Positions 1 through 64,000 of a stretch of 64,000 nt of DNA are shown here, piece by piece; position 1 is the first letter of the stretch; the number at the start of each line of letters is the position of its first letter. Both the position numbers and the translations under genes were made by a program. Location of the stretch: NCBI GenBank assembly GCA_020353515.1, contig CP070695.1, positions 2,642,155-2,706,154 on the forward strand, in the 5' to 3' direction. The notes beneath the pieces were generated by a model. That model was not told the origin of the DNA. It saw nothing but the letters and a program-made list of their open reading frames with translations, and did not search any database. Source of the stretch: Candidatus Heimdallarchaeota archaeon. Its GTDB lineage: Archaea; Asgardarchaeota; Heimdallarchaeia; Hodarchaeales; Hodarchaeaceae.

Positions 1-373
1 TTCCAGCTAATTCTTTTATTCGAACAGCAAGATTGTCGATTTTGGCTTTGACTTCGCCTTCGTTTATAATTGAGCAGCTCGCTGTCTTTACTCCAAGATT
101 ACAGGCTTTTCCTAGCTCATCTTTGCTAATAACATAAAGATAAGGGATTTTCTTATCCTTGCAAAGAAGGGGTAGATGTGCAACAATCTCTGGTGGATCT
201 ACATCTAACGCAATAAAAACTAATTTAGCTTCACCACGTTCGATACTTTTTGTGGTTTCGTTCGTCCCCTTACGGATATTCGCTGGTTCAGTGCTGACGT
301 TTTCGAGTAACGCCAAAGCATCGCTGTCCAGCCCTTCAGGTTGTTCATAATTCACATAGAATGGTTTACTCAT
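1..373 (-). CDS. rpl7ae: 50S ribosomal protein L7Ae (3' end runs off the window)
   Basis: Hand translation from ATG at 373: MSKPFYVNYEQPEGL...NIRKGTNETTKSIERGEAKLVFIALDVDPPEIVAHLPLLCKDKKIPY. This is the classic L7Ae signature, with a GGAGG SD upstream. Not in the ORF track. Confidence 0.97.
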   Translation of the reverse strand, partial: MSKPFYVNYEQPEGLDSDALALLENVSTEPANIRKGTNETTKSIERGEAKLVFIALDVDPPEIVAHLPLLCKDKKIPYLYVISKDELGKACNLGVKTASCSIINEGEVKAKIDNLAVRIKELAG

Positions 374-390
374 TTTTTTTGCGACCTCCA

Positions 391-421
391 GGGTCTTATT
401 TCAGTAAGAATAGTCATACCC
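391..421 (-). promoter_or_regulatory. Kink-turn in the rpl7ae 5' leader (candidate autoregulatory L7Ae site)
   Basis: Minus strand reads GGG-UAU-GA-C-UAUU-[CUUACUGA]-AAUA-A-GA-CCC: C-stem, 3-nt bulge, tandem G.A/A.G and NC-stem, directly abutting the SD. Confidence 0.75.
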
Positions 422-539
422 AATCCTTGGTCGGGCAGTCAACCCCGCTTTTTGAAGAATTAAATATTTTACTTTTTTTGTGAAAGGTTTCCAACCTTTT
501 TCTTCTTAAATAACCCTTAGATATCGCCAAAATTTGTAA

Positions 540-809
540 TTATCTCTGATCCAACCAGTAGACTCTCCATTCAGAGACACGTCTATCTCGTATTTTAGCA
601 GTCCACATGCTTGGACCATTTAATCGTCTCTCATTAGAGCAGATGGAATAACCAATCATAACAACAACATTATCAGCGACAGTAACAGAGGTGAATATGT
701 TTCTGTAGTCAGGATAATTCGCAAAGAATTGTCTCCACCCCTCTTTCATATTATTATCAACGTCTCCAGAGTTATCTATGAACATATGATCCTCAGTCAT
801 TAACTTCAC
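540..809 (-). pseudogene. SnoaL/NTF2-like protein, apparently 5'-truncated
   Basis: LMTEDHMFID...W..FF..YPDYRN...V.EWRVY pattern. An in-frame TGA lies a few codons upstream, so the usual N-terminal helix is missing. Confidence 0.55.
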
Positions 810-1659
810 TAAACCAGAATCGTTCCATCATAGAAACCAGAGTTATGTATACATAATATTTCTATGCTATTGGATTCTTATTCACTTTAGAAAGAAAAAG
901 AACCATAGTTACCTCACATGATTATGCCATTACCAGATTGGTACTTGAGATCAACCATTGGAGAGACAAATCAGGAGTTAAAAGAGCAAGTTGGTATATC
1001 TGCAATACCCAAGCCTGTATATCATGTGTAAAACTCTCATATAAAAGGTATTGAAGTATTAACCAACCATTAGAGAGATTTATTTGCGAAAGGGGCCCTG
1101 AATTTCACTTTAATATAAGATATAATCATTTTAATAAATTATTTTCTAAATAAAACCATTTCTAGAGTTTAATCAGAGTTTATGCACAGAAACAGGGGAA
1201 TTATTCTTTAATCAATAGTACTTCTTTTTTGATAAGTCTTAGAACTCGTATTTCTGGTAGTTGGTGACGTCAGTTCTTTTTTTACATTGAAAGAAAGCAT
1301 AATATGTAATTTTTTCAGACAAAATGCTATAATTACTGGAAGCAATGTAGGGCACATAATTCAGGAAAACAAGAGATATAAATTTCTGTATATATTAACA
1401 AAGGTTCGAGACGCTTAATTACTAGCGTATCTAATTACTATAGACTATTTATCAAGAAATCTGGTTGAGGGAGTAAGATGTGAATGGTTAAATTCAAAGT
1501 TAAAATGAATAGCTTTATTAATATGATATGTTACGCCGAGATTAACATTATTGAAAAAAATTTCAGGTTATAGGACTGACAATACGATTATGAGGGTCAC
1601 AGTACCCTTCCTCGGGTAATATAAATCCTCCTAAGGTCATTTGAAACAATTCTATAACT

Positions 1660-2577
1660 TTGAAAAATCCTACCACAATGTTATGGATGATTTTTGCAAG
1701 TCTATCGGCTATTTTTGAGTCCTTTCGGTACATTCTGCTTAAAAAGAGTGTCATTACTAATATACATCAATTTACCTGTCATATGTATTTTTTGTCTGGT
1801 ACTTTGATGTTATTTTTCAGCTGGTTAATTGGTTTTCCTAGTTTGAATTCATACTTCTGGATGACTTTTATTATTGTACTTCTTCTTAATACTCTAGCTG
1901 TTCCCATGTATTTGAAGGCTATTCAGCTCTCAGAAGTTTCTCTTGTCGTACCATTATTCTCATTTGGGGCTATATTCTCTATCTTCTTAAGTTTTTTATT
2001 GATACAAGAGATACCTTCCTTGATTGGGATGATAGGAGTATTATTGATCTGTTTAGGTTCTTACGTTCTGAACTCGCCCTCAGGAAAAAACTCGTGGTTA
2101 GAACCCTTAAGGCAACTTTTGGTATCAAAAACAAATATACTTATGTTGATAAGTGTGTTGCTAACTAGTATAGTAACAATTTACTCAAAGGTATTAGTTC
2201 AACAATCAGACGTCATATTTGGTACCGCTTTAGTTTATCTTGGTTTAGGCTTATTTTTTTATTCATTTGGTTTCAGGAACTCATCCCATAGAGGCTATTT
2301 ATTTGATAATAGAGAAGAACTAATCCTAGAAGAAAATATTCCTAAGAAAACCTTTCAGGTGATTTTTTTTCTAAGTGTTTTACTTGTTTTGAGTGTGATT
2401 ACTAGGAATCTTGCTTTAATCTTGCAAAAGGTATCTTATGTGATGGCATTCCGATCAATTAGTATTATTTTTTCAATATTGCTTGGAGTAATATTGCTAA
2501 AAGAAGTTAAAACCCAAGGAAAGGGCTTTGCAATACCAATAATGGGACTAGGTTTAGTTCTAGTAGCCTTTGTGTAA
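1660..2577 (+). CDS. EamA/DMT family transporter
   Basis: About 10 hydrophobic segments in two repeats; YLKAIQLSEVSLVVPL and FRSISIIFSILLGVILLKE motifs. Confidence 0.85.
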   Translation: MKNPTTMLWMIFASLSAIFESFRYILLKKSVITNIHQFTCHMYFLSGTLMLFFSWLIGFPSLNSYFWMTFIIVLLLNTLAVPMYLKAIQLSEVSLVVPLFSFGAIFSIFLSFLLIQEIPSLIGMIGVLLICLGSYVLNSPSGKNSWLEPLRQLLVSKTNILMLISVLLTSIVTIYSKVLVQQSDVIFGTALVYLGLGLFFYSFGFRNSSHRGYLFDNREELILEENIPKKTFQVIFFLSVLLVLSVITRNLALILQKVSYVMAFRSISIIFSILLGVILLKEVKTQGKGFAIPIMGLGLVLVAFV

Positions 2578-2639
2578 AAAGATATGATAATCTAGTCATT
2601 CTAAAAATGTTAATATGTAACTTATTTTCTTGATTTTTA

Positions 2640-3143
2640 TTATTCTTCTTTGTCAATAAAGTGTTCAGAACGAACAATAATACTCATGATATATTTTTCT
2701 GCTTCTAGTGTTAATCTAGCTTTTATTATGGGATACTTTAAGAATTCTTTCTGTGAGGTATCAATCACTAATTTAGATTTAATCCGCTTATTAATTGTTG
2801 CAATTGAAACAACTACCTCCTCATTTGATGATGATGAAATGCTTAACAATCTATTATCTAAATCAATACTCAACCTTTTGAACACATGCAATTTTTTCCT
2901 ATTTTTCTTGTATGTGAGAACTACTTTATCTCTAGCTCTTACTACAAAGTTTGCTGGAATATCATATTTTATTCTAACCTCTTTATAGGTTAAATGATGA
3001 AGTGCAACTGAATTAAAACACCCTTCATCATATGCAATAGTGCTAATATAGTTACAGACCTCTCTATAGATTCTTATTGTATTTTTCAACTTTGAAGAAT
3101 CTTCGACAGTAGGCTCCAGTATACCTAGGATGGTAAAATTCAT
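2640..3143 (-). CDS. TnpB (IS200/IS605, IS1341-like) N-terminal-domain-only protein lacking RuvC
   Basis: LEPTVED...LKNTIRIYREVCNYISTIA...LHHLTYKEVRIKYDIPANFVVRA...DNRLL...VSIATINKRIK...ARL...KYIMSIIV follows the TnpB WED/REC N-half. It stops before the RuvC-I GVDLG motif. Confidence 0.7.
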   Translation of the reverse strand: MNFTILGILEPTVEDSSKLKNTIRIYREVCNYISTIAYDEGCFNSVALHHLTYKEVRIKYDIPANFVVRARDKVVLTYKKNRKKLHVFKRLSIDLDNRLLSISSSSNEEVVVSIATINKRIKSKLVIDTSQKEFLKYPIIKARLTLEAEKYIMSIIVRSEHFIDKEE

Positions 3144-3282
3144 TCTTCATCAAACAACTTTCAGATTAAATGATCCAAGTAAATGTGTGGATCAATCATA
3201 TTTTTAGTAAGTTCAATCCTTAGTGATAATAAGATTTCCATATTGATCTGAATCCTGAGATTGACGAAACATTATTTAGAAA

Positions 3283-5007
3283 TTACTTGAGGGGTAACAT
3301 TGCTGATCTTCTTGAGAATTGTTTAGCTCCATAATTTTCTAGCTGTTTTTCTAAAAGTGGGTAACCATTGTCTTCTAAAATTCTATTTAAACGATCTAAT
3401 TCAGATAATATAGAAAATAAATTTGGATCAATAGCTAAACATCTTCCGTCAACAATGGCAGTTTGGATCTCTCCACGTGCTATATCAGATCCCTTCAAAT
3501 GTGGTGCATCAAAAATTCCTAACTTAACTGCTTTTGTTAATGTTAATGGATCAATAAATGGATCTTTCACAGATTCTCCTGAGATTTTTTGAATTGCTTG
3601 AAGAATCAGATAACTGTCAGAAATAAGCTTTAATTTATAAGCCTCAAGCTTTCGATCTAAGTTGATTGAAGGTAATCCCCTTATAGAATTTGAAATCACT
3701 TTATGAGCTATTTTGGCACTTTCTATCACGTCTTCAGATGTTGCTGCATGATCAGCCTCACAATAACTGACCACATGGACAATATGTGGTTTAATAAACA
3801 TAGCCATTTGAATAGAAGATGCCAATTGCCCTTTTGCGAGATGAGGATCCTCGGGAAAACTCATGAGTCCAGTACGAACCTGACGATATGTAGTAAAGGT
3901 TTCAGAATGTAAACTTTCAATTAATTCCGTCTTAGCTAGCATTTTTGCTAAGTCATATCTAGGAGCTAGACCAATAGGAGTATTAAACATCATTTGAGAA
4001 ATATAATTATGCACTCCAGCCTTTTTTGAATTGTATGCACCTAAGAAGGCAGCTGCGACCGCTATAGCATCTGGAGCTGAACGAAGACTCCAATGATGCG
4101 CCTCATTTGCTTCAAATGGTATGTTATGTTCACCATGCCAAGTCATATTAGCAATATTCTCTTTAATTGCTTCCTGTAATACTCTATCACTTCTACCATC
4201 CAATTCAGAGTACCAGAAAAGAGGAGTAGCCCCCCAAGCATTATCAATAGTATTTCTAAGCATTCTTGATATTTTTATTAAATTTCTTGTACCTGAATAA
4301 CAACGTAATAAAGGATAATTTCCACGTCGAGAAACCTTATAAAAACTAATTAGATCTTCTTCCGAACGAATTGGAACTCCACCTGCTCCCTGTTCTGACT
4401 TTTTCATCTTGATAGGATTGAAAAAGTGTTCTTGAAAATTTTGATCTGGCCCTATTGAGATTATATCAATGATTTTTGCTGCTGCTACAGTTTTGATGCC
4501 TTTCTGGGTCTCTTCAACAGAAGGAACCCCATAATGGGCACGTAATAAGGGATAAGGATAATAAAATTCTATTCGGCCGATTAAACTCGTGGGAAAAGAA
4601 TTCTTTTCCTTTGAGGAGGAGAGTGAATCTCTCAAATATTCAATAACGTCCTTTTCTGTTGTGTTTCCACTAAAAAGACGATCAAATATTCCCAAGCGTC
4701 CAATTGCATTACATACAGGACTAGTACCCCCGAAGATCCACTTTTTCTTTCTTATCTTAGGGGTCATTCTGTTATTAAGTTCCTTCACAAGCTCAACACA
4801 GGCTTCTGGGGTTAAACGATAACTTAAAGCAATGATATCAGGATCCAATTTTTTGATTTCTGCAATAATATCTTCAATTGTGTTTGGAGGACGTAAGAAA
4901 GATGTTTTATACCCTTGTTGCTGTGCAATTCCCATGAAATTAAACACACCAGCAACATGAACACAGGAACCTAAAGTAGCACAAAATATGTGATTACTAT
5001 CTGTCAT
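3283..5007 (-). CDS. Cobalamin-binding domain fused to a mutase-like TIM barrel (uncharacterised)
   Basis: N-terminal B12 Rossmann domain (CVHVAG, ALSY, IFGG). The barrel has RAHYG, GGVP and HVVSYCEA segments reminiscent of glutamate and methylmalonyl-CoA mutases. Confidence 0.75.
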   Translation of the reverse strand: MTDSNHIFCATLGSCVHVAGVFNFMGIAQQQGYKTSFLRPPNTIEDIIAEIKKLDPDIIALSYRLTPEACVELVKELNNRMTPKIRKKKWIFGGTSPVCNAIGRLGIFDRLFSGNTTEKDVIEYLRDSLSSSKEKNSFPTSLIGRIEFYYPYPLLRAHYGVPSVEETQKGIKTVAAAKIIDIISIGPDQNFQEHFFNPIKMKKSEQGAGGVPIRSEEDLISFYKVSRRGNYPLLRCYSGTRNLIKISRMLRNTIDNAWGATPLFWYSELDGRSDRVLQEAIKENIANMTWHGEHNIPFEANEAHHWSLRSAPDAIAVAAAFLGAYNSKKAGVHNYISQMMFNTPIGLAPRYDLAKMLAKTELIESLHSETFTTYRQVRTGLMSFPEDPHLAKGQLASSIQMAMFIKPHIVHVVSYCEADHAATSEDVIESAKIAHKVISNSIRGLPSINLDRKLEAYKLKLISDSYLILQAIQKISGESVKDPFIDPLTLTKAVKLGIFDAPHLKGSDIARGEIQTAIVDGRCLAIDPNLFSILSELDRLNRILEDNGYPLLEKQLENYGAKQFSRRSAMLPLK

Positions 5008-6152
5008 TCCTCTAATACACTCTCCTGTTTCTTTATTTCGATATAGAATTCATCACCCAGAGTCATGTATTCTTTCAGTAAGTAAAATGGAATTTTATCA
5101 AGTTCCAGTGACTCAACAGTCCTCCCAAGAGATCTATAATCTTTATTGAACATACAATTGGCTAAATTAATTATTGCATCTATGAAAGGGGTTGGAACTT
5201 CAGCTACCTCTCCAAAACTAGAAAGGGGAATTAATCCAGTTGGAATATCTTCAAAGATATACCGGACATTTAAGGTTGAAGGTGCCATAACATTTTGATA
5301 TTCTTTTGTATTATGAATGGTTTCACATAAACTACCTCCACTACTTCCATAAACAGAATTCAACCATTTTTGTAGAGTAATTGCCTGTACTCCGAACGCG
5401 TCTGCTACAGCAACTCGTTCTTTATCCATTTTTTCTAAGAAAGAAGCAACAGAAGGAGATACTCCATCAATGTAATGTCGGTAGTTAACCTTTGGATCCT
5501 CACATCTAGCAATATTAAGTAATAAAGGGGTAGGGTGAAAAATAGCACCAATGTTATCGAAAGAAGTATTCAAAACAGATTCAGTTTCCCAAAAAGCACC
5601 ATTAAGATCCTTCAAAAACGGGACAACTTCCTCATTTTCACAGGAAGGAAATGCTGAAATTGGGACTCTTCTCTTTATCCCGGAAATTGTTACTTGACCA
5701 GGTTTTGAACATCGAGACACAAATAGAAGAGATTGAGCTTCTACAACATGTGGTTTGAAAGGGCCATTATTGTTCCGAATGGAATTTCTCACTTCAATTG
5801 CGCCTCCAGTTCTCCCTGGATTTAAAACAACGATTTGATTGCCATCTAAATAAGGAGTAATTCTTGCAGCTACATCTTTATGCGCATTAGCGGTCGTTAC
5901 GACCATTATTAACCTACTTTGTTTAATAACCTTGTGAATTGATGAAGAAATAAAATCAACGTCATAATGTCCTTCTAATAGTCCTGAGGAAGTAATACCT
6001 TTATTTTCTTTTATCGATTCAAGGACTGCTCTTGACCGATTCCAAATTTTTACTTTATAACCTTGTGATTTCGCATACGCAGCAAACGCATGTCCTCCAT
6101 TTCCTAACCCGAGAATAGATATAGAATCGTCTTGAATCTTATTATTTTTCAT
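5004..6152 (-). CDS. NAD/NADP-dependent opine (octopine/nopaline) dehydrogenase family
   Basis: GLGNGG, LNPGRTGG, NIGAIFHP and RYIFEDIPTGL motifs; ATGA overlap with the B12 gene. Confidence 0.9.
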   Translation of the reverse strand: MKNNKIQDDSISILGLGNGGHAFAAYAKSQGYKVKIWNRSRAVLESIKENKGITSSGLLEGHYDVDFISSSIHKVIKQSRLIMVVTTANAHKDVAARITPYLDGNQIVVLNPGRTGGAIEVRNSIRNNNGPFKPHVVEAQSLLFVSRCSKPGQVTISGIKRRVPISAFPSCENEEVVPFLKDLNGAFWETESVLNTSFDNIGAIFHPTPLLLNIARCEDPKVNYRHYIDGVSPSVASFLEKMDKERVAVADAFGVQAITLQKWLNSVYGSSGGSLCETIHNTKEYQNVMAPSTLNVRYIFEDIPTGLIPLSSFGEVAEVPTPFIDAIINLANCMFNKDYRSLGRTVESLELDKIPFYLLKEYMTLGDEFYIEIKKQESVLEE

Positions 6153-6739
6153 ATATAATCTTCCTGTTAGTTTTAAATAATTCTCGTCTATTAAATGCTA
6201 TTTTAATGAGTGTTCTCTCATTTATTTGCTGATTATCCTATTAAAAAAAGAAAGTCTAACTAAAATGAGAATTTCTTAGGAAATCAGATCTATTATCTCT
6301 TTTTACTGAATTTATTCATATGAATGAACAAAGAGGAAATTTTAATGTTCTTTACACAAGTAATTCTTACAAAATTTCTTTATTAGCTTTTCGGATGTAT
6401 AAAACGTGATATTTATAAACAATACAACTATAGGCATAACAAATTACTATAAAATACCCATATTCATATATGAATATAGCTTAATTTCGATATTAAACTA
6501 TTACTTATGTTTTTTAGGGATAGTATATTCATAAATGACTTATTTTTTATTGTAAAAAGACCAATTACAGTTATACTCGAATTGATAGACTTCCTTATAC
6601 TCGGAAGAAGTACATTATTGAGGGAAACCATGAATTTAAAATCAGTTAGTCCCCAGTATTGGCTAGGTCCATCAAAAGAGGAGTAAATTTAAATCTCCAA
6701 ACCTTGAAGAAGATTCTAGAAAATTAATTACTATTTCTT

Positions 6740-7273
6740 TTAATACTCATTGGGTATGCGTTCCATTAAACAGTCAAAACCTATTCCTTTCATTTCAGAG
6801 TTCTCTTTAAATCCGAATCGATGATAATAGTTTTTTAATTTTAAGATCTCTTCGTCAGTTGGTTTTTTCTCTGGACTAATGAAGGGCATTGCATGCAGAG
6901 TTAAAGTAATTCCTAATTCATCTGCAATTTCCGTTAATTCTTCGAAGATATAAGTGGACAATCCATTTCCTCGAAATTCTGGTTCAATCCAAAGAGTGCC
7001 TATATAGCATTCATTTTTTTTAGCTTTCCATGCTAGTGAAAAGCTCCCTATCCTAAGAAAATCGTCTTTAATTTCTTCACCAATGTCTATAAAACAATTT
7101 ATTGTCTTTTTTTGGTCTATTACTCTTTTTAACGAGATAGGTTCTCCCATAAATACTTCTTCTAAGCTATTAATGTTGAAATGACAAAACTGACTATTTG
7201 TTTGGAATTCAACCTGGAAATCCCAATAATCAAGGTTTGCACAATCTTGATTAGTTTCGGTCACAGAATACAT
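6740..7273 (-). CDS. GNAT-family acetyltransferase
   Basis: LWIEPEFRGNGLS acetyl-CoA motif and YYHRFGF. Confidence 0.8.
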   Translation of the reverse strand: MYSVTETNQDCANLDYWDFQVEFQTNSQFCHFNINSLEEVFMGEPISLKRVIDQKKTINCFIDIGEEIKDDFLRIGSFSLAWKAKKNECYIGTLWIEPEFRGNGLSTYIFEELTEIADELGITLTLHAMPFISPEKKPTDEEILKLKNYYHRFGFKENSEMKGIGFDCLMERIPNEY

Positions 7274-8291
7274 TAGTCGTCTCCTTTAATAGCTTTTATT
7301 ATTTTATTCTACCCTATTTAAGATTTAAGATGGTCTACATAAATCAAAAAGCATTCATGAACTTAAGATCTCCAATGGTATCATCACACACGAGAAAAAC
7401 GAATATTTTCAGGTTTTAAACCCAATAAACTATTTCTCTTAATTTCATGATGAATGTGAAAAGGATTGAGGCTTCTTTCTGATTCTATCTCATTATTCAT
7501 GTATTGATCATTCATAAGAAAATATCTTAATGCAATTAATCATGCTTGTTTTCGATTTATTATATAAAAATTCAGCTATTTAAGGTTTTTGGTATTCTAT
7601 CACTTTTATTCTTAAGGTATTAGACATATATTTCTTCAAGCGATCTCATGAGAGTAGAACGGCTAAAGTATGATGAGAGGCGGAAAATTAAGCCCATAAT
7701 GAGAGGATAAAGGATGAATTTTCTTTTTTTATAATATAGTATTGTAAGATAATCTAGGATTCAAACAGATTTTTGGAACAAAATTCTTTGAAAATTCGAG
7801 TCAATGATTGTTTCAGAGGAAATTCGTCTTATAATATATTGTAATAACCTCTTAGATTAGGTATTAACACAAATATCGGCCAATGGTGCTAATTTTTCAG
7901 TTGGTCAGAAGAACTCAAGAAAGCTAGATGCGATTCTCCTCCACTCAAAATATGAGATTTGCCTTATTTTAATGGATACTATGATAAGATTAGGTTATAT
8001 CTTTGAATTGTGTGACTCAGGACATTTAATTGATTGAAACGCGAAAGAATAATTAAAATCATCATTTCACTTTAGTATATATGAATTTAACATATATAAG
8101 TGATATTCAAGTCAATGGATTAAACATATATCGTTGATGCCTAAAAGGGACTTAGCTAGTTATCTAGGAATTTAGATGTGATTGAATTTTAATAACAAAT
8201 CATTAATGGGTTTAATACTAAAAAGTAAGGGATTTGATGTAGAAATATATTGAATCTGTTATTAGATGTGCAAGGATTTTTTTGTTATTCA

Positions 8292-9422
8292 TTATCTAGA
8301 ATAATAGGCGGAGAGGTCAAGTCCATGGATTTTTAGAAGTCCGGCCGTTTTACCAGTAATTATTAGAGGTACTTTTTTTAACTCTGAAATATTCCGAGAA
8401 CCAGTAAGGAAACAAGCCACTCTTAGCTGATAGGTGATTTCTTCGATTTTCTGCACAACTGCTTCTGCAGAGTGTTGTTGAACTGTGAAAAGAAATGGAA
8501 TCGCAATCCCGGCTGCATCCGCTCCGAGAGCAATTAATTTTGCAATATCTAATCCACTTCTTACCCCCCCAGATCCAATAATTATTCCATCGAAATTTCT
8601 TTTGGCTAGGATTGTACTTAACACTGTAGGAATTCCCCAATCCCAATAAACTTCCCCAGTGTTCTTAAACTTGGGCAGGCTTGTCCTAATCGCCTCTACC
8701 CCTGCCCATGACGTTCCTCCCGCTCCTTGCACATCAATTGCTTGAAATCCCATCTTCTTAATTACTCTAATATCATGAAGACTAAATCCTGCACCAACTT
8801 CCTTGGCGATAACAGGGACAGAATGAGCTTGAATTAACTGTCTCGTTTTTTCATGGAGTCCTTTTAATTCCGTGTCACCTTCAGGTTGAATTGCCTCTTG
8901 AAGGGGATTAAAATGCACTGCAATGGCATCAGCTTTAATCATGTCAATGAGTTCTTGAAATTGATTATTAGTAAGCCCCTGAGCTATTTGACCCGCTCCT
9001 ATATTTCCAATAATCAGGGAATTGGGTGCTTTTTCTCTCACAATATTAAATGATTCTTTAACCTCATCATTTTCTAGAGCTGCTCTCTGACTTCCTACTC
9101 CCATACCGATATTGGTTTGTTCAACAGCTTGAGATAAAAACGCATTTAATTTGTGGGTAAAATCATGTCCTCCTGTCATCCCTGATATAATTAAGGGAAT
9201 GGAGAGCTTTTTATTAAAAATCTCACATGATAAATCAATCTCGTTAAGATTTAAATCAGTGGTTGCGTGATGCACAAATGAGATATCCTCTAATCCTGTT
9301 GTTATAGCTCGGCCTTGAACATCATGTTCCAAGCAAATTTGGATATGTGCTAGCTTCCTATCGGATGTCAAATTATTTTTTTTCTCAATTTTATCAGTTA
9401 ATACTTTATATTCTGTTTCCAT
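8292..9422 (-). CDS. fni: Type 2 isopentenyl-diphosphate delta-isomerase
   Basis: RKLAHI, GMTGG, GVGSQR, HFNPLQEAIQPEGD, KEVGAG, GGTSW. Confidence 0.97.
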   Translation of the reverse strand: METEYKVLTDKIEKKNNLTSDRKLAHIQICLEHDVQGRAITTGLEDISFVHHATTDLNLNEIDLSCEIFNKKLSIPLIISGMTGGHDFTHKLNAFLSQAVEQTNIGMGVGSQRAALENDEVKESFNIVREKAPNSLIIGNIGAGQIAQGLTNNQFQELIDMIKADAIAVHFNPLQEAIQPEGDTELKGLHEKTRQLIQAHSVPVIAKEVGAGFSLHDIRVIKKMGFQAIDVQGAGGTSWAGVEAIRTSLPKFKNTGEVYWDWGIPTVLSTILAKRNFDGIIIGSGGVRSGLDIAKLIALGADAAGIAIPFLFTVQQHSAEAVVQKIEEITYQLRVACFLTGSRNISELKKVPLIITGKTAGLLKIHGLDLSAYYSR

Positions 9423-9434
9423 GTTGGGATTCTC

Positions 9435-10019
9435 TCACTTTACTACTTGCTGTTCACTTTTTTTCCATCGTCTATATTTCTCATTTGGAATATTTAAACA
9501 GTCTAAAACTTTCCCAGTAATGAAATTAAATAAATCTTGGATGTTTTGTGGTTTATGATAGAATCCTGGACTTAATGGGAGAATTATCGCACCATATGTG
9601 GCGAGTTTGTTTAAATTGTGGATGCAGGGGGGACTTAAAGGAGTTTCACGTATTCCTATGATCAAAGGTCGTCGCATCTTGAGCATTATATCAGCTGCCC
9701 GCGAAATAAGATTTTCAGTATTTGCATTGGCGATGTTACTAACTGTTTTTACTGTAGCTGGTATAACAACCATCCCATCTATCAATGTTGAGCTACTGGA
9801 AAGGGGTGCATCCATTTCTTTGCTATCATATACTCGAAAAGCTATTTCTTTGATTTTCGAAACGTCTATCCCTACTTCATCTTGTAGTACATATTCTGCC
9901 CATTCGCTCAAGATAACATGAGTCTCTATTCTGCTTTCTACTAAAGCTTGGAGTACCTCTATTCCATATTGGATTCCAGAAGCCCCTGTTAAAGCAACAA
10001 TTATACGCTTCGATTTCAC
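9435..10019 (-). CDS. ubiX: UbiX flavin prenyltransferase
   Basis: ALTGASG, LISRAAD, RETPL, PGFYHKP. Confidence 0.95.
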   Translation of the reverse strand: MKSKRIIVALTGASGIQYGIEVLQALVESRIETHVILSEWAEYVLQDEVGIDVSKIKEIAFRVYDSKEMDAPLSSSSTLIDGMVVIPATVKTVSNIANANTENLISRAADIMLKMRRPLIIGIRETPLSPPCIHNLNKLATYGAIILPLSPGFYHKPQNIQDLFNFITGKVLDCLNIPNEKYRRWKKSEQQVVK

Positions 10020-10101
10020 GAGATTTCACATCTATTGAGCGCTCTTAACCATCTCTTGTACTAGAAAGAATGAATAGCGGAAAAAGAAAGAATGGAAACT
10101 A

Positions 10102-10491
10102 TTATTCCACTTCAACTACTCCTGCACCAGCATCAATGATTACTTTTGATCCAGTTGTTATTTGACTGGTATCGATTTGATCTACACAGGGGATTTCCCC
10201 AATAATGCACCCAACAGCTACAATCGCTTCGCATTCTTGAAGGATTAGTGCCTTAGGTCCTTTTCCAGTCTTGGCCATTTGATAAATTACATAAGATCCG
10301 ACCGTTGACCCTTTACCTGTCGGAAACACCAGTATTTTATCGGTGGTGTCGACACCTTCTAATTCATGGCCTTTCTCGACTACTATTCCAGTCTCGGGGT
10401 CAACTCCGCCATAAAACGAGATACTATCTTTTGTCACTAGGGCTTCCCCTTCGGTCTTTCCTTGGTAAATTCGTCTACCTGTCAATTTCAT
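10102..10491 (-). CDS. Phosphomevalonate dehydratase small subunit (AcnX swivel, DUF126)
   Basis: ISFYGGVDPETG, GKGSTVGSY. Start placed at ATG 10491, overlapping the upstream stop (ATGA). Confidence 0.93.
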   Translation of the reverse strand: MKLTGRRIYQGKTEGEALVTKDSISFYGGVDPETGIVVEKGHELEGVDTTDKILVFPTGKGSTVGSYVIYQMAKTGKGPKALILQECEAIVAVGCIIGEIPCVDQIDTSQITTGSKVIIDAGAGVVEVE

Positions 10492-11669
10492 TTTAAGGCC
10501 TCCTCTATACATTCATCTACAGACATTAATTTCACTGAAAATTTATTCCTACCCGATCCATAATAACACATTTTAGCTGAATCGGATGCCAAGCCATGAA
10601 ATCGTCCTTTGATTGGAGCGACGACACAACATGTGTCTGCAGCAACTTTTGCTCCTGAATCTTCAATCATTTTTGTAAAACCCATACGATCAGCGATTTG
10701 TTTAGTAGGACGAGCCGTTGTGACCCATACCTCTTTTTGGGGATTTGTTTTTTTACCTTCTAATTGTTTAGCAATGTATTCTAATTCCGCTAGAGAGGCG
10801 TGTGGACATCCTAAGCTTATAAAATCAATCTCTGTATCTTCATCAAGATCAGCCATTGCACCTTTAAGATCATCTTCGTTTACTTCTATAGTCTCAGAAG
10901 GGATCGTTTCAACTCTATCAGGGGTAATGCCTTCCATATGGAATAATGCTACTCCACCATAAGTCGCATATGATGCACAGAATGATTTGAGTTCTTCAAC
11001 AGAAGCTTTTGGAATACCAGTGATATAACTAATCTTCTTTCCCAGACGATCACCTAAGACTTTACCTAATGCTCCAAATTGGAATGTTCCCTCAACTTTT
11101 GTTTTCACTTCAACCTTTACACTTGGCTGCCTGTTTTCATCAAGGTGAAAACCATATTCAGGTGTCTTTCCGACAAGAGCTGCACTGAGAGCGCTGGGGC
11201 CGCCTTCTCGGTTCGTTCTAGCACCTAAGACTGAGTTTGCATAGCAGACCGCGCTACTTTCAGACCAAGCAATGTGTTGACCATAATGAGGCAAGTTACC
11301 ATATAGGTAGGGAGTGCAACTGCAAGTAGTAATCACACCCATCTTTCCAAACGCTTCAACAACCCGGTGTTGGTTTTCTGCGAAATCTTCACTGATGGCT
11401 AATTTTTTCCATTCTTCAAGGTCCATACCCGCAGGATTGAGAGTGGTAAAAACTCTTACTTTGCCATCAACAGCCATATCAGCTAACCATTCTAGGCCAG
11501 GTTCGTTTAAGTTAGCATAACTTACACCTGCAATTTGGACAGATGTGATATCAATCATCCGCTTGGCACCATAAATATCCCCAAGCGTGACTAATATTTC
11601 CATAGCTTTTTGTGTGGCTTTTCCATACTTGCCTGCAGCCATATCTTGTTCTTCATTAGTTAGTTCCAT
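10488..11669 (-). CDS. Phosphomevalonate dehydratase large subunit (AcnX, DUF521)
   Basis: TTLNPAG, CSCTPY, WSESSAV.YANSV.GARTNREGG, GCPH, DTCCVV. Confidence 0.95.
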   Translation of the reverse strand: MELTNEEQDMAAGKYGKATQKAMEILVTLGDIYGAKRMIDITSVQIAGVSYANLNEPGLEWLADMAVDGKVRVFTTLNPAGMDLEEWKKLAISEDFAENQHRVVEAFGKMGVITTCSCTPYLYGNLPHYGQHIAWSESSAVCYANSVLGARTNREGGPSALSAALVGKTPEYGFHLDENRQPSVKVEVKTKVEGTFQFGALGKVLGDRLGKKISYITGIPKASVEELKSFCASYATYGGVALFHMEGITPDRVETIPSETIEVNEDDLKGAMADLDEDTEIDFISLGCPHASLAELEYIAKQLEGKKTNPQKEVWVTTARPTKQIADRMGFTKMIEDSGAKVAADTCCVVAPIKGRFHGLASDSAKMCYYGSGRNKFSVKLMSVDECIEEALK

Positions 11670-11686
11670 ACTTCATCTCCTCATTT

Positions 11687-12999
11687 TCACATATAATCTT
11701 TTAAATCAACTTCGGGAAATTCAGCCCGAGTAAAACTTTTCCCCTTTGTCACCAAAGGGGCAGTAAAATCAAAACCAATTTTATTTGTGATTTTCGTCCC
11801 TGGTTCTGCACTCGGGTCTAAGCTAGAACCTGGTTCCTTTCCCATGTCTACTAAGTCTCTTTCAGCCTGAAAACGAGTTGCCATTGACCATTCCACTTCT
11901 AAGGGGTTATAGATATCAATATCTTTATCGACAACAAATACATGTTTACAGCTTCTATGTCCAGCGAAGGCAGCACGTATAGCTTTCTTTCCATCTTCTT
12001 CGTTCTGTTTATCGATCCTCACTATGGCATGAAGCCATGAGGAACCACCAGGGTTTACATTTACATCTAAACATTTTACCCCTGCTTCATTCACAGACTT
12101 GAATATTGTGGGCTCTCGAGGCATCCCCATAAGGACCTTATGTTCTAAGGCACCTGGGACAAGAGCTTGCCATACTGGGTTTTTCCTATGAGTGACCGTT
12201 TTCACTTCAAAAACAGGTTCATCACGTGTGATATCATATGTTTCAGTAAGATCGATGAATGGCCCTTCTTCCGCACGATCTTTCATGAATACTTTTCCTT
12301 CGAGTACTACCTCACACCCCGCAGGAATTAAGAGATCAACTGAATGGGCTTTTGTCACCTCCGTTTTTGCAAGAGCATTAGCAATCTCTAATTCGTTGAT
12401 TCCCGTTTTTACAGATGTTGCAGCAGCAACAAGTATGTTGGGGGTGTTTCCGACGCAATAAGCTGCCTCTACTTCTCCTGTTCTTTCAAGAAACTTGTAG
12501 AAATCACGTCCTTTAATTATCCGTGTACTCATTCGACTTTCTGAAAATTGCATAGCCCGATGAAAATCAAGGTTTTGACCAAATTCAGGATCTTTGGTCA
12601 CAACAACAGCGGAAGAAATGTATCTACCACCGTCTCGTTCATTATGTTTTAATATTGGAAGTTTATCCAGATTAACTCCATCCATAACAACTTCTTGACA
12701 TGGCGCACCGCTGATTTCCTCGGGTTTCGATTGTCAATCGCTGCTGTCAGTTTAGGAATTAAATCTGCTGTAGTGATTTTAAAATAATCTGCAATGCTTT
12801 CCTTTGTACAAAAAACGTTACCTGAGACCTGAAAATCAGAATATCCTTTTACATTTTCAAATAAAAGGGGGGTTGGTTCTGCTGCCTTTAAGACTGCCGC
12901 TGCTTCTATATCTATGCTAACTTCTTTCTTTATGCTAGTAATTTTTCCACTTTTTTTAAGTTCATTTAGATATTCCCGAAAGTACATTTTATTTTCCAC
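11687..12999 (-). pseudogene. ubiD: UbiD-family anhydromevalonate-phosphate decarboxylase split by a -1 frameshift near 12724 (pseudogene, sequence error or recoding)
   Basis: The N-part (FREYL, PLLFENVKG) and C-part (EGPF, GSSLDPS) are in different frames. Adding one base at CGA-AAC-CCG restores ...NRKPEEISGAPCQEVV. Confidence 0.85.
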
Positions 13000-13014
13000 C
13001 TTCTATACTAGAGC

Positions 13015-13956
13015 TTATACTCCAATTAGAGTTTTCCATGCGGGATGTCCCGCGTCTTTTAATGCGTTGTATACTTTATCTTGAAGTTCTGATCCAGGGG
13101 TTAAAGCGATTATATTTCCTCCTCTTCCAGTTCCAGTTACTTTGGCTCCTAAAGCTCCGTTATCTCTTGCAAGCTTGACCATTTTATCCAAAACATCATT
13201 AGATACAGTGACCTTTTGAAGCAGTTCATGATTTGTGTTCATGAGTTTCCCCACTTGCTCTAATTCCATGTTTTCTAGTGCTTCTCGCCCTTCTTTAATT
13301 ACTTCTTGATATTCTTTAACTATCCCTTCAAACCACTCAGGGTTCTCCTCCTTCTTTTTCCGAACATCTCCAACAACAACTGCTGTATTAGCTGTCATTC
13401 CTGAGCTTGCAATCACTAATTCAATTGGTTTTTCTAGTTTTATTGTTTCTATTGTATTGGGGCCCCCCTTGAGATTTCGAATGAAATAAACTAATCCACC
13501 AAATGTTGAAGCAGTATTATCAATTCCACTAGGAGTACCATGATATCCCTTTTCACCTTCATAAGCAGCATTATTTATTTTCTCATTATCCCATCCTAGG
13601 TTAAATTCATCATTGATTGCTCTCGCAAGTGAAACACAGTTTGCTGCAGATGCTCCAACACCACTAGCACAAACAAGATCTCCACCGAATGTTATCTTCA
13701 GGGAGGTTCCTTCTAGGTTAACTCCCATAAACTCCAAAACATTTTTTATGGCTACTTTTTGCTCGTTAAACTTCTTTTCCTTATATCCAGGGATTTCTGG
13801 TCGGTTATCATTCAATTCATACCCTTTTCCTTCTTTAGATTCAACAACACATGTAGTAGTATCACCTATTGCGGATGCAAGCGCAGGTACACCATATACA
13901 ACAAAATGTTCTCCAAATAAAATGGTTTTTCCATAGCCAGATCCTTTACCAGCCAT
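13015..13956 (-). CDS. mvk: Mevalonate kinase
   Basis: GKTILFGEHFVVYG, SGVGASAA, HGTPSGIDN, GAKVTGTGRGG; AGGTGA SD before ATG 13956. Confidence 0.95.
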   Translation of the reverse strand: MAGKGSGYGKTILFGEHFVVYGVPALASAIGDTTTCVVESKEGKGYELNDNRPEIPGYKEKKFNEQKVAIKNVLEFMGVNLEGTSLKITFGGDLVCASGVGASAANCVSLARAINDEFNLGWDNEKINNAAYEGEKGYHGTPSGIDNTASTFGGLVYFIRNLKGGPNTIETIKLEKPIELVIASSGMTANTAVVVGDVRKKKEENPEWFEGIVKEYQEVIKEGREALENMELEQVGKLMNTNHELLQKVTVSNDVLDKMVKLARDNGALGAKVTGTGRGGNIIALTPGSELQDKVYNALKDAGHPAWKTLIGV

Positions 13957-14262
13957 TTTTATCACCTAATATTTTCTTCCATAAAATTCTCAAAAAACTG
14001 ATTACTTTTTATCAATTTGTAAGTGGAGCTAAAAAATACTTCTGACTGAAAGTAACGAAAAGAAACCCGTTACGTCATTTCCTGATACCCTTACACCCCT
14101 ATATTGAATTTTTATGGCTTACTGTTAATAATGCTTTTCAATAAATTCATAGATTTCTTAAAGGGATAATGTATTTTTACAATCTTGAAAAATTTCTCCT
14201 TTCCACTTATTATGGCCCATTTTGAGAAAGATTGATATAATTAAGAATTAATACTTATAGAT

Positions 14263-15459
14263 ATGAAAACCCTTTCAGATATTGATGTAAAAGGAAAGGT
14301 TTGCTTAACTCGCGTTGATTTCAATTCTCCATTAGATGAGAATAATAACCTCCTTGATACGACGAGAATTAAGGCTCATGCCAAAACAATCAAACGTATT
14401 TCTGACAATAAAGGGAAAGTTGTAGTTATAGCCCACCAAGGACGACCAGGCAGTTCTGATTTTACCAAACTCAAACTTCATGCTGAAAATCTACAAGAAA
14501 TCCTAGGAAAGAATTATAATATAAGTTATAGTCCCTTTACTCACGGACCAGAAGCAGAAATCCTCATAAATTCCTTGAATTCGGGAAATATCCTTGTTTT
14601 GGAAAATGTGCGAATGGTAGAAAATGAGATGAAGAATAGACCAGCAGAGGAACACGCTAAGGATCCTTATATCAAGAGTTTAGCCAAAGTTGGGGATATT
14701 TTTGTGAATGATGCCTTTTCAGCAGCGCATCGTTCTCATGCAAGTTTAGTTGGGTTTACTACACTTATGCCTTCTGTTGCTGGATTAATCATGGAACATG
14801 AGGTTGTTAATCTTCAACGAGTCGTCGATAATCCAGAAAAGCCTTGTATTTTTATTTTAGGTGGAATAAAACCCGAAGACTCGTTTAAAGTGGGAGAATA
14901 TGTTCTAGAAAATAATATCGCTGATTCTGTTTTAACTGGTGGTACGATTTCTCAACTTCTTTTACTTGCCATGGAAAAACCATTGGGCGAATCTACAATG
15001 AATTTTTTAGAGAAGAAAAAGCTTCTCCAATTTCTTGAGACTGCTAAAAATCTCTACAGGCGATTTGGTGAGCAAATCAAGACTCAGTTTGATTTTGCTG
15101 TTGATGAAGGAGGACGTAAACTTTATTCACTTGGAGATCTTCCTCTTGACTCACCAATTTTAGATATTGGTGACCAAACAATTGAAGAGTACGCAAGAAT
15201 TATAGAACGAGCTTCTACAATAGTTTTAAATGGCCCTATGGGAAAATTTGAACAGTCAGGGTTTGAAAACGGAACTTTAGCTGTTTTTAAGGCAATGGAA
15301 AAATCGAATGGGTTTTCTTTAGCGGGTGGAGGTCATAGCGTATCAATTATTGAGAAAAATGACATTAAACTCTCATATGTGAGTACTGCTGGTGGTGCCA
15401 TGATCCAGTTCTTGATGGGAAAACCTCTCCCTGCCATAATAGCTTTGAATGCAAACTAG
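14263..15459 (+). CDS. pgk: Phosphoglycerate kinase
   Basis: RVDFNSP, HQGRPG, FVNDAFSAAHR, NGPMGKFE, STAGGA. Confidence 0.98.
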   Translation: MKTLSDIDVKGKVCLTRVDFNSPLDENNNLLDTTRIKAHAKTIKRISDNKGKVVVIAHQGRPGSSDFTKLKLHAENLQEILGKNYNISYSPFTHGPEAEILINSLNSGNILVLENVRMVENEMKNRPAEEHAKDPYIKSLAKVGDIFVNDAFSAAHRSHASLVGFTTLMPSVAGLIMEHEVVNLQRVVDNPEKPCIFILGGIKPEDSFKVGEYVLENNIADSVLTGGTISQLLLLAMEKPLGESTMNFLEKKKLLQFLETAKNLYRRFGEQIKTQFDFAVDEGGRKLYSLGDLPLDSPILDIGDQTIEEYARIIERASTIVLNGPMGKFEQSGFENGTLAVFKAMEKSNGFSLAGGGHSVSIIEKNDIKLSYVSTAGGAMIQFLMGKPLPAIIALNAN

Positions 15460-15548
15460 ATGATTTTTATGATTTATTAGCTTTTATAGAATCGGAAGAA
15501 ATAAAAAGTAAATTAGAGGAAAAAAATTCGAAGTATGTAATAGTTGGT

Positions 15549-16049
15549 TTGAACATGACTGATTCTAAAGATATTGAGCAGCTTAAAGCAGATCTAGAAC
15601 TAGTTACTAAAACAGCTAAAGTTCTTGCAAATAAGCTGGAAAAAATTTCTCAAAGATTTGAACAACTGTTCATAACCGTGGAAGGAATATCAACCATCCC
15701 GCAAGCGCCGTCTCAAAAAATTGAAGAAATTCAACCAACTCCCAAGCCAGCACCAGCCCCAACACCCTCAGCACAGGCTGTTAGCTCTGGAGGAAGCACA
15801 AAAGCGGGACGATTACTGGATTCTTTTTTAGGTCAGGTTCAGACTATGACTAAGGGAAAAGAGATATCTAAATTGTTATCACGGTTACGAGATCAAGTTA
15901 TGCAGTCTGCAGAGGTGGGTTTTCATCCTGCTTTTCATGAAATGGGAAGATATGCAGATCAAATTAAAAATATTAGTGAAATTACCGCAGCAGAAAAGGA
16001 ACAGCTTTTTGAAAAAATTTATGATTGGAAAGCACGGTTAACTGGGTGA
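15549..16049 (+). CDS. Hypothetical: coiled coil, Pro-rich linker, C-terminal four-helix bundle
   Basis: Clean ORF; PTPKPAPAPTP linker; amphipathic helices. Confidence 0.7.
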   Translation: MNMTDSKDIEQLKADLELVTKTAKVLANKLEKISQRFEQLFITVEGISTIPQAPSQKIEEIQPTPKPAPAPTPSAQAVSSGGSTKAGRLLDSFLGQVQTMTKGKEISKLLSRLRDQVMQSAEVGFHPAFHEMGRYADQIKNISEITAAEKEQLFEKIYDWKARLTG

Positions 16050-16091
16050 CCACGTCTCATCCATTAAAAAAGAAATACTAATGTAAGGAAT

Positions 16092-16619
16092 TCACCCTGA
16101 TCTCACGTGATTCCCGCATTTATTACAGAAAAATGCGTTTTGGGGGATAGTTGCTCCGCAAGATGGACATTTCTGGCGATTCTCGTAGAAGCTGTTGCTA
16201 ACGCTAAAAAATTGGTCTTTTTCTTCTTCATCATCTTTCGATTGAAAAAGAGATGAATTAAAAGGTGAAAAAGATGGTTGTACTGGGTTATCTGGTTTAG
16301 ATGACGGAAAAGAGCTATTTGATGGTGGAAAACTGGAATCTTTGTGTTGATCATTTAGTCGAGCTGTTAAATCCTCAAGTTGGGTTGTGATCTGAGACAT
16401 ATATGGAATAAAAGGACAACTATTGTCTGTATTTCCTTCAACCGTATTTTGATAAGATGTTGACTCTGGTGGAAAGAGCTTGAATCCGATTTTTAGTCCT
16501 TCAGAACCCTCAGTTATTGCTATTCCTTGTTCTAACAACCCTCTTATGACTTCTTTGGCCGAATAAACCCGTCCCTTAATGATGATCTGGCCTGAAATCT
16601 GATCGAAAGGATTATTCAT
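16092..16619 (-). CDS. Hypothetical with C-terminal zinc ribbon
   Basis: CPSCG...FCNKCG after an S/P/F-rich low-complexity linker. Confidence 0.75.
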   Translation of the reverse strand: MNNPFDQISGQIIIKGRVYSAKEVIRGLLEQGIAITEGSEGLKIGFKLFPPESTSYQNTVEGNTDNSCPFIPYMSQITTQLEDLTARLNDQHKDSSFPPSNSSFPSSKPDNPVQPSFSPFNSSLFQSKDDEEEKDQFFSVSNSFYENRQKCPSCGATIPQNAFFCNKCGNHVRSG

Positions 16620-16922
16620 ACCTAAGAGTCCTCGAATATAAAGGATCGCTGATGAATTATAGAATTCGTAACATTAACGTATCATCATGTAGATCTTTCT
16701 AAACCCTAAAAAGCTCTCTTTGGACTTTTTATCATTATTTATCTGATTTTAAAAACCTAAAGCGAATCTATTGAGAGGAGATCAAGGAAATTTTTTGACA
16801 AATCAACTAGTAATCAAACCACATTGCAATTTATCAACAAATTTTTAGGAGGTTTTTTAAACTAATAAGTGGAGAAGAATAATAGTAACCAATATAATCA
16901 TAGTTAATTTAGAGGTGAAAGA

Positions 16923-17165
16923 ATGCCTGCAGCTTTTGTGTTAGTAAATGCTGAGATTGGATCAGAAGATGAAGTCCTTGAGGACTTAAAATCCACTAAA
17001 GGGGTCGTGGGTGCGTGGATTGTTTATGGTGTTTATGACATTGTCGCTAAAGTTGAAGCCGATACCATGGACGAATTGAAAGAAATCATTACGAGTAACA
17101 TTCGAGGATTGGACAACGTTCGGTCAACCTTAACCATGATTGTAGTCGAAGGAGCAAATGAATAG
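16923..17165 (+). CDS. Stand-alone Lrp/AsnC ligand-binding (RAM) domain protein
   Basis: AFVLVN...VYGVYDIVAKV...VRSTLTMIV; GAGGTG SD. Confidence 0.92.
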   Translation: MPAAFVLVNAEIGSEDEVLEDLKSTKGVVGAWIVYGVYDIVAKVEADTMDELKEIITSNIRGLDNVRSTLTMIVVEGANE

Positions 17166-17182
17166 ACTTCATTTCCCTTCTT

Positions 17183-17235
17183 GACTGGACCTTATTGATA
17201 GTAATTAAAACACTACGTCCAGTCTTTCTTTTTTT
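17183..17235 (+). terminator. Stem-loop plus T-tract after the RAM-domain gene
   Basis: GACTGGAC(17183-90)...GTCCAGTC(17217-24) followed by TTTCTTTTTTT. Confidence 0.55.
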
Positions 17236-17333
17236 AATACTGTTTTTCGAAGCGAAGACTAAATTATCTTCTGAACTCTAGCTTTTTTTGATAATTTCTT
17301 CTATGAAAAGCACAAATTATTGAGGGATCATTC

Positions 17334-18026
17334 CTGAAAGAGCTATTAAAAGGTATAACTTGGCTACTTGGCCAGGGTTTAGATTGTAATGTGTTTATTA
17401 TCGAATCCAAAGGCGAATCCTTGATGATTGATTCAGGCCTAGGTCTTGGTTTTGGAGGCCAAAAAAATAGCACTGAAATTTTAAAGGATACTATTTCTAG
17501 TAAGGGCCTTTCTCAAATTTTGTTAACTCATGGGCATATAGACCATGTTGGTGGTCTTATGGCCCTCCAATCCAAGATTGAGCTAGAGGTAATAGCGTCA
17601 GAAATCGAAGCTCAACATTTGAAGTCGGGAGACAGCTCCTATATCGAACCATTTATGGGATCCCAATGCTCCCCCATCGAAATCACTAAAGAAGTAGTTG
17701 AAGGAGATGTCTTTTATGTTGGTAATTTTTCGTTTGATGTATTGCACACTCCTGGCCACACTCATGGATCAATTTCCTTGTGGGATGAAAAAAATAGAAT
17801 CTTAATCAGTGGGGATACAGTTTTTCCTCAAGGATCCTTTGGCAGAACTGATTTACGTACGGGAAATAGTAATGATATGGTGGAATCACTAAAACGCTTA
17901 TCAAGTTTAGATATTCGAGTTCTACTTCCAGGACACATGCCTCCAGTAATTTCCGCTAGTGGATCTCCTCTTAATTCAGTAAAGCAGTCATTCCAAAATG
18001 CTCGGATGATGTTGTCGTACTATTGA
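17334..18026 (+). CDS. Metallo-beta-lactamase-fold hydrolase (glyoxalase II-like)
   Basis: THGHIDH, HTPGHT, SGD, PGH. The frame is open upstream through GQGLDCNV to a CTG at 17334 (ORF track start 17391). Confidence 0.85.
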   Translation: MKELLKGITWLLGQGLDCNVFIIESKGESLMIDSGLGLGFGGQKNSTEILKDTISSKGLSQILLTHGHIDHVGGLMALQSKIELEVIASEIEAQHLKSGDSSYIEPFMGSQCSPIEITKEVVEGDVFYVGNFSFDVLHTPGHTHGSISLWDEKNRILISGDTVFPQGSFGRTDLRTGNSNDMVESLKRLSSLDIRVLLPGHMPPVISASGSPLNSVKQSFQNARMMLSYY

Positions 18027-18509
18027 GACAATTTGATTACATGTTTCATCAATTGTAATATTATCGTTATAAATTTCAACAATCTCTTGACCTGGAAAAA
18101 ATTCAACAGCCTCATAATATACGATATTCATTATTTCAGCTTCAAGATTAGATTCGATTTTGTCTTTGGGATAATTTCGGGAAGTTAATCGTTGTTTGAG
18201 GATGTTGACACCGCAACGTAAGACAATAATAAGATCAATAACGTTTTTCAGAGGAATTATTCCTCCAACTAAGCATAACCGCTTTTTATCAGTTATTATT
18301 GACTCTATATGAGAAATTAATAGCTCGTCATCAATGATTACAGAATCTCGATTAATATCATACCCTAGATAGAATCCTTTCTCAAGGACAAGTGTGTTTA
18401 TCTCTAAATAATCAAGAGATAATTGTTTGCTAAGCTTCTTTGCTACACTTGTCTTTCCTGTTCCAGTTACTCCGGTAATATACAAGCAAAACGGAGAAAG
18501 ATCAACCAT
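17988..18509 (-). CDS. AK6/Fap7-type adenylate kinase/ATPase
   Basis: ITGVTGTGKT P-loop; L.QRL.SRNY...KI..N.EAEI. Confidence 0.88.
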   Translation of the reverse strand: MVDLSPFCLYITGVTGTGKTSVAKKLSKQLSLDYLEINTLVLEKGFYLGYDINRDSVIIDDELLISHIESIITDKKRLCLVGGIIPLKNVIDLIIVLRCGVNILKQRLTSRNYPKDKIESNLEAEIMNIVYYEAVEFFPGQEIVEIYNDNITIDETCNQIVSIVRQHHPSILE

Positions 18510-18606
18510 ATGATATACCCAGAAAGAGGAGTATATTTCTTTATCTTTAAAACTTTGATTTAATTTGTTGAATAATGAAGTGAAAATAATTATTTGGGTT
18601 TGAATC

Positions 18607-21084
18607 GTGGGCGCTATTATTTCAATTTTTGCCGAGAAACCTTCTATTGCGCGTGCTCTCGTTAAAGCCTTTTCTATTGTTTATAAACTGAAATTTAAAA
18701 GCCGAAAAGGCAAAACAAGATATAATTATGTCTTCGAAAGCACGATATCTAATCATGCAATCCGTTTCAAAATAGAAAAAGATGAATATCGCCTTCGTAA
18801 AGACGATCAGCTCCTCATATCTAGTGTTACTGGACATATCCTCAATTATGATTATCCTCCACCTTTTGATAAAGATACCAACTGGCATAATTCAGATCCT
18901 CTTAATATGATAGAGCTTGTACCGATAGAGATCCCAATTCAAAAGAACATGGTTTCGCATATTGAGGAGATAGGGACAGCTTCTGATGTGATTGTTATTG
19001 CTACTGATTGGGATGGTCATGGTGAATCTATCGGCCGTCAGATTCTTGAAATAGCTGCTAGAAGTAACAAGAAAATTCGTCACGGACGGATGCATTTTAC
19101 TAGTACTAATCCAAACTCCTTGAAAAAAGCGTTTGAAACTCAGACAGATCTCAACTGGGATTGGATTAAACAGGTTGATTCTCTTAGAAAACAAGATTTA
19201 CGAATGGGGTCATCAATAACTCGATTTTTAACTGTTGGAATCCAAAACCAAGGAATTAAAAATCGAATGATTTCATATGGTCCTTGTCAGACGAGTGTTT
19301 TATGGTTAATTACAAATAGGTTTCTTGAGAATAGCAACTTCACTCCTACGAAATTTTGGAAAGTTTCTGTTAAAATTGCCACATTAGAAGGGCCATTATT
19401 TCTGGATTGGAAAGAAAATCCTGTAAAAGAGGAAGCTATCGTTGACTCCTTAATAACCAAATTAAAGAAAGTTGCAGAAGGTATCATAACAGAATATAAT
19501 GAGGAGTCTGCATCTATCAAGCGTCCACTACCATTAGACACTGATACTCTTGAATCAGAGTGTGCCCAGTTCTTCAGAATTAGTCCAAAACAAGTAGCAG
19601 ATATTGCTGAAAGATTGTACAACAATGGTTATATTACCTATCCACGAACAGAGAGTTCATTCTACCTTGAAAAAGACCTTACTAGCTTAGCTGAAAAGTT
19701 TACATCTCATGATGAATTTGGTCTTGTAGCAAAAGAGTGTATTGCCTTAGAAGGTGTACTTAATCCCAGTAAAGGCAGATTTACAAAAGATCACGAGCCA
19801 ATCAAACCTGTAAAAGCAGCCACACAATCTGAAATCAAAAAATCCTTTAAAAAAACACCTGCGTTGGCCAATCAAGCGTGGAATATCTATTCTTATATTG
19901 TATGGAGATTTTTGGCTACTATTCACTCTGAAGCTACTGTTGTGAATCAATATATTATTCTTAATGCTGCACAAGAGGAATTCATTGCAAAAGGAAGAAA
20001 AATAATTGATCTAGGCTTTCTCAAATTTTATAAATTCAGAAGCTTAAAGGGAAAAGAATTACCTCGGTTTGAGAAGGGAAGTACTCACTTAATTGAAGCC
20101 TTTAAACATCAGGGATTTACAACTCCACCCCCTTTATGGAGTGAATCTCAGTTAATCCGAGAAATGGCAAGACTTAATCTTGGAACTGATGCCACACGAT
20201 CAACGCATATTGAAACAGTTCAGAAACGGATGTACACCATAAGTCAAGGACCACGGAGAATGCTAGTACCAACAGCTCTCGGAATGGCATTATATCAGAT
20301 ATTTACTCAAAATTCAGAAGACCTTATTTTACCTGAAATTCGAGGGAAAGTTGAATCTTGGACCATGCAAATTCGAGAACATGAAAAAACTCCCGAAGAT
20401 GTCGATAAACTTGTCATCGAATTGACAACTCGTGGTTTGCAGAGAATGAAAGCTAACCATGAGGAGATCTTCTCAACACTTGTTCAAAGTATCGAATTAA
20501 TGACTGGAATAGGGAAAATTTTGGGTCAATGCCCCGATTGTCAAGGAAATCTTATTCTCCATCAGGGAAAACGAGATTCACGATTCTTAAAGTGTTCTAA
20601 TCCTCTTTGTGAGGTGAGCCTTCCGCTCCCAAAAAAAGGTGAATTAACGGCAATATATAATGAGAACTGTCGCATTTGTAACGGAACTCCACTCCTGATC
20701 TCAACAAAATCTTATACTTGGATTATGTGTCCTATCTGCTGGACAAGAAAGGCCGAGGAAGATCGTCCATGGTTTTGTACTGATTGTAATAGAACAGATT
20801 GCCCTTTTTCAGGGTCATGGGAGGTTCCTTCTCCTGAACAACATCTTGGGAATTGTCCTGAATGCGGAGGAGACGTTCTTTTAAAATTTGACCAACAAAA
20901 CACCCAAGTAATATGTAGCAAATGTAACCGTACTTGGAAAGCACCAAATCTCCGTAAAGGAACAGCTATCACCCTTAGTGATCCCTGTGAGAAATGCGGA
21001 CGTCAAACCTTGTCTGTTATAAAAAGAGGAAAAAAGCCGTACCGTATATGTGTATTTTGTTCACTTTTCTTTTTCCAGGAATAG
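18607..21084 (+). CDS. Type IA DNA topoisomerase, TopoIII-like, with TOP3B-like Cys-rich C-terminus
   Basis: AEKPS, SVTGH, ATDWD, SYGPCQ, catalytic GYITYPRTES, GTDAT; multiple CxxC zinc ribbons. Confidence 0.95.
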   Translation: MGAIISIFAEKPSIARALVKAFSIVYKLKFKSRKGKTRYNYVFESTISNHAIRFKIEKDEYRLRKDDQLLISSVTGHILNYDYPPPFDKDTNWHNSDPLNMIELVPIEIPIQKNMVSHIEEIGTASDVIVIATDWDGHGESIGRQILEIAARSNKKIRHGRMHFTSTNPNSLKKAFETQTDLNWDWIKQVDSLRKQDLRMGSSITRFLTVGIQNQGIKNRMISYGPCQTSVLWLITNRFLENSNFTPTKFWKVSVKIATLEGPLFLDWKENPVKEEAIVDSLITKLKKVAEGIITEYNEESASIKRPLPLDTDTLESECAQFFRISPKQVADIAERLYNNGYITYPRTESSFYLEKDLTSLAEKFTSHDEFGLVAKECIALEGVLNPSKGRFTKDHEPIKPVKAATQSEIKKSFKKTPALANQAWNIYSYIVWRFLATIHSEATVVNQYIILNAAQEEFIAKGRKIIDLGFLKFYKFRSLKGKELPRFEKGSTHLIEAFKHQGFTTPPPLWSESQLIREMARLNLGTDATRSTHIETVQKRMYTISQGPRRMLVPTALGMALYQIFTQNSEDLILPEIRGKVESWTMQIREHEKTPEDVDKLVIELTTRGLQRMKANHEEIFSTLVQSIELMTGIGKILGQCPDCQGNLILHQGKRDSRFLKCSNPLCEVSLPLPKKGELTAIYNENCRICNGTPLLISTKSYTWIMCPICWTRKAEEDRPWFCTDCNRTDCPFSGSWEVPSPEQHLGNCPECGGDVLLKFDQQNTQVICSKCNRTWKAPNLRKGTAITLSDPCEKCGRQTLSVIKRGKKPYRICVFCSLFFFQE

Positions 21085-21296
21085 TGGACGCCATCATTCT
21101 GTCGATTGTTGAATGAGAGAAAAGAAGTCGAATCTATTCCTCCACCAGAGCGTTTTTAGATTTATCATCTGGTTGGTGTAATGAAATACCACAATTTATA
21201 AGTTGTGAGAATAAAATGATATAAAATATTTTAATTTGTTCTTATGATAACTATCACTAAGATGACTTGATGTTGAGGCCCTTTTTGGTGAATTGA

Positions 21297-23750
21297 ATGA
21301 GCACAGAAAGGCTAGAGAAGGATCCTGCACCAGCAGCAATTAGATATCTTGTATTAACAAGCGCTTTCACATGTTTATTCACAGGATTATCCTTTGTTCT
21401 TGCTCGAGTAGGTACAAGTACTCAAGAAGATCAATTTTACCAAACTGCAATGACAGGATTCACTTTAGTTTTTGCTATGACGATGGTAGAGTGGTTTTTA
21501 CTTCGTCGTTCTCGAAGACTTATCGGGCCTTACGGTTTTGCTTTTGTACTTGAGATCATTAAGTATCTTCTATTCGGTTTTGCTACTGCTCAATATATTG
21601 AAGCGGTTCCAAGGGTATCCGCTTCTCCCTTTTTCCTTCACCAAATACTCTCATTAGGTATCGTTTTTCTACTTGCATTGACTAAAATTGCTCGTACTAG
21701 GATTGATCAACTCGCCCAAAAGGATATTAGCAGAAATGTCTTGAATCTTTTACCTACAGTACTTATTTTAGTTGTTTTTTTAGGAACATATGTCACAGAA
21801 ATAGTGGGACTAGGTACTCCAAGACAGCGTATTGAGTTTGAGGATTATGAAAAAAAGAATATTGACTGGAGCTTATTTCATACTCCAACTTGGGATGCGA
21901 CCTATCTCCTTGAGAATCTTCTTGACCAATTTACTGCGGGAATACAAAACCCCTACAAAGCTCTCTTTAATGTGTCAAACGAACTCGGTGCCGATCCAAC
22001 CTCACCACCCGCCTACTGGAGGGTTGGTAGTCTTGAAACATATGAATTGCACGATAAAGGAGAAGACCCCACAACAAGATGGACGTCCGTAGACCCATTG
22101 GGGTATCGGATACTGACTCCTAGTTCAGAAAGTGAAGGTACATCATATTCATCAGATATTGACCCGTCGGATAGAATAGCTGAATTTAAGGTCGAAGTTC
22201 CTCTAGACTATAGTACCGCGAGTGCAGATGTCAGTGTAAATCCAAATTTTCCAAATTATCTCCCTTCGCCTTGGAATGGCAAGAGTGGCGCGTATATAGA
22301 TGAGAACTCCTTCGTACTATATGACTCAAACGATAGGAGAATAAATACACTCACAACTCAAACAAAAGAAGTTTATCCAGGAGGATATAGCGATTCATTT
22401 GATGATCTATTAGGAATCCAAGCCTACATCACTACAGGCGAAAATTCTGCAAAAGAGGGGGTATTTGAATATACAATAAACTATAAAGATATAAGTGAGA
22501 CATTATATGATGCAGCACTGTTCTCAAAAACCAAAGATGATTATCAAAGCATTTTAGGATCATCAGACTGGATCGATATTCGAGATCTTTACTTACAGTA
22601 TCCTAATACTTCCTCAGAATTACCAAGTGATGCATATGTATATGGAACAGGTCCAGGAGTTACCCCAGATTATTATAGAGATTGGGCTCCTGAGGTGGTG
22701 GCAAGTACCATTGATCAATGTACTATTCCAGGTCAGAGTGTTTTTTCCCAAGCATATACAGAAATGCAGAGATTAGCCCCAAATTATTATATTAATACAA
22801 ACGAAGATGTAGCTGCGGAACTAGGAGGAACACTTCAATCTGATCCTGACCGTATTCCAGTACCTGGTTCAACTGGAGAATTTGAGCTTGCATTTGATTT
22901 TGATATGTGGTTAGGAGAGTACGCAACTATAGCTGCTATGACTGGAGAAGATGAGTATGATATGCCTCACCCTGAACCCTATGAAGATTATAATGAATGG
23001 TTCATAAATAATAAGCAAGGAACCGCACTTCACTTTGCTTCCCTTTTCGTGACTATGATGCGTTTACGGGGGATACCAAGTCGTGTAGTAATAGGTTATT
23101 TAGGAGGGTCGGAATCTACTGACAAAACAAAACTTGTAATTACAAATATGATGCTTCATGCTTGGGCTGAAGTACTGATACCCATCGAAGAGATTATTCC
23201 AGGACTCCCACCGACAATAGAACGACGAACTGAATGGGTCAGTTTTGATCCCCTTTTGAAATTCTTATCAGATATTCTTCAAACAGGCACTCCAATAGAC
23301 ATGCCAGTTATGTCAGAAGTATCAACTACCGTCTTAATTGGTTCCGATTATGATCACAGGGCTTTTGGACCCGCTACTGCCCCTATCGCGAATATTACTA
23401 CCACAGATGACTCTGATCAAACCTTAAACTTAGTACAAGACAATATTACCCTTTCTGCTCGTCTTATGATGGTCACTGGAGTGTCTACTTGGATGCCCTG
23501 GCAACCAGCCTGTGATTATCTTGGTACAAGAATGTCTTTTTATTGGAGTAACACTCGTACCTTTAGTGATGACTCACGCTATTTTATTGGTAATTCAACT
23601 ATTGATAGCGCTGGTTATGGCTCGGTTCAGTTTGACTATGATATTTTAGATTATGGTTCTCCAATTTGGTTTTTTGCACGAGTTGTTTTTAATCCAGGAG
23701 CTACTGATCAGCACATAGCAGGAGCTAGATCTCTTAGACACGAGATATAG
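21297..23750 (+). CDS. Membrane protein with transglutaminase-like domain (catalytic Cys absent)
   Basis: About 5 N-terminal TM helices, YWR, GTALHFAS...RLRGIPSRVVIGY, HAWAEV, WVSFDP. Confidence 0.85.
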   Translation: MSTERLEKDPAPAAIRYLVLTSAFTCLFTGLSFVLARVGTSTQEDQFYQTAMTGFTLVFAMTMVEWFLLRRSRRLIGPYGFAFVLEIIKYLLFGFATAQYIEAVPRVSASPFFLHQILSLGIVFLLALTKIARTRIDQLAQKDISRNVLNLLPTVLILVVFLGTYVTEIVGLGTPRQRIEFEDYEKKNIDWSLFHTPTWDATYLLENLLDQFTAGIQNPYKALFNVSNELGADPTSPPAYWRVGSLETYELHDKGEDPTTRWTSVDPLGYRILTPSSESEGTSYSSDIDPSDRIAEFKVEVPLDYSTASADVSVNPNFPNYLPSPWNGKSGAYIDENSFVLYDSNDRRINTLTTQTKEVYPGGYSDSFDDLLGIQAYITTGENSAKEGVFEYTINYKDISETLYDAALFSKTKDDYQSILGSSDWIDIRDLYLQYPNTSSELPSDAYVYGTGPGVTPDYYRDWAPEVVASTIDQCTIPGQSVFSQAYTEMQRLAPNYYINTNEDVAAELGGTLQSDPDRIPVPGSTGEFELAFDFDMWLGEYATIAAMTGEDEYDMPHPEPYEDYNEWFINNKQGTALHFASLFVTMMRLRGIPSRVVIGYLGGSESTDKTKLVITNMMLHAWAEVLIPIEEIIPGLPPTIERRTEWVSFDPLLKFLSDILQTGTPIDMPVMSEVSTTVLIGSDYDHRAFGPATAPIANITTTDDSDQTLNLVQDNITLSARLMMVTGVSTWMPWQPACDYLGTRMSFYWSNTRTFSDDSRYFIGNSTIDSAGYGSVQFDYDILDYGSPIWFFARVVFNPGATDQHIAGARSLRHEI

Positions 23751-23967
23751 GTCAAAATTACTCATCTATTACTGCAAATTAGCTGCTTTAGGCTTTAATC
23801 TGAATTTGTTCACCCAATGGATAGGTTTTATGGATGAACAAAAATAAAATAAATAGTTATAAAAACAAAGCCTACATATCCTTTTCACTCGATAAACGTC
23901 AATTCCTTACAAGTGTGAGTAGGAATACTGTAAAATTAGATTATTAATACTGGAGAATGGATAAAAA

Positions 23968-24282
23968 ATGGCAAAAGACAAGATTTATGGCTATGGAATC
24001 TTCTTTCTAACTATTATCTTCTTAATTATATACACATATTATGTACCAATCCAGTCTTGGATCGGAGCAGATCATGAATTAATGTTCAATCCTTTGAATT
24101 TGGCTGTCGCTGATTTAGTCATGGTACCTGTTTATCTTGCAACTTTGATGATCGGATTCATAATTGCCTGGATAGGTATCACAATGGCTACTACACCTCC
24201 TCCAGAACCCATTGACCTAGATGATCTGAATCTCGATGAGGAGGAGTTTGAGGAAGAGGAAGAAGAAGAAAAAGACGATTGA
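23968..24282 (+). CDS. Small 2-TM protein, DPM2-like, with acidic tail
   Basis: KD..G...IYTYY...H...VP...IAWIGITMATTPPP. Confidence 0.7.
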   Translation: MAKDKIYGYGIFFLTIIFLIIYTYYVPIQSWIGADHELMFNPLNLAVADLVMVPVYLATLMIGFIIAWIGITMATTPPPEPIDLDDLNLDEEEFEEEEEEEKDD

Positions 24283-24360
24283 GAACAGAAACATTATTTA
24301 TATCTGTTCATTTATTTCTCATTTTTTCTAGGTTTTTTTTTATTTTTATAATCTAAATCA

Positions 24361-25386
24361 TCAAGGAGGGTCTGGGATTCCCAATAGATTATCAAGAAAA
24401 TTAGGATAATAGATTGCGATAAAGAATAGTAGAAGAATGGTAATCCCAACTAATAAAAGTTGCTTATCAAAAAATAATCGTTCCGCTCTCCGTCCTACAA
24501 TGCTATTCCCTGAGACCAGAAATAAATAGCGGAAAATTGCAAAAGTAAATAAGGGAAGTGCGAGTACAATAAAAACTGTTTCATTAGGATGACGGTCTAC
24601 TAAGTAGATAAAGACTGCTAAAAGCTCAATTGCTGCACTAGTCGCCAAACTTTGATCCAAAAGCTCTGGGGTATATTTTTCAAAGACCTGCTTGTGTTGA
24701 ATGGCTTTTTCTTTTAATATAGAAAAATCCCCCTTCCGTTTAGCTAATGAAAGCATCATTGCTGTTATAAAGCAGAGAATTATAAGCCATGGAGAGACAT
24801 ATACATTGATGAGTACGGCACCTGCGATTGCTCGCCAAACATAGTTTACAGAAATCATAATTGTATCCGCGAAGACAACTCGTTTCAGAAAAAGAGAGTA
24901 GATCTGACTAGTGATAAAGAATCCACCTAAGACTAAAATAAACGCCGCTTTTGAGGGATTAGAAATACTTCCCTGCTCTATTACTTCATCATATGCACCA
25001 GAAGAGATAATAGGTGATGGGGGTAGGATTATTAAAATTATAACGATGAATAAAGATAAAAGAAGGGCAATAAGTAATCCAAAGAAATTAGATATAGTAC
25101 CCGAGGGGAAGGGACGGTTCTTTTTTTCTGGATGATGACGATCCTTTTCTCGATCACGAAAGTCGTTTATCAGATAGTTTAAGGAGGAAGTGAGACAGAG
25201 TACGATAAATGCCAAAACGATAGGAAACCAAAGCTCAGTTTTGAACAGATTTCTTGAAAAGAATAATCCAAAAAAAACTAGGAAATTTTTGTAATATTGG
25301 TGAGGCCTGAGAAGAAAGAAAATAGCCCGAAGGCGGTCATTCAAAGTGATCACTGGTTGATTTGATCTTGATAGCTCTGCTGGCAT
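24361..25386 (-). CDS. UbiA-superfamily, decaprenyl-phosphate phosphoribosyltransferase-like
   Basis: RPHQYYKN, YLINDFRDREKDRHHPEKKNRP, LAKRKGD. Confidence 0.88.
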   Translation of the reverse strand: MPAELSRSNQPVITLNDRLRAIFFLLRPHQYYKNFLVFFGLFFSRNLFKTELWFPIVLAFIVLCLTSSLNYLINDFRDREKDRHHPEKKNRPFPSGTISNFFGLLIALLLSLFIVIILIILPPSPIISSGAYDEVIEQGSISNPSKAAFILVLGGFFITSQIYSLFLKRVVFADTIMISVNYVWRAIAGAVLINVYVSPWLIILCFITAMMLSLAKRKGDFSILKEKAIQHKQVFEKYTPELLDQSLATSAAIELLAVFIYLVDRHPNETVFIVLALPLFTFAIFRYLFLVSGNSIVGRRAERLFFDKQLLLVGITILLLFFIAIYYPNFLDNLLGIPDPP

Positions 25387-25419
25387 TGAAATTTCAGCTC
25401 CTATTACCGTTACTTGTTT

Positions 25420-25818
25420 TCAACCAAAATGTTTGGCTGCACTTTTCTTGTAGTATTGTAAAAGTTCGAAGAGGATTATGCCTGGATCTAAATCATCTCC
25501 AATAGCTGCCAACACGTTGCTAGTATCCATTCGTAGAGCAATCATATAACGATTTGCTCGTCCTTCTTTAGCAACGATCCCTCTATCGTTACGTAAAATC
25601 ATTTCATAAATCTCATTATTAGAGAGGCGAATGGGCATGGGAGGCATATCAGACTGAAGGACAACGAGGAGATTTGAACTTGTAAGGGCATTACCAAGAG
25701 ATTCATCACCTGCATTTCCCATTAACCCCTCATTCATCTCGAGATGGACAAGTGTGTTTAGTTGAAGCTCTTTTAACATTTGATTCAGAGGGTACGGGGA
25801 TTTTTGCGTCATATTCAT
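25420..25818 (-). CDS. Hypothetical, possible profilin/roadblock-like fold
   Basis: About 130 aa with helix-strands-helix pattern; see findings. Confidence 0.55.
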   Translation of the reverse strand: MNMTQKSPYPLNQMLKELQLNTLVHLEMNEGLMGNAGDESLGNALTSSNLLVVLQSDMPPMPIRLSNNEIYEMILRNDRGIVAKEGRANRYMIALRMDTSNVLAAIGDDLDPGIILFELLQYYKKSAAKHFG

Positions 25819-25866
25819 CCTTTTAATGGAATTTAAAGGGTTATAAAAAAATGTTTTATTAACTAA

Positions 25867-26355
25867 ATGAGATTTTTTTATATTGAAAAAAATGTGATTA
25901 ACTGTCTATCTTATGTTATAAGAATAGAGGATCTTTCTTTGGAAACCCTAACATCTCTTCAACAATTTGAGCTTGTTTTAATACCTTTTTGTTTTCTGTT
26001 TAGTCAGATTCTAATCCTGATATTCGGATTAAATTTCCTTGGTAATGAAACTTGGGTAATGATGGGCATTCCAGTACTGTTAGGCTCTATAATCAGTTTT
26101 ATATTCGGATATTTTTTAAATCACAAGAAATTAATTCAAGAATTTAAACAACTAGAGAAGCTATTTCGTATTTTGGTGTTAGCTGGAGGTGGAGCTTTAA
26201 TCCCACTATTGATAGCTCAAAATTTTCATTTTATGAACGTTTTTTTGATCTTTTTTATTCTATCACTCATTTTCTCAACATTAGGTGGAACAATGACAAT
26301 TTCGTGTATCCTTCTGGTCTGGCATTTTCGACTTATTCAGAAACCTTCAGAATGA
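25867..26355 (+). CDS. Hypothetical 4-TM membrane protein
   Basis: Four hydrophobic segments; no recognisable motif. Confidence 0.5.
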   Translation: MRFFYIEKNVINCLSYVIRIEDLSLETLTSLQQFELVLIPFCFLFSQILILIFGLNFLGNETWVMMGIPVLLGSIISFIFGYFLNHKKLIQEFKQLEKLFRILVLAGGGALIPLLIAQNFHFMNVFLIFFILSLIFSTLGGTMTISCILLVWHFRLIQKPSE

Positions 26356-27034
26356 TTCGTGCGTCCACTACAGACACTCCATCCTCAGTAGCAAAGACTG
26401 GATTTAAATCCAGTTCTTCGATCTCTGGATGATGATCAACAAAAGTAGATGTTTTTATCAGTAAATCAACAAGTGCTTTTTTATTTATAGGAGGCTGTCC
26501 TCTGATTCCATCCAGTATTTTTGCTGCTTTAATCTCAGAAAGCATTTCTGTGGCGTCTTCACGTTCAATAGGGATTAATCGAAAAACAACATCCTTTAGA
26601 ACCTCGACATAAATCCCACCAAGGCCAAACGCCAAGATTGGCCCGAACATCTGATCTACTGTTGAACCCACAAGGAGTTCGATACCTGATTGCATTTTTT
26701 CTATGATGTATCCTTCGATTTTTGCATTGGGAACTTTTTGGGAGATTCTCTGTTGCATTTGCTCAAATCTTTCCTTGAGTTCGGTAGTACTTCTGATTTC
26801 AGTGACCACTCCTCCAACATCTGATTTATGAATTATATCATGAGAACTAACTTTGAGTACAACTGGGAATCCAATCTTCTCAGCTTCAGTTATAACTTCA
26901 TTTAGGTCGGTTCCAAAACCTGTTGGATTTATTGGGAAATTCTCTTGTAATAATATTTTTTTAGATTCCTGTACGGTGAGAACTTTCTTTTTTTGCTGTA
27001 TTGCCTTCTCCAAGAATTGTCGAGTCTCAGACAC
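26333..27034 (-). CDS. acdB: ADP-forming acyl-CoA synthetase beta subunit (ATP-grasp)
   Basis: GFPVVLKV.S.DI.HKSDVGGV, FGP...FGLGGIYVE, ELDLNP, DARI. Confidence 0.93.
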   Translation of the reverse strand: MSETRQFLEKAIQQKKKVLTVQESKKILLQENFPINPTGFGTDLNEVITEAEKIGFPVVLKVSSHDIIHKSDVGGVVTEIRSTTELKERFEQMQQRISQKVPNAKIEGYIIEKMQSGIELLVGSTVDQMFGPILAFGLGGIYVEVLKDVVFRLIPIEREDATEMLSEIKAAKILDGIRGQPPINKKALVDLLIKTSTFVDHHPEIEELDLNPVFATEDGVSVVDARIILKVSE

Positions 27035-27141
27035 CCTTTTCTCATCTCTTTCTCATTATTTTTCTCGTAATAGGCCTTTTTTTTCTCTTATTTAAGGAAA
27101 AAATACTTAGTTTAACAACGTTTTGAAATTGAATAATCTAA

Positions 27142-28035
27142 TTATAGAGACTTAATTTCAATTTTTTTTACACCATTAATATGTAAACTATCTTTACTTT
27201 CGCCTAGTAAAATTGTTGCGAATTCCATTCCATCTCCTAATAAGTCACAGCAATCAGAAACAATTGCATAAATTGCTGCTTGGGTTCCTAAACTACGAAC
27301 ACCAGCTAGAATGAGAATCCAAAAATCGATTGCCTCGGGATTCTGAAACAAAGCTACCATCCCATGAGCAGGATGAGAAAAATCTTTAGAATTACTCCTG
27401 ATACTATTTTCGCTAAAATACATATCAAATTTAGATTTGAGAATTTCATTATAGTGAGCTGTTAGAGTATTGGTGATATGTCCTCCTATTAATATCAAAT
27501 TAGTTTTTTTATTACGCATCACTTTGTTATAAAGCAAATCTGTAGTGACATAATTAGGCACAAAACCTTTCTGTTTTGAAAGGTGATTTCCTAAATACCA
27601 ACATAACTCCCCTGTGAGAAATCCGTCACGAGAAATAGCATCATACCGCCCATGTGGTTCTGCACTCCCAACAACGATTTTGCCAATGAATCTCCCGTTT
27701 TTACAAAAAGCTCTTGAGATGACCTTGTTAAACGCGGTTTCCTCATTAGTTACTCCATACTTTGCTAAAGATAATACGAATTGATTTGCTACGGGTTTGA
27801 ACAGTTTAGCTCGTCCACGTTTTATCGGTTTAATGCCAATAGGTACGAGTAAACCAGCATCTCGTAATTTAGTTAAATGATAATGGACTTTTTGCTCAGA
27901 TAAATTTAGTTTTTTTGCAATACTTTTCGCATAAAGGGCATCATCACTTGATAGATGCTGCATGATCTCCCATCGGATATCATGAGCCAAAATCTGCGCT
28001 TTCTTAGGTGAGATTTCATATGTGTTCTGTACCAA
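27142..28035 (-). CDS. ArsR-type HTH regulator with C-terminal sensor-like domain
   Basis: IAKKLNLSEQKVHYHLTKLRDAGL; IVVGS..PHG, LILIGG..TN, LAG....GT.AA. Confidence 0.8.
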   Translation of the reverse strand: MVQNTYEISPKKAQILAHDIRWEIMQHLSSDDALYAKSIAKKLNLSEQKVHYHLTKLRDAGLLVPIGIKPIKRGRAKLFKPVANQFVLSLAKYGVTNEETAFNKVISRAFCKNGRFIGKIVVGSAEPHGRYDAISRDGFLTGELCWYLGNHLSKQKGFVPNYVTTDLLYNKVMRNKKTNLILIGGHITNTLTAHYNEILKSKFDMYFSENSIRSNSKDFSHPAHGMVALFQNPEAIDFWILILAGVRSLGTQAAIYAIVSDCCDLLGDGMEFATILLGESKDSLHINGVKKIEIKSL

Positions 28036-28378
28036 CTATATAACATCCCCTCGAAAGATATCTGAAGGCTTTTGGATTATTGTGATCCTTTTTATTCTTA
28101 CTGATCACATCATAACTAGATCAGTGAATTAGCAATATCAGTTCTGTCGTCTTCTTCTTGGATTTAAAATGGTTTGTGAAAAAAGAAAGGTAGAATAATC
28201 TTTTCAGGCTGTTCTAGAGTTCTTTTATTCGTCTTTTAGTAAAGTTAATTCTCTTTAACTTCAAGAAAAGTAAAAGCTAAAACATTTAAATTCTTACAAA
28301 GGTAAGTAATATGCTTTTACTGTTCTCTTCATTGGCATTCGTGTTATTCAAACTTAATTCAGGGTTGAAGCTAAGAAA

Positions 28379-30205
28379 ATGTGCGGAATCATTGCAATAA
28401 CTACTAGTTCAAAAACTAATGTTTCTAAGATGATCACTGATAGTTTAAAAAAACTTGAGTATCGCGGTTATGATAGCGTGGGAGTTGCTACCATAAATAA
28501 CGGGAAAATTGAAATCTTAAAAGATATTGGAATGATTGATAAAGTCAATAAGAGATTATCTTTGGAGAATCTTCGAGGAACTATCGGGATCGGCCACACT
28601 CGATGGGCTACTCACGGTGCGATTAACCAAGAAAACGCTCATCCACATTCAGATTGCAAGGGGAACATAATAGTTGTTCATAATGGGATAATTGAAAACT
28701 ATCTTGACCTGAAGAAAACCCTCAAAGAAAAGGGGCATTTTTTTTCATCAGAAACTGATTCAGAGGTTATTGCTCATCTTATGGAGGAAGAACTAAAACA
28801 AGATAATCCAAACTCATCAAAGATTAACGCATTCAAGAGAGTAATAAATAAAATAGAAGGAACTTATGCGATTACATTAATACACTCCAAAGATCCTGAA
28901 ACGATCTTTTTAGCCCGAAAAGATAGTCCTTTAGTTATTGGAGTTCGGGAGGATACGAAATTTGCTGCGAGTGATATCCCTGCGTTTTTAGAGTATACAA
29001 AACAAGTTATTGTTCTTAAAAATGGTGAAATTGCCACACTAACCCCTCAAGCTGTCTATATTGAAAAAAATGGCTTTAGGGTACAACCTAAACCTGTCAT
29101 TATCTCTTGGACAGCCGAAAGCGCACAAAAAAGTGGTTATCCCCATTTTATGTTGAAAGAAATTCATGAACAGCCAATTGCTCTTAAAAACACTTTGAAT
29201 ATTGACCCCCGTGTTATTGAGAAAGCCTCTAATAAAATTTTAGAAGCAGAACGAATTATTTTTTTGGCTTGTGGTACAAGTTACCATGCAGGATTATCTG
29301 GTTATCACCAGTTTCAACGTATTCTCAAAAAAAGACCTTTGTACAAAGTAATCGCTTCTGAATACGAAACATACTCACATCTAATTGATGAAGATACTTT
29401 AATCATTGCTGTCAGTCAATCTGGTGAAACATTAGATGTTATGAAAGGACTAGGGGCAGCTCGCAAAACTAGGGCTTCGATTATTTCAGTAGCCAATGTT
29501 ATTGATTCTTCTATTCCCCGATTGAGTCAGATCGCTCTTTATACTAAAGCAGGCCCAGAAATTGGTGTTGCTGCAACCAAAACTCATACTGCACAGGTTG
29601 CTCTCCTAGCACGATTAGCTCTTCAGATAGAACATGATGTCGGTCTTCTTAACACAACTGAGTTCAATGAAAATCTTGGTACTCTTGTTACAGAAGCACC
29701 TCAAATAACTCGTACAATTATCAATCAAAATGAATTCAAAGCAAAGGAATTAGCAGCAAAGATATCTAATCAAAATCATGCTTATTTTCTTGCCAGGGGA
29801 TATAATCTGCCCATTGCATTAGAAGGGGCATTGAAACTCAAAGAAATTTCATACATTCATGCTGAAGCATTTCCTGCAGGTGAAAGTAAACATGGACCTA
29901 TCGCAATTGTAGAACCAGATTTTCCAGTTGTTATAATTTCTCCAAATGATTGGACCGCAAAAAAGATGTTGAGCAGCACTGAAGAAATGCGTGCTCGAGG
30001 CGCATATATCATTTCAGTCACAGAAGAAGGTCATAATATTATCGAACGATCTGATTATCCATTTATTCTACCTACATCTCTTTCTTTACTCAGACCGATA
30101 ACTCATATCTTGCCTTTGCAAATGTTAGCCTATTATGCTGCAGTTAAAAGGGGTTTTGATCCTGATAAACCAAAAAATTTGGCTAAAACAGTGACAGTTG
30201 AATAA
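28379..30205 (+). CDS. glmS: Glutamine--fructose-6-phosphate transaminase
   Basis: MCGI, LEYRGYDS, HTRWATHG, EGALKLKE, KNLAKTVTVE. Confidence 0.98.
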   Translation: MCGIIAITTSSKTNVSKMITDSLKKLEYRGYDSVGVATINNGKIEILKDIGMIDKVNKRLSLENLRGTIGIGHTRWATHGAINQENAHPHSDCKGNIIVVHNGIIENYLDLKKTLKEKGHFFSSETDSEVIAHLMEEELKQDNPNSSKINAFKRVINKIEGTYAITLIHSKDPETIFLARKDSPLVIGVREDTKFAASDIPAFLEYTKQVIVLKNGEIATLTPQAVYIEKNGFRVQPKPVIISWTAESAQKSGYPHFMLKEIHEQPIALKNTLNIDPRVIEKASNKILEAERIIFLACGTSYHAGLSGYHQFQRILKKRPLYKVIASEYETYSHLIDEDTLIIAVSQSGETLDVMKGLGAARKTRASIISVANVIDSSIPRLSQIALYTKAGPEIGVAATKTHTAQVALLARLALQIEHDVGLLNTTEFNENLGTLVTEAPQITRTIINQNEFKAKELAAKISNQNHAYFLARGYNLPIALEGALKLKEISYIHAEAFPAGESKHGPIAIVEPDFPVVIISPNDWTAKKMLSSTEEMRARGAYIISVTEEGHNIIERSDYPFILPTSLSLLRPITHILPLQMLAYYAAVKRGFDPDKPKNLAKTVTVE

Positions 30206-30231
30206 AAGGGGAAAGTGACGACACTCTTCAA

Positions 30232-30552
30232 TTATACTTTAATTTCATAGGCATTAGATTGTTTTTCTTCTTCCTCCTCATCTACCGATATTCGATAAAA
30301 TTTATTTTCATTACCTACCTGTACACAGATAGCTCCAGGAAGATGATGTCGTGGATCTAATTTTTCAGAGAAATCGTGAAAATGTCGGACAATTTCGTCT
30401 CTAGTCTCTGAAACTGCAATTACTCGACTACCATATAACAACACCCACTTCCCCTTGCAAATTGCTTTCCTTAAAAGAGCCTGTATGCTCCAATAAGATT
30501 TTTCCTCTTGAAGATAATGATCTAGGAGTGTCAAACGATTTCTTCCGTACAA
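30232..30552 (-). CDS. Hypothetical (DUF5678-like, GKWV...VIA)
   Basis: KGKWVLLYGSRVIAVS pattern; start uncertain. Confidence 0.5.
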   Translation of the reverse strand: MYGRNRLTLLDHYLQEEKSYWSIQALLRKAICKGKWVLLYGSRVIAVSETRDEIVRHFHDFSEKLDPRHHLPGAICVQVGNENKFYRISVDEEEEEKQSNAYEIKV

Positions 30553-30778
30553 TTGATGACAATTGCATAGGCTGGAAAAAAATCATGTGACTACAAGATT
30601 AACTATTAAAAAAGCTTATGGTTGGCTATTTTTTCTACTAGAAAAAAGACCTACTATGATCATGAAATAATTTAATAACTACCAATGTGGAAATGAAAAG
30701 CCGAATTACTTTTTATATCTTGTTTTTTTCAGAGTAATTAGCGTTTTAATGTTCTATCCTAATAAATATTAAAAGAAA

Positions 30779-31327
30779 TTAAATTGGTTCGAAAAGAATC
30801 CAAAAATGAAGAGCTAAACCTAAAAATAAGCTCATTAGAATTAAACGAATTGCAGAGCCAAAGATCCGCTCACGAATTGTCCGTTCTTTACTAGTTTCCA
30901 CAAAGAATATCAGCCACAAGGTTGATAAAATTCCTAATACTGAAAAAATCAATGCGAGAGGATAATAAAGATTCTCATCAAAGTAGACAAGATTTCCAAA
31001 GAAATTTATATTTGGTTTCCAAGGAGGAAACTCCTCTGTTTCTGTTACATTTGTCCCCTCTGTTTCTTCGGCTGATGTTTGAGTTGGCGTTTCTGCTGTT
31101 GTATTTGTATCATCTTGTGCAATTACTCTTGGTACCTTGATTTTTATTGGTGAAATTTCTAGTTTAGATTTGTCTTCCTCTATATCTACCTGTGATATAT
31201 CCATTATCGAATTTTGAGAAGTGAAAACTATTGAGATCGAGATGACATTACTGAGGATAATCATTGAAATAATGGTGATAATTAGGCATTGGTTAAGTTT
31301 AGGGGACATTATTTTTCCTTTCTCCAA
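30779..31327 (-). CDS. Hypothetical membrane protein with T/E-rich linker
   Basis: N-terminal TM, NTT/NVT sequons, two C-terminal TMs. Confidence 0.65.
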   Translation of the reverse strand: MEKGKIMSPKLNQCLIITIISMIILSNVISISIVFTSQNSIMDISQVDIEEDKSKLEISPIKIKVPRVIAQDDTNTTAETPTQTSAEETEGTNVTETEEFPPWKPNINFFGNLVYFDENLYYPLALIFSVLGILSTLWLIFFVETSKERTIRERIFGSAIRLILMSLFLGLALHFWILFEPI

Positions 31328-31529
31328 GGATAGGGCTTAAATTGAAGCCTTTTTAATCGAATTTGGCTTAAAAAGGGATCTTTAAAAAACGTTCCTTTAA
31401 AACAAGTTTCTTAGTCTTTTTTGAAAGGTTTCATTCAGAATAGTCTGAACTATCAAAAAGAATATAGTTAGAGTAAAAAAAGGATTTTTCAGCTCTACTG
31501 GAATTGTAGAGAAACCATTTGGAATTAAA

Positions 31530-31623
31530 GCGCTGATGGTCTAGTCTGGTCTAGGACTCCAGCCTTCCATTCTCATTGAAGAGAAGATAGCTGGCTACCC
31601 GGGTTCAAATCCCGGTCGGCGCA
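31530..31623 (+). tRNA. tRNA-Gly(TCC), 19-nt intron at 37/38 (31570-31588)
   Basis: GCGCTGA/TCGGCGC acceptor, CCAGC/GCTGG stem, TTCAAAT; BHB core CTTC/GAAG. Confidence 0.93.
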
Positions 31624-31643
31624 TTTTTTCTTTGTTATTAGCT

Positions 31644-32885
31644 TCATGAAGGGATATACCGTAAAATTGCACAAATCCCTCCAAAATTTTGTATTTGGCG
31701 TCCTTCTTCTGTTTGGGGATTGATTATTTCGATTGTGGCACCTGTTTTTTCGGCCATATCCCCCAAATCCATAATGAGGTCTTTTTGTTTAATTTCCCAC
31801 TTAATTACATTACACTGAGAACACTGTTGTTTTTGTAGCACAGATATATAATTTTCTACTTCATCTGGTTTTACTGTTTTCTCTTCTTTATAACCACAAT
31901 TCTGACATTCAGCTTCTATTCGTATTAAATCTATCCCTTTTGAGACTAACAAGATTTCAACAGCTCCCATCTGAAGGTTCTTTCGAACTTCCTTTTCTCC
32001 ATAATTGGCTTTTCCTACTGTTAATGCATCTAGGAATTGTTGAACCAGTCGTTTTTCCTCTATTAAGACAACTCCTTCTAAAATATCTTCGATTTCTGCA
32101 ACCAATTCATTTATTCCGCTCCTGTCTCCTCCATATCCTAAATCTTTAATTCCAACTACTTTAGCCTTTAAACGATTGTCGAAATATTCAACGACTTGAT
32201 CCTTTATTTGACCAGGTCCGCCAAGAATTACACCCTTTAATTCAATACGGTCATCTTCGATAAAGAACTGTTTCATATCGTCAGCAACACGTTTTAGAAA
32301 CCGTGCAACAACCTCTTCCCGCAATCTAGCAAAACGAACACTGCTCTGGCCTCCTTTCCGATGCTTTTTTGCTGCACCGCTTCGTGTGCTTTTCACAATC
32401 TCGATTTGATCCCCTTTCAATGTTGCTATTGTTGCTTTTGCACTATCGATAGCTAATAAAGCGTAGGTATCTTTCTCAACCAAACGATCAACTAGATACT
32501 CCACATGGAAGCGATTATCACAAACATATAGTTTACGTGATATCGGTTGTGGGGGTTCAAAAACATAGGATTCAATTTTATAATCTTTATGACCAGAATC
32601 CGCGGTTGCACCTGCAAATATTGCTATACCTGATTCTGGTGATTTATGACCGTAAAGCTTCAGCTTTCCAATTACATTGCGTAAAGCTGAAACAACATTT
32701 TTTTGTGTGAACTTACTTCGAATATTTGTGGCAGTACCTACCTCATCAGTTAATTCTTGAACAAAATCAGCAATTGCTCGGTCGGGAGGTACATATAAAG
32801 ATATTAAACAAGTGCTGCCATCAGGAGATTCCTTGTTCTGCAAGTCAGTGAGCATTCTTTCGAGTTTGTACTGTTCATAGCTCAT
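31644..32885 (-). CDS. prf1: Peptide chain release factor aRF1
   Basis: TNIRS, YVCDNRF, GGQS, zinc-ribbon insert, FGGICAILRY. Confidence 0.96.
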   Translation of the reverse strand: MSYEQYKLERMLTDLQNKESPDGSTCLISLYVPPDRAIADFVQELTDEVGTATNIRSKFTQKNVVSALRNVIGKLKLYGHKSPESGIAIFAGATADSGHKDYKIESYVFEPPQPISRKLYVCDNRFHVEYLVDRLVEKDTYALLAIDSAKATIATLKGDQIEIVKSTRSGAAKKHRKGGQSSVRFARLREEVVARFLKRVADDMKQFFIEDDRIELKGVILGGPGQIKDQVVEYFDNRLKAKVVGIKDLGYGGDRSGINELVAEIEDILEGVVLIEEKRLVQQFLDALTVGKANYGEKEVRKNLQMGAVEILLVSKGIDLIRIEAECQNCGYKEEKTVKPDEVENYISVLQKQQCSQCNVIKWEIKQKDLIMDLGDMAEKTGATIEIINPQTEEGRQIQNFGGICAILRYIPS

Positions 32886-32960
32886 TCCAAATCACACATG
32901 ATAATCTCGACAAAATTCCTCTGCAATTTATGATTTAAGTAATGTATAAAAAAACCTTAG

Positions 32961-33965
32961 TCAGGTTTGTATAATAGCTCGATATCTAGGATAATTCTTA
33001 ACAAATTCATTTATTGTAAATTGATTCCAGTCACAGATTGGGGAATATTCGACGAAATCTATACAGAGAAGAGCAGCGGAATTTTTATGACATAGATACA
33101 TTATTTTTTCCAGGGTAATCAATATCTCTGTAGTTTGTTTTTGTAAACTCTCCTTCTTTTCTTGCGTAAAAGTTTCTAAATTGGAGAAAAAACCCAATGA
33201 TTTTCCTAGAAGAAGAGGTGTTTTGAATTTTCTCTCTTCTTTTTTTTCAGCGAGTATCTGTTCTATAGTCATAGAATGGCCGATAATCTTGTTTCTATGC
33301 CAATAATTCGAGTAACCTAAAAAATCTCCTTGAGAAAGTTGATAATAATCCAAATCGATACTTAAATATATTTTTTTACCTTTCAACCAAGTATTGAGGT
33401 CACGGTTTAAACTCACATCACTAAAATCTGGCTTAATGAATGGAAAAAGACTGGAAGCCTCTTCATAATCTTGACTAGTATCAGCCCATCCTCCAAATAC
33501 AGAGGTAATGCTTGCTAGTTCCTTAGTAATCCATGCTCCATGTGGTTTTTGAGAATTGGATAAATCCAGGTGAGCATCAAGAGTAATAATGCCAAAATCA
33601 TCACCATGTTGTTGCCAGTAATCCTCAGCAATTAACCTGGAAGGTGCATGAGAAGTTGCAATGTTTATCATACGGCGTTTATCTTCCCATAAAAATGTGG
33701 ATATATCGTCATATCTTCTCGTGCCCAATATATTTTCATGGAAAGACCCCTTGACAAGATTTGGAAATTTTTGTATGAAACATGGATTAATGAGTCCAGA
33801 TAAATCAATATGTGGATACAGTCTTTTTAATTCTTGGATTTTTACCACCGCCCAGTATTCTTCAGGCCAGAATAATGTCATACCATAGGTTTGAGACGGA
33901 ATACATAGTGGAAATGGGCTTATATCTCTTGAATTACACTCAGAAGTAAAAGAATTAATAGTCAT
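32961..33965 (-). CDS. Divergent arginase/ureohydrolase-fold protein
   Basis: LDAHLD, YLSIDLD, DFVEYSP. Confidence 0.7.
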   Translation of the reverse strand: MTINSFTSECNSRDISPFPLCIPSQTYGMTLFWPEEYWAVVKIQELKRLYPHIDLSGLINPCFIQKFPNLVKGSFHENILGTRRYDDISTFLWEDKRRMINIATSHAPSRLIAEDYWQQHGDDFGIITLDAHLDLSNSQKPHGAWITKELASITSVFGGWADTSQDYEEASSLFPFIKPDFSDVSLNRDLNTWLKGKKIYLSIDLDYYQLSQGDFLGYSNYWHRNKIIGHSMTIEQILAEKKEERKFKTPLLLGKSLGFFSNLETFTQEKKESLQKQTTEILITLEKIMYLCHKNSAALLCIDFVEYSPICDWNQFTINEFVKNYPRYRAIIQT

Positions 33966-33971
33966 TACTTT

Positions 33972-34652
33972 TCATGTATTTTGAATAACTGTTCCAACAT
34001 TCTTTCCTTGGATTGCTTCCTTTATCTTATCTACGTTTTTAGGACAGATTATGATACGCATATTGGTGCGTTCGCAGATCTTAGCAGCAATTAGAGTAAA
34101 TGGCGCATTTGACCCAGCACCTAATGATAATGGAGTGACAATGTCATAGAATTCTTTATAGGTTAATTCTTTGTATTTTTTCGCATCAGGGAATTTATTC
34201 GGATCTTTATCATAAATCCCATCAACATTGGTCACGTTCACAAGAATGGGAGACCCAAATAAATCAGCTAAAATTGCTGCATCCTCATCAGTCTTAATTG
34301 CTGGTAAAAATCCTCCAGATATACCAATTTTTTGAAACTGAAGGTGTTCACTTAATTTTTTCACGGTTGTAGGCAATATTGGAGAACAGTGTCCTTTGAA
34401 ATAATAAGTTAACAACTGGGCATTAAGCCAAGTTGCTGCAATTCCCATATAGTCGCGTTCACCTTCAGTCAATCCTTCAGGAAGTCCTTTGATGTATTGA
34501 CGAGCTACCTTCCCACCACCACATACAATCATGAATTTATGTTGATGTACGAACTCTTTAACTACTATGGAAAAATCTGTAAGGAATTGGGTATCAATTT
34601 CGCCAGGGTTGATGATGCTTCCACCCAAAGATAATGTAATTAGAGATTTCAT
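33972..34652 (-). CDS. pyrH: Uridylate kinase
   Basis: SLGGS, VCGGGKVARQY, TNVDGIYDKDP. Confidence 0.95.
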   Translation of the reverse strand: MKSLITLSLGGSIINPGEIDTQFLTDFSIVVKEFVHQHKFMIVCGGGKVARQYIKGLPEGLTEGERDYMGIAATWLNAQLLTYYFKGHCSPILPTTVKKLSEHLQFQKIGISGGFLPAIKTDEDAAILADLFGSPILVNVTNVDGIYDKDPNKFPDAKKYKELTYKEFYDIVTPLSLGAGSNAPFTLIAAKICERTNMRIIICPKNVDKIKEAIQGKNVGTVIQNT

Positions 34653-34825
34653 TCTTCAACTCACCAGAATTTAAAGTGTTTTGTCTCCTTAATTCTCTTT
34701 AGTTTTTTCTCTCCTGATTATGAAAATATCCTAGCTATACTCCCTCAAGAATCTATACTTTTTACTTATTTTTTTCAAGAACTAGGGATTAGGCTTCCAT
34801 CTCTCCCTTAACAAATATGAAAATA

Positions 34826-34984
34826 TGCCGAGGGTGCGATTTGAACGCACGACAACTGGATATCCATCTCACAGATGAACTGGAGACTTCAGTCCAGCGC
34901 TAACGGGATTTGATACCATTATAAAATGGTGATACTCCCGGGATTCTCATTTACTCATTAAAGTAAACTCTAAGCTACCTCGGC
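34826..34984 (-). tRNA. tRNA-Phe(GAA) with three introns (15/16, 22/23, 37/38)
   Basis: Removing 34969-34943, 34934-34902 and 34886-34862 gives a canonical 74-nt cloverleaf. Confidence 0.85.
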
Positions 34985-35069
34985 AAACGTAAATACGAAG
35001 TAATTCAGTCATTGCTAGCAAGTGATAAAAATTTTTACCTGTTTTGTAGTAAAAAATCCAAGATTACTT

Positions 35070-35258
35070 TTAATCAGTACGTCGACGCCTATTGAAATTT
35101 TTATTTGTCCAAGAATATCGACGTAGTTTTGGGTTAGGAAACCCACAATAAGCACATTGGCGCTTACGTTTGTGGTATGAACGATTACCACATCTTCGAC
35201 ATTGCATATGAGTTCGTTTAGCAGTATGTTTTCCTCGTGATGCTGTTCCTTTTGTCAT
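35070..35258 (-). CDS. rpl37e: 50S ribosomal protein L37e
   Basis: MTKGT, CRRCG, CAYCGFP. Confidence 0.97.
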
Positions 35259-35306
35259 TTTTTACACCTCGGTTAATAATCAGGTTTTTGGCTATATTAG
35301 CTCTCC

Positions 35307-35540
35307 CTAGGGGGGAGAAATAAGAATTACATTGTCTCCTCGTAAGATAATATTTCCTAATGATTCTGTTACGGCTTCTTCCTCTTCCTTTGGAGGATAA
35401 ATCATTTCTGCATCTTCTAGGTATAAATTGAGATGGGGATCGTAACTCCGTAAGATTCCGCGAATTTCACGTTGTCCTCTCACTTTGAGAATAACCTTCT
35501 TGTTGAGAGCGGCTGTTAAGACATCTAAGGGTCTACTCAT
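35307..35540 (-). CDS. Sm-like (Lsm/SmAP1) protein
   Basis: RPLDVL, G.L.SYD.HLNL.L.DA, LRGDNV; conserved adjacency to L37e. Confidence 0.96.
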   Translation of the reverse strand: MSRPLDVLTAALNKKVILKVRGQREIRGILRSYDPHLNLYLEDAEMIYPPKEEEEAVTESLGNIILRGDNVILISPP

Positions 35541-35583
35541 AATAATTCACTTGCTAAAATTGGATATTTGTAACAAAAAGGAA

Positions 35584-35723
35584 TGCTCCGACCGGGATTT
35601 TCCAACCACAAACAGTGTGTTTGGGTTCTTTGAACCCGGGTCCTTCCGCTTAGATTCAATATTGAATTCAGCCAGATTCGGGGCGAAAGCCCGGAATGAT
35701 GGGCCGAGCTACACTATCGGAGC
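35584..35723 (-). tRNA. tRNA-Glu(TTC) with two non-canonical introns (about 44/45, 34 nt; 59/60, 31 nt)
   Basis: 5' end identical to tRNA-Glu(CTC) at 47342. Inserts at about 35676-35643 and 35628-35598; removal gives 75 nt. Confidence 0.82.
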
Positions 35724-35921
35724 AAATCCTCTTGGAATATAGCCCTTTATTGGCAATACAACCCCCTCTGCTTTAAATTAAAAAGTTTTGTTGATATATG
35801 TTTAATAATGAAACGGGTGCTAAAGGAGTGAAGCAGTATTTTTAGTTTAGTTAAAGATTAAATTAGAAACACTTTAAATCTGGATCAAACTTATTTCGTC
35901 AACGTAAGATTTGAGGATTAG

Positions 35922-36281
35922 GTGTTCATTAGAATGGTATCTTCTCACCGTCGTAAAAAACGAAAAAGATCTATAGAACGCCAAGATATCCAATTTCTAA
36001 CACAAGAAGCTATGACATTCTTCATCGAGGAGAGTATAAAAACACGTTCAACGAATCCTCTACAATCTCAAGAATTTTATCGAGCAGCTCGAAAAATTGG
36101 CAAACGTGGACGAATTCATCTTCCACATCAGTATCGAAATTATTTTTGTCGGTCGTGCAATTATCCAATAAGCATTAAAACGACAAGAATTCGTTTAAAT
36201 AGTAAAAAAAGGCAGATTCATTATTTTTGTTTTAACTGTAGGAAGGAGCAGCGATTTGGTTATAATAAGAGATCAGAATAA
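35922..36281 (+). CDS. rnp4: RNase P protein Rpp21 (Rnp4)
   Basis: FCRSC...RIRL...CFNC...RFGY. Confidence 0.85.
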   Translation: MFIRMVSSHRRKKRKRSIERQDIQFLTQEAMTFFIEESIKTRSTNPLQSQEFYRAARKIGKRGRIHLPHQYRNYFCRSCNYPISIKTTRIRLNSKKRQIHYFCFNCRKEQRFGYNKRSE

Positions 36282-36296
36282 GAAGGAGTAATAACC

Positions 36297-36632
36297 ATGT
36301 ATATTGCCATTTATACAACATTTGATAGTCCGGAGGAGGCAAAGAAATTTGCACACCTTTTACTTGAGAAAAAACTTGCAGCTTGTGTGAATCTAATTTC
36401 GGATGTCCAATCCATCTATCGTTGGAAAGGAAAGATTGAGGAAGCAAACGAAATAATCCTGTGGTGCAAGACACAAGATTTTTTGGTTGAAGAAATCCAA
36501 TCAATGATCCAAGAATCTCATTCATATGAATTACCAGCTTTTGTGGTCTATCCAATTCACTCAGGGAGCGAAAAATATCTAAAATGGATAGCTGATGAGA
36601 CTCAACCAGTTAAACATCGATCAAAACCTTAA
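36297..36632 (+). CDS. cutA: CutA divalent-cation tolerance protein
   Basis: KLAACVN, SIYRWKG, HSYELP, YLKWI. Confidence 0.95.
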   Translation: MYIAIYTTFDSPEEAKKFAHLLLEKKLAACVNLISDVQSIYRWKGKIEEANEIILWCKTQDFLVEEIQSMIQESHSYELPAFVVYPIHSGSEKYLKWIADETQPVKHRSKP

Positions 36633-37644
36633 ATCGATTATTAACTTCTTCTGTGCTTACATCAACATCAAGTGAGTCTTTTATCAAGTTAATATTGGTT
36701 TTAGTATGGTTAGATAAATAAGGAGTGAAAAAAGAACTAGAATTTGAAGCTAATGCCATGATAGGCAGAATTTGATCAGCTAAAAAAGGATCAACGGTAC
36801 TTCTACTCTTTATGGTAATAGAATAACGCTTGAACGCATTTTGGCCTACTTTTTCTGCAGGAAGCTTTCGTTCACCAACAAAATCACCGCTAATTACAGC
36901 TTTTTCAGCTTTTGAGTATATTAATACACCAGAACCAGGATTAGCTGAATTTACTGATTCTTTGAGAATCTTTGGATCAATATCTTGTTTTTCTAGAGCT
37001 GTTGCGATTGTATTCGCCTGTCTTTCTGCAACTCGTGCCCTTTGAAGGTGTTTTGACTCGAAGGATAAAATATTGGCTACTTTTGGTTTCTTAAATACTT
37101 CTAGATCCAACCCCTGTATATGAGAGGGAGAACGTAATTTAGCTGAAACACGTGCACCTCCTTTGGGATAAAATCCATGTCGAGAGATTTCAGTTTTAAG
37201 ATCAAAATTCATATTGCGAAAGATTTCCCAAGTGACATGATTTACATAAGGAATACTAGGTGCCCATTTTCCAAAAGTAGCCCCTCCCTGAAATTCAACT
37301 TCCAAATCATGATTCCTCACTCCAAGGATAGCTACCTGAAGAGATTGTAATATTAATCCCAGACTACCTGCTGTAGAAACATGAATTTTCAGGTTAGAAC
37401 GCCAAGAATTACAAGGTACAAAAATAATAGTTCCTGATCCGAGATTATCCCCATCTAAATCACCCCCACAAAATTCAGCTAATGCTCGGAGACCTACAAG
37501 ATGTTGCGTTTGGAGTCCTGGCTTCGGACGGTTTTTACGAATATTTACAATTTTTATAGATTCTTGTGTCACGAGAGCTAGAGACGTCGCTAATCGAAGA
37601 ATAGATCCTCCTCCTTCACCTACACTGCCATCATAAACATGCAT
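36610..37644 (-). CDS. rtcA: RNA 3'-terminal phosphate cyclase
   Basis: DGSVGEGGG.ILR, R.NRPKPGL..QH, GFYPKGG, LADQ, HTKTN. Confidence 0.95.
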   Translation of the reverse strand: MHVYDGSVGEGGGSILRLATSLALVTQESIKIVNIRKNRPKPGLQTQHLVGLRALAEFCGGDLDGDNLGSGTIIFVPCNSWRSNLKIHVSTAGSLGLILQSLQVAILGVRNHDLEVEFQGGATFGKWAPSIPYVNHVTWEIFRNMNFDLKTEISRHGFYPKGGARVSAKLRSPSHIQGLDLEVFKKPKVANILSFESKHLQRARVAERQANTIATALEKQDIDPKILKESVNSANPGSGVLIYSKAEKAVISGDFVGERKLPAEKVGQNAFKRYSITIKSRSTVDPFLADQILPIMALASNSSSFFTPYLSNHTKTNINLIKDSLDVDVSTEEVNNRFKVLIDV

Positions 37645-37725
37645 TTAGAAACCCCTTTGAAATAGAAGTGATAAATATGTTGAAAGAAAATATGGGTTAA
37701 TGATCTTTACTTCTAGTAAAATACG

Positions 37726-37938
37726 CTATCCTGCTCTCTCTTTTCGTTTGGGGCGTAATCTTGTTGAGCGACATCGTCGACATTTAGTTGCTCCTGGAGG
37801 ATTTCGGGCATAACACTTTCTACAGATCATCATATCAAGTAGTGCCTTACGAACAATGTCTCGTTTCTCAGGCTCGGTGATTGGCATTGTTTTAAGTTCC
37901 TTTTTAATGGTTAGCTTTGTATCAAGCTTTTCTTCCAT
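37726..37938 (-). CDS. rpl40e: 50S ribosomal protein L40e
   Basis: ICRKCYARNP..ATKCRRC...LRPK; AGGTGA SD at the upstream ATG. Confidence 0.95.
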   Translation of the reverse strand: MEEKLDTKLTIKKELKTMPITEPEKRDIVRKALLDMMICRKCYARNPPGATKCRRCRSTRLRPKRKERAG

Positions 37939-38556
37939 GGATCACCTTTCATTCAAGAACCAAAAGTTTTTCTCTGGAATTGGTGATGAAATATTATCAT
38001 TTTGAGGGATTTTACCTAAATTTAAATTCTTTCTTGTTAATTAGAAGCCAAAATTGCAGAAAAAATGTGGTTATGAGAATTTTCTCTATAATTGCCATAA
38101 AATGATCTAAAATCATCATTAATGATGAAATCATACCCCGTCTAAAACTTTAAGTTCAAATTGGTGAGCATGATGATATTTTTAATATCTCGTATGCAAA
38201 ATGCAGTAATGATGTTATAATTCCACTTTTTTCCTTCTCTACAAGTGAAAGTGATATGATTTATTTGGAAAACACACCTCCATGTTTTTTAATCTTCTAA
38301 GACTTAACAACCTTGCTTAGAATTCAAATCATGATTACAAGTTATATTATCTTCTCGTGACAATAGTTTGGTAATTCCCCCCGCCCCCCCCTATTTCGAG
38401 TGTAAAATATGAGAAAAAACGACAAAAATGAAGAATAAATCCAAATCGCAACCTCCATAACGATTAATTATCCCCGTACTATTTCCAGAAAACATTAATA
38501 AATAAGAAAAAACCAATAGTAACATGAAGCAAAAATTCGGACAAGGTGAGACCTCA

Positions 38557-38844
38557 ATGCAATATTACATGAGTGTATCTGAGATTCAAGATCGAGTTAG
38601 AACATTGATCAATCATTTCACTGGCAGTTATAGCGTGAAATCACCCTTTTTCAACCCAAAACTGGTAAATTCACTCCAAAAAATGGTGGATCCCAACCTT
38701 TTAAATAATGAAAAAGTAGCTGAAGAAATAATTACTACTTTTTTAAATTCCATAATTTTAGCTGGACAGTTGGGCATTGATATTGAAACAAAGGTGAATG
38801 AATACCTTATCCAACTTGAAAGAGAAGCTCTCTTTGCAATGTGA
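38557..38844 (+). CDS. Degenerate MazG-like (all-alpha NTP-PPase fold) protein
   Basis: VSEIQDRV...LAGQLGIDIE; GGTGA SD before ATG 38557. Confidence 0.5.
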   Translation: MQYYMSVSEIQDRVRTLINHFTGSYSVKSPFFNPKLVNSLQKMVDPNLLNNEKVAEEIITTFLNSIILAGQLGIDIETKVNEYLIQLEREALFAM

Positions 38845-38887
38845 CTTTTTGATAATATTCTATCTCACTAAATAGTATAGTGGTAAT

Positions 38888-40009
38888 TTAGACAAAGAGG
38901 GCAACTATCGAATCAAGGGTAATAATTCCGAGAAGTAAACTCCCTAAGACACCTAAAACTAGGCATCCTAGTCCACCAAAAATAGGTAAAGGAAGACCAG
39001 GTAGAGCACGATCCTTTTTTAATAATCTAAAGGTAAGAATTGCTCCTGTGAAGAGTCCAACCAGCGAAGCAAAAAGGGGAACTGGAGTAGCTAATTCGCT
39101 GCCTATTACTACCGCAGCACTGATTAACATACTAAAAAATGCAAAATCGCCTAAACCAATATTTATTAAAGGAGTAGAATAAACAGGGAGAGCTGGTAAT
39201 AAAGGTACTTTCTCAAATTCCCCCTCTTCAACATGAAGAGCCATATCATTTTCGATTTGCTCTACAGTTTCACGTCCATGGTCAATAATTCCTTTTAATG
39301 GACCACGAAACACGGCATAAATATCATACAATGATAAACCTATTAAAATGAGAACCGTTGTAAGTAAACCAAGATGTATCGCTAGCATTGAACCAATCAT
39401 TGCCCCAAAAAATATCATCATCAAATTTCGGATCCAAATCTTATCAAAACTCTGAATTCCGAATGTAAAGGTTCCTAGAAAACCTAAGAGTATGGAAAAA
39501 AGCCATAACAATATTTCTACAATAGAGATTTTTTGTGTTCCAATCGCCACACTCCATCTAAAAAAATCATCAATCCAATTCTGAATGAAGGAAGGAAATA
39601 TGGTCCAGAATAGGTTTAGTACTCCAAGGAGAACAACAACTCCATAGAAGAAGCCAAAGACAAACCAGCTAAATCCCATCATCACTGCAAAGAAATAGAC
39701 CAAAAATTGCATAAATCCTTTCTTAATTATAATTAAGACTATCAGTCCTCCGATAAAAGCTAATGAAACATAGAAAATCATATTGAGTATTGCCCCATAA
39801 GCTATCCCACCAGGATCCTCTGGATTCTCTGGAATTGGTGAAATATCAGGAGGAGAATACTCTGGGTCTAATTCTTGCATTGCTGCATAGTAATCAAGTG
39901 TAAATAATGACAAAATGATTGCTATCAGGATTACGAAAATAATTGGCTGAATAAAAGCCTGTAGCTTCGCTTCAGTGGTTTCATGACTTTCGGATGTGTT
40001 TTCACTCAT
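38888..40009 (-). CDS. Presenilin-family GxGD intramembrane aspartyl protease
   Basis: SLYDIYAVFRGPLK, IGLGDFAFFS, LPGLP; about 9 TM helices. Confidence 0.92.
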   Translation of the reverse strand: MSENTSESHETTEAKLQAFIQPIIFVILIAIILSLFTLDYYAAMQELDPEYSPPDISPIPENPEDPGGIAYGAILNMIFYVSLAFIGGLIVLIIIKKGFMQFLVYFFAVMMGFSWFVFGFFYGVVVLLGVLNLFWTIFPSFIQNWIDDFFRWSVAIGTQKISIVEILLWLFSILLGFLGTFTFGIQSFDKIWIRNLMMIFFGAMIGSMLAIHLGLLTTVLILIGLSLYDIYAVFRGPLKGIIDHGRETVEQIENDMALHVEEGEFEKVPLLPALPVYSTPLINIGLGDFAFFSMLISAAVVIGSELATPVPLFASLVGLFTGAILTFRLLKKDRALPGLPLPIFGGLGCLVLGVLGSLLLGIITLDSIVALFV

Positions 40010-40076
40010 TTACTATCAAGAAAGATCCAAACATAAAGTGAAAATAAAAATAGTGGAGCGAGAACTATTCATACAA

Positions 40077-41078
40077 ATGCCGAACCTCGAAAATTTGGGA
40101 GAATTTAACATCATCAATCTCCTACAAACATATATTGATTCTTCTGACCTTATTGGGAGGAATGAAGACGCCTATCTTTATAGTAACAACCATCCGTATG
40201 TTCTTGTCAATGTTGACACCATGACTAGGAATTCTGATTTTCTACCAAAACAAACGTGGAAGCAATTAGGAGGAAAGCTGGTAGCAATAACTTTCTCTGA
40301 TCTAGCAGCGAAAGGAGCAACACCAGATTTGTTTATTTCATCTTTAGTCCTAGAAAAGACAATGAAGGAAAGTGAGCTTAAGGAATTAGTCGCAGCCATC
40401 CAAAAAACTAGTAATAAATATGGAGCAAAGTATTTAGGTGGCGATCTGGGGTCTTCAGTTGAAACAGTTCTAACTGGAGTAGGAATGGGTTCTATAAAAA
40501 GAGGAAAGATTTTAACTCGAAGAGATGCCAGACTTAAAGATTTAGTTTGTGTTACAGGTCATTTTGGATTGAATACTATAGGTTTAGACTATCTCTTATA
40601 TCCAGAAAATAGAAAATATGACATTATACCAGATAACCTCTTTGAGATCGGCATTTCATCTCTTTATGAACCAAAACCGAGGCTTACTGAGGGTGTTTTA
40701 CTAAGTGAAAATAGTCTTGCAACATCCTCAATTGATAGTTCTGATGGCTTGGCAATTTCATTACACTGGATTGCACAAGCTTCTCATGTTGGAATTGCAA
40801 TATATGACCTTCCAATACATCCTGAGCTGAAATCTTCATTAAATTCATTTGATACAGTTCTAGAAATTACTATGTTTGGTGGTGAGGAATATGAACTCAT
40901 TTTTACCATACCACCTGCAAATTTAGGAAAATTAGAACAAATTTTTTATGAAAATAATTGCAATTTCTACGTTATTGGTGAATGTATTGATACTCAGGGT
41001 GTTTTTGTATCTCAAAACGGAACACTAACTCCTGTACCAATGAAAGGATGGGATGCTTTCAGAAAAAAAATCTCCTAA
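40077..41078 (+). CDS. thiL: Thiamine-monophosphate kinase
   Basis: GEF.II, SDLAAKGA.P, GGD, IDSSDGL, GGEEYEL.FT; start placed at ATG 40077. Confidence 0.95.
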   Translation: MPNLENLGEFNIINLLQTYIDSSDLIGRNEDAYLYSNNHPYVLVNVDTMTRNSDFLPKQTWKQLGGKLVAITFSDLAAKGATPDLFISSLVLEKTMKESELKELVAAIQKTSNKYGAKYLGGDLGSSVETVLTGVGMGSIKRGKILTRRDARLKDLVCVTGHFGLNTIGLDYLLYPENRKYDIIPDNLFEIGISSLYEPKPRLTEGVLLSENSLATSSIDSSDGLAISLHWIAQASHVGIAIYDLPIHPELKSSLNSFDTVLEITMFGGEEYELIFTIPPANLGKLEQIFYENNCNFYVIGECIDTQGVFVSQNGTLTPVPMKGWDAFRKKIS

Positions 41079-41119
41079 AGAATATGTTTCGAGATTAATT
41101 CGATTATCTGAAAAGAGAG

Positions 41120-41192
41120 TGCGCCGACCGGGATTTGAACCCAGGTCACCTGTGTGGCAGACAGGAGTCTTACCAGGCTGGACTATCGGCGC
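41120..41192 (-). tRNA. tRNA-Gly(GCC), intron-less
   Basis: Canonical 73-nt cloverleaf. Confidence 0.96.
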
Positions 41193-41404
41193 TTGATATA
41201 ATAATATCATAAAAATGATTTACATTTGATTTTTCTTTAATAAATGCCTTTATTAGGAGAAGGATTGCATTTTATCCCCGTTTTCCTTCTTTTCATTAAT
41301 TTTTTCATTGATTCTCTTACTAATCCTGGTGAATTTTTATGAGGATTGATAATAATTTTTGACTAAATCTGAAACCTTCTTCTAATTGGATTTTATTGAG
41401 AATA

Positions 41405-42214
41405 TTATTCATTTATATTCTGAAGTTTAAGATAAATCCATTTCATTACTCCCATTAAGGTTGTTAGCTCGCGTCCCGTGACGTATCCTCGTGATAGAAC
41501 ATTTGAAAAAGCTTGTAATGCCACGTGATGTTTTTCAGGACGATATCCTGTAAAATTAATTACCTGTTCAAAATAGCTCTCTAATTGTTGTCGTTCTCTA
41601 AATGAAGCCGCTCTATGTTTTAATTTAACCTTAGAATTTTGGTAAATATCCTGGAACTTTTGAGAAAGAAAGTAAAGTATAATAGTAACAGCATGAGAGA
41701 GGTTCATGACAGGATAAGTGCTGTGAGTTGGAATAGTAACCAGTAAATCACATATACTGATCTCCTCATTAGATAAACCAGATGGTTCTCTTCCAAATAC
41801 AATTGCTATCTTATTGTAAGAAAATTCTTCTTTCAATAATCGTTCTGGAGGGATTGTTATCCTTTTCAGATTATAATCACTCCCAACTCGGGCTGTAGTG
41901 CCAATCATAAAATCGAAGCTTTCACGTACATCCTGAAGATCCATAACAAGCTGAGCTTGATTAATTATCATATCAGCACGGCGAGCAACAACCTTGATCT
42001 CTGGATTTGATAAGTCAAGAATAGGATTGGTTATTATAAGGTTTGAAAATCCAAAATTCATCATCACACGGGCAATATTACCTAAATTTTGAGGTTTGCT
42101 TGGTTGTACTAGAATTACAGACGCAAAATCCCATGTCATATTCTTTTTTAACGTATCCGAGTTAGAATTTTTGATCATTTTAATCATCTCAATGTAAAAA
42201 TGACTCCTATGCAT
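41405..42214 (-). CDS. trmJ: TrmJ-family SPOUT tRNA 2'-O-methyltransferase
   Basis: NLG.IAR.M.NFG, FGREPSGLSNEE, YPVMNLSHAV; true start probably downstream. Confidence 0.92.
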   Translation of the reverse strand: MHRSHFYIEMIKMIKNSNSDTLKKNMTWDFASVILVQPSKPQNLGNIARVMMNFGFSNLIITNPILDLSNPEIKVVARRADMIINQAQLVMDLQDVRESFDFMIGTTARVGSDYNLKRITIPPERLLKEEFSYNKIAIVFGREPSGLSNEEISICDLLVTIPTHSTYPVMNLSHAVTIILYFLSQKFQDIYQNSKVKLKHRAASFRERQQLESYFEQVINFTGYRPEKHHVALQAFSNVLSRGYVTGRELTTLMGVMKWIYLKLQNINE

Positions 42215-42437
42215 CCCATTGGAAGGAAGCTTGCTTTCTACTTGTTATTTCATTTATTAGTAAGAATTATTAGTTTACCAGTTAAGAAGCTACAATTTAG
42301 GTTATTTCTAGGAAATAAACCCTTTTTTAAAGAATTTTAGTAGTAGAATAATTAATAGTTATATCTTAAAAAAGGTAAATATTGATCCTTATCCAGCAAA
42401 TCTTGCCCCCAAAGAGTCCTGGTTATATCTCTAAGAT

Positions 42438-42599
42438 GCGGGGGTAGCCAAGCTAGGTCAAAGGCGGCATTAAATGGGCTAGATGATAGTTTAGCATATC
42501 ATAAATTAATGCGCTGTCCAAAGGCGCTGGACTTAAGATCGCTTTTGATAAGCAATCCAGTCATATAGATGTACGAGGGTTCAAATCCCTTCCCCCGCA
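42438..42599 (+). tRNA. tRNA-Leu(TAA) with two introns (D-loop 60 nt, about 42462-42521; 37/38, 17 nt, 42538-42554)
   Basis: GCGGGGG/CCCCCGC acceptor, long variable arm, perfect BHB CTTA/TAAG; removal gives 85 nt. Confidence 0.88.
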
Positions 42600-42619
42600 T
42601 TTATTCCTTGACAATCTGA

Positions 42620-43960
42620 TCAGGTGCCCTTTTCCCTTTCTCCGATAAGATATGTAGGACCAGTGTCGGTTACAAAGACAGTTAGAAACTGACCCAATGA
42701 CAGATCTCCATCCTCGATCACTATTGGTAAGTATGACGTATTTCTTCCAATATATTGATTAGCTAGCTTTCCAATTTCGTCAATTAACATAATTCCCTTC
42801 CAACCAATCCATTTCTTTAGCTCTCTTTGAGTAATCTCCCGAGTTAATCTGGTTAATTCCCTGCTTCTATTAGCTTTGACTTTTGTTGGTATCTTATCTG
42901 GTAATTTCGAAGCTAAAGTTTGTGGACGATCGGTATACTTCGATATATTTACAATAACAGGGTTTATTTCTCGTATTAGGTCTTTAGTTGCTTTGAAATC
43001 TTCTTTTGATTCTCCAGGAAATCCCACTATAATGTCAGTTGCTAATACCAATTCATCTATTTCTTGCCGTAATTGGGAAACGAGGTCAATGAAATATTGT
43101 TGTGTCTCTTTTCTTCTCATTTTTTGAAGGATTGAATTGGATCCAGACTGAATTGGTAAATGGAGAAAAGAAAAAACCTTAGGATTACGTATTTGTCGAA
43201 CTAGGGGCTTGAAAAATCTTTTCAATGTAATAGGAGTCATCATCCCTAATCGGATGAAAAACTCACCTTTTGAACGTGCGATAGAGTCAATGAGAGTTGG
43301 TATATATAGCTTAGGGGAGAGATCCCAACCATATACACCAGTATCTTGTGATGTGAGCCATATTTCTCTACTTCCCCTTTCAATTGCGGAGCCGACTTCA
43401 GCTAATATTGATTCTTGTGAGCGTGAGCGAACTGACCCCTTGATATTTCTAACAATGCAAAAAGTACAATTTCCTAAGCAACCTCGAGATATTTCAATAG
43501 TTGTAATTATAGGATTATATCGAAAACGATCTTCTTTATACATCTGTGACCAATCGTGGGGGGGTGTAGTCTTCGTCTCCAATACAGATTGGTTCTTTAA
43601 CAGCTCTGTAATCTGGTTAGCAACCTCTGGAAAAAGAATTTTTGCATGTGGTAAGTTCTCAGAAACCCAATCACGCATAACAACTGGTAAACAACCAGTT
43701 ATTATGATTTCTTTAGCTTGAGATAAAGATAATAACTTACTTTTCATTCTATGCTCTGTATTTTGCTTAACGACACATGTATTAACAATTATTACCTTAG
43801 CATCTTCTGCGAAATTGGTGAGAGTATATCCATGTCTTTGTAATATCCCTGTCAAGCCCTCTGCAATCGCACGATTTGCGCTACAACCATAATTTAGGAC
43901 ATGAATAGGATTTTTACTCTCTTCTATTGATTTCATTGCAGTACGATCCAAATTACTCAT
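42620..43960 (-). CDS. tRNA t6A37 methylthiotransferase (e-MtaB/CDKAL1 type)
   Basis: YGCSAN, NTC.VK, GC.P, CLGNCTFC radical-SAM motif, TRAM domain. Confidence 0.93.
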   Translation of the reverse strand: MSNLDRTAMKSIEESKNPIHVLNYGCSANRAIAEGLTGILQRHGYTLTNFAEDAKVIIVNTCVVKQNTEHRMKSKLLSLSQAKEIIITGCLPVVMRDWVSENLPHAKILFPEVANQITELLKNQSVLETKTTPPHDWSQMYKEDRFRYNPIITTIEISRGCLGNCTFCIVRNIKGSVRSRSQESILAEVGSAIERGSREIWLTSQDTGVYGWDLSPKLYIPTLIDSIARSKGEFFIRLGMMTPITLKRFFKPLVRQIRNPKVFSFLHLPIQSGSNSILQKMRRKETQQYFIDLVSQLRQEIDELVLATDIIVGFPGESKEDFKATKDLIREINPVIVNISKYTDRPQTLASKLPDKIPTKVKANRSRELTRLTREITQRELKKWIGWKGIMLIDEIGKLANQYIGRNTSYLPIVIEDGDLSLGQFLTVFVTDTGPTYLIGEREKGT

Positions 43961-44022
43961 CTGTGCAAAACCTTTTTTTAATGTCTGAGATCTAAATACA
44001 AGTGTGTGATTTATTCCTGAAG

Positions 44023-44172
44023 GTGTATGAGATTCGAACTGTCACTCTCTATGTAGAAGAAGAACTTATTGATGCTATGGCTGAATTAGTCAGAAATGGA
44101 AAATATCCAAATCGTTCTGAATTTGTACGTTCTGCCATTCGTGATCTCATAGACAAATATCAAGAGTCCTAG
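44023..44172 (+). CDS. Small ribbon-helix-helix protein (CdrS/CopG-like), missed by ORF track
   Basis: Hand translation: MYEIRTVTLYVEEELIDAMAELVRNGKYPNRSEFVRSAIRDLIDKYQES. Confidence 0.85.
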   Translation: MYEIRTVTLYVEEELIDAMAELVRNGKYPNRSEFVRSAIRDLIDKYQES

Positions 44173-44207
44173 AATTATTTTTAAGGGATAATCACCAATG
44201 TATTAGT

Positions 44208-45140
44208 TTAACTATTCTCTTCAATCCAATTACCGATGAGAGGAACAACACTTACTGTGGTAAGACCAATAATATTTGTTTTGATAGTGTCAGTTGCAAT
44301 TATAAGCGTGGGATTAACTTTTCGCATCGTAGCAAAGTTAGGAGGAGAATGAACTGCATGTATATAGGCCAAAATTATTTCTTTTGCACCTTTATCCTTT
44401 GCAATTTTTGCAGCACCAATCATTGTTTTTCCTGAGCTGACTAAATCGTCAATAATGATAACTGTTCGATTCTTAAGTTCGAAAGAAAGGCCTTCCAGTT
44501 TTTGGGTAATTTCCCCAGTTTCTAGATTTCTTATTTTTTGGATAGCAGCGAAATAAGGCGTGTTCATAGCTTTTGCTAGTCCTCTGGCTAAAAAAAGCGC
44601 ACCTTCGTCTGGAGAAAGACAAATACTCTCTTGAGGAGAAGAGACACGTGATTTCAAAGATTTCCCTAAAACTGGTATCGCAGAAAGATCGCTAGCCTGA
44701 GATTTTGTAAAAAAATGAGCAATATCTACCTTTCCATGAGTATGCGAATTAATGGTAATAAAATCATCTATTCCAGCAGATTCCAAAGCTGAAGCGAGAT
44801 GTTTACTTGAAATGGGTTCCCCTTTCCGAGTTTCCCTATCTTGTCTGGAATAAAGATGATATGGCATAATGCAAGATATTCGAGCAGGATTATGTCGTTT
44901 CACATTATAAATTGTCCAAAGCAGGGAAATTAAATATTGGTTCTTAGGTTGATTCAGTTCCAGCTGCATAGCTATAACAATGTGGTTTCCTTTCAGTTGA
45001 TCCTCCTCAGATAATTGTAAGCGGGGACAAACTTCGCCGTCAGGAAAAATTCTATGGTCAATTCCAACAAAAGCTGAGGATGATAATGTTTCTGAAATTT
45101 TACCCGCAAATTCTGGGTTTCCTACCAGTATAACACCCAT
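44208..45140 (-). CDS. prs: Ribose-phosphate pyrophosphokinase
   Basis: FPDGE, YSRQD, SPDEGA, IIDDLVSSGKTM; start placed at ATG 45140. Confidence 0.95.
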   Translation of the reverse strand: MGVILVGNPEFAGKISETLSSSAFVGIDHRIFPDGEVCPRLQLSEEDQLKGNHIVIAMQLELNQPKNQYLISLLWTIYNVKRHNPARISCIMPYHLYSRQDRETRKGEPISSKHLASALESAGIDDFITINSHTHGKVDIAHFFTKSQASDLSAIPVLGKSLKSRVSSPQESICLSPDEGALFLARGLAKAMNTPYFAAIQKIRNLETGEITQKLEGLSFELKNRTVIIIDDLVSSGKTMIGAAKIAKDKGAKEIILAYIHAVHSPPNFATMRKVNPTLIIATDTIKTNIIGLTTVSVVPLIGNWIEENS

Positions 45141-45276
45141 GATTAAAGAAACTCCTGCTGTTCTTACATGATCATGATGTTTGTAATGGTATATTATAGT
45201 TAATCTAAAGAGAAAATCTAAATAAAAGTACAGATCACTCAACAATCAGCTCAAGAAAGATGAAGAGAGGAGCTTT

Positions 45277-46542
45277 TTGAATAAGAAGCAAAAAAACAAC
45301 ATTGAAACTAAGAAGAATAGTAAATGGTATTCAGGGAACGTTTTATTACTGGGTCTCGTATCTTTCTTTGCAGATATATCAGGAGAAATGATGACTCCTG
45401 TATTGCCCCTGTTTATTGCTGCATTAGGTGGCTCTAGTATAGTTGTTGGATTTATCGGGGGTTTAGGAGATGCTGTTGCGAATATTGTAAAAGTCATTTC
45501 TGGGTACTTAGCTGACAAAACAGCAAGAAGAAAACAGCTGATTGCAGTAGGATATGGCATTCCTTTTTTCGCAAAGCTTGGAATTGGCCTATCAAACTCT
45601 TGGGAACAAGTACTAATCTTGAAACCGACAGAAAGGCTGGGAAAGGGAATTCGAGGTGCTCCCCGCGATTCATTATTAGCTGATTCAATCCCTTTCGAGT
45701 TAAGAGGAAAAGCTTTTGGCTTCCATCGAATGATGGACACAGCAGGAGCCATTATTGGATCATTTCTAGCATTAATTATTGCTCTTCTCTTTTTCAATGT
45801 TTTAATTAGTGAATTAGAAATTCTCAAGATTATCATAATCATATCCGCCTTCATATCATTACTTGCAGTAATTCCGATATTTTTTATCTCTGATTCAGCG
45901 GAACTAACACCTAAAGGAGAGCAACGAAAAATAAGTTTAGTCCAAAATCTTAAAGAATTGCCGAAGAGCTATTATAAATTTTTAATTGTCTCAATAATCT
46001 TTGGTTTAGCTAATTTTACTATCCTCCTGTTTATTCTACATTCAAAAAATGTTGTTCTAGGAATAGATGAGACATCACCCCCTCTTGTCTTAATAACAAT
46101 CCCAATTATTATTTTTATCTGGTTCAATATAGTTTATACGGTTTTATCAATTCCTTTTTGTGATTGGTCTTACAAGTATTGGCGGAAACCAGTTTTTGCA
46201 ATTGGTCTCGCTCTATTTGCCATTACATGTTTTGGTTTCCTATTCACTACGATTTTTATCCTGCTTTTCTTATTCTTTGGAATATATGGAGCCTTTAATG
46301 CAGCAACTGATGGAATCCAAAAAGCATTTGCAGTAGATCTACTTCCCCAAGATCTTAAAGGAACGGGAATAGGATTATTGCAGACTTTAATGGGGTTTGC
46401 AGGCATTCTTGGTGGATTTATTGCTGGTTACCTATATAATTTTGAAGCTAATCTTGCGTTTATTTATGGAGGGATTATGACAATCATTGCATTAGTTTTA
46501 TTGCTGCTAACCACCTTCACGTCTAAAGAGAGGGCTTCTTAA
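45277..46542 (+). CDS. MFS transporter
   Basis: GYLADK..RRK motif A, ERLGKGIRGAPRD; about 12 TM helices. Confidence 0.93.
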   Translation: MNKKQKNNIETKKNSKWYSGNVLLLGLVSFFADISGEMMTPVLPLFIAALGGSSIVVGFIGGLGDAVANIVKVISGYLADKTARRKQLIAVGYGIPFFAKLGIGLSNSWEQVLILKPTERLGKGIRGAPRDSLLADSIPFELRGKAFGFHRMMDTAGAIIGSFLALIIALLFFNVLISELEILKIIIIISAFISLLAVIPIFFISDSAELTPKGEQRKISLVQNLKELPKSYYKFLIVSIIFGLANFTILLFILHSKNVVLGIDETSPPLVLITIPIIIFIWFNIVYTVLSIPFCDWSYKYWRKPVFAIGLALFAITCFGFLFTTIFILLFLFFGIYGAFNAATDGIQKAFAVDLLPQDLKGTGIGLLQTLMGFAGILGGFIAGYLYNFEANLAFIYGGIMTIIALVLLLLTTFTSKERAS

Positions 46543-46632
46543 AAAATATGATTTTAATATTAGTATGATCTGTTTAACGTAAGAATTTATCCTCATATTA
46601 GTATGAGCTCCAAAACGGAAGCAAAATTTAAG

Positions 46633-46737
46633 CGGGCACAGAGGGATTTGAACCCCCGACCAACAGGTATCTTCAGTCAAATTCTTAAAATATGAACATT
46701 AAAAGCCTGTCGCTCTACCTGGCTGAGCTATGCGCCC
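46633..46737 (-). tRNA. tRNA-Lys(TTT), 31-nt intron at 37/38 (46699-46669)
   Basis: GGGCGCA/TGTGCCC acceptor, ACAGG/CCTGT stem, BHB core CTTT/GAAG. Confidence 0.93.
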
Positions 46738-46746
46738 TTAGGTTTC

Positions 46747-46854
46747 TGGCGCCCCGGTCGGGATTTGAACCCGAGTCGGATGGGTTCGGCAGACTATCAG
46801 AGTTGATAAGGCTTTGACAGCCATCAATGCTAGGCCAGACTACACCACCGGGGC
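46747..46854 (-). tRNA. tRNA-Asp(GTC), 30-nt intron at 37/38 (46814-46785), CCA encoded
   Basis: GCCCCGG/CCGGGGC-G-CCA, GATGG/CCATC stem. Confidence 0.93.
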
Positions 46855-47041
46855 TAGATACCAAGTGAAGGTCTTAATTACCTTAGCGATAAATAAGCGT
46901 CCACGTCTGTCCCTTCTTTCTCAATTTTTTAAATTGATCCTCTCTTAAAGAAGTTCCTGCATAACCTTAAAATCCTAGAGCCATTGCAAGGAAAATTGCC
47001 GAATACCCCTTCGTGTAAGGTGATTACCCCTAATTATATGT

Positions 47042-47262
47042 GCTGGGGTGGCTTAAACGATAATAATCATTTTATCGTGGCGAAGCCTGGTATAATCATA
47101 CTGTCTATAGTCAGAATGCCGAGAGCGCGGGACTCATAATCTGAGAACAATTCTCATAGCGTTCTAAGGGCACGAATCTCGCTTTCAGACGAGACATCCC
47201 GAAGTCGGGGGTTCGAATTTAGGTAAAATGCATTTTATCAAACGAAAAGCCCCCCCCCAGCA
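47042..47262 (+). tRNA. Elongator tRNA-Met(CAT) with four introns (14/15, 21/22, 37/38, 59/60)
   Basis: Exons 47042-55, 47085-94, 47123-38, 47196-217 and 47249-62 join to a 76-nt cloverleaf; each junction folds as BHB or relaxed BHB. Confidence 0.87.
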
Positions 47263-47341
47263 TGTTTATTTCAATCTAACAATTTCAGGAAATAATGTAT
47301 AGAGAAAATCAATATAACAGAAGACATGGTAATCATTATAT

Positions 47342-47448
47342 GCTCCGATAGTGTAGCTCGGCCCATCATTCAGGGCTCTCAATGAAAGTCTATTAATCAG
47401 ATTTTCAGGAGCTCCCCTGTGACCCGGGTTCAAATCCCGGTCGGAGCA
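47342..47448 (+). tRNA. tRNA-Glu(CTC), 32-nt intron at 37/38 (47382-47413)
   Basis: CAGGG/CCCTG stem, BHB core CTCT/GGAG, 9-bp outer helix. Confidence 0.94.
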
Positions 47449-47499
47449 TTCCTTATCCTTCGATAGAATCCAGAATGAGAATTTTTTCTATTTATATAC

Positions 47500-48864
47500 T
47501 TACCCAAATAATCCCTCAAAACCAGGTGGGATCCCACCAGGAGGAGCCCCACGGCGTCCTCGCATTTTTCGCATCGCTTTTAATGATTTTGAAGCTTGGT
47601 TAAACTGGTTTAAAAGGAGTTTTACTTCTTGAGGGGAAGTACCTGATCCTTGTGCTATCCTTTGAATACGTCTACCTTTAATTATTCGAGCATTATCCAA
47701 TTCTTCCTCTGTCATTGAATTACAAATTGCGATAAATCGTTTCACATTTCTTTGACCTTCTGCTTCTAATATGGGTTGTTGACCCGTTATAGCACCAACT
47801 CCAGGTATTTTGGAAACCAATTTTCCTATAGATGATTGCTTACTCGCATTCTCCATTTGGATTTTAAAATGTCGTAGAGTTAATTTTCCTTTTTTGAAAG
47901 CATCGCGAAGTTCAGCCGTGTCTTGCTCATCAAATGCTTCGTTAACACTTTCTATTAAACCCTCGATATCACCAAGCCCTAAGAGAGATCCAACAAATCG
48001 AGTTGGATTAAACTCCTCTAAATCTTGAATTTTTTCCCCGTCACCATAAAATCGAATTTTTGCTCCTGTTACAGCAACAGCAGAGACAGCCCCTCCACCT
48101 TTAGCGGAACCATCCATCTTTGTTAAAATGATTGACCCAATAGGGGTTGTACGATTAAAAGCATCTGCTTGTGCTTGAGCTTGTTGACCTATTGTAGCAT
48201 CAATCACTAGGATAATTTCTGTGGGTTTAGCTATTTTAGCAATTTCTTGCATTTCTTTTAATAAAGCTTTTTCCTCTTTATGTCGTCCTGCTGTATCTAG
48301 TAATATGAGATTGATATTCCTTTTCTCTTTAAAATAGCTTAATCCTTTTTTAATTATTTTTGAAGCTTTTTTCTCCTTTTCATCCCCAAAAACCTCAACA
48401 TTAATGGGAGCAAGATATTGTTGAAGTTGAGCTAAAGCACCGGGTCTAAACGTATCACCTCCTATAACTCCAACGGAATATCCCCTTTTCTGGAAATAAT
48501 TTGCAGTTTTCCCGATACATGTTGTTTTACCTGATCCTTGGATACCGATGAACATTAAAATAGATAAATCATCAGGATTTAGGCGTAAAGGAGTAAATTT
48601 CTTACCCAATAGGCTGGCCAGTTCATCATAGATCACTTTCAGAGTATAATCTTTACGACTAATAGCCATAGGTAAGATGTCTTTGAGAGCTCTCTCACGT
48701 ACTCTTTCAGTAACATTTAGTACTAAATCAAGGTTAACATCAGCTGCAAGCAGAGCGTTTTCTAAATCATTAATCAATTCATTGATCAATCTCTCATCAA
48801 CAATGGGTGCACCACGAATTTTCATGATTGTTTTACGTAATGATGAGCTTAAAGTATCTAGCAT
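47500..48864 (-). CDS. srp54: Signal recognition particle protein SRP54
   Basis: ALLAADV, GIQGSGKTT, DTFRPGA, DTAGRH, TKMDG, SMT.EE. Confidence 0.98.
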   Translation of the reverse strand: MLDTLSSSLRKTIMKIRGAPIVDERLINELINDLENALLAADVNLDLVLNVTERVRERALKDILPMAISRKDYTLKVIYDELASLLGKKFTPLRLNPDDLSILMFIGIQGSGKTTCIGKTANYFQKRGYSVGVIGGDTFRPGALAQLQQYLAPINVEVFGDEKEKKASKIIKKGLSYFKEKRNINLILLDTAGRHKEEKALLKEMQEIAKIAKPTEIILVIDATIGQQAQAQADAFNRTTPIGSIILTKMDGSAKGGGAVSAVAVTGAKIRFYGDGEKIQDLEEFNPTRFVGSLLGLGDIEGLIESVNEAFDEQDTAELRDAFKKGKLTLRHFKIQMENASKQSSIGKLVSKIPGVGAITGQQPILEAEGQRNVKRFIAICNSMTEEELDNARIIKGRRIQRIAQGSGTSPQEVKLLLNQFNQASKSLKAMRKMRGRRGAPPGGIPPGFEGLFG

Positions 48865-49013
48865 CTATATTAAACTCCATTGGTTTTTCTATTTCTTTGA
48901 AGACGATATAGGACCCTCATTACACAAGAGATCTGTTTGTTTGAACCTCGGTGAATGTATGCAATAGTTCTGAAGTGAGTTATTCATCTTTACTGGTAAC
49001 TGATTAATAAATT

Positions 49014-49619
49014 TTATTCCAAGGGCATTTTATCATTAATGATAAAATTTGGTTTAATGTCATCTAAAAGATAATTGAGAATTGTTATCGTCTGAGAGGT
49101 TAAATATTCAGTGGATCCTAGGGAGAATTTTGGAAACTTCGAAAAATACTGGTAAATTTCTTCTTGAAATCCTAATTGATCACCGAGTAAGAATGAATCA
49201 AACTCATTAAGTAGATTAAGAGATTGCTCTCCCATTCTATCGATAACGACAAATTTCTGCTTCTTTAGACATTGTTCTAGGCTGGATGAATAAAATTTTA
49301 TCCCAGGATACGAATGACCGTTAAACACGTGTTTCAATACTCCTGCTATCGCTCTTTCATCTGGATTTATCCCACGAACTTCTTCACCCCAAATTTCCAA
49401 AATTTTATTGTTAATCTGAAAATAAATAATAAAGATAACATCTTTCCTAAAATCATTGGAGAGGAAGAAAGCTGCATTAATACACCGACACAGAACATCT
49501 AACCGCCCATATCCTGTTAATGAATTTAAAGAAAGGTGTTTAGAAGTATCAACTGTGTTTGAAATCACAAAAAACCATCTCATGATAATTTTTCTGCTCC
49601 TAAAATTCTGGTTGACCAA
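49014..49619 (-). CDS. trmY: tRNA pseudouridine(54)-N1 methyltransferase
   Basis: GRLDVLCRC, NPDER, F.LGD..G, SLG. Confidence 0.92.
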   Translation of the reverse strand: MVNQNFRSRKIIMRWFFVISNTVDTSKHLSLNSLTGYGRLDVLCRCINAAFFLSNDFRKDVIFIIYFQINNKILEIWGEEVRGINPDERAIAGVLKHVFNGHSYPGIKFYSSSLEQCLKKQKFVVIDRMGEQSLNLLNEFDSFLLGDQLGFQEEIYQYFSKFPKFSLGSTEYLTSQTITILNYLLDDIKPNFIINDKMPLE

Positions 49620-49786
49620 AATTAACTATTTAATTGCAGCTAAATTCATTTATTTGTCTGCTTATTTATTCTATAGAAAATAAGTAAAATAACTTCATGA
49701 AAATGAGATATTTAGATAAATTACTTTTCAAAATAATTAGATTTAATCCTTCTATTCCTTTTCATTACTAATGAAGGGTTTTATAA

Positions 49787-51142
49787 ATGGAAACATCAAT
49801 CTTTAATAAGGCTAAGCACCTAATTACGCATGTCCATTGCTGTAATTCCTGCCTAGGTCGGCAATTTGGCAATTTATTGTCAGGATTATCAAATAAAAAA
49901 CGAGGTGAAGCATTAAAAATTATACTCTTGATGGAATGGGAAAATATTCATCGATTGTTAAAAAAAGAACCTCCAAAATCATCATCACTGTTATCTGAAG
50001 ACTTCAATATTGGAAAAATGTCAATTCAACGTTTTTTTTCAGAGATTCAATCTGCAAGTACTCATTGTGAAATTTGTCAAGGGAATCTTTATCCCCAAAA
50101 ACTAAAGGAATTAGCCAACAGTGCTCTAGAAGCGCTCAATGAATATGAATTTTCAACATTTCTTGTGGGAAGTCAGTTCCCTCCGTCAATAATAGATAAA
50201 GAAGATACAATTCGAAGTACCTATAATCTCGAATTTGGAGAATCAATTAAATCAGAGTTTAACCGTGAAATTGGTAAAATACTACAAGAACAACTAACCC
50301 TTGCAACAGTTGACTTCAAAACACCTGACATTGTCATAACATTTAATCTCCGTAGTGATCAGATAACCATTAAAACGAATCCTTTATTCATCCTTGGGAG
50401 ATATAGAAAATTCGAACGCGGAATTCCACAATCAAAATGGTTCTGTCGTGAATGTAGAGGGAAGGGTTGTGAGTATTGTAATTTCACGGGGAAAATGTAC
50501 CAAGAATCTGTGGAAGAATATATTTCTGAGCCTTTCCTTTCTGCAGCTAAAGGTACAGCCAGTAAATTTCATGGTTCAGGTCGAGAAGATATTGATGCCC
50601 GTATGTTAGGAACTGGAAGACCATTTATTCTTGAAATTTCAGAACCAAGGAAGAGAAACTTAAATCTCACCGAAATCATGGAGATAGTAAACGAAAAAGC
50701 AGGAGGGAAGGTTGAAATTGACATCGAAGGAATAACCAACAGATCTAAAGTTCGTGAACTTAAGACACGTTCAAGTAGGAATGCAAAAGGTTATCGAGTG
50801 ATTATTTCCTTAGATCCCCCCATAAAGCTTGAAGAACTGGAAATCTTAGCCATTGCAGATGAATTTTCAGATTTACTTATCCAACAGCGAACTCCATTAC
50901 GAGTAGTTCATCGTCGAGCTGATAAGATTCGATCTAGAAAAGTTCAAACATTTCGAATTGAGAAATTTGAACCACATCAATTGACTGCTTATGTGGTTTG
51001 TGAGGGAGGGTTATATGTGAAAGAGTTAATCAGTGGGGATGAGGGGCGAACTCAGCCGAATCTTTCTGAGCGTCTTAATACTACTGCTGTGGTTACTCAA
51101 CTTGATGTCATAGAAGTTTTGAGTGAGAAGGACTCTTTTTAA
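49787..51142 (+). CDS. pus10: tRNA pseudouridine(54/55) synthase Pus10
   Basis: GRYRK..R.IPQ, GREDIDARMLG.GRPF, QRTP.RV.HRR, G.YVKELISGD.GRT.P. Confidence 0.97.
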   Translation: METSIFNKAKHLITHVHCCNSCLGRQFGNLLSGLSNKKRGEALKIILLMEWENIHRLLKKEPPKSSSLLSEDFNIGKMSIQRFFSEIQSASTHCEICQGNLYPQKLKELANSALEALNEYEFSTFLVGSQFPPSIIDKEDTIRSTYNLEFGESIKSEFNREIGKILQEQLTLATVDFKTPDIVITFNLRSDQITIKTNPLFILGRYRKFERGIPQSKWFCRECRGKGCEYCNFTGKMYQESVEEYISEPFLSAAKGTASKFHGSGREDIDARMLGTGRPFILEISEPRKRNLNLTEIMEIVNEKAGGKVEIDIEGITNRSKVRELKTRSSRNAKGYRVIISLDPPIKLEELEILAIADEFSDLLIQQRTPLRVVHRRADKIRSRKVQTFRIEKFEPHQLTAYVVCEGGLYVKELISGDEGRTQPNLSERLNTTAVVTQLDVIEVLSEKDSF

Positions 51143-51288
51143 TACTATTTCTAGAAAGATTCTTCAATTTTAAAAGAAATCCAAAAATAGGTTAAGAAAA
51201 CTCCTTTCTAATGGTGTCACTGAAGCCTAAAGCCCTCTCTTGGACTTAAAAACCAAAGAATAGCTAAAATACTTGGAGAAAAGACAGA

Positions 51289-51585
51289 ATGGTAAAGAAA
51301 TCAAAAGGTGTGAACTTTAGGACACGGAAACTTTTTTCTAAACATCCAAGGAAACGAGGTTTACCTTCTTTATCCCGAACATTGGCAAATTATGAGGTGA
51401 ATTCCAAAGTAAACATTGTAATTGAACCCAGTATCCAAAAAGGACGACCTCATAGAAGATTTCATGGAAAGACTGGAATTGTTTTGGAAAAACGAGGCCA
51501 AGCTTATTTAATCCAAGTTTCAGATGGAAATAGCCTCAAAAAAGTAATTGCTCGACCCGAACATCTGAAAGCACAATTGCAATGA
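51289..51585 (+). CDS. rpl21e: 50S ribosomal protein L21e
   Basis: KGRPHRRFHGKTG, RPEHL. Confidence 0.97.
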   Translation: MVKKSKGVNFRTRKLFSKHPRKRGLPSLSRTLANYEVNSKVNIVIEPSIQKGRPHRRFHGKTGIVLEKRGQAYLIQVSDGNSLKKVIARPEHLKAQLQ

Positions 51586-51619
51586 AGAACTGATAGATTT
51601 GTAGGATTGGTAATTAAGA

Positions 51620-52012
51620 ATGGTTAGAAAAGTCCTGGATGAGAAACCAATTACTTTAGGGCAAGTATATGAACTCTTGAAAATACGGGAAGAAACAGGT
51701 ATAAATTATGTGCAACGGGTCACAGCACAGCATGCTGAAAAACTCTCACGCGATGCTGCCTTTTCAGAGGAAGCTATTCAGACAATAAAGGAAGAATTTG
51801 ATCTTCCTCGAATACTAGTTGTCCAAATATTAAATATAAATCCTAAGACATCAATTGATGTTAAAGCAATAACTGGTGATCGACTTTCTGACGATCAAAT
51901 AGATCAACTTCTTTCACGTTATACAGAGTATGTTACTTTGGCTGCAACAAAAGACAAGGAAATTTCTGAGGAAGAAGAGGAAGAAGTGGAAGAAGGATTT
52001 GAAGATCTCTAA
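51620..52012 (+). CDS. rpo4: RNA polymerase subunit Rpo4 (RpoF)
   Basis: EKPITL..V..LL, YVQR, QI.NI.P; conserved position after L21e. Confidence 0.85.
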   Translation: MVRKVLDEKPITLGQVYELLKIREETGINYVQRVTAQHAEKLSRDAAFSEEAIQTIKEEFDLPRILVVQILNINPKTSIDVKAITGDRLSDDQIDQLLSRYTEYVTLAATKDKEISEEEEEEVEEGFEDL

Positions 52013-52210
52013 TATTTTTCACTCATTTTCTTTAAGAGAGTACTAATAGATAACTATTCATCGCTTGACTGATCTCTTCTGAAAGGATTACATATTCTGC
52101 AGCTTAATTCTACTTGAAATTTCTCCATCTTGTTGTACCAACTAAAATTAAATTTCAAAAGTAGTAAAAAGAATAAAGAAAATCATTGAGTTAAAGTACG
52201 ATTCTAATAA

Positions 52211-52346
52211 AGGGACGTGGCTTAGTTTGGAAAAGTTCCCGGTTCGGGTCCGTAAGCCGATTTCGGCTGGCGGCGTAACTCCGGGAGATCGGGGGTTCAA
52301 AGTTATTACGGCTGTGCGCCGTGTTATGAAAATCCCTCCGTCCCTA
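52211..52346 (+). tRNA. tRNA-Pro(CGG) with two introns (37/38, 52249-52279; 59/60, 52302-52332)
   Basis: AGGGACG/CGTCCCT acceptor; T-loop BHB core TTCA/TGAA. Confidence 0.88.
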
Positions 52347-52455
52347 TACCCTAGATACAGTCAAATTTAGTGAAGATCTTAACTTAAAGTCTTGTATACC
52401 TAATGAAATCCGGTTTCAGGAATTGTGATCAAGGATTCAAATCCCTTCATAACCA

Positions 52456-53028
52456 TTGGATAAGATCGTATATCAAATACAAGCGAGAAACTCAACAATG
52501 ACATCTTTTCCAAATTATTTTGATTGTATTCAATTACTGCTGGATCATTCAACCCCTCTGAGTGTTATTTCTCATCTGATTTTAACGACTCAAACAGCAC
52601 TTGATGTTACAAAAACTCTAAAAAAGAAGGGAAAATCAATCAATTGCGATCTTATTTTGGCAGGTGCCTTATTACATGATATTGGACGTTCAAAATCGCA
52701 TCGTTTGAATCATGGGATTATTGGTGCTCAAATTTTGCAAGAAGAAGGGTTTCCCGAGGAATTATCACAAATTGCAGAACATCACCTTTTTAGTGGAATA
52801 ACGAAGTATGAAGCCAGAGACTTAGGATTACCGTTTCAAAATTACCTCCCTAGAACCTTAGAAGAAAAAATAATCACTTATGCAGATAATATTTCCAAAA
52901 GAAAACCACTTCTATCAATAGATGAAGTGATTCAACGATATAGTAAATATATCGACAAATCTCATCCAATTCTCAAGAGGGTGCGTGTATTGCATACAGA
53001 GGTTGAAACCTTATTAAATGATGAATAA
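52456..53028 (+). CDS. HD-domain protein (archaeal HDIG type)
   Basis: GALLHDIGR, HG..GA, P.TLEEKII.YADN. Confidence 0.9.
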   Translation: MDKIVYQIQARNSTMTSFPNYFDCIQLLLDHSTPLSVISHLILTTQTALDVTKTLKKKGKSINCDLILAGALLHDIGRSKSHRLNHGIIGAQILQEEGFPEELSQIAEHHLFSGITKYEARDLGLPFQNYLPRTLEEKIITYADNISKRKPLLSIDEVIQRYSKYIDKSHPILKRVRVLHTEVETLLNDE

Positions 53029-54046
53029 TGGTAGAAATAGAATGAGATCAATTCCTTCTTGCCAAAATTTTTTTGAATTTCTTCAAAAATTTCAAGGTAT
53101 GATCGTTTTAGTAATGCACTCTCAAGCTGATCCAGATACCGTTGGAGCAGCTATTGGATTAACTCATTTAATCCAAGTTATAAACCCTAATCTAGAAATA
53201 CGTACTTTAAAGCCAACACTGAGTGCTTTAGGTCACAGTTTGCTGGAATTTGCTAATTTTCATTTAGACCCCATTGAATCTAGCCATATCATCTCTCCTG
53301 CCTTATGTGTGCTTCTTGATACAAATTTCATTGATCCTCAGTTGGTTACTCCAAGAAGGCAGTTTGCAGTTATAGATCATCATATCCGTACTCAATTGGA
53401 AGTTGAAGTAGCATTTGATTATCAATTCAGTTCTTTTCGGGCAACTACTGAAATTATTGCATCTTGGTACTACAATGAGGACATCTCTCTAACTCAACAA
53501 GTGATCAAAGGCCTTCTCGCAGGAATCATATTTGATACAAGACGATTTCTTCATGCTGATGAGGAGCTTTTCAAATGTGTCAATTTTCTTCTCAGTAATA
53601 ATTCAAATGTCTACATAGAAACAATGAACCTTTTTTCATCCTCTCGCACACAATCAGAAAAGCTAGCTTGTATTAAAGCAGCTCAACGTATGAAACGTTT
53701 TCACATAAATTCTAAGATCTTACTTTTATCATATGTAAGTTCGTTTGAAGCTGCAGCTGCTCGTTCACTCATTTCTTTAGGAGGAGATATTGCTATAGTC
53801 ATTGCTAATAGGAAACAAGAAACTCGAATCAGTTTTCGTACGACTTTGGCGCTACCTAAAGAAACAGGAATATCTCTCGGTAGAGATATCATTCCTGACT
53901 TAATTAATCAATTTGGGGGAACTGGAGGGGGACATGATAGTGCAGCAGGATACAATGCACCTCTATTAGAGATTAAGGCTGTCAAAGAATTCTTGTTCCA
54001 GCTTTTTGAGAAGATCTTGTCTAGGAAAGATCTAAAAAATAGCTAA
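53018..54046 (+). CDS. DHH/DHHA1 phosphoesterase
   Basis: H..ADPD, IDHH, GI.FDT, GGGH..AAG. Confidence 0.92.
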   Translation: MMNNGRNRMRSIPSCQNFFEFLQKFQGMIVLVMHSQADPDTVGAAIGLTHLIQVINPNLEIRTLKPTLSALGHSLLEFANFHLDPIESSHIISPALCVLLDTNFIDPQLVTPRRQFAVIDHHIRTQLEVEVAFDYQFSSFRATTEIIASWYYNEDISLTQQVIKGLLAGIIFDTRRFLHADEELFKCVNFLLSNNSNVYIETMNLFSSSRTQSEKLACIKAAQRMKRFHINSKILLLSYVSSFEAAAARSLISLGGDIAIVIANRKQETRISFRTTLALPKETGISLGRDIIPDLINQFGGTGGGHDSAAGYNAPLLEIKAVKEFLFQLFEKILSRKDLKNS

Positions 54047-54094
54047 TAATTGATCTTGTAGATAATGTTTGTTTCGGGTTACAGCTCCATTTTT

Positions 54095-54418
54095 TTAAGA
54101 TAAGAGGAACTCAGAACGAATAAAATCGTATTCTTCTTTATTGAGGCAATATGTATCAAATTTACTATCCCGAAGTGCGAGTTGAACAGCCAAATTATGT
54201 TTACATTTAGAAACACGGTTGTTCAACACACTATGTTGAAAATCGTAACAGCGACACCAATAAGGGTCCATCATAACCAAGTATTCTCTTGTATTTCCCA
54301 CAACAAGCCATCGTTCCACTTGCTGGGTACTACTAAAATTGATAATGTATTTTTTAACGCTCTCTTTTTCTACTAAATCCTTTGCTTCTTTTAATCGTGC
54401 TGAAAATTCTGATGTCAA
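54095..54418 (-). CDS. Small SWIM zinc-finger protein (SWS1/ZSWIM7-like)
   Basis: CRC.DF..SVL......CKH.LAV. Confidence 0.85.
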   Translation of the reverse strand: MTSEFSARLKEAKDLVEKESVKKYIINFSSTQQVERWLVVGNTREYLVMMDPYWCRCYDFQHSVLNNRVSKCKHNLAVQLALRDSKFDTYCLNKEEYDFIRSEFLLS

Positions 54419-55018
54419 TTAATTTCTCACCATTTCAAGTAAGAAATTAGTTGCTGAGAGCAATTCTTCTGATTGTGTCAATTCCTTCTTCAGATCTGAA
54501 ATTCGTTGATTAAAGATATCTTCTGGAATTTCTTCTATCTCTTTTCGTACAGAAAGCTCTTCAATACTATACTTTAAGGAATGAGCTCCTTTTGAAGCAC
54601 CTTGTTTTAATTCTCTTAATTGCTCAACTACCTGGTTGATTTGTTGTGTTATTGTTCCTTTCTCTTCCAAATATTCGTTTTTAAGAGATTTGTAAACTGA
54701 GGCTTGAATCCCAGCCTTTTTTTCCTCCAATCTTTTTATACGCTCTTGTAGGGTTTTTCGTTTATTAAGAAGATCAAAAACTGGGTGTTCTATTGATCCA
54801 ATTTTCTCTTTGTCTTTAACAAGATTTGCGATCGCTTGATCAAGTTCTTTTATCTCTTCGCTGAAATCAGATTCTTCGATTTCAGCACGAATCTTAAGCT
54901 TTTCTAACTTAACTTCCAGTTTTTTAAGCTCTTCGTCTATTTTAACTCTTTTTACTACTTTTTTTAACGATTCTGGAGTTATATCCATCTGATTAGCCGT
55001 CATTTCGAGAGTCTCCAA
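54419..55018 (-). CDS. Coiled-coil protein with CdvA-like repeats
   Basis: RLEEKK..I...VY..L..EY and EEL.VR..I.EI....F. Confidence 0.65.
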   Translation of the reverse strand: METLEMTANQMDITPESLKKVVKRVKIDEELKKLEVKLEKLKIRAEIEESDFSEEIKELDQAIANLVKDKEKIGSIEHPVFDLLNKRKTLQERIKRLEEKKAGIQASVYKSLKNEYLEEKGTITQQINQVVEQLRELKQGASKGAHSLKYSIEELSVRKEIEEIPEDIFNQRISDLKKELTQSEELLSATNFLLEMVRN

Positions 55019-55460
55019 AGGAGAGGAATAACCTAATTTTTTGTTTTTTTTTACTAATAAAATGATTTCCTTAGGGGATTGAAGTGAGTTTAAAAAGGAT
55101 TTTTATTACATGTTATTGCATCCTTGGGTTGTATTTCAAAGTTTAAACAATGTATTTTGCCTTATTTGACATTTAAAGCAAATATTATTCTTTTCTATCC
55201 ATGTCATAATGAAATAAGATCTAAATGATGAGACGTTAAGAAATTATGGTTATTTTAGCTTCAATTTAACAGCAAAGATCTCTTTGATAACATTAAACTT
55301 GTTTCTTGATCGTTGAGGTGTAACAATCAATTTAAAATAACATTTTTAATTCCTTTGATGATGTCTGCAACAATCCTTTTCGATAGAACATCTCCTAGCC
55401 CTTAAGTATTCATATTAATAATTAACTAACTAGATAAAATTGAATTAGAAGGAACCTAAC

Positions 55461-57254
55461 TTGACATCAAAAGTCCAAACAGGTAAAATTGTTAGAATTT
55501 CAGGCCCTGTTGTTGAAATAAGTGGCATGAATCGTGCCCAACTTTATGAAATCGTTAGGGTCGGTGAGGAACAGCTAATCGGAGAGATCATTCGAATCAG
55601 TCAATCTGGAAATCGGCATATCTCAACAGTTCAAGTTTATGAAGAAACTACTGGTTTAAAACCGAGGGAAGAGGCAGTTGCAACAGGAAATCCTCTGAGT
55701 GCAGAACTTGGTCCAGGATTAATCACACGCATCTATGATGGTATCCAACGCCCATTACCAGCCCTTCAATTGGAAGAAGGAGATTTTATTACCCGAGGTC
55801 TAACAGCTGCTCCGTTAGATTTAGATAAAAAATGGTTTTTTAAACCACTTGTGAATACGGGAGATAGAATTAAGGGGGGATCCTATCTTGGAGAAGTAAA
55901 AGAATCTAGAATGGTGGATCATAGAATCATGGTTCCTCCTGGCATCGGTTCTGCAAAGGTAACCTCTATCGCTGATCCTGACGAATACTCAATAACGGAA
56001 ACAATTGCTCAAATCGATGTCGAAGGACAATTTCCATTTGCACTGCCTATAACTATGAGACAAATTTGGCCAGTTAGAAATCCTCGTCCGTTTAAACGAA
56101 AATTAGAAGCAAATATCCCACTAATAACAGGCCAACGCATATTTGATACCTTTTTCCCTATAGCTAAGGGAGGAGTAGCAGCCATTCCTGGAGGATTTGG
56201 TACAGGTAAGACTGTTAGTCAACATCAACTCGCAAAATGGTCTGATGCCACAGTTGTTGTTTATGTTGGATGTGGAGAACGCGGTAACGAAATGGCAGAA
56301 GTTTTGAAAGAATTTCCAGATCTTGAAGATCCACATTCGGGAGAAAAACTAATGCAGCGGACTGTTCTGATCGCTAACACCTCTAATATGCCTGTTGCAG
56401 CACGAGAAGCCTCCATCTACTTAGGAATTACTATAGCTGAATATTATCGTGATATGGGATATGATGTCGCTTTAATGGCAGATTCAACAAGTCGGTGGGC
56501 TGAAGCTCTCCGTGAAATTTCAGGTCGTTTAGAAGAAATGCCTGGAGAAGAGGGTTACCCTGCTTATCTCGCTTCCAGAATAGCAGAATTCTATGAAAGA
56601 GCAGGGAGAATTGAAACACTCTCTGGTCATAAAGCTAGTATATCTGCCATAGGTGCTATTTCTCCAGGAGGAGGAGATTTTTCAGAACCTGTAACTCAAA
56701 ATACATTGAAAACAGTAAGAGTGTTTTGGGCATTAAGTTATCCTTTAGCACGGTCTAGGCATTTTCCTGCAATATCGTGGTTAGAGAGTTATAGTCTATA
56801 TATTGATTCATTGGCAAAATGGTATCATGAAAAAGTTGCACCAGACTTTAATAAGCTTAGAGAAGAAGCAATGGCACTTCTTCAAAAAGAAAAGGAATTA
56901 CAAGAGATAGTACAACTTATAGGACCAGATGCTTTGCCTGAATCAGAAAAAATTATCCTTCAAGCTGCTAAAATGATTAGAGAAGATTTTCTCCAACAAA
57001 ATGCTTATTCAGATGACTCTTATTGCAGTCTGGATAAACAGTTCCAGATGCTCAAAATAATAATGAAATTCTACGAAAAGATGCGAGAAAAACACAGTGC
57101 AGGAGTCCCTCTTGAGAAAATGACTTCTCTTCCCGTTTTGGCGGAAATCGCTAGTTTAAAATGGTCTTTTGATGCAGAATTTGACGCATTATATGAAAAG
57201 TGTTGGGATTTCATTCAGAACAAAATGGAACCGAGTGATTTTGGGATTGCGTGA
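55461..57254 (+). CDS. atpA: A/V-type ATP synthase subunit A
   Basis: ISGPVV, QVYEET.G, PGGFGTGKT, GCGERGNE, ANTSNMPVAAREAS. Confidence 0.98.
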   Translation: MTSKVQTGKIVRISGPVVEISGMNRAQLYEIVRVGEEQLIGEIIRISQSGNRHISTVQVYEETTGLKPREEAVATGNPLSAELGPGLITRIYDGIQRPLPALQLEEGDFITRGLTAAPLDLDKKWFFKPLVNTGDRIKGGSYLGEVKESRMVDHRIMVPPGIGSAKVTSIADPDEYSITETIAQIDVEGQFPFALPITMRQIWPVRNPRPFKRKLEANIPLITGQRIFDTFFPIAKGGVAAIPGGFGTGKTVSQHQLAKWSDATVVVYVGCGERGNEMAEVLKEFPDLEDPHSGEKLMQRTVLIANTSNMPVAAREASIYLGITIAEYYRDMGYDVALMADSTSRWAEALREISGRLEEMPGEEGYPAYLASRIAEFYERAGRIETLSGHKASISAIGAISPGGGDFSEPVTQNTLKTVRVFWALSYPLARSRHFPAISWLESYSLYIDSLAKWYHEKVAPDFNKLREEAMALLQKEKELQEIVQLIGPDALPESEKIILQAAKMIREDFLQQNAYSDDSYCSLDKQFQMLKIIMKFYEKMREKHSAGVPLEKMTSLPVLAEIASLKWSFDAEFDALYEKCWDFIQNKMEPSDFGIA

Positions 57255-57257
57255 TAC

Positions 57258-57896
57258 ATGGCACCTCTACTGCCTTTAGCTCCTGGACATGAGAATACAA
57301 CTCTAGCTTTGATTACTCTTTTCTTAGTTTTTGGATTTTATGGTTTAATTTTTCCTTTTTTATTGGTAATTCCCCCCATTCTATTTTTAGGATTATGTGG
57401 TCATCTTTTCTTCTTTCGTGATCCAAATCGTGAGATTAATCGCGATTCTCAACTCATTATCGCCCCTGCTGATGGAAAGGTTTACGAACTTGATGCTTTG
57501 AAAGGAATTATTAGAATTAGAATGTCTCTTTTCAATGTTCATGTAACACGAAATCCTGTCTCTGGTAATGTTACTGCAATTGATATTCAAGAAGGAAAGC
57601 ATTGGCCTTTCCTTTCTTTTATTCGTAAAGGAACGAATGAGAATACCAGACAGATAATTCAGATTGAAAATTCAAATGGTAAATTTTTCGTAGTTCAGAT
57701 TGTTGGGATTCTAGCTCGACGCTGTACATGTTATTTTTCTGTGAACGATCAGATTCAGCAGAGTGATCGCCTTGGAATGATTTACTATGGTAGTGAGGTT
57801 GATCTTCACTTTCCTCCTGAAAAATTTTATATTCTAGTCAAGATAAAAGATAAAATGATAGCAGGTCAAACTCCAATTGCTAGATTAAAAGATTAA
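57258..57896 (+). CDS. psd: Phosphatidyl/archaetidylserine decarboxylase
   Basis: FFRDP.R, APADG, FNVHV.RNP..G, QIVG.LARR, YGS self-cleavage site. Confidence 0.93.
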   Translation: MAPLLPLAPGHENTTLALITLFLVFGFYGLIFPFLLVIPPILFLGLCGHLFFFRDPNREINRDSQLIIAPADGKVYELDALKGIIRIRMSLFNVHVTRNPVSGNVTAIDIQEGKHWPFLSFIRKGTNENTRQIIQIENSNGKFFVVQIVGILARRCTCYFSVNDQIQQSDRLGMIYYGSEVDLHFPPEKFYILVKIKDKMIAGQTPIARLKD

Positions 57897-57914
57897 ATAA
57901 GCTAACCCTACTTT

Positions 57915-58664
57915 GTGGTGAGAATCCTGTCTTCGATTAACAAGTTTACTCTTCTTGCTTTCTTATTTACTGGCTTAAATGCAATGTGTGGTCTTATCGG
58001 AATAATTGCATCAATTTACTATTCAAATGACTTACCTTTTCTTCCAATGCAACTATTGATCTTTGGAGCAATCTTTGATTTTCTAGATGGAAGAATAGCT
58101 AAAATGGCTTCTGTAAGCTCTGCATTTGGAGCCTACTTAGATTCCATTGGGGATGTCATTACTTTTGCCATCCTTCCAGGGATTATGCTTCTTAATTCCC
58201 CACTACTTGGGAGTGAAATTGCTGGATTAAACTTGTATATTGCATTGGGAGTTGCGGGTTTTTATTCTTTATGTGGATGGGGACGATTAATACGTTTTGC
58301 CACACGACCCACAGACATTTATTTTGAGGGGCTTCCCTCTCCTGCAGCAGCCCTTTTAGTTGGATCCAGTGCAATTTTAGCAATACAACATGAAATGACC
58401 TGGTTATTTTGGTCCAATGGTCTTCCCCTCACATTTATTACTTTAATAACGGGTATTTTAATGATTTTAACAATAGATTATCCTACACCAAAAAGGGGGA
58501 AAACTCCAGATATGGTGGCTATTGGAATCGCTGGGCTAATTGTAATAATCTTTGTAATTCTCCCCAATACTCTAACTCTTAGTGGTATTCTTTTTATTGC
58601 CTTACTTTACACCATTTTAGGTCCCACTATGTATTTAAAAGTAACAAGCGGCTCGAAAAGATGA
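57915..58664 (+). CDS. pssA: CDP-alcohol:serine transferase (archaetidyl/phosphatidylserine synthase)
   Basis: DFLDGRIA...FG..LDS..D..TF, RL.RF, FEGLPSPAAA. Confidence 0.92.
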   Translation: MVRILSSINKFTLLAFLFTGLNAMCGLIGIIASIYYSNDLPFLPMQLLIFGAIFDFLDGRIAKMASVSSAFGAYLDSIGDVITFAILPGIMLLNSPLLGSEIAGLNLYIALGVAGFYSLCGWGRLIRFATRPTDIYFEGLPSPAAALLVGSSAILAIQHEMTWLFWSNGLPLTFITLITGILMILTIDYPTPKRGKTPDMVAIGIAGLIVIIFVILPNTLTLSGILFIALLYTILGPTMYLKVTSGSKR

Positions 58665-58745
58665 TTAGTTAATTAAAAATCTTAGATATTCCTGTCATAT
58701 CATATTATTCCACTACAAGTCTTGTTAAAGGGTCGTATCTTCTTT

Positions 58746-59669
58746 TTAATTACCTCGCATTAGATCTAAGACAATTCTTGTTAAAGTATCCTCTATTTCT
58801 GTTTGTTGGAATAGCATTTTCAAGAAATTGTTCAAGTCAGTTAAATTTGGATGTCGAGTTTTTAATAAAAGAGAATATTCTTGGTTTGTTCGATAAACAT
58901 TCAGAACACGTTCATCCTGCAAACAATAATTAATTACAGTTCGATATCTCAATGGAGCTTTGACTTGTATGTATGAATGGATGTACCTTTCTTTCCAATA
59001 GGGAGTATTTATTGAATATCCCAAGATAAAATTCTCTTTTTTCCATTTTTTTAATTTTCGGTAAATAGTAGGCTGGTTATCTTTTAATTTTTCAGCTATT
59101 TTATAAGTGGAAGGAGGAAAATCAAATGTTTCTCCTAATTTCTGAATTGAAAGGAGTGTTTCTAATTCTTCGGATTTAAGTTGACTTTTCAATTCTGGAA
59201 TTGGTATCCCATTTTCTTTGTGAGCCTCAATAACTTCGATCATTTGGTATTTTTGAAAACCAGTCTCCCCGATGAGCTCATAGAGATGATCCAAAGACTT
59301 CAAAAATTCCGTTGTATTTGGAAAATGAAATCTACAAATAAGTGAAAATTCTCCTGTGATACCTTCTAAAGTGCTTAACGAGTTCTGATCGTAACTGCTT
59401 AATAATTCATCGACTACTAGAGGTTCATTTGGATTTGTTTTAAAAAGAAGAAAAAATATGCGCTGTTGATGTGACAGAGGATTTAACACTAGCTGCCAAG
59501 ATTTTATTAAACCCTTTTTTCGCATATCTAGTATTTGTTTTCGTAACCACGTTGATGAAAGCCCAATTTCTGCTGCAACACCCTGCAGCGAGGAATACCG
59601 TCGTGTACTTAAAGCACGTAAAATGTTTTCGATCAGTTCGGTAGATTTTGGATTTTTCAACATATTCAC
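58746..59669 (-). CDS. Tandem-duplicated Lrp/AsnC transcriptional regulator
   Basis: Two HTH+RAM units (ITGEFSL; T.TRIVL), divergent from ahcY. Confidence 0.85.
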   Translation of the reverse strand: MNMLKNPKSTELIENILRALSTRRYSSLQGVAAEIGLSSTWLRKQILDMRKKGLIKSWQLVLNPLSHQQRIFFLLFKTNPNEPLVVDELLSSYDQNSLSTLEGITGEFSLICRFHFPNTTEFLKSLDHLYELIGETGFQKYQMIEVIEAHKENGIPIPELKSQLKSEELETLLSIQKLGETFDFPPSTYKIAEKLKDNQPTIYRKLKKWKKENFILGYSINTPYWKERYIHSYIQVKAPLRYRTVINYCLQDERVLNVYRTNQEYSLLLKTRHPNLTDLNNFLKMLFQQTEIEDTLTRIVLDLMRGN

Positions 59670-59796
59670 TAAATGTAAAATGAATCATTTTTGAATATAT
59701 ATATATATTATTATTCTGTTTATAACACTTTATCTGGCCAATATGTATTAAACTAAAATTCTTGCTCTGAATCTTGAATAAAAATCTTAGAAATGT

Positions 59797-61161
59797 TTGA
59801 TTTTTGGTGATTTTATCTTGACGATTGAAACAGAGAAAGGTGAAACATACGAGATAAGAGATTTTTCCCTTAAAAATGAAGGATTAAAAACCATGGAATG
59901 GGCTGCAAGTCGAATGCCTGTTCTTCAGTTTATAAAAAAACGATTTGAAGAAGATAAGCCATTTAAAGGAATACGAATTGGAGCATGTCTTCATGTCACT
60001 AAAGAGACATCACAATTATGCGAAGCATGGCTCGCAGGAGGAGCAGAAGTTTACCTCTGTGCTTCAAATCCTTTATCATCCCAAGATGAGATAACAGCCG
60101 CCCTTGTTTCAAAAGGTGTCAATGTTTATGCGTGGAAATTTATGGACACCGAAGGATATTATCGAGCTATTGGCCATGTCATTAACGCTAGACCACATAT
60201 TACTATTGATGATGGTGCCGATTTAGTCTCAATTCTTCATAAACTAAAGCGAGGGGAAAGAGATGAGGAAGTAGAAATTGTTCAAAAGATCATTGGTGAT
60301 GTAACTGATATCATCGATGGAGTATGGGGTGGAGCAGAAGAAACGACAACAGGAATCATTCGCCTCCAAGCCATGGCAGATGACGGAGCCCTACTATACC
60401 CCATAATGGCAACCAACTCCTCTCCTAGTAAAAATTTGTTTGACAATGTGTACGGTACTGGTCAATCCAGTATTGATGGGATTCTAAGAGCAACAGCAGA
60501 TCTGATTGCATCAAAAGTGTTTGTAATAGCAGGATATGGCCATTGTGGAAAGGGGGTTGCAATGCGAGCCAAGGGTATGGGTGCAAGCCGGGTCATCATC
60601 ACAGAAATAGAACCTCACGCAGCATTGCAAGCAGTTATGGAAGGCATGGAAGTGATGCCTATGATCGAAGCAGCAAAGATTGCTGACATTATTATCACTG
60701 CAACGGGTTGTAAGGATGTTGTACGCAAAGAACACTTTGAAGTAATGAAGGACGGAGTAATTGCTTGTAATACAGGTCACTTTAATGTTGAGATTAATAT
60801 CCCTGATTTAGACTCATTAGCTGAGAATAAAGTAAAAATTCGTCCATTTGTCGATCAGTATACTATGGAAGATGGGAGAAAAATTAATCTCCTCGGTGAA
60901 GGGCGACTCATCAACTTAGCAGCAGCAGAAGGACATAGCCCTGAGATCATGGACACGAGCTTTGCCCTGCAAGCTCTCGCAACTGAATATATCTTAAAAA
61001 ACAAGGAGCAGCTTAAAAATATTGGTGGGAGAGTTATTCAGATTCCCGATGATATTGACAATAATGTAGCTTTATTAAAATGTAAGGCATTAGGTATAAA
61101 TCTTGATATTCTGACGCCTGGACAAGAAAAATATCTTTCAAGTTGGCACGTGGGAACGTAA
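59797..61161 (+). CDS. ahcY: S-adenosylhomocysteine hydrolase
   Basis: CLHVTKET, SNPLS, DDGAD, EETTTG, FDNVYGTG, GYGHCGKG, GRLINL. Confidence 0.98.
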   Translation: MIFGDFILTIETEKGETYEIRDFSLKNEGLKTMEWAASRMPVLQFIKKRFEEDKPFKGIRIGACLHVTKETSQLCEAWLAGGAEVYLCASNPLSSQDEITAALVSKGVNVYAWKFMDTEGYYRAIGHVINARPHITIDDGADLVSILHKLKRGERDEEVEIVQKIIGDVTDIIDGVWGGAEETTTGIIRLQAMADDGALLYPIMATNSSPSKNLFDNVYGTGQSSIDGILRATADLIASKVFVIAGYGHCGKGVAMRAKGMGASRVIITEIEPHAALQAVMEGMEVMPMIEAAKIADIIITATGCKDVVRKEHFEVMKDGVIACNTGHFNVEINIPDLDSLAENKVKIRPFVDQYTMEDGRKINLLGEGRLINLAAAEGHSPEIMDTSFALQALATEYILKNKEQLKNIGGRVIQIPDDIDNNVALLKCKALGINLDILTPGQEKYLSSWHVGT

Positions 61162-61256
61162 TAATCCATCTTCTATCCGTATTTCATACTTTCTTCCTTT
61201 TTTTAGCTTGATACTGATTTTCACACTATAAGGTAATCCTGAAATTACTCGCTCGG

Positions 61257-61475
61257 GTAATGAAGGTAGGATCCCTTTGTAATATTGCCATTCATTCTTA
61301 GAAATCACACTCATATTTTTTCATTCACAACCGTGTGAAATGATAAATTATATTAATCTCCATATACATTGGGGCAACCTATCCCTTATACTCCTTCCCA
61401 TGAGACACCTTGATAGAAATAATTTGAAGAGCTACTCTTCTAGGAGGCAATTATTCATGAATCCTCCCCCTCTAC
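61257..61475 (-). ncRNA. Candidate structured ncRNA (about 220 nt), family unknown
   Basis: Ends pair with G-U wobbles (GUAG.GGGG.AGGAUUC / GGAUCCU.CCUU..UUAC); several internal hairpins. Confidence 0.35.
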
Positions 61476-61522
61476 TCTGAAATCGTATTATAAGAGCATA
61501 TTATTGCTCTCATGAACCCACC

Positions 61523-62359
61523 TTAACCCATTCTATCCTGTAAATGAGTGTCCATGAAATCATACATCGCTGATTTCGTTTTTGCAATTATTAACTGCTC
61601 TTTAAAAAGGCAAATAAAAGATTGAAGAGCTTTTTGATCATAATCGAACTTGAACTCTTGATATTGTATATCCTCTAAGATCAGGTTCTCTGGAGGAGCC
61701 GCAGCAGGTTTAATTTTTGCAGGTTCTGGGCTTAGTAGCTGGTAAGTGTATTCCAAATCATGCAGACCTGTTGACACTTCGATTAAATGGCCGATAATTC
61801 TCCTGATCTGTTGCCAAAGAAATGAATTCGAAGCTAATCGAATTTGGTAGGTACTATCCCCTACAACTATAATTTTAGCCAATTTTATATCTTTAGTTGT
61901 ATTAATTTCTTTTGTAGGATCTTTTTTTGCGAAATTATGAAAATTATGACGTCCAACAAACATTTCTAACATTTTAGTAGCGAGAGAATGATCAAATTTC
62001 CCATCAACAGTTAAAAAATAGGAATAAGTACGTAATTGTGCATCTCGACGAGGATGAAAATCTGAGGATACCTCTGTGAAACTCAGCACTCGAATCGATT
62101 CAGGGAGATAAGAGTTTATCTCAGAAAGAATAGGTGGTTGTTTAGTGTTTAATGCAATAACTTGGCTAAGTGCTCCTACACCACGATCGGTACGACTGGC
62201 ATAATGTATTTGTTGGTCTAGCTTCGGATCAATCAGTCGTGCTTTTTTGAACGCTGAAAACACAACCGTAAAGATGTTTTTAGGGTCATGTAATTGGTGG
62301 CTGAATCCTGAATAATTCCGGGAGGGTAGGTACCCTAAACAAATTGCATATCTCTTCAT
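61523..62359 (-). CDS. truA: tRNA pseudouridine(38-40) synthase TruA
   Basis: SRTDRGV.A..Q, F.PR, G.HNF.NF, SFLWQQIRR. Confidence 0.95.
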   Translation of the reverse strand: MKRYAICLGYLPSRNYSGFSHQLHDPKNIFTVVFSAFKKARLIDPKLDQQIHYASRTDRGVGALSQVIALNTKQPPILSEINSYLPESIRVLSFTEVSSDFHPRRDAQLRTYSYFLTVDGKFDHSLATKMLEMFVGRHNFHNFAKKDPTKEINTTKDIKLAKIIVVGDSTYQIRLASNSFLWQQIRRIIGHLIEVSTGLHDLEYTYQLLSPEPAKIKPAAAPPENLILEDIQYQEFKFDYDQKALQSFICLFKEQLIIAKTKSAMYDFMDTHLQDRMG

Positions 62360-63462
62360 TAAACTTCTCCAATCTTTCTTATATTCATAATTTTTTGGAT
62401 TTGAGAGTGATTTTCTTCATAGAAATCGAACAGTAGCTTCTTAATTCCCTCCTTTTGGTTCATTGACAAGATATGAATATCATCTCTAGGAAAGTTTTGT
62501 TTTAAGAAGACTTGAAGTTCCATTTTTTGGCTTTCAGTAAGCAAGTCTGCTTTACTACAAATTAGTAATATTGGTACTTCTTGAAAATTTTGGTTAATTT
62601 GATTAAATAGGTTTTTTTGGGAAATAAGAGATTCATACTGAGTAAAATCAAAAATAAAAACAATTGCTGTAGCTAAAGTTTTCAAAGCCGCGATAGCTCG
62701 TAATTCAATCTCATTCCGTTCTTCTAAGGACCGATCAAGAATCCCAGGAGTATCTACTATTTGTGCTGGAATATGACTAATTGGAAGTTTAGAGTTAGCA
62801 GAAATATAAATAGGGATCTTTAGATGACCTAATGTTACTTCTTTCGTGGTAAAGGGATATGCTCCTATTTCAGGTGTTGCTGATGTTACTGCGTTCACTA
62901 AAGAACTTTTTCCAACATTAGGATACCCTGCTATACATATTGTTGGTTGGTCTAAATCTATTCCTGGCATCCCACGCATTCGAGTTCTCACAGTTTCTAT
63001 AAACTCTAATCTTTTGTCTAGTTTAATGATTACTGACCTCATCCGCCCGAATGCAGCTCTTCGTAATTTTTTGGCTTCTATAACTGAATTCGCATGCCAA
63101 ACGTCTCCAAGATGCTCTCGTTTAATCTTCCAAATGACATCTGCAGCCCCAGAAAACGATCCCAAAGTTTTTCGAATCTTATCAAGATTGAAACTAATAT
63201 CTAATATTTCTACATAAAAGCTAGTAATAAATTCTGCTTCTAAACGTGGAAATTCTTCAACTATTCGGAATAAGCGGCTTCGTAGTTCTTTAGAAAGCAG
63301 TTCAATTCGTGTTGCTTCTTTTCTTCGAATTCTTCGTAATAATGGTACGCTTTCAGATGTCCCTCTAATTGATGTTTTCATTACATTGTTTTTTGCCATC
63401 AAAAAGAGCTTATTAGCTCGGGGAATAGGGATTATAGAGCGAAAAGGATTTGTTGATGGCAT
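62359..63462 (-). CDS. NOG1-family ribosome-biogenesis GTPase
   Basis: GYPNVGKSS, YPFTTK, DTPG.LDR...ERN.IE; start placed at ATG 63462. Confidence 0.93.
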   Translation of the reverse strand: MPSTNPFRSIIPIPRANKLFLMAKNNVMKTSIRGTSESVPLLRRIRRKEATRIELLSKELRSRLFRIVEEFPRLEAEFITSFYVEILDISFNLDKIRKTLGSFSGAADVIWKIKREHLGDVWHANSVIEAKKLRRAAFGRMRSVIIKLDKRLEFIETVRTRMRGMPGIDLDQPTICIAGYPNVGKSSLVNAVTSATPEIGAYPFTTKEVTLGHLKIPIYISANSKLPISHIPAQIVDTPGILDRSLEERNEIELRAIAALKTLATAIVFIFDFTQYESLISQKNLFNQINQNFQEVPILLICSKADLLTESQKMELQVFLKQNFPRDDIHILSMNQKEGIKKLLFDFYEENHSQIQKIMNIRKIGEV

Positions 63463-63493
63463 ATATAGACATCCTGTGAGACAGGGAGCGATT

Positions 63494-64000
63494 TTAATCA
63501 GTTTCATGTAAAATATCTTGCAATCGATTTAATCCATCAATCGATTCAATGATATTCCATACTGCTTTGGGCACCATATGACTCCATTTAGTCCCTTCAG
63601 CCATATGTTTTCTAATTTGAGCGCCCTTAAAATCAACACGGTTAAAAGGGCCAGTAGATCGTACTTCCATACCTGCCTCCATAAATAATCGCCGTGTTAG
63701 ACTATTATTTGTATAAATTCGTCTGAAAGGAGGGCAATAGCTGCGTAGGTGACTCACCCACACAGAATTGCGATGTATATCGGGAATGGTAACAATATAT
63801 ACCCGCTCTAGAGGAATATCTAATTCTTTCATTGCTGCCCGAATCATCAACACCCTCTCTCCAGCGGTAAACGGATCTGAAACTGTGTGAGATTGTTGAG
63901 TGCTTCCGATAGCAATGATTATTTCATCTTCTTGTTCCAAAATATCCTGAACAGCTTTTAGATGGCCTTTGTGAAAAGGATTAAATCTACCAACAAAAAG
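63494..64000 (-). CDS. nadM: Nicotinamide-nucleotide adenylyltransferase (5' end outside the window)
   Basis: Frame continues to the window edge: LFVGRFNPFHKGH...IGS.Q.SH...DPFTAGER. Confidence 0.95.
   Translation of the reverse strand, partial: LFVGRFNPFHKGHLKAVQDILEQEDEIIIAIGSTQQSHTVSDPFTAGERVLMIRAAMKELDIPLERVYIVTIPDIHRNSVWVSHLRSYCPPFRRIYTNNSLTRRLFMEAGMEVRSTGPFNRVDFKGAQIRKHMAEGTKWSHMVPKAVWNIIESIDGLNRLQDILHETD

What the first reader, a model, noticed from the sequence alone, without database searches (positions are those of the whole stretch)
2640..3143. Nuclease-less TnpB half-protein in a metabolic cluster, possibly domesticated
Seen: an uninterrupted 167-aa ORF resembling the TnpB WED/REC N-half, with no RuvC or zinc finger, no tnpA, and only 62 bp before the convergent EamA stop. 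It is co-oriented just downstream of the opine-DH/B12 pair. Established: TnpB has repeatedly been exapted (Cas12, Fanzor, nuclease-dead TldR repressors), but those keep a RuvC fold. Inference: this may be a minimal nucleic-acid-binding regulator derived from TnpB. A simple IS remnant is the alternative.
Basis: partly seen in the sequence, partly recalled or inferred. Interest (0 to 1): 0.7.

Follow-up and report, generated by a model that had tools for sequence, protein, structure and literature searches.

The report
Conserved RuvC-less TnpB recognition lobe gene
In one clade of Asgard archaea, a transposon nuclease gene (tnpB) lost its whole cutting half, and the remaining 167-residue nucleic-acid-recognition half has been kept as a fixed, selected, single-copy chromosomal gene, a more radical domestication than those described for this family.

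Summary
Window 2640-3143 (-) is an intact 167-aa ORF. It folds with high confidence (pLDDT 95) as the WED+REC recognition lobe of TnpB/Cas12f. It stops 5-8 residues before the RuvC-I motif of its full-length relatives.

It is not a decaying IS remnant:
- It is single-copy in its genome.
- Same-length (162-169 aa) orthologues at 51-90% identity form one clade nested among full-length TnpBs.
- They sit at one chromosomal locus in seven of the eight genomes of one species clade.
- Pairwise dN/dS is 0.10-0.28, like the neighbouring enzyme genes.
- 28 of the 30 positions conserved in full-length relatives are retained.

No RuvC/zinc-ribbon remnant, tnpA or conserved downstream RNA region was found.

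The proposed tie to the opine-DH/B12 pair is not conserved. In other genomes the gene follows hydantoinase A or a GNAT gene.

A 34-nt element lies 62 nt upstream of the start codon here and is conserved in part of the clade. It is probably the gene's own promoter or operator.

Function is inferred only. The most likely one is a non-catalytic nucleic-acid binder that uses the retained TAM-duplex cleft.

The scan found this gene family before, on another genome (e1-5454515), and reached the same conclusion. I re-tested that conclusion here.

The parts
2640..3143 (-). CDS of the 167-aa RuvC-less TnpB recognition lobe. WED strand beta1 is residues 2-10, the REC three-helix bundle is 13-80, and the WED barrel is 92-158. 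Residues 159-167 form a variable tail. pI 9.4, net charge about +8.
3206..3239 (-). Conserved 34-nt upstream element, GGAAATCTTATTATCACTAAGGATTGAACTTACT. It lies 62 nt before the ATG and is unique in the genome. It contains a BRE/TATA-like GGAAAT-C-TTATTAT and an imperfect 6-bp dyad (AATCTT ... AAGGATT). It is a candidate core promoter and/or operator.
   Evidence: The element recurs with 0-3 mismatches in G019, G011 and G018/L004, and with 7 mismatches in G015/L002, while the flanking intergenic DNA is unalignable. It is unique in the own genome at up to 3 mismatches. The weak hairpin shows one compensatory change. It was not found at up to 8 mismatches in G004, G020, L005 or L008.
3144..3282 (-). 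Intergenic region between the B12 gene's stop codon and the start codon, holding the putative promoter and a 5' leader of about 60 nt. GATGAAGA just before the ATG is conserved.
2578..2639 (.). 62-bp spacer to the stop codon of the convergent EamA gene. It is too short for, and not conserved as, a canonical 3' omega-RNA scaffold.
3283..6152 (-). Context only: the opine-dehydrogenase (5004-6152) and B12-binding (3283-5007) gene pair upstream. It is a variable neighbour, not a conserved partner.

Best explanation
SHOWN. A tnpB gene of a subfamily whose closest full-length members lie on virus- or plasmid-like contigs was fixed in the chromosome of the ancestor of one Asgard species clade. It lost everything from the WED/RuvC linker onward: RuvC, the TNB zinc ribbon, and the 3' region where an omega-RNA is normally encoded. 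What remains is the complete recognition lobe (WED OB-barrel plus REC helical bundle). It is immobile, single-copy, vertically inherited and under purifying selection, and it keeps nearly all residues that full-length relatives conserve.

INFERRED. It acts as a small, basic, non-catalytic nucleic-acid-binding protein. In ISDra2 TnpB the WED+REC cleft alone binds and reads the TAM duplex, while the RNA scaffold and the heteroduplex channel need RuvC as well (PMC10097598). The activity most likely to survive is therefore guide-independent recognition of a short dsDNA motif, giving a regulatory or occluding role. It may act on its own conserved promoter-proximal element. The ancestral TAM would have lain just 5' of the element's left end, which is upstream of this gene.
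For: Fold and homology.

Clean domain-boundary truncation, with no C-half remnant in 11 loci or elsewhere in the genome.

Purifying selection: dN/dS is 0.10-0.28 over the 35 of 36 pairs that could be computed, with dS from 0.2 to more than 2. On the same genome pairs the B12 gene gives 0.13-0.16, opine-DH 0.10-0.12, IDI2 0.07-0.11 and GNAT 0.25.

Single origin: the 13 short forms are one clade (SH-aLRT 96) nested among full-length TnpBs.

Phyletic pattern: on an SRP54 tree the 7 carriers plus G010 form one clade (SH-aLRT 96). The other 12 genomes on that tree from the genus and the 2 from the other family have no orthologue.

Copy number: one copy per genome.

Residue retention: 28 of 30 positions conserved in full-length relatives are kept at 90% or more, including the family-invariant Y53 and R120. 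Three new conserved basic residues appear (R27, R71, K119).

No canonical guide: the downstream spacers are unalignable and range from 14 to about 490 bp. No peak of synonymous-site conservation lies in the CDS.

Own regulatory element: the conserved 34-nt upstream element persists when the upstream gene differs.

Domain roles in TnpB: PMC10097598, read.
Against: The upstream element is conserved in only part of the clade, so it cannot be a universal target.

The gene is absent from G010, a member of the carrier clade whose GNAT-L7Ae junction is empty. It is therefore dispensable.

The equivalence of Y53 and R120 to TAM-contacting residues of ISDra2 was not tested by a residue-level structural alignment.

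The ESM Atlas holds bacterial and viral clusters of 176-190-aa proteins with the same fold. An N-half-sized ORF is therefore not rare in itself, and many of these are probably fragments.
Confidence: 0.55

Rival explanations
1. It is an RNA-guided DNA-binding repressor in the manner of TldR. It uses a guide RNA encoded in trans or in an unrecognised position, and the WED+REC lobe alone suffices to hold a reduced scaffold.
For: TnpB has repeatedly become RNA-guided transcription factors, some with C-terminal truncations (10.1101/2023.11.30.569447; PMC10691335). The WED strands that contact stem 4 and the pseudoknot are part of the retained lobe. Family-conserved residues are kept.
Against: Known TldRs keep the RuvC fold, and its alpha1/alpha2 helices hold the gRNA.

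In TnpB most scaffold contacts and half of the heteroduplex channel come from RuvC.

There is no conserved non-coding DNA downstream, and the spacer is only 14-62 bp in two loci.

The leader has no consensus structure (-1.1 kcal/mol).

There is no Rfam hit above threshold.

No match to the omega-RNA region of the closest full-length relative was found in the genome; the best hit lies inside a CDS.

The two positions relaxed in the short clade are in N-terminal strand beta1. In ISDra2 this is the strand that carries N4, which stacks on the first guide:target base pair. That equivalence is inferred, not tested.
Confidence: 0.15
2. It is a dominant-negative decoy against related TnpB-bearing viruses or mobile elements. 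The host-encoded lobe competes for their TAM sites or omega-RNA and so blocks their nuclease, as truncated transposase derivatives inhibit their parent elements.
For: The closest full-length relatives (P0018/P0019, 48-50% identity) sit on a contig of small unannotated genes with an MCM-like gene, which looks virus- or plasmid-like. The ancestral interaction surfaces are retained. The gene is clade-restricted and dispensable. It lies in a variable island between GNAT and L7Ae.
Against: The host range of the L007 element is unknown. The padloc defence library was not searched. Steady dN/dS of about 0.2 with no sign of diversifying selection is not what arms-race genes usually show. The own genome has only one, unrelated, full-length TnpB.
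Confidence: 0.15
3. It is the recognition subunit of a split effector that works with a catalytic partner encoded elsewhere.
For: A related 170-193-aa WED+REC-only protein (P0026, P0183) is directly followed by, and may be translationally coupled to, a zinc-finger + HNH nuclease gene on two virus-like contigs. It may be sister to the short clade (SH-aLRT 89, long branch).
Against: The own genome has no homologue of that HNH partner (best E 0.03). It has no stand-alone RuvC/TNB half either: the only sub-threshold TNB hit is a NUDIX protein. No gene is a conserved neighbour across the orthologous loci.
Confidence: 0.07
4. It is a functionless IS remnant that merely has not yet decayed.
For: It has no nuclease. 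It is more AT-rich than its surroundings (GC 29.8% against 36% for the window). It is missing from one member of the clade (G010). N-half-sized fragments are common in databases. An example is the 134-aa Thermococcus cluster P0020, whose tail diverges from the family after about residue 105.
Against: The frame is intact and the length is 162-169 aa in 9 distinct loci, even though synonymous divergence is saturated (dS above 1.5 at the deepest splits) and dN/dS is 0.10-0.28. The position is fixed, the copy is single, and family signature residues are retained.
Confidence: 0.03

Closest known systems
TnpB of IS200/IS605/IS607-type elements (e.g. ISDra2 TnpB, PDB 8EXA/8H1J). The closest sequence relative is P0018, 389 aa.
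   Same: The WED+REC recognition lobe is homologous: 50% identity to P0018 over residues 4-136, and Foldseek E 3e-5 to 8exa. It has the same secondary-structure order and keeps the family-conserved residues.
   Different: It has no RuvC, no TNB zinc ribbon, no C-terminal domain, no 3' omega-RNA region, no tnpA and no element ends. It is single-copy, immobile and vertically inherited.
TldR (TnpB-like nuclease-dead repressors; 10.1101/2023.11.30.569447; 10.64898/2026.09.22.753285)
   Same: It is an immobilised, nuclease-less descendant of TnpB that is kept under selection in host chromosomes and lacks tnpA and LE/RE ends.
   Different: TldRs retain a degenerate RuvC domain that still holds the gRNA, and they have an adjacent gRNA gene. 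They are bacterial or phage-borne and have clade-specific partner genes. Here the whole NUC lobe is gone, no adjacent RNA is conserved, the host is an Asgard archaeon, and no partner gene is conserved.
Cas12f (e.g. AsCas12f, PDB 8J3R/8DZJ/7WJU)
   Same: These are the best structural matches (TM by query 0.76-0.81). The second protomer of the Cas12f dimer is often resolved only as its WED/REC part (about 200 residues; 8dzj_B, 7wju_B).
   Different: Sequence identity is 11-13%. The Cas12f zinc-finger insert is absent. No repeat array lies within the 951 bp around the gene that was scanned.
Virus-borne WED+REC-only protein coupled to a ZnF-HNH nuclease (P0026 on L046, P0183 on L055). This is an uncharacterised pair found here.
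   Same: It is also a RuvC-less recognition lobe of 170-193 aa ending at the same domain boundary. It is 37% identical to the query and a possible sister lineage.
   Different: It sits on mobile or viral contigs, immediately followed by an HNH nuclease gene. The Asgard chromosomal gene has no such partner.

Membership tests
TnpB (IS200/IS605/IS607 OrfB) | WED + REC recognition lobe homologous to the family | tested here: met
   P0018 is 50% identical (E 7e-43). The family profile hits Cas12f at E 4e-6. Foldseek matches Cas12f and TnpB.
TnpB (IS200/IS605/IS607 OrfB) | RuvC nuclease domain with the D-E-D triad | tested here: not met
   The protein ends 5-8 residues before the GVDxG RuvC-I motif. 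tblastn finds no C-half remnant in 11 loci. There is no Pfam OrfB_IS605 hit.
TnpB (IS200/IS605/IS607 OrfB) | TNB zinc-ribbon domain | tested here: not met
   There is no PF07282 hit in the protein. The only genomic PF07282 hits are an unrelated 406-aa TnpB and a NUDIX protein, both far away.
TnpB (IS200/IS605/IS607 OrfB) | omega-RNA encoded over the 3' end of the gene and downstream | tested here: not met
   The downstream spacer is 62 bp here and 14 bp in L008. Downstream DNA does not align among 9 loci. There is no Rfam hit above threshold and no synonymous-site conservation peak.
TnpB (IS200/IS605/IS607 OrfB) | Mobile-element context (tnpA, LE/RE ends, multiple copies) | tested here: not met
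   One copy per genome. No tnpA-sized ORF within 14 kb. Fixed locus.
TldR (TnpB-like nuclease-dead repressor) | Retained but inactivated RuvC fold that holds the gRNA scaffold | tested here: not met
   The entire NUC lobe is absent. For TldR architecture.
TldR (TnpB-like nuclease-dead repressor) | Guide RNA gene adjacent to the protein gene | tested here: not met
   No conserved non-coding region lies downstream, and the upstream leader has no consensus structure.
TldR (TnpB-like nuclease-dead repressor) | Immobilised, with a conserved association to host genes | tested here: inconclusive
   The gene is immobile and locus-fixed. The immediate neighbours vary: B12, hydantoinase A or GNAT upstream; EamA, histone, S26e or other genes downstream.
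TldR (TnpB-like nuclease-dead repressor) | RNA-guided DNA binding and transcriptional repression | not testable with these tools
   This needs RIP-seq, ChIP-seq and reporter assays.

The most novel reading that the evidence does not exclude
The TnpB recognition lobe is a self-sufficient functional module. In Asgard chromosomes it acts alone as a DNA-motif-reading transcription factor or anti-TnpB decoy. In related viruses the same RuvC-less lobe is paired with an HNH nuclease. Together these would reveal a 'recognition lobe plus exchangeable effector' architecture in the TnpB/Cas12 superfamily that has not been described.
Probability: 0.25. Interest if true: 0.8.

Novelty: new variant of a known kind. 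Interest (0 to 1): 0.62.

Why it matters
All described exaptations of TnpB (Cas12 effectors, Fanzor, TldR, sigma-factor-associated forms) keep the bilobed REC+NUC body. A lineage that has kept only the REC lobe under selection through saturating synonymous divergence would show that this lobe has a useful activity of its own. It would be about 170 residues of potentially sequence-reading DNA/RNA-binding scaffold. It would also extend TnpB domestication to Asgard archaea. It gives a concrete, small protein on which to test whether TAM reading can be separated from RNA guidance. Together with the virus-borne lobe+HNH pairs, it allows a test of whether the lobe can serve other effectors. The three literature searches run here found no paper describing such a form. 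That is weak evidence of absence.

Tried and rejected
- Homodimer prediction (complex prediction, two copies with alignment A1): no verdict in either direction, not used as evidence.
- A trans-encoded omega-RNA, sought with the 3'/downstream DNA of the closest full-length TnpB: the best hit (E 0.004) lies inside a 450-aa CDS and is an AT-rich chance match.
- A stand-alone RuvC/TNB half in the own genome: the sub-threshold PF07282 hit is a NUDIX hydrolase with a zinc ribbon.
- A homologue of the HNH partner of P0026 in the own genome: none.
- An Rfam scan of 2300-3600 gave only snoZ266 at E 0.52 and 21.6 bits against a 43-bit threshold. I treat it as chance.
- A full-length TnpB or a remnant at the syntenic site in genomes without the gene: none found downstream of B12 or GNAT in 12 loci.
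- A histone downstream of the gene in this window, as in G011, G004 and L005: ORFs 540-809 and 1563-1754 have no Pfam hit.
- AtpA as a species marker was dropped because of inteins and paralogues. SRP54 was used instead.
- Pfam DUF5769 (E 0.015) and PHROG 11141 (E 0.033) were ignored as sub-threshold.

Full report
**1. What is there.** Window 2640-3143 (minus strand) is an uninterrupted ATG-initiated ORF of 167 codons.
- Downstream, 62 bp separate its stop codon from the stop of a convergent EamA-family transporter gene (1660-2577 +).
- Upstream on the same strand lie a 574-aa B12-binding-domain protein (3283-5007) and an opine dehydrogenase (5004-6152).
- Further along are a GNAT gene, type-2 IPP isomerase, UbiX, AcnX-type phosphomevalonate dehydratase subunits, a UbiD-like gene and mevalonate kinase.
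- On the other side is ribosomal protein L7Ae.
- The window lies in a closed 4.94-Mb genome. Source names of the orthologues place it among Asgard archaea ('Promethearchaeota/Hodarchaeota').

**2. It is a TnpB recognition lobe and nothing else.** Curated libraries barely see it. The only hits are NCBIfam TIGR01765 'transposase N-terminal domain' at E 1.3e-4, below the cut-off, and nothing significant in Pfam. Stronger evidence comes from other searches:
- An all-against-library HMMER search gave 484 hits at E up to 0.001. Many are full-length 360-400-aa proteins aligned in register from residue 1.
- The nearest, P0018 (389 aa; Pfam OrfB_IS605 plus the Cas12f1-like TNB domain), is 50% identical over residues 4-136.
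- A profile of the family hits the Cas12f structure 9nzq at E 4e-6.
- The AlphaFold model is very confident (pLDDT 95.1, pTM 0.88). Its order of elements is beta1, three long helices, then a six-stranded barrel with one helix.
- Foldseek ranks AsCas12f (TM by query 0.80), other Cas12f, Cas12k, ISFba1 TnpB and ISDra2 TnpB (8exa, E 3e-5) on top.

In ISDra2 TnpB the WED domain is residues 1-12 and 117-176, REC is 13-116, and RuvC begins at 185 (PMC10097598). The 167-aa protein therefore equals the whole REC lobe.

In an alignment with full-length relatives it ends 5-8 residues before their GVDxG RuvC-I motif (P0018 D175).

tblastn with the C-halves of three relatives gave only short hits of E 1.0 or weaker, none adjoining the gene, in 11 orthologous loci. 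The own genome has no stand-alone RuvC/TNB half. Its only PF07282 hits are an unrelated 406-aa TnpB 1.5 Mb away and a NUDIX protein.

**3. It is a selected gene, not a remnant.** A word-indexed search found 16 proteins, two of them truncated gene calls (144 and 149 aa) and 14 of 165-168 aa at 53-90% identity. At the 50% clustering level they are a single cluster.

I recovered DNA for nine distinct orthologues. All have open frames of 162-169 codons. The copy in G019 merely stops five codons early in the variable tail.

Selection:
- Pairwise Nei-Gojobori dN/dS is 0.10-0.28 over the 35 of 36 pairs that could be computed, with dS running from 0.23 to saturation.
- On the same genome pairs the neighbouring genes give 0.13-0.16 (B12), 0.10-0.12 (opine-DH), 0.07-0.11 (IDI2) and 0.25 (GNAT).

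Origin and inheritance:
- On a tree of N-halves the 13 short forms are one clade (SH-aLRT 96) nested among full-length TnpBs. This points to one truncation event.
- Each carrier genome has one copy. Other matches in those genomes are distant (25-33%) full-length TnpBs.
- In the 24 species genomes of the GTDB order, 7 carry the gene.
- On an SRP54 tree these 7 plus G010 form one clade (SH-aLRT 96). All other genomes lack an orthologue.
- G010 is a 71%-complete assembly. It has GNAT directly followed by L7Ae, which is an empty site.
- The simplest history is one gain, vertical descent and one loss.

**4. Synteny, and the 'metabolic cluster'.** The gene always lies in the same chromosomal neighbourhood, between the mevalonate-pathway genes and a ribosomal-protein cluster. 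Its immediate neighbours vary.
- Upstream: the B12 protein in the window, G019, G018/L004, G015/L002 and G020. Hydantoinase A in G011 and the L005/L006 contigs, where only a 170-aa stub of the opine-DH gene remains. GNAT in G004.
- Downstream: EamA here. Histone genes in G011, G004 and L005. S26e in L004. Other genes in L002 and L008.
- The opine-DH/B12 pair also exists in seven genomes without the short gene.

The gene is therefore the constant and the metabolic pair is a variable neighbour. I see no support for a specific functional link.

**5. Non-coding features.**
- Downstream DNA does not align among the loci. The spacer to the next gene is 14 bp (L008), 62 bp (window), 129 bp (L004), about 300 bp (L002) and about 490 bp (L005).
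- No synonymous-site conservation peak suggests an RNA embedded in the CDS.
- Rfam gives nothing above threshold.
- The canonical position of an omega-RNA or TldR gRNA is therefore empty.

Upstream there is a 34-nt element (window 3206-3239, minus strand).
- It recurs with 0-3 mismatches in G019, G011 and G018, and with 7 in G015, although the DNA around it is unalignable and the upstream gene differs in G011.
- It is unique in the genome.
- It contains a BRE/TATA-like GGAAAT-C-TTATTAT. A transcription start 24-27 nt after the TATA-like box would fall at its 3' end, leaving a leader of about 60 nt. That is my reading, not a tool result.
- It also contains an imperfect 6-bp dyad with one compensatory change.
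- It is not detectable in G004, G020, L005 or L008.

I read it as the gene's own core promoter, perhaps with an overlapping operator.

**6. How it most likely works.**

Shown: it is a basic protein (pI 9.4, net charge +8) with the complete TnpB REC lobe.
- 28 of the 30 positions that full-length relatives conserve are retained at 90% or more. These include the only two columns invariant in the whole 47-sequence alignment, Y53 and R120.
- Three basic residues are newly fixed: N>R27, I>R71 and G>K119.
- Only two positions are relaxed, both in strand beta1.

Established for ISDra2 TnpB (PMC10097598):
- The TAM duplex is bound in the cleft formed by WED and REC alone.
- The omega-RNA scaffold needs WED plus RuvC.
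- The heteroduplex channel needs REC plus RuvC.
- N4 in beta1 stacks on the first guide:target pair.

Inference: the activity that can survive loss of the NUC lobe intact is TAM-type reading of a short dsDNA motif. RNA-guided strand invasion is unlikely.

I therefore favour a guide-independent DNA-binding (regulatory or occluding) protein (confidence 0.55 for 'non-catalytic nucleic-acid binder of this kind'). In an IS605-type insertion the TAM lies immediately 5' of the left end, which is upstream of tnpB. The lobe would thus have had a potential site in its own promoter region from the start. This last point is speculation.

The rivals are:
- an RNA-guided repressor with a trans guide (0.15);
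- a dominant-negative decoy against related TnpB-bearing viruses (0.15);
- a subunit of a split effector (0.07);
- a functionless remnant (0.03).

**7. Comparison with known systems.** By descent it is a TnpB. By membership it fails four of the five defining features: RuvC, TNB, omega-RNA and mobile context.

TldRs are the nearest concept. They retain a degenerate RuvC domain whose helices hold the gRNA, and they have an adjacent gRNA gene. Both features were tested here and are not met.

Three full-text searches found no paper that reports a conserved stand-alone REC lobe. The TnpB census papers describe catalytic inactivation and partial C-terminal truncation only.

One caveat on rarity. A shape search of the ESM Atlas returns clusters of 176-190-aa proteins with the same fold in bacteria and viruses (64-226 members, TM by match 0.78-0.83). 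Some are labelled 'transposase (fragment)'. I could not test whether any of them is a selected gene.

**8. Earlier notes of this scan.** The same gene family was reported on another genome (e1-5454515) with the same conclusion. I did not rely on it. Fold, truncation point, dN/dS, monophyly, synteny and phyletic pattern were all re-derived here.

**9. Verdict.** The TnpB origin and the domestication are strongly supported. The metabolic link is not supported. The biochemical function is open. I class it as a new variant of a known kind (TnpB exaptation), with interest 0.62.

Noticed in passing
L046:8001-9319 and L055:6001-7393: On two related virus- or plasmid-like metagenomic contigs (19 and 61 kb, mostly small unannotated genes), a RuvC-less WED+REC-only protein is immediately followed by a 267-269-aa protein with zinc fingers and a bona fide HNH nuclease domain (Pfam HNH E 3e-10). 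The lobe proteins are P0026 (170 aa) and P0183 (193 aa), 82% identical to each other and 37% to the query. The two genes overlap by 4 bp on L046 and are 7 bp apart on L055. This may be a recognition lobe paired with a different nuclease. On the tree it is a possible sister of the Asgard short clade (SH-aLRT 89, long branch).
   Followed up: partly
window 3160-3252 (+): A sub-threshold Rfam match to the C/D-box snoRNA family snoZ266 (21.6 bits against a 43-bit threshold, E 0.52) lies antisense to the leader and overlaps the conserved 34-nt element. It is probably chance, but the host is an archaeon with C/D sRNAs, and L7Ae is encoded 3 kb away.
   Followed up: no
window 3283-7273 and loci L005, L038, L040, L044, L045: The segment between the GNAT gene and the L7Ae/S26e ribosomal-protein genes is a variable island. 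Four arrangements occur: the opine-DH+B12 pair (window, G019, G018, G015, G020); the pair plus hydantoinase B-remnant/A (G011); an opine-DH stub plus hydantoinase B/A (L005); or nothing (G010 has GNAT directly before L7Ae, and G013 has GNAT-FKBP-S26e).
   Followed up: partly
L009:1405-2625 (-) = G000:C1 about 4183195-4184415: The genome's only full-length TnpB is a 406-aa ORF with a TNB domain (PF07282 E 4e-11). It is too distant from the short protein for a tblastn search to link them.
   Followed up: no
G010:C1:951671-955075 and G011:C24:16710-20117 (loci L073/L083, L074/L082): The A-type ATPase subunit A gene of two relatives matches the window's AtpA (55461-57254) in two pieces inside one open frame of about 1145 aa. 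This fits an intein that the window's copy lacks. Several other genomes instead show a 50%-identical paralogue.
   Followed up: no
P0020 cluster (17 members, all 134 aa except one 39-aa fragment, Thermococcus/Thermococci): This TnpB N-terminal ORF follows the family to about residue 105 and then diverges. That is the look of an ordinary frameshifted IS remnant, and it is a useful contrast to the intact Asgard lobe.
   Followed up: no
G020 (locus L016) compared with G000: G020 is as close to G000 as G019 by SRP54 (93%). Its short protein (77%) and B12 protein (83%) are clearly more diverged than G019's (88-90% and 89%). This suggests recombination at this locus or a mixed-strain bin (contamination 8%).
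   Followed up: no
window 2650-2988 (+): A 112-aa antisense ORF lies wholly inside the short gene. It is low-complexity and probably spurious.
   Followed up: no

Follow-up and report, generated by a model that had tools for sequence, protein, structure and literature searches.

A topoisomerase gene within a 64,000-nucleotide stretch of a Candidatus Heimdallarchaeota genome (the window, to which all coordinates refer) raises the question of whether an archaeon of the order Hodarchaeales encodes a true orthologue of eukaryotic TOP3B, as an earlier note had proposed from its core motifs and cysteine-rich C-terminal tail, or a relative that branched off elsewhere. The open reading frame, its SYGPCQT, GTDAT and DWDGHGE motifs and the cysteine-rich tail are real, with positions and 19 cysteines verified. 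From the sequence, its conservation, the homology of its tail and its exclusion from TOP3B, all observed here, we conclude that the protein is very probably a housekeeping topoisomerase III of Hodarchaeales, a relative of the TOP3A/TOP3B ancestor before its duplication and not a TOP3B.

18607-21084, forward strand: gene for a Top3-class type IA topoisomerase, GTG start, 825 aa, with no other PF01131 gene found in the genome

The genome is a single contig of 4.94 Mb, searched with PF01131. The closest homologues of the 825-aa protein are labelled Hodarchaeota, Hodarchaeales or Hodarchaeum, and orthologues at 43-88% identity occur in 22 of the 23 other Hodarchaeales genomes searched; the other Heimdallarchaeia searched have only a distant type IA enzyme of about 700-750 aa. 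Many Hodarchaeum genomes hold a second, distant Top paralogue, which this genome lacks. Gene neighbours are kept across Hodarchaeales, in both families, and the GC content of the gene (37.6%) lies close to that of the genome (35.8%). Contamination or eukaryotic DNA is therefore excluded by the single contig, the matching GC and the kept neighbours, and the gene is a vertically kept chromosomal one. Rough dN/dS values of 0.06-0.12, in core and tail alike, indicate purifying selection. Upstream lies a divergent AK6-like kinase gene and downstream a gene for a transglutaminase-like membrane protein; no operon partner was seen among the neighbours.

The catalytic core is laid out as follows.

18625-19101, forward strand: TOPRIM domain, aa 7-165, with E10 and the TOP3-specific K11 (domain match; PMC11743793)
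19006-19026, forward strand: DWDGHGE, aa 134-140, with the DxD motif D134/D136 intact and His138 as third triad residue
19153-20403, forward strand: topoisomerase IA core PF01131, aa 183-599 (AlphaFold pLDDT 88; Foldseek top matches TOP3B and TOP3A)
19273-19293, forward strand: SYGPCQT motif of the GPCQ type, aa 223-229
19639-19653, forward strand: catalytic Y345, R347 and structural-metal ligand E349 (TOP3B Y336, R338, E340)
19789-19794, forward strand: D395/H396, equivalent to TOP3B metal ligands D386/H387
20182-20196, forward strand: GTDAT, aa 526-530, with D528 (TOP3B D511); the longer motif GTDAT..HIET given in the earlier note covers aa 526-537

Both marks of the TOP3 subfamily, a lysine after the first TOPRIM glutamate and a proline after the catalytic tyrosine (PMC10969213), are present as K11 and P346. 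The TOPRIM domain and PF01131 core together carry E10, D134, D136, Y345, R347 and H396. The TOP3B structure assigns its catalytic metal to E9, D117, D119 and H387 and its structural metal to E340, D386 and D511, and also names Y336, R338 and K10 (PMC11743793). In the Hodarchaeales protein, E10, D134, D136, H396, E349, D395, D528, Y345, R347 and K11 are kept in all 20 aligned members of the order, one N-terminally truncated row being the exception. The protein falls below all NCBIfam equivalog cut-offs (best 356 versus 635 bits). The GPCQ-type motif is common to eukaryotic TOP3 and to the enzymes of Borrarchaeum, Thermoprotei and Methanosarcinales, and the final T of GTDAT is TOP3A- and archaeal-like, the residue being S in TOP3B. 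The description of the core as Top3-like is right: the enzyme is of the Top3 class and belongs to the archaeal clade nearest to eukaryotic TOP3.

The altered TOPRIM motif is confirmed. The glutamate that forms the third residue of the acidic triad D-x-D-x-E (D111/D113/E115 in E. coli) is missing, and His138 occupies the position of E. coli TopA E115 and TOP3B E121. This residue has been described as strictly conserved (PMC7823277), and in our 274-row alignment it is E in every other cellular group and A in two virus-like relatives; the 72 Hodarchaeales hits include 51 with H and 16 with Q. The glutamate is absent from the direct metal ligands listed for the TOP3B structure (PMC11743793), and since the gene is also under purifying selection, we infer that His138 is a lineage-specific variant of an active enzyme and not the mark of a dead one. 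A pseudogene is excluded by the kept catalytic and metal ligands together with this selection. Metal dependence may nevertheless be unusual, because His138 replaces a residue described as strictly conserved, and the protein offers a natural variant at a supposedly invariant position.

Core trees were built from about 586 columns with the tail excluded: a FastTree of 274 rows, IQ-TREE LG trees of 66 and 38 rows, and an LG+C20+F+G4 PMSF tree of 38 rows (C20), which includes neither bacterial rows nor the second Hodarchaeum paralogue and omits P0238, the long-branch eukaryote P0198 and TOP3B rows that are partial or helicase-fused. In all four, which have small taxon sets, long branches and a root placed on RVQ-type archaeal enzymes, TOP3A and TOP3B are monophyletic (100/100) with Hodarchaeales outside. 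The Hodarchaeales sequences form a long-branched clade (100/100) that is sister to the virus-like pair P0134 and P0145 (99.6/100). They belong to a GPCQ-type group of 27 rows (91/96) with Borrarchaeum, Wukongarchaeum, family f21, a second Njord paralogue, Thermoprotei and the eukaryotes, which adjoins Methanosarcinales in the C20 tree. Within that group the C20 tree makes Borrarchaeum sister to the eukaryotes (94/91), followed by Wukong, and the placement of Hodarchaeales has support of just 78/61. An approximately unbiased (AU) test of the core rejects Hodarchaeales with TOP3B (p 4e-5 for C20, 0.004 for LG); with the virus-like pair included, the same grouping has p 8e-4 (C20) and is not quite rejected under LG (0.06). 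An orthologue of TOP3A is likewise excluded, by the AU test (p 0.04, LG), by the lack of GRF and CCHC fingers, and by PF08585, PF16124 and TIGR00614 not passing their cut-offs in the genome.

The tail, on which the TOP3B reading had mainly leaned, consists of the following parts.

20530-20739, forward strand: tail unit 1, zinc ribbon 1 (C642/645/663/668) and zinc site 2 (C688/691/708/711)
20776-20802, forward strand: middle three-cysteine zinc site (C724/727/732), as in the TOP3B structure
20854-21060, forward strand: tail unit 2, zinc sites 4 (C750/753/770/773) and 5 (C794/797/815/818)

We interpret tail unit 2 as a repeat of the archaeal double-ribbon unit. The 19 cysteines span aa 642-818, and the protein ends seven residues past the last of them, with no RGG, GRF or CCHC region after zinc site 5. 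As the earlier note had stated for human TOP3B, all 19 are collinear with eukaryotic TOP3B tails, and 16 of them do not vary among 12 Hodarchaeales and 8 TOP3B sequences; profile-profile alignment of the two tails with hhalign gives a probability of 98.0% (E 1.7e-13, 178 columns). By both sequence and structure the best PDB match is TOP3B. Phmmer finds human TOP3B 9cah at 226 bits, in an alignment reaching aa 734, ahead of TOP3A at 215 bits and of bacterial and Saccharolobus enzymes at no more than 117 bits. When the AlphaFold tail model (pLDDT 86) is superposed on 9cah residues 618-717, Z is 10.2 (rmsd 2.7 Å, 96 residues), above all other rows, versus Z 5.3 over 41 residues for the E. coli TopA ribbons. 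The PDB ranking is biased toward TOP3B, because a single solved TOP3A chain was seen (4cgy), and it has the short tail of the human enzyme. Foldseek with the tail alone gave weak matches, TOP3B at E 0.015 with rmsd 2.8 Å over 101 columns and E. coli TopA at a lower E but with rmsd of about 20 Å; for the distal half it found no clear match among solved structures, and zinc sites 4-5 are not resolved in 9cah. At the level of detail, zinc site 2 is CxxC in 19/19 Hodarchaeales and 25/25 TOP3A and CxxD in 18/21 TOP3B, and PF23546, the Pfam model of the TOP3B ribbon, does not match the protein even at E<=10.

Mapping the tail across a profile search of 1.84 billion representatives, we found many TOP3A-class proteins with the complete five-site form (P0136, P0140, P0149 and P0151 among them), where the class of most long-tail TOP3A and double-repeat archaeal proteins was assigned by tree, motif and Pfam only. 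The long-tail TOP3A rows group with the named fungal Top3 P0084 at 99.7/100, and P0149 also carries the TOP3A-type GRF and CCHC fingers. Compared with other tails, the Hodarchaeales tail profile reaches a score of 160 for long-tail TOP3A, 152 for archaeal double-repeat tails, 133 for the virus-like P0145, 127 for Njordarchaeia, 115 for TOP3B, 112 for Methanosarcinales and 109 for Borrarchaeum. The architecture, a double zinc ribbon, a three-cysteine site and a second double ribbon, occurs in graded form among archaea: the first double-ribbon unit alone is the C-terminus of most archaeal TopA, in Baldr, Asgardarchaeum, Wukong and family f14 the enzyme closes with this unit and the three-cysteine site, and the full form is found in Hodarchaeales, Njordarchaeia and Methanosarcinales (site 2 being degenerate in the last), with a version of it also on a virus-like contig. 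Short-tail TOP3A of the human type matches only over the distal unit, that is, the last two zinc sites, so that a comparison with human proteins, as made in the earlier note, points to TOP3B and makes the tail look B-specific. Since it is present in TOP3A and in several archaeal lineages, the five-zinc domain is not diagnostic of TOP3B, and the claim of a TOP3B-specific tail falls.

The same distribution bears on the possibility that the protein is an ordinary archaeal TopA with a run of generic zinc ribbons, resembling TOP3B by convergence or cysteine bias. The high score against double-repeat archaeal tails, scores of 114-124 against single double-ribbon units and the one PF01396 match (aa 640-677, ribbon 1) fit it, as does an AU test that retains Hodarchaeales with RVQ-type TopA (f4, f22; other Heimdallarchaeia) under LG (p 0.07). 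That grouping is rejected under C20 (p 0.008), and the core lies in the GPCQ clade with the eukaryotes. Moreover, over about 184 columns the order, the spacing and the middle three-cysteine site agree with those of TOP3A and TOP3B, whereas bacterial tails score 60 and align over only 67. Tail alignment, structural Z and core tree thus refute this reading in its strong form, and on the whole it is improbable. What stands is a weaker form, in which an archaeal repeat unit makes up the tail, and as the tail is homologous to that of TOP3B beyond generic zf-C4 likeness, the architecture most likely predates eukaryotes, as had been suggested. The best explanation is that the five-zinc tail was ancestral to TOP3A and TOP3B and that animal-type TOP3A shortened it.

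A tail-only tree of 183 usable columns agrees with the core in joining TOP3A and TOP3B (100/97) and in rejecting Hodarchaeales with TOP3B (p 0.007). A true prokaryotic TOP3B orthologue, working as an RNA topoisomerase, would mean that the A/B split is pre-eukaryotic or that Hodarchaeales received a TOP3B from a proto-eukaryote; gene transfer between the two groups has been argued in the case of other genes (PMC12395588). In its favour, besides the PDB matches and the near-miss under LG with the viral relatives, the top sequence matches outside Hodarchaeales are TOP3B, and at 11 columns that tell TOP3A from TOP3B the Hodarchaeales are B-like at 6 and A-like at 2. These B-like columns look ancestral, however, because unrelated Iainarchaeota give 5 and 2. 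The protein also lacks the eukaryotic W-L/T-D-C-D TOPRIM signature, the CxxD site, GTDAS and an arginine-rich end. The N-terminal OB domain of RMI1/TDRD3 (PF08585) was not found in its genome, which is 96% complete, although a divergent partner could escape detection. Together with the monophyly of TOP3A and TOP3B and the rejections for core and tail alike, these differences leave the orthology proposed in the earlier note highly improbable. The Hodarchaeales protein is a cousin of the common TOP3A/TOP3B ancestor, as judged from sequence comparison, and not an archaeal TOP3B.

How close a cousin it is admits a refinement that is compatible with this conclusion, namely that Hodarchaeales and their virus-like relatives are the sister of TOP3A plus TOP3B, so that the pre-duplication Top3, full tail included, would stem from the Hodarchaeales lineage. 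The core allows this placement (AU p 0.27 for C20, 0.41 for LG), and the tail-only tree groups Hodarchaeales, P0145 and eukaryotes (92/92) versus the tails of Njord, Borrarchaeum and Methanosarcinales, making the first two the nearest sampled prokaryotic tails to those of eukaryotes. They are also the best prokaryotic matches to the TOP3B tail, at 105 for Hodarchaeales and 108 for P0145. Against it, the best core tree prefers Borrarchaeum and then Wukong, and of 23 eukaryote-shared core columns Borrarchaeum has 15, Thermoprotei 13 and Hodarchaeales 12; the branch is also long, and few tail columns are usable. We therefore regard the sister placement as possible but doubtful. On the broader conclusion of a relative of the pre-duplication ancestor, the archaeal GPCQ-type Top3 clade would have given rise to a single ancestor of TOP3A and TOP3B, whose five-zinc tail would have been kept by TOP3B and many TOP3A and shortened in animal-type TOP3A.

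Type IA enzymes cut one single strand, pass a second strand through the toroid and religate without ATP. Going by what is known of the family, the Hodarchaeales enzyme would bind single-stranded nucleic acid and cleave it through a 5'-phosphotyrosine on Y345, with the catalytic metal held by E10/D134/D136/H396 and a second metal site at E349/D395/D528, and strand passage through the toroid would be followed by religation. Likely substrates are hemicatenanes, precatenanes, recombination intermediates, and hypernegative supercoils or R-loops. The genome also encodes Topo VI B-like and GyrA/ParC-family genes, and Topo IB gave no match in it with the models used; the enzyme would work alongside Topo VI and gyrase. 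Archaeal Topo III decatenates well but relaxes DNA poorly, and its loss disturbs chromosome segregation (PMC11894792, PMC8185306). Because it is the sole type IA enzyme found in its genome, the Hodarchaeales Top3 is, by analogy, most likely a housekeeping single-strand-passage decatenase. The five-zinc tail likely adds nucleic-acid binding beside the core, the C-terminal domain of TOP3B having been reported to bind nucleic acid.

In vitro, type IA enzymes from all three domains have been reported to act on RNA, human TOP3A being one of the exceptions; the activity has been attributed to flexibility, with no sequence determinant known. Such activity is plausible for the Hodarchaeales enzyme too, but it would not mark TOP3B identity, since it is reported across all domains. 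If Hodarchaeales Top3 can use DNA as well as RNA and needs neither RMI1 nor TDRD3, dual activity and the tail would be ancestral, and TOP3A would have lost its RNA activity later. A stand-alone prokaryotic protein becomes available for probing pre-duplication Top3, in its preference for DNA or RNA and its need for an RMI1/TDRD3-type cofactor. We tentatively suggest that Hodarchaeales and related large virus-like elements might hold the closest living full-length model of that ancestor, cofactor-free, with five zincs and a His-for-Glu TOPRIM. In our reading the cysteine-rich tail is an archaeal inheritance of TOP3A and TOP3B alike, which corrects the idea of a TOP3B hallmark.

That Asgard Top3 lies near eukaryotic Top3 is already published: Extended Data Fig. 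4f of PMC12680538 relates one eukaryotic Top3 clade to the Top3 enzymes found in the Heimdall clan, Sifarchaeia and Wukongarchaeia, and that study counts Top3 among the genes probably transferred around the time of eukaryogenesis. The same placement is recovered here, with Borrarchaeum, Wukongarchaeum, Hodarchaeales and eukaryotes in one GPCQ-type group; as far as the available text of that study goes, the five-zinc tail, the His/Gln triad position and the virus-like relatives are not described. A limited literature search likewise found no published description of a five-zinc tail common to TOP3A, TOP3B and archaea or of the His/Gln triad variant. Compared to eukaryotic TOP3B (9cah, 5gve), the protein has about 25% identity, all active-site and metal ligands in common, and a collinear five-zinc tail whose first three sites are superposable. 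It differs in CxxC at site 2, in GTDAT, in His138, in the lack of a PF23546 match and of an RGG tail, and in that no TDRD3-like partner was found; at least three RG near the C-terminus occur in 1/20 Hodarchaeales and 7/28 sampled TOP3B, so this feature is variable there too. With long-tail TOP3A (human core 4cgy) it shares the five-zinc tail, CxxC at site 2 and GTDAT, and it differs from TOP3A in lacking GRF/CCHC fingers and in having T, not F, after the CQ of GPCQ, while its genome yielded no RMI1 and no RecQ over cut-off (PF16124, TIGR00614). With archaeal TopA/Topo III (TIGR01057, PRK07220; Saccharolobus solfataricus Top3 6k8n) it shares the core fold, the TOP3 lysine, the double zinc-ribbon unit and the expected decatenase role, and it is set apart from them by GPCQ/GTDA instead of RVQ/GTK motifs and by its longer tail.

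The LG+C20 PMSF core tree prefers the Top3 of Borrarchaeum (Sifarchaeia) as sister of eukaryotic TOP3A plus TOP3B, with support of 94/91. This enzyme (loci L032, L033 and L034; also L109-L111) is 910-915 aa long, with a tail extended by additional zf-C4 repeats, and one Borrarchaeum MAG carries two Top3 copies. P0198 (KAL0245039.1), a eukaryotic Top3 from Eukaryota sp. GEM-RC1, forms a long branch just outside TOP3A plus TOP3B in the FastTree analysis. Its TOPRIM signature is archaeal-like and its zinc tail is long; a divergent TOP3A and a transfer are the suggested alternatives.

Outside Hodarchaeales, the nearest relatives of the Hodarchaeales Top3 are the proteins P0145 and P0134, whose genes lie on virus- or mobile-element-like contigs:

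L171, 10001-12556, and L172: virus-like Top3 locus on a 161 kb contig
L173, 10001-12265: virus-like Top3 locus; also L174

Most ORFs of L171 are without annotation, and one product is a PolB of 1391 aa with a faint match to the Pol epsilon thumb; L173 encodes TFIIB, PCNA, an ERCC4 nuclease and TnpB. The third triad position (E. coli TopA E115 equivalent) is Ala in both proteins, and the complete five-zinc tail is present in P0145.

A complete five-zinc tail is also found on an RVQ-type core in genome family f23, assigned to Njordarchaeia from the name of P0128, and a second f23 paralogue is GPCQ-type and lacks the tail (L035, L041, L043 and L045 compared with L060, L061 and L070). Core type and tail are uncoupled here, suggesting tail gain, loss or shuffling.

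Within the window, two features were identified by reading the translations, and a third adjoins the topoisomerase:

9435-13965: archaeal modified mevalonate cluster, including the next gene
11687-12999, minus strand: UbiD-family-like gene
21297-23750, plus strand: membrane-anchored transglutaminase-like protein, 817 aa

The UbiD-family-like gene shows up as two overlapping ORFs, one of 116 aa and one of 332 aa, that are out of frame with each other, which suggests a frameshift or an assembly error. The transglutaminase-like gene, immediately downstream of the topoisomerase, is kept in most Hodarchaeales loci, with no evident functional link to it.

Two further topoisomerase loci lie outside the window, the first in the same genome:

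G000, contig C1, 4657139-4661141: Topo VI B-like match
L055, 1115-3793, minus strand: Asgard TopA of family f13

The Topo VI B-like match sits in an unusually long open frame (2312 aa), possibly reflecting inteins or a fusion, directly adjoined by a GyrA/ParC-family gene. In the f13 TopA, the GT(K/D) motif is the site of an intein-like insertion, ~190 aa long. Many Hodarchaeum genomes carry an additional RVQ-type TopA (L083-L088), the like of which was not found in the single-contig genome studied here. Methanosarcinales (rows within L112-L146) have a type IA enzyme of 770-790 aa with a GPCQ core and a tail laid out as in the Hodarchaeales Top3 but with zinc site 2 degenerate; it may be the second type IA topoisomerase noted in Methanomicrobia (PMC8185306).

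Follow-up and report, generated by a model that had tools for sequence, protein, structure and literature searches.

Probable BHB-type introns in nine of ten tRNA genes of a Hodarchaeales-type Asgard genome

Ten tRNA genes were found at positions 31530-52346 of the window (the whole 64,000-nt stretch of DNA that was analysed), and nine of them are interrupted by a total of 17 inserts with lengths of 17-61 nt. The ten loci are very probably functional archaeal tRNA genes whose interruptions are protein-spliced introns of the BHB type. From the sequence we also infer transcription, the nucleotide-exact cleavage sites, ligation and the order of excision. The window is no special locus but sits in a tRNA-dense part of a Hodarchaeales-type Asgard genome.

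Interrupted tRNA genes and the BHB motif

The genes were recovered by our own BHB-geometry search combined with cloverleaf scoring. Intron lengths and sites are given in brackets.

31530..31623, + strand: tRNA-Gly(TCC), one intron, 31570-31588 (19 nt, 37/38)
34826..34984, - strand: tRNA-Phe(GAA), three introns, 34943-34969 (27 nt, 15/16), 34902-34934 (33 nt, 22/23) and 34862-34886 (25 nt, 37/38)
35584..35723, - strand: tRNA-Glu(TTC), two introns, 35643-35676 (34 nt, 44/45, variable loop) and 35598-35628 (31 nt, 59/60)
41120..41192, - strand: tRNA-Gly(GCC), intron-free; called by ARAGORN, Rfam 60.8 bits
42438..42599, + strand: tRNA-Leu(TAA), two introns, 42461-42521 (61 nt, 3' end of the D-loop, ~20b/21) and 42538-42554 (17 nt, 37/38)
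46633..46737, - strand: tRNA-Lys(TTT), one intron, 46669-46699 (31 nt, 37/38); Rfam 58.1 bits
46750..46854, - strand: tRNA-Asp(GTC), one intron, 46785-46814 (30 nt, 37/38); Rfam 43.3 bits
47042..47262, + strand: tRNA-Met(CAT), four introns, 47056-47084 (29 nt, 14/15), 47095-47122 (28 nt, 21/22), 47139-47195 (57 nt, 37/38) and 47218-47248 (31 nt, 59/60)
47342..47448, + strand: tRNA-Glu(CTC), one intron, 47382-47413 (32 nt, 37/38); Rfam 46 bits
52211..52346, + strand: tRNA-Pro(CGG), with A1-U72, two introns, 52249-52279 (31 nt, 37/38) and 52302-52332 (31 nt, 59/60)

Eight of the 17 introns occupy the canonical site 37/38, and nine are non-canonical. Five of these nine lie in the D-loop or D-arm (14/15 and 21/22 in Met, 15/16 and 22/23 in Phe, the 3' end of the D-loop in Leu), one is at 44/45 in Glu-TTC, and three are at 59/60 (Glu-TTC, Met and Pro). 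The original prediction had claimed 17 introns in 10 tRNA genes, nine of them at non-canonical positions, and the search recovered the same number in each gene at the same places and the same division between sites. It had also described a single mismatch in many BHB central helices, which agrees with our result that 9 of the 17 central helices have all four pairs and 8 have three of four. The exons have a G+C content of 55-64%, and that of the introns is mostly 23-43%.

The BHB filter required three or more of the four central pairs, together with a flanking helix of at least 2 bp, and 16 of the 17 introns passed it; the seventeenth, at 44/45 in Glu-TTC, has a perfect CTCG/CGAG helix in relatives. 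About 0.5% of arbitrary combinations of position and length pass the same filter, for example 125 of ~24,000 in the Met precursor. The archaeal arrangement of two 3-nt bulges around a 4-bp helix, in the strict form (hBHBh') or a relaxed one (HBh' or hBH), was found in the introns, and these motif statistics are partly circular because the intron search was itself filtered on the motif. Several introns are without one outer helix. All eight anticodon-loop introns fall exactly at 37/38 by BHB geometry; the boundaries of the D-loop introns are uncertain by 1-2 nt. For Phe intron 1 the BHB rule gives 25 nt (34944-34968, the strict-BHB alternative) and intron-less orthologues give 27 nt, a register that keeps a relaxed BHB; for Met intron 2 the corresponding values are 28 and 30 nt.

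When the introns were removed in silico, all ten genes regained the cloverleaf, with 19-21 of the 21 stem pairs. Each of the ten spliced sequences was called a full-length tRNA by ARAGORN, in every case with the anticodon expected. The Gly-TCC gene (Rfam tRNA 50.9 bits; BHB H4/h5/h'3) reaches 21 of 21 stem pairs and is accepted by ARAGORN once spliced, and the Met gene also reaches 21 of 21. Spliced Glu-TTC retains a C27-A43 mismatch, and exon 2 of Phe is only 8-9 nt long. Given the unspliced genes, ARAGORN was correct on five, read Leu-TAA as Lys and missed four. On the raw window it recovered only one gene of the ten (Gly-GCC), and the Rfam tRNA model recovered five. This shortfall on raw DNA reflects a limit of the tools and not an absence of genes. 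All ten genes are collinear in cis, and none is split or circularly permuted.

Conservation and turnover of the introns in related genomes

Alignments with 8-19 related genomes showed that the exons are nearly invariant, even among species that are up to 22% apart in SRP54, while the inserts have diverged and carry compensatory changes. Single inserts are cleanly present or absent between orthologues, with edges at the predicted boundaries or no more than 2 nt from them. The Phe gene was located in 20 of the 23 genomes searched of its order and 19 of the 21 of its genus. The same three introns were modelled in the closest species, and intron 1 is cleanly missing from the relatives L054 and L055. 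In 17 Phe precursors, 87.7% of cells in the named BHB helices and intron hairpins were paired, against 34-41% when the helices were slid, and 12 pairs showed compensatory changes, a number matched by none of 500 shuffles.

Similar patterns were observed in the other genes. The 44/45 intron of Glu-TTC is present in all 19 orthologues, where its central helix CCCG/CGGA changes to CTCG/CGAG, and the 59/60 intron of the same gene is precisely missing from L049-L053. In the Met alignment of eight genomes the exons are nearly invariant and the intron hairpins vary with compensation; intron 2 is missing from L006, L009 and L012, and intron 4 from L009 and L012. Additional introns occur as well: the Asp orthologues of L009 and L012 have one at 59/60, and Glu-CTC has an extra 59/60 intron in most relatives, joined in L006 by a D-loop intron. 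The difference in G+C content between exons and introns, the constancy of the exons, the divergence of the introns and the clean absences of inserts indicate that the pattern exceeds chance.

These alleles indicate a turnover of introns, by gain and loss, among the species of the genus. Recent intron transposition was rejected, with a best within-genome intron similarity of 0.25 against a shuffled maximum of 0.29. Introns of ~29-36 nt appear to have arisen repeatedly at 59/60 in at least 11 tRNA families without mutual sequence similarity. This could mean a targeted insertion route, such as reverse splicing by EndA/RtcB and then reverse transcription, or selection for breaking the T-arm attachment sites of integrating elements, but we consider such an account unlikely. 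If true, either process would act in a lineage that is commonly placed near the eukaryotes. The mode of intron arrival is a named open problem in the 2026 census of Asgard tRNA introns, which covers 90 genomes (Goswami et al. 2026 preprint, bioRxiv 10.64898/2026.10.13.758758), and gains and losses at species level within one genus, with clean presence and absence alleles, are good material on it.

Splicing enzymes and alternative explanations

The genome encodes a splicing endonuclease, with PF01974/PF02778 matches at G000:C1 ~1,349,000 and ~1,316,700, and RtcB at 4,083,311-4,084,588. The subunit architecture of EndA, which the original prediction had named as a point to check, comprises two genes, a catalytic alpha with the crenarchaeal loop and a beta without the catalytic His. 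The 183-aa alpha subunit can be aligned over its full length with EndA alpha of A. pernix (3p1z_B; E value 1.9e-43) and has the Tyr/His/Lys triad. In its loop, GIRKPKSP aligns ungapped to A. pernix DVEKPRGA with a lysine on K44, which is the RNA-recognition residue of the loop giving broad specificity (PMC3241643). The beta paralogue (212 aa) retains the Tyr and Lys positions. In alignments with fused EndA models, alpha corresponds to the C-terminal (catalytic) half and beta to the N-terminal (structural) half, and beta is nearer in sequence to the structural EndA units from M. kandleri and ARMAN-2 (5x89, 4fz2) than to A. pernix beta (E 0.003). Because of the homology to solved EndA heterotetramers, assembly into an alpha/beta heterotetramer is likely, and this enzyme is predicted to cleave the non-canonical introns.

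In the proposed mechanism, each interrupted gene would be transcribed as a long precursor in which the flanking exon and the 3' end of the intron would pair over 4 bp, with a 3-nt bulge on either side of this helix and usually an extension of it by the intron hairpin. EndA of the two-gene (alpha-beta)2 type would cleave in both bulges, the crenarchaeal specific loop on its catalytic subunit may relax the substrate specificity, and the exons would then be ligated by RtcB.

The genes with several inserts might instead be decaying pseudogenes whose junk inserts are never removed, decoding being left to other genes or to wobble. As this view would expect, 4-5 of the ten genes defeat the standard tools, and Glu-TTC and Leu-TAA each have a second copy in the genome. 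However, exons that stay nearly invariant across species with SRP54 up to 22% apart while the inserts diverge, insert helices that covary, and the 19-21 of 21 stem pairs in the spliced products all speak against decay; moreover, no second gene was found for the anticodons of Phe, Met, Pro-CGG and most others. We therefore regard decay as very unlikely. Removal by a route other than EndA/RtcB, whether self-splicing or an unknown nuclease, with the BHB-like folds being incidental, is improbable to nearly the same degree. About half of the central helices are imperfect, and for two D-loop introns the boundaries obtained by comparison deviate by 2 nt from the BHB rule. Nevertheless, inserts of 17-61 nt are far too short for group I/II ribozymes, and no Rfam match to these families was found in the window. 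The exact placement of all eight anticodon-loop introns by BHB geometry, the conservation or covariation of the central helices, and the presence of genes for a broad-specificity EndA and RtcB likewise favour the protein route.

The genome is probably a MAG or enrichment-derived, with a CheckM-type contamination of 7.4%, and the inserts could then be artefacts of assembly or binning. Yet the genome is a single 4.94-Mb contig, and more than 20 independent assemblies show these interrupted genes in conserved synteny, so that an artefact is hardly conceivable. Functional genes with protein-spliced BHB-type introns are thus the reading that we retain.

Genome-wide tRNA set and comparison with known systems

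The original prediction took the host to be apparently an Asgard lineage, and the SRP54 identities agree with this: the protein encoded in the window has 77-93% identity to those of Hodarchaeota, Heimdallarchaeota and Promethearchaeota MAGs, but only 41-44% to those of Thermoproteota, including Desulfurococcales. An origin from Thermoproteales was rejected on these values. A taxonomy look-up placed Hodarchaeota in Promethearchaeati. The tRNA-Lys(TTT) gene adjoins SRP54, and this arrangement is conserved in relatives. The genome has a mesophile-like G+C content of 36%.

Across the whole genome, ~51 tRNA genes were found, of which 36 (about 70-71%) are interrupted by ~54 introns, or ~1.06 per gene, over half of them non-canonical; these totals are approximate by +/-3 introns, because seven automatic models (Ala-GGC, Trp, Ser-TGA, Leu-CAA, Leu-TAG, His and iMet) came out wrong or ambiguous and had to be re-read by eye. 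All 46 standard anticodon classes were found only with the intron-aware search, and all are covered by collinear genes, no split or permuted gene being required; the standard model gave 28 genes. This supports the earlier suggestion that introns may explain the tRNAs missing from such MAGs, and the complete intron-aware set for a closed Hodarchaeales-type genome gives a concrete reason why tRNAs seem to be missing in Asgard MAGs. For most interrupted genes, Phe, Met and Pro-CGG among them, the genome has no other gene with that anticodon, and the second copies of Glu-TTC and Leu-TAA located elsewhere are atypical and intron-less. The only genes gained with relaxed seeds were Ala-TGC and a second CAT gene. 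Long-false-seed models scoring <31 were discarded as junk, and a 3'-half-like fragment at G000 ~1,470,434 and a match at 1,302,929 were judged non-tRNA. No shared promoter motif was obvious by eye upstream of 50 tRNA genes.

Thermoproteales are described with ~70% of genes interrupted, several introns per gene, sites in the D-arm, variable loop and T-loop, relaxed BHB motifs, and a heterotetrameric EndA with the specific loop (Sugahara et al. 2008; Marck and Grosjean 2003, via PMC11291895). All of this is shared here, the heterotetramer as a prediction. However, the present genome belongs to another phylum (Asgard), is mesophile-like in its G+C content, and gives no sign of recent intron transposition. 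The Aeropyrum pernix EndA (PDB 3P1Z/3AJV; Hirata et al. 2011, PMC3241643) shares the catalytic triad, the loop lysine and a separate non-catalytic paralogue, but the beta described here is by sequence nearer the M. kandleri/ARMAN-2 units and lacks His alone. The eukaryotic TSEN (Sen2/Sen34) has a homologous catalytic domain (E ~1e-8 to 1e-7) and the same cut-and-ligate logic. The nuclear tRNA introns of eukaryotes are known almost exclusively from 37/38, and they are measured from the mature domain. In contrast, the 9 of 17 introns off 37/38 in the window would have to be recognised locally via the BHB.

A heavy load of non-canonical tRNA introns together with an (alpha-beta)2 EndA has already been published for Asgard archaea (PMC5829648; PMC11291895; bioRxiv 10.64898/2026.10.13.758758), with the EndA typing by Kaneta et al. 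2018 (PMC5829648). The novelty implied for an Asgard intron burst is therefore not upheld, and the bearing proposed on the origin of eukaryotic tRNA splicing leaves existing knowledge unchanged, because Asgard archaea were already known for both the phenomenon and the enzyme type. The published cases (Valentin-Alvarado 2024, PMC11291895; Goswami 2026) share short introns that occupy canonical as well as non-canonical sites, many genes with 2-5 introns, D-arm introns missed by standard annotators, BHB-compatible boundaries, a two-paralogue EndA, and repeated gains without sequence similarity between introns. Their focal families have 2.2 introns per gene and 97% interrupted genes, compared with ~1.06 and ~71% here, and the present genome is of the Hodarchaeales type (Heimdallarchaeia), with the 59/60 T-loop site especially frequent. 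It is a further example of the published Asgard habit and not a new phenomenon.

Introns in the tRNA genes of the window

An independent search of the window reproduced exactly the 10 tRNA genes and 17 introns listed in the original prediction. Intron candidates were listed by bulge-helix-bulge (BHB) geometry, in which a 4-bp helix separates two 3-nt bulges and each bulge is cut between its second and third bases. All combinations of up to four removals were then scored for their fit to the cloverleaf, given fixed acceptor ends. The genes recovered by this BHB and cloverleaf search are the following.

31530-31623, tRNA-Gly-TCC, 1 intron
34826-34984, minus strand, tRNA-Phe, 3 introns
35584-35723, minus strand, tRNA-Glu-TTC, 2 introns
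41120-41192, minus strand, tRNA-Gly-GCC, 0 introns
42438-42599, tRNA-Leu-TAA, 2 introns
46633-46737, minus strand, tRNA-Lys-TTT, 1 intron
46750-46854, minus strand, tRNA-Asp, 1 intron
47042-47262, tRNA-Met-CAT, 4 introns
47342-47448, tRNA-Glu-CTC, 1 intron
52211-52346, tRNA-Pro-CGG, 2 introns

The 17 introns are 17-61 nt long; 8 are located at the canonical site 37/38, and the other 9 lie in the D-loop or D-arm (5), at 44/45 (1), or at 59/60 (3). An exon of only 8-9 nt separates the two D-arm introns of Phe. After in-silico splicing, each gene formed 19-21 of the 21 stem pairs, and ARAGORN accepted every one of the 10 spliced genes as a full-length tRNA and assigned the expected anticodon to each. 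Among the unspliced genes, 4 were missed by ARAGORN and Leu was miscalled as Lys. In the raw window, ARAGORN reported a single tRNA (Gly-GCC), and the Rfam tRNA model reported five, none of which had more than one insertion in the anticodon loop. The G+C content of the ten genes was 55-64% in exons and mostly 23-43% in introns. We infer that these tRNA genes are expressed and spliced.

Comparison with orthologues also bears on two intron boundaries. Under the strict BHB rule, Phe intron 1 would be 25 nt long; orthologues without this intron read AGCCCGGGAG, which fits the originally predicted 27 nt at 15/16, a register in which a relaxed BHB is still kept. For Met intron 2, the BHB (GGTA/TGCC) gives 28 nt with a D-loop of 11 nt, and 30 nt is implied by the orthologues that lack the intron.

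Conservation and turnover of introns among relatives

Syntenic loci from 14 related MAGs were gathered via the SRP54 gene, which adjoins the Lys-Asp-Met-Glu tRNA cluster, and this cluster was conserved at them. In an alignment of 8 Met genes, the exons were near-invariant and the four introns were divergent, with a compensated change in the intron hairpins (ACGATAA/TTATCGT to GCAATAA/TTATTGC) and clean loss of intron 2 in 3 genomes and of intron 4 in 2. Of the 21 other genomes in the GTDB genus, 19 contained a match to the three-intron Phe gene, and Phe genes carried four introns in some species, two in others, and one in a genome of another family. The 44/45 intron of Glu-TTC was present in 19 of 19 orthologues, and its central helix, CCCG/CGGA here, becomes a perfect CTCG/CGAG in orthologues. 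The 59/60 intron of the same gene was exactly absent from 5 genomes, where an ordinary TTCAAAT loop remains, and other orthologues contained an additional D-arm intron. Across the related genomes L006, L009, L012, and L049-L055, the number of introns ranged from 1 to 3 in Glu-CTC, 1 to 2 in Asp, 2 to 4 in Met, 1 to 4 in Phe, and 2 to 4 in Glu-TTC.

In 17 Phe precursors, 87.7% of the positions in the named BHB helices and intron hairpins were paired, compared with 34-41% when the partner was slid, and double changes occurred in 12 pairs, a value reached by 0 of 500 shuffles. Such interrupted genes could be read as pseudogenes or as assembly artefacts. Both readings are ruled out, because exons hardly vary across relatives, introns diverge with compensation, and introns are cleanly present or absent from one genome to another.

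The genome-wide tRNA set and neighbouring loci

The BHB-aware search was extended to the whole genome, a single 4.94-Mb contig, with seeds consisting of an acceptor stem and a possibly intron-split T-arm, supplemented by Rfam hits and a motif search. About 51 tRNA genes were found, with every one of the 46 standard anticodon classes represented among them, compared with 28 genes above threshold by the standard model. About 36 of them (71%) are interrupted, and 13 contain at least two introns. The approximately 54 introns (about 25 at 37/38 and 29 elsewhere) peak at 30-31 nt and correspond to about 1.06 per tRNA gene, a load that is moderately high; 59/60 introns occur in 8 genes. No similarity beyond shuffled controls was detected between introns of different tRNAs in this genome. 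The standard model detects 27 genes in a 99%-complete member of the same GTDB genus and 38 in closed genomes from a different family within the class, suggesting a higher frequency of hidden tRNAs in this genus, with such counts serving as a proxy only.

The window is rich in tRNA genes because 30 of the approximately 51 lie within 2.60-2.83 Mb, or 4.6% of the chromosome. The tandem genes Arg TCT-CCT-CCG, Asp-Lys, Leu-CAG/Ser-CGA, and CAT/Asn are probably co-transcribed. This part of the chromosome is also rich in translation functions, and the following genes lie among the tRNA genes of the window.

31644-32885, minus strand, aRF1
36610-37644, minus strand, RNA 3'-terminal phosphate cyclase RtcA
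42620-43960, minus strand, MtaB-like tRNA ms2t6A methylthiotransferase
47500-48864, minus strand, SRP54
49787-51142, plus strand, tRNA pseudouridine(54/55) synthase Pus10

Weak C/D-box snoRNA-like matches at 42001-42072 (minus strand, snoR9, E 0.34) and 36855-36926 (minus strand, SNORD65, E 0.56) could represent archaeal C/D sRNAs or be due to chance.

Several further tRNA loci were noted elsewhere on the source contig (G000:C1, whole-genome coordinates). Both tRNA-Ala genes, GGC (2603956-2604060) and TGC (2772221-2772325), have the T-loop TCCAAAT, with C at the site of the near-universal U55, the Pus10 target. Three atypical, intron-less genes, a second Glu-TTC (156715-156786), an Ile-TAT with a poor T-stem (387279-387351), and a bacterial-looking class II Leu-TAA (2114959-2115043), could reside on mobile elements or have arrived by transfer. 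The tRNA-Thr(TGT) gene (approximately 4009300-4009470, minus strand) has a T-loop intron, and its 5' end enters a run of N. The initiator tRNA-Met gene (4003220-4003314, minus strand) has an 18-nt intron at 37/38, an encoded CCA end, and a T-stem whose 5' strand is one base longer (GGATGG opposite CCTCC).

Lineage, splicing machinery, and known systems

The possibility that the genome belongs to Thermoproteales was not borne out by the marker gene. SRP54 of the window shared 77-93% identity with MAGs labelled Hodarchaeota, Heimdallarchaeota (B3_Heim), or Promethearchaeota, about 50% with Thorarchaeota, and 41-44% with Thermoproteota, and a taxonomy look-up placed Hodarchaeota in Promethearchaeati, the Asgard group. 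These identities and this placement assign the source to the Asgard archaea of Hodarchaeales type.

The original prediction had proposed to determine the subunits of the tRNA splicing endonuclease EndA, and exactly two EndA-family genes were found in the genome, together with the ligase RtcB. The smaller protein, of 183 aa, matches the catalytic alpha subunit of Aeropyrum pernix EndA (3p1z_B, E 1.9e-43) from end to end and has an intact Tyr/His/Lys triad. Its stretch GIRKPKSP aligns without gaps to the crenarchaeal specific loop, with a lysine on A. pernix K44; experiments have shown that this residue and loop give EndA a broad substrate specificity (PMC3241643). The catalytic His is missing from the 212-aa paralogue, which matches the N-terminal, structural half of fused EndA models, while alpha matches the catalytic C-terminal half. 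Judged from these alignments, the pair probably forms an (alpha-beta)2 arrangement with an L1 loop, the same two-gene type that was assigned to Asgard archaea (Kaneta et al., 2018, PMC5829648).

Taken together, SRP54, the EndA pair, and the genome-wide intron load support the reading of a tRNA intron burst in an Asgard lineage. In complete Atabeyarchaeia and Freyarchaeia genomes, introns occur in 92-95% of tRNA genes, often at non-canonical positions and with several per gene in more than half (Valentin-Alvarado et al., 2024, PMC11291895). A 2026 preprint surveying 90 Asgard genomes reported that tRNAscan-SE misses D-arm introns, that introns were gained repeatedly at BHB sites with no gene-to-gene copying found, and that most genomes have two EndA paralogues (bioRxiv 10.64898/2026.10.13.758758). 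The species-level intron turnover and the recurrent 59/60 site are the most interesting remainder. Because the intron load of Asgard tRNA genes has already been described, the present case is a well-documented further example, of Hodarchaeales type, rather than a new phenomenon.

Follow-up and report, generated by a model that had tools for sequence, protein, structure and literature searches.

A single detectable tRNA-Phe(GAA) gene with three predicted introns and an 8-nt D-loop exon in a Hodarchaeales-type archaeon

The Hodarchaeales-type archaeon analysed here has one detectable gene for tRNA-Phe(GAA), interrupted by three inserts, and we hold it highly likely that this gene is functional, that the inserts are protein-spliced introns with mutually independent motifs, and that they are cut by EndA and the exons joined by RtcB. 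The gene lies on the minus strand at positions 34984-34826 of the window (the whole stretch of 64,000 nucleotides that was analysed) and is made up of four exons, which measure 15, 8, 15 and 36 nt and between which lie inserts of 27, 33 and 25 nt. Exon 1 (34970..34984, minus strand as for all parts of the gene) covers tRNA positions 1-15, comprising the 5' strand of the acceptor stem, U8 and A9, the 5' strand of the D-stem (GCUU) as well as A14 and G15, and is followed by intron 1 at 15/16 (27 nt, 34943..34969), which forms the 7-bp hairpin GUUUACU/AGUAAAU. Exon 2 is an 8-nt micro-exon, CCCGGGAG (34935..34942), that supplies D-loop positions 16, 17, 17a and 18-21 together with G22; intron 2 at 22/23 (33 nt, 34902..34934) exhibits a 3' CCCG and an inner hairpin, ACCAUU/AAUGGU. 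Exon 3 (34887..34901) comprises positions 23-37, namely the D-stem 3' strand AGC, G26, the 5' strand of the anticodon stem, C32, U33, GAA and G37, whilst intron 3 (25 nt, 34862..34886) sits at the canonical site 37/38 and displays a weak central helix. Exon 4 (34826..34861) completes the molecule with positions 38-73: the 3' strand of the anticodon stem, the variable loop, the T-arm, the 3' strand of the acceptor stem and A73.

Joining the exons yields a 74-nt RNA in which all four arms are present and which ARAGORN calls tRNA-Phe(gaa). The spliced molecule has a 7-bp acceptor stem with A73 as discriminator, a D-stem formed by G10-C25, C11-G24, U12-A23 and U13.G22, a 9-nt D-loop containing G18 G19 G20, and standard anticodon and T arms; CCA is not encoded. 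Recognition by PheRS usually depends upon G20, the anticodon bases G34 A35 A36 and A73, and the spliced tRNA carries G20, GAA and A73. A sequence-only reading of the region had proposed introns of 27, 33 and 25 nt at these three sites, the helices GUUUACU/AGUAAAU in the first and CGGG/CCCG in the second, and an 8-nt D-loop exon at 34942-34935: all of these coordinates, lengths and helices were recovered, and the proposed tRNA-Phe identity is borne out by the perfect tRNA-Phe(GAA) into which the exons join.

An A/T-rich motif, GTAAAAATTTTTATCAC, is found at 35022..35038 on the minus strand, 38-54 nt upstream of position 1, and recurs almost unchanged (GTAAAAATTTTTA(A)TCAC), at an identical distance from the gene, in 10 of the 11 species compared, with the spacer around it differing; judged by this recurrence, the motif is probably a BRE/TATA-type promoter. 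On the other side of the gene, a T-rich 3' trailer, TATTTTCATATTT (34813..34825, minus strand), probably serves as the region of termination and 3'-processing, a reading that stems from sequence only. A match to the C/D-box RNA snR57 just downstream (34701-34783) was rejected, as it scores 23 bits against a cut-off of 50 and is devoid of C or D boxes. The 159-nt unspliced RNA folds at z = -5.9 relative to shuffled sequences; within a 401-nt slice, the unspliced gene was missed by both ARAGORN and the Rfam tRNA model, even at E values of up to 10. As the gene escapes the standard tRNA finders, an automatically annotated version of this genome would list no tRNA-Phe.

The exon boundaries are supported by closely related genomes. 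The 36-nt exon 4 was found in ten congeneric genomes (exact in eight, with 1-2 mismatches in two), and all ten exhibit three inserts at the identical three sites, giving 11 species when the host is included. In an 11-way alignment, only 6 of the 74 exon columns vary, and these changes are all compensatory and form three acceptor-stem pairs: exon 1 is variable at three acceptor-stem columns only, with compensating changes, and the micro-exon and exon 3 are invariant in every species. Of the 86 intron columns, 63 vary (mean pairwise identity 0.77 for intron 1, 0.56 for intron 2 and 0.67 for intron 3), and the shift in constraint coincides exactly with the predicted junctions. The structure written from bulge-helix-bulge (BHB) geometry is 90% paired across this alignment, as opposed to 35-42% once the pairing partners are slid; both sides have changed in 11 pairs, and none of 500 shuffles reached any of the observed measures. 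Within the introns, the bases that pair with exons are invariant in all 11 species (GAG in intron 1, CCCG in intron 2), the intron 1 hairpin covaries (G-C/A-U/G-U), and the inner hairpin of intron 2 both covaries and varies in length (19-33 nt). That the locus could instead be a decaying or non-functional tRNA-like pseudogene, or that its inserts are never removed, is suggested by the silence of standard finders here and by the relaxed form of two of the three motifs. We consider this extremely improbable: strong exon constraint with compensatory acceptor-stem changes extends over at least 11 species, the upstream motif is conserved, the closed genome yielded no other GAA tRNA, and with 60 additional nucleotides in the D-arm the molecule could not adopt a tRNA fold.

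The predicted splice junctions rest on this conservation together with motif geometry, for which we assumed the standard arrangement of two 3-nt bulges on opposing strands with 4 bp between them, each cut following the second base of its bulge. None of the introns displays the strict hBHBh' motif, in which a 4-bp central helix and a pair of 3-nt bulges are flanked by helices on both sides; all fit a relaxed motif that has at least 3 of 4 central pairs and the same bulge spacing and cut positions, and this is conserved among the relatives. The relaxed class by itself often arises by chance (10.64898/2026.10.13.758758), and hence it is the conservation that carries the weight for these introns. 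The outer exon-exon helix is absent from both D-arm motifs. In intron 2, the 5' bulge is A21 G22/U and the 3' bulge U U/A23 (a stroke marks the predicted cut), with all four central pairs present (C17a-G, G18-C, G19-C and G20-C, formed with the 3' CCCG of the intron), an inner helix in which A2-U27 and U3-A26 close the ACCAUU/AAUGGU hairpin, and one outer pair at most, so that the motif is of HBh' type. In case of intron 3, the bulges are A36 G37/U and A U/A38, the inner helix is present, the anticodon stem acts as the outer helix, and the relaxed central helix comprises C32-G, U33.G and G34.U with an A35.A mismatch (3 of 4). A nearest-neighbour model gives this helix a probability of only ~0.01 in all 11 species, at a ddG of ~7 kcal/mol, and thus capture of a rare fold by the enzyme has to be assumed; congeners with four introns have CUGA/UCAG (4 of 4) at the same place, which backs the geometry there. 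Since the strict BHB constraint (bulge bases all unpaired plus adjacent inner pairs) imposed large penalties on introns 2 and 3, probabilities of the central-helix pairs were added to the analysis; the folding model takes no account of tertiary structure, proteins or temperature. We also considered whether UCCAG in intron 3, which begins two bases past the 5' splice site and copies the 3' strand of the anticodon stem, acts as a decoy anticodon stem: it occurs in just 2 of the 11 species, is thus not a conserved feature, and this copy is probably incidental.

Intron 1 exhibits a relaxed HBh' motif with the bulges A14 G15/A and A U/C16, an inner helix of 7 bp and no outer helix; its central helix is formed with the GAG at the 3' side of the intron and has three of four pairs (U13.G, U12-A and C11-G, with a G10.A mismatch), the fourth being G-C or G-U in 3 of the 11 species. 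For this intron a competing register has to be weighed: a cut one nucleotide further 3' (16/17) would produce the D-loop AGACCGGGA instead of AGCCCGGGA. The first base of the intron (A) and C16 are invariant wherever intron 1 exists, and the shifted register gives AGACCGGGAG, which two congeners without intron 1 (G016 and G001) encode directly, and hence conservation alone cannot fix the register. Against this, two further genomes (G006 and G010) directly encode AGCCCGGGAG, and it is only in the 15/16 register that each cut follows the second base of a 3-nt bulge, with the helix G10-U13/GAGN between the two bulges, whereas the 16/17 register has no central helix. We therefore regard the shifted cut as very unlikely and retain the 15/16 junction.

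The sequence-only reading had further proposed that the micro-exon contributes to both flanking BHB motifs and that this sharing implies an order of excision. The first part stands in a limited form: the micro-exon touches both motifs, albeit unequally, with a single bulge nucleotide (C16) in the motif of intron 1 and a helix strand plus bulge (C17a-G22) in that of intron 2, and no nucleotide is shared between them. The second part found no support, as each motif draws on its own nucleotides and the predicted fold of lowest energy for the full precursor contains both. All eight splicing states were modelled in 9-11 species. Within the host gene, the probability of the intron 1 central helix changed from 0.52 to 0.45 upon removal of intron 2 and that of the intron 2 central helix from 0.99 to 0.93 upon removal of intron 1; for the host and most congeners, deletion of the other intron shifted energies by no more than ~1 kcal/mol and probabilities by no more than 0.07. 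As motif cost and helix probability are nearly insensitive to the other introns, folding gives no reason for a fixed order, and the structural independence of the three motifs means that none is imposed.

An obligatory order, in which one D-arm intron has to leave before the motif of the other can form or be bound, is suggested by the close spacing of the motifs: only one nucleotide (C17) separates the 3' bulge of intron 1 (A U/C16) from the central helix of intron 2, so that one enzyme cannot occupy both D-arm motifs at once. Closely set introns of which one needs to be removed first are noted in the tRNAscan-SE 2.0 paper (PMC8450103), and an order of removal has been shown for tRNA-Ile of Cyanidioschyzon merolae (PMC9602550). 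However, no nucleotide belongs to both motifs, the two occur together in the most stable structure predicted for the unspliced RNA, the small changes in energy and probability described above argue against a dependence, and in the model the D-stem reaches a probability of only 0.03 once intron 2 is removed, against 0.45 for the intron 1 helix. We judge obligatory ordering to be unlikely and continue to favour independent motifs. Should the D-arm be cut at all four sites ahead of the first ligation, hardly anything would hold the 8-mer, and hence cutting and joining should proceed intron by intron. A related and somewhat more doubtful idea is that the paired D-arm introns form a maturation checkpoint, in which the D-stem would have to wait for both removals, and the 8-nt exon would need coupled cutting and ligation by RtcB. 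The 15/16 junction lies directly beside G15. This nucleotide is the target of archaeosine transglycosylase, and an ArcTGT-like gene is present in the genome. If true, such a checkpoint would set the order in which splicing and modification of the D-loop take place, in the lineage of archaea that is nearest to eukaryotes.

The gene content of the host includes a candidate for each step of splicing, with a broad-specificity type of EndA and RtcB both present. Two EndA paralogues were found: a 183-aa alpha subunit (C1:1349002-1349547) that aligns end to end and without gaps, loop region included, with the catalytic subunit of Aeropyrum pernix (3P1Z_B, E 2e-43), and a 212-aa beta subunit (L013:1402-2040, C1:1316634 region) that has no catalytic His. 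The closest relatives of the alpha subunit come from MAGs labelled Hodarchaeota, Heimdallarchaeota or Promethearchaeota (74-90% identity), which identifies the host as an Asgard archaeon of Hodarchaeales type. Amongst structures, the beta subunit is closest to the ARMAN-2 enzyme and to the beta-like portion of the Methanopyrus kandleri enzyme; it also gives a weak match to Pfam Sen15 (E 0.0012), which is below the cut-off. The host EndA is thus of the heterotetrameric (alpha-beta)2 type with a crenarchaeal-type loop, and Asgard archaea are described as possessing an (alpha-beta)2 EndA with an L1 loop, a form of the enzyme that tolerates relaxed motifs (PMC5829648). RtcB was identified with 540 bits. 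Amongst the congeners, RtcB of G010 and of the four-intron genomes G002, G004, G013, G018 and G020 (L123-L127, L129) is only 45-50% identical to that of the host, compared to 75-91% for the others, which suggests another paralogue or a replacement in this subgroup, a paralogue being probable, and renders RtcB unusable as a phylogenetic marker.

The maturation pathway that we propose starts from a precursor of ~160-180 nt carrying introns at 15/16, 22/23 and 37/38, in which the D-arm would be replaced by two hairpins: intron 1 would borrow the 5' strand of the D-stem (C11 U12 U13 with the intron GAG) and intron 2 the D-loop (C17a G18 G19 G20 with the intron CCCG), each pairing creating a helix with 4-bp spacing through which the splice site falls after the second nucleotide of a 3-nt bulge. 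The (alpha-beta)2 EndA would then make six cuts and RtcB would join the exons, with one D-arm junction sealed again before cutting starts at the other D-arm intron, as the 8-nt exon would otherwise be lost; end trimming and CCA addition would finish the tRNA.

As to whether the cell has another source of this tRNA, the host genome is a closed single contig of 4.94 Mb (35.8% G+C) and no other GAA tRNA was detectable in it, in agreement with the single tRNA-Phe that the sequence-only reading had anticipated. BLAST searches of the genome with the mature tRNA-Phe, its exons and the tRNA-Phe of five diverse relatives did not reveal a second tRNA-Phe, a pattern search for GAA anticodon arms returned nothing else, and two 15-nt exact matches elsewhere fall in coding-like sequence. 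Since the gene is single-copy, it is presumably essential. ARAGORN, when allowing introns, reported a second "Phe" on the minus strand at C1:3963581-3963690 (L052:1423-1532), which we rejected, as comparison with 14 congeneric copies identifies it as a tRNA-Gln(CUG)-type gene (A1-U72) with a canonical 35-nt intron. This gene displays C33 in the host, while all 14 congeneric copies have U33, a base that is near-universal in tRNAs; with three other Gln tRNA genes in the genome, the C33 copy may be impaired. A separate observation concerns one relative (G014; L108, G014:C181:403-1019), where an additional tRNA-Phe that is intron-less, G+C-rich and has CCA encoded lies on a 2.7-kb contig and is probably contamination of the bin from another archaeon.

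In order to place the three introns in a wider context, 83 genomes of the class were searched for tRNA-Phe, with in silico splicing used as a check, which revealed that the number of introns ranges from zero to four. The host and the ten aligned congeners share 15/16, 22/23 and 37/38, and the same three sites are occupied in G012, where both copies are incomplete (one at a contig end, the other divergent after position 43). Five congeners possess a T-loop intron in addition, giving four in all, as checked by splicing for G002 and G004 and read from the sequence for G013, G018 and G020; this fourth intron is ~36 nt long and lies at ~59/60 (L087, L091, L102, L092 and L090, respectively, for G002, G004, G013, G018 and G020). 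Other combinations occur in further genomes: 22/23, 37/38 and the T-loop in G010, 22/23 and the T-loop in G006, and 22/23 and 37/38 in G016 and G001. The sister family has 22/23 only (G022), and one further family (G025, G033, G037 and G039) has a D-arm intron near 22/23, accompanied by a T-arm insert in G025 and by 37/38 in G033; in other families of the class the gene has either no intron or one to two, located at 37/38, in the T-loop or at both. Thus, 22/23 is the most widely shared tRNA-Phe intron. The 15/16 introns form one recognisable sequence family (AGTTT...GAGNAN) and this intron hence probably arose once; a tree of EndA alpha from 23 genomes, in which 13 of 20 inner branches lack resolution, does not polarise gain versus loss of intron 1. 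When the three introns were compared with the host genome by BLAST, both alone and including their flanks, only chance-level 12-14-mers and no paralogous intron copies were obtained. The same window also contains, at 47042-47262 on the plus strand, an elongator tRNA-Met gene with four introns (~14/15, 21/22, 37/38 and 59/60) and a 10-nt D-loop micro-exon, and thus the same layout of a double D-arm intron as seen for tRNA-Phe; removal of its four inserts leaves 76 nt that ARAGORN calls tRNA-Met(cat). Three introns in one gene are therefore not exceptional even locally. In the whole window, ARAGORN finds one tRNA gene and the Rfam tRNA model five, and most of the detectable tRNA genes of the genome cluster at ~2.60-2.83 Mb.

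Introns have been reported in 92-95% of Asgard tRNA genes (Valentin-Alvarado 2024, PMC11291895), and a recent preprint describes up to five inserts per gene, D-arm inserts that annotators miss and, as a worked example, a tRNA-Phe(GAA) with three inserts of which one is in the D-arm (Goswami et al. 2026, 10.64898/2026.10.13.758758). The present gene resembles these published cases: it has an Asgard host with a two-subunit EndA, several short introns (~20-35 nt) with BHB or relaxed BHB motifs, and at least two introns including D-arm inserts that are invisible to standard finders. It differs from them in its host, a Hodarchaeales-type genus of Heimdallarchaeia, and in the two D-arm introns that surround an 8-nt exon; the main text of the preprint does not name Hodarchaeales and gives less than one insert per gene for several lineages of Heimdallarchaeia (10.64898/2026.10.13.758758). 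Multi-intron tRNA genes with up to three introns per gene are also known from Thermoproteales (Sugahara 2008; Fujishima 2010, as cited in PMC4090602 and PMC8450103), and the two systems have in common non-canonical positions, relaxed HBh'/hBH motifs, an (alpha-beta)2 EndA with a crenarchaeal-specific loop and closely set introns. Unlike our host, the Thermoproteales are thermophiles of another phylum in which related introns recur in different tRNAs through transposition, while no intron copy is found elsewhere in the genome analysed here. A further parallel is the nuclear tRNA-Ile(UAU) of Cyanidioschyzon merolae, which likewise combines three BHB-type introns in one tRNA and for which removal of the D- and T-arm introns before the anticodon intron has been addressed experimentally (PMC3728597, PMC9602550); that gene is eukaryotic and has one intron per arm, with no micro-exon between two D-arm introns.

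The three-intron tRNA-Phe fits a habit that has already been described for Asgard archaea and leaves the current understanding unchanged. It indicates that the heavy use of tRNA introns so far highlighted for Atabeyarchaeia and Jordiarchaeia extends to a Hodarchaeales-type genus, which belongs to the archaea known to be most closely related to eukaryotes. The series of tRNA-Phe genes with zero to four introns provides a compact natural set for the gain and loss of introns and for the limits of relaxed motif recognition and, if the proposed splicing holds, an indispensable decoder can require that an endonuclease cuts its precursor six times and that three junctions are ligated.

Follow-up and report, generated by a model that had tools for sequence, protein, structure and literature searches.

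At positions 47042–47262 of the window, by which we mean the whole 64,000-nt stretch of DNA that was analysed and whose numbering is used here unless a genome coordinate (contig C1) is given, the forward strand carries a 221-nt locus that, judged from its sequence, is very probably a functional single-copy elongator tRNA-Met(CAU) gene interrupted by four archaeal BHB introns. The host, a Hodarchaeales-type Asgard archaeon (Heimdallarchaeia), has a genome of 4.94 Mb in a single contig, AT-rich (35.8% GC) and mesophile-like. Exon 1 (47042–47055, 14 nt) provides the acceptor 5′ strand, U8, G9, the D-stem 5′ strand and A14, and is followed at 14/15 by intron 1 (47056–47084, 29 nt). Exon 2 (47085–47094, 10 nt) is a micro-exon holding the D loop with G18 and G19; intron 2 (47095–47122, 28 nt) follows at 21/22 in the register first noted. 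Exon 3 (47123–47138, 16 nt) contains the D-stem 3′ strand, position 26, the anticodon-stem 5′ strand and the loop with CAU and A37, after which intron 3 (47139–47195, 57 nt) occupies the canonical 37/38 position. Exon 4 (47196–47217, 22 nt) runs from A38 through the anticodon-stem 3′ strand, the variable loop and the T-stem 5′ strand to T-loop positions 54–59, intron 4 (47218–47248, 31 nt) lies at 59/60, and exon 5 (47249–47262, 14 nt) supplies G60, the T-stem 3′ strand, the acceptor 3′ strand and the discriminator A73, with no encoded CCA.

Joining the five exons yields a 76-nt product that folds into a flawless tRNA-Met(CAU) cloverleaf, in which the acceptor stem has 7 bp, the anticodon and T stems have 5 bp each, and a D arm is present. 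ARAGORN calls the joined exons tRNA-Met(cat), and does so in both registers of intron 2 described below. The first-pass annotation had proposed that removal of four inserts would reduce the locus to such a tRNA; this call and the orthologs bear it out, and the insert lengths and coordinates that it gave match the sequence. Upstream of the gene, about 60 nt (46955–47020) are strongly conserved in the closest congeners, far above the 3′ flank, and may represent a promoter or leader common to divergently oriented tRNA genes.

Anatomy of the BHB motifs and the register of intron 2

Compared with a BHB motif of two 3-nt bulges, a 4-bp central helix and at least one flanking helix, with the cuts at the exon–intron borders, the motifs of introns 2 and 4 are strict and those of introns 1 and 3 relaxed. 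Intron 4 presents a strict hBHBh′ motif in which all four pairs of the TTCG/CGAA central helix form, as had been proposed for this insert; the T stem serves as the outer helix and the inner helix is a long hairpin (BHB score 4,2,5). Intron 3 likewise has an hBHBh′ architecture; three of its four central pairs form and the remaining one is an A–C mismatch, the inner helix measures 7 bp, and the anticodon stem acts as outer helix (3,7,5). Intron 2 forms four of four central pairs in either register, next to a 2-bp flank. Intron 1 is a relaxed HBh′ motif, with a 3-bp central helix (GCT with GGC), a well-formed 5′ bulge and a 7-bp inner helix, the outer helix being absent (3,7,0). The helices of introns 1 and 3 that had been described as outer are thus inner, intron–intron helices (h′).

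BHB-like motifs are common when boundaries are left free (48 canonical-class matches inside the 221 nt), so that a motif alone is no evidence, and we instead kept the boundaries fixed and compared the motifs with a random null. The motif quality seen at introns 1, 2, 3 and 4 occurs at random genome positions with frequencies of 3e-4, 6e-3, 2.5e-6 and 5.5e-5, respectively. The four motifs use separate nucleotides, and the sequence consequently demands no order of excision; ordered splicing, regarded as probable in the first reading, would not be required by this anatomy. D-stem bases take part in two of these helices, the central one of intron 1 and the outer one of intron 2, so the D stem should be able to form only after both have been removed.

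Within intron 3 (47139–47195), all 17 congeners keep a bulged-G hairpin (AAGGGC ... GCGCTT), which other families of the class share in the form AAGGGC/GCTT; the remaining intron sequence diverges. A box C/D guide in this intron was considered and rejected, since the C box is absent and the D box is absent in outgroups. A GTGGC direct repeat at the ends of exon 1 and intron 1 was likewise discarded as a target-site duplication: it is not conserved in orthologs and is partly forced by the central helix.

The cleavage sites given here are predictions, those of intron 2 especially. Placing this intron at 47095–47122 captures a genuine insert with GGTA/TGCC pairs, but an equally paired alternative at 47094–47123 (30 nt, at 22/23, central helix TGGT/GCCG) leads to a product of 74 nt; its D arm is identical to that of every species without intron 2, and it matches the tRNA of the congener G006 at 71/74 positions. 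In the first-noted register, moreover, 6/11 species lack pairing at the fourth central position. Because of the D-arm match and this unpaired fourth pair, we slightly prefer the shifted register as the predicted one; the micro-exon stands in either case, and may measure 9 nt instead of the 10 nt originally assigned if the intron begins at 47094.

Conservation and intron presence among relatives

A BLAST search of the locus against 40 relatives recovered an ortholog in 16 other species of the genus, making 17 congeners with this genome. Introns 1, 2, 3 and 4 are present together in eight (G000, G017, G014, G008, G011, G007, G012, G015); two have introns 1, 3 and 4 (G021, G010), three have introns 2 and 3 (G005, G016, G001), three have introns 1 and 3 (G013, G002, G004) and one has intron 3 only (G006). 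Intron 3 thus occurs in 17/17 congeners, and it is found in outgroup genera as well. The G006 ortholog, bearing the canonical intron alone, is matched over its full length by Rfam RF00005 at 50.6 bits.

Orthologs lacking an insert show directly how the exons join, exactly as predicted for introns 1 and 4 and within 2 nt for intron 2. Exons 1 and 2 are contiguous in the four congeners without intron 1 (G005, G016, G001, G006), an intron that is also absent from four readable outgroup orthologs. The congeners without intron 2 (G021, G010, G013, G002, G004, G006) carry the sequence of the alternative-register product, and exon 2 is contiguous with its neighbours wherever intron 1 or intron 2 is missing. 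In the seven congeners without intron 4, the T loops match the predicted junction. These T loops also bear on G60, which had been noted as unusual in the spliced product: the base is indeed there, but it is not odd in this lineage, since intron-free T loops of orthologs and outgroups share it.

The conservation pattern across the eight four-intron species tracks the exon/intron borders exactly. Variable columns number 5/76 in exons vs 71/145 in introns (Fisher p 3e-11, illustrative only, as the species are related). Exon 1 is invariant, the micro-exon has 0/10 variable columns and exon 3 has a single one, its first base. Pair counts, made on the structure written from the BHB model, show 92% of cells paired, vs 43–49% when partners are slid by 1–3 columns, and 11 pairs with changes on both sides vs 4.5 expected, a number reached by 0/500 shuffles. 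In the inner helix of intron 1, compensatory changes affect five of seven pairs. At intron 4, T-loop position 57 of the exon (G/A) covaries with a base of the intron in the central helix (C/T), with GC in 5, AU in 4 and GU in 1. This exon–intron covariation, together with the ortholog series of one to four introns, provides evidence for splicing of the inserts that does not depend on the motif.

These data weigh on two other readings of the locus. Two of the four motifs are relaxed (three of four central pairs in introns 1 and 3, no outer helix in intron 1) and neither ARAGORN nor Rfam recognises the locus, as one might expect of a pseudogene in decay that retains some or all of its inserts, methionine then being decoded via another gene. 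We regard such decay as very improbable: the exons, micro-exon included, are almost invariant while the introns diverge, compensatory changes maintain the splicing helices, the same four-intron structure is kept in eight species, and no other elongator CAU tRNA was found in a genome scan that requires an intact anticodon stem-loop. The inserts could also be assembly or chimera artefacts, the genome being a metagenome-derived single contig with an estimated contamination of 7%. This we find scarcely credible, since separately assembled contigs from two public sediment DNA runs, one of which may be the source sample of the genome, span all four inserts with 0–2 mismatches, and the same inserts, diverged in sequence, are present in seven other genomes of the genus. 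Artefactual inserts, which the first-pass annotation had named as a possible refutation, are accordingly not borne out by the independent contigs and genomes. By sequence comparison, then, the four-intron gene is real and almost certainly functional.

In the outgroup orthologs of G022 (a different family of the order) and of G028 and G038 (different families of the class), the canonical intron stands alone. A single intron is therefore the ancestral state, introns 1, 2 and 4 having been gained inside the genus or at its base. A further ortholog, G024, combines the canonical intron with a T-loop intron of unrelated sequence; in this member of a different family of the class (C12:56910–57460) the T-loop intron sits at about the same position as intron 4, which suggests an independent gain at a splice-competent site. 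In a single-protein tree (topoisomerase), whose outgroup branch is very long, the four-intron species form a weakly supported basal grade, and the order of events is left undecided. A BLAST comparison of the locus with its host genome returned no second copy of any intron (best other match 22 nt, E 0.06), and the lack of a donor copy elsewhere in the genome argues against simple copy-and-paste. One possible reading, which we put forward tentatively, is that the genus preserves a stepwise 1-2-3-4 intron series, a record of very recent and repeated gain, perhaps also loss, of BHB introns at splice-competent sites.

Probable elongator identity and the tRNA complement of the genome

The predicted product has the features of an elongator tRNA-Met: its 7-nt anticodon loop contains CAU flanked by U33 and A37, and its discriminator is A73. 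The gene has a G1–C72 pair and the anticodon stem CGGGA/TCCCG, and is without the A1–U72 pair and the G29–G31/C39–C41 run of initiators. An initiator tRNA is encoded separately at genome positions 4003217–4003314 (minus strand), with A1–U72, three G–C pairs adjoining the loop and one intron. In this initiator gene (C1:4003217–4003314) the canonical intron is 19 nt long, the ARAGORN fold has a mismatched T stem, and a 3′ CCA is encoded, unlike in the elongator tRNA-Met.

The genome also encodes TiaS, so that three CAU tRNAs are expected. A CAU tRNA at genome C1:2823463–2823589 (plus strand), with introns in the D loop and at 37/38, has the same GGGCC acceptor start as tRNA-Ile(GAU) and is probably tRNA-Ile2; this gene is missed by both ARAGORN and Rfam. 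The assignment matters for a reading that accepts the four introns and takes the mature product of the locus studied here to be tRNA-Ile2, its CAU modified to agmatidine by TiaS. Since TiaS is encoded, Ile2 must be among the non-initiator CAU tRNAs; Ile2 and Met cannot be told apart by the anticodon on its own, and the D arm of our gene resembles that of tRNA-Ile(GAU). We nevertheless judge this identity improbable, somewhat less so than pseudogene decay, because it is the tRNA at 2823463–2823589 that shares the GGGCC start with tRNA-Ile(GAU), whereas the gene at 47042 begins GCTGGGG and, with an initiator also present, would fill the elongator-Met slot.

The first-pass annotation had asked whether another elongator tRNA-Met exists in the genome. 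A scan for CAU tRNAs found the initiator, the Ile-like tRNA and the gene at 47042–47262 only, and no other unannotated tRNA candidate of the genome contains a CAU loop. Loose versions of the scan returned thousands of false matches and were replaced by stricter, scored ones; under strict settings, a genome-wide search for CAU tRNAs whose D and T arms are interrupted gave 47042–47262 as its sole match. The scan requires an intact anticodon stem-loop, so a further disrupted copy could escape it. The locus is most likely the sole elongator tRNA-Met of the genome, and, as the only elongator-type CAU tRNA found, the gene should be essential and spliced.

Standard tools overlook the gene, as had been anticipated. 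Applied to the unspliced window, ARAGORN reports one intron-free tRNA only, at another position; the Rfam tRNA model reports five tRNAs in the window, none of them at 47042–47262, and at E up to 10 over 46500–47600 it gives no match in the locus or in intron 3. Genome-wide, 28 tRNAs are recovered by Rfam and 35 by ARAGORN with introns allowed, and with so few recovered, many tRNA genes must be hidden. We find about 43 T-arm/acceptor candidates in the genome, many of them 100–220 nt long; the 221-nt locus is the longest precursor among them.

Several of the other tRNA genes are interrupted at comparable sites. T-loop introns of about 29–31 nt occur in genes at C1 positions 1308686–1308821, 2677738–2677877, 2694365–2694500, 2712552–2712688 and 2801200–2801368; most of them end in GAAAA, as a TTCA/TTCG central helix followed by an AA bulge demands, and the site is shared among many unrelated tRNAs of the genome. 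A tRNA-Arg(GCG) gene (C1:2758341–2758472, minus strand) has a 30-nt intron at 14/15 that resembles intron 1 of the tRNA-Met gene in architecture and in its GGCAAA-type 3′ end, with an unrelated stem sequence. This TiaS-encoding genome also contains an intron-free, low-GC tRNA-Ile(UAU) of bacterial-looking sequence (C1:387279–387351, minus strand), possibly brought in by a mobile element or virus.

Splicing enzymes and comparison with known multi-intron tRNAs

Two EndA paralogs are encoded in the genome, an alpha subunit of 183 aa and a beta-like protein of 212 aa. The alpha subunit aligns end to end with that of Aeropyrum pernix (3P1Z_B; E 1.9e-43), ungapped through the Crenarchaea-specific loop; its Lys39 is aligned to the functional Lys44 of A. 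pernix, and the catalytic Tyr, His and Lys motifs are present. The beta-like paralog has its nearest counterparts in the ARMAN-2 and M. kandleri units. RtcB is encoded as well (540 bits). Asgard archaea have been described as possessing an (alpha-beta)2 EndA with an L1 loop, linked to relaxed cleavage of non-canonical introns (Kaneta 2018, PMC5829648). By homology, the host thus encodes an EndA of the type that cuts relaxed motifs, together with an RNA ligase. A relaxed-specificity EndA had been named at the outset as a need of this gene, and an alpha subunit with the loop lysine plus a beta-like paralog would meet it. The nearest known enzyme is the A. pernix EndA (PDB 3P1Z/3AJV; PMC3241643, PMC5829648), which the host resembles in the alpha alignment, the loop lysine and the separate beta-like paralog; it differs in that the beta-like subunit is nearer to ARMAN-2 and M. 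kandleri than to A. pernix beta, and the subunit composition and activity of the host enzyme are those predicted by homology.

From these elements we infer the following course. The locus would be transcribed as a precursor of about 221 nt, in whose fold a helix of 3–4 bp, flanked by two 3-nt bulges, would form at each intron. A heteromeric (alpha-beta)2 EndA, with the alpha subunit carrying the specificity-broadening loop, would cut within each bulge, the D stem coming together once introns 1 and 2 are out, and RtcB would ligate the five exons into a tRNA of 74–76 nt.

The four introns had at first been thought to exceed a reported maximum of three per gene, which the literature on Asgard archaea contradicts. 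In complete Atabeyarchaeia and Freyarchaeia genomes, introns occur in 92–95% of tRNA genes and several are present in over half (Valentin-Alvarado et al. 2024, PMC11291895); Supplementary Data 4 of that study lists four-intron tRNAs for Freyarchaeia Arg-TCT, Ile2-CAT and Leu-GAG and for Atabeyarchaeia-2 Trp. A preprint by Goswami et al. (October 2026, 10.64898/2026.10.13.758758) puts the average number of intervening sequences per gene at 2.2 across three families, the highest count in a single gene being five, and finds that tRNAscan-SE misses 30%, mainly in the D arm; several Heimdallarchaeia lineages have fewer than one per gene, and the main text makes no mention of Hodarchaeales. Four-intron tRNAs are therefore already known in other Asgard archaea, and the present gene is a well-supported further example, not a record.

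The likeness to the Atabeyarchaeia and Freyarchaeia tRNAs (PMC11291895; 10.64898/2026.10.13.758758) is extensive: an Asgard host with most tRNA genes interrupted, many non-canonical introns in the D arm and T loop, D-arm introns that standard software misses, an alpha + beta EndA background, and up to four (curated) or five (census) introns reported per gene. The difference is one of lineage, the published cases being from Jordiarchaeia/Freyarchaeia and Atabeyarchaeia, whereas the present gene is a Hodarchaeales elongator tRNA-Met. The three-intron tRNAs of Thermoproteales (Pyrobaculum, Thermofilum, Caldivirga; Sugahara et al. 2008, cited in PMC11291895) similarly combine canonical with non-canonical BHB introns and include relaxed HBh′/hBH motifs, and their (alpha-beta)2 EndA likewise bears the Crenarchaea-specific loop; they come from another phylum, and from thermophiles with GC-rich tRNAs, while here four introns are found in an AT-rich, mesophile-like genome. 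In the literature on Asgard multi-intron tRNAs we found no description of a series from one to four introns within one genus. As for Thermoproteales tRNA genes, to our knowledge three introns per gene is the maximum.

What makes the gene valuable is therefore its lineage and the unusual clarity of the comparative proof rather than its number of introns, and the upper limit per tRNA gene is unchanged. Hodarchaeales, usually taken to be the Asgard order nearest to eukaryotes, gain a clean four-intron tRNA that is validated by comparison, and annotation pipelines overlook what is most likely this genome's only elongator tRNA-Met. The locus is a good substrate for probing the range of Asgard EndA and, if the stepwise series is true, the genus could be used to work out how BHB introns arrive, in the archaeal lineage nearest eukaryotes.
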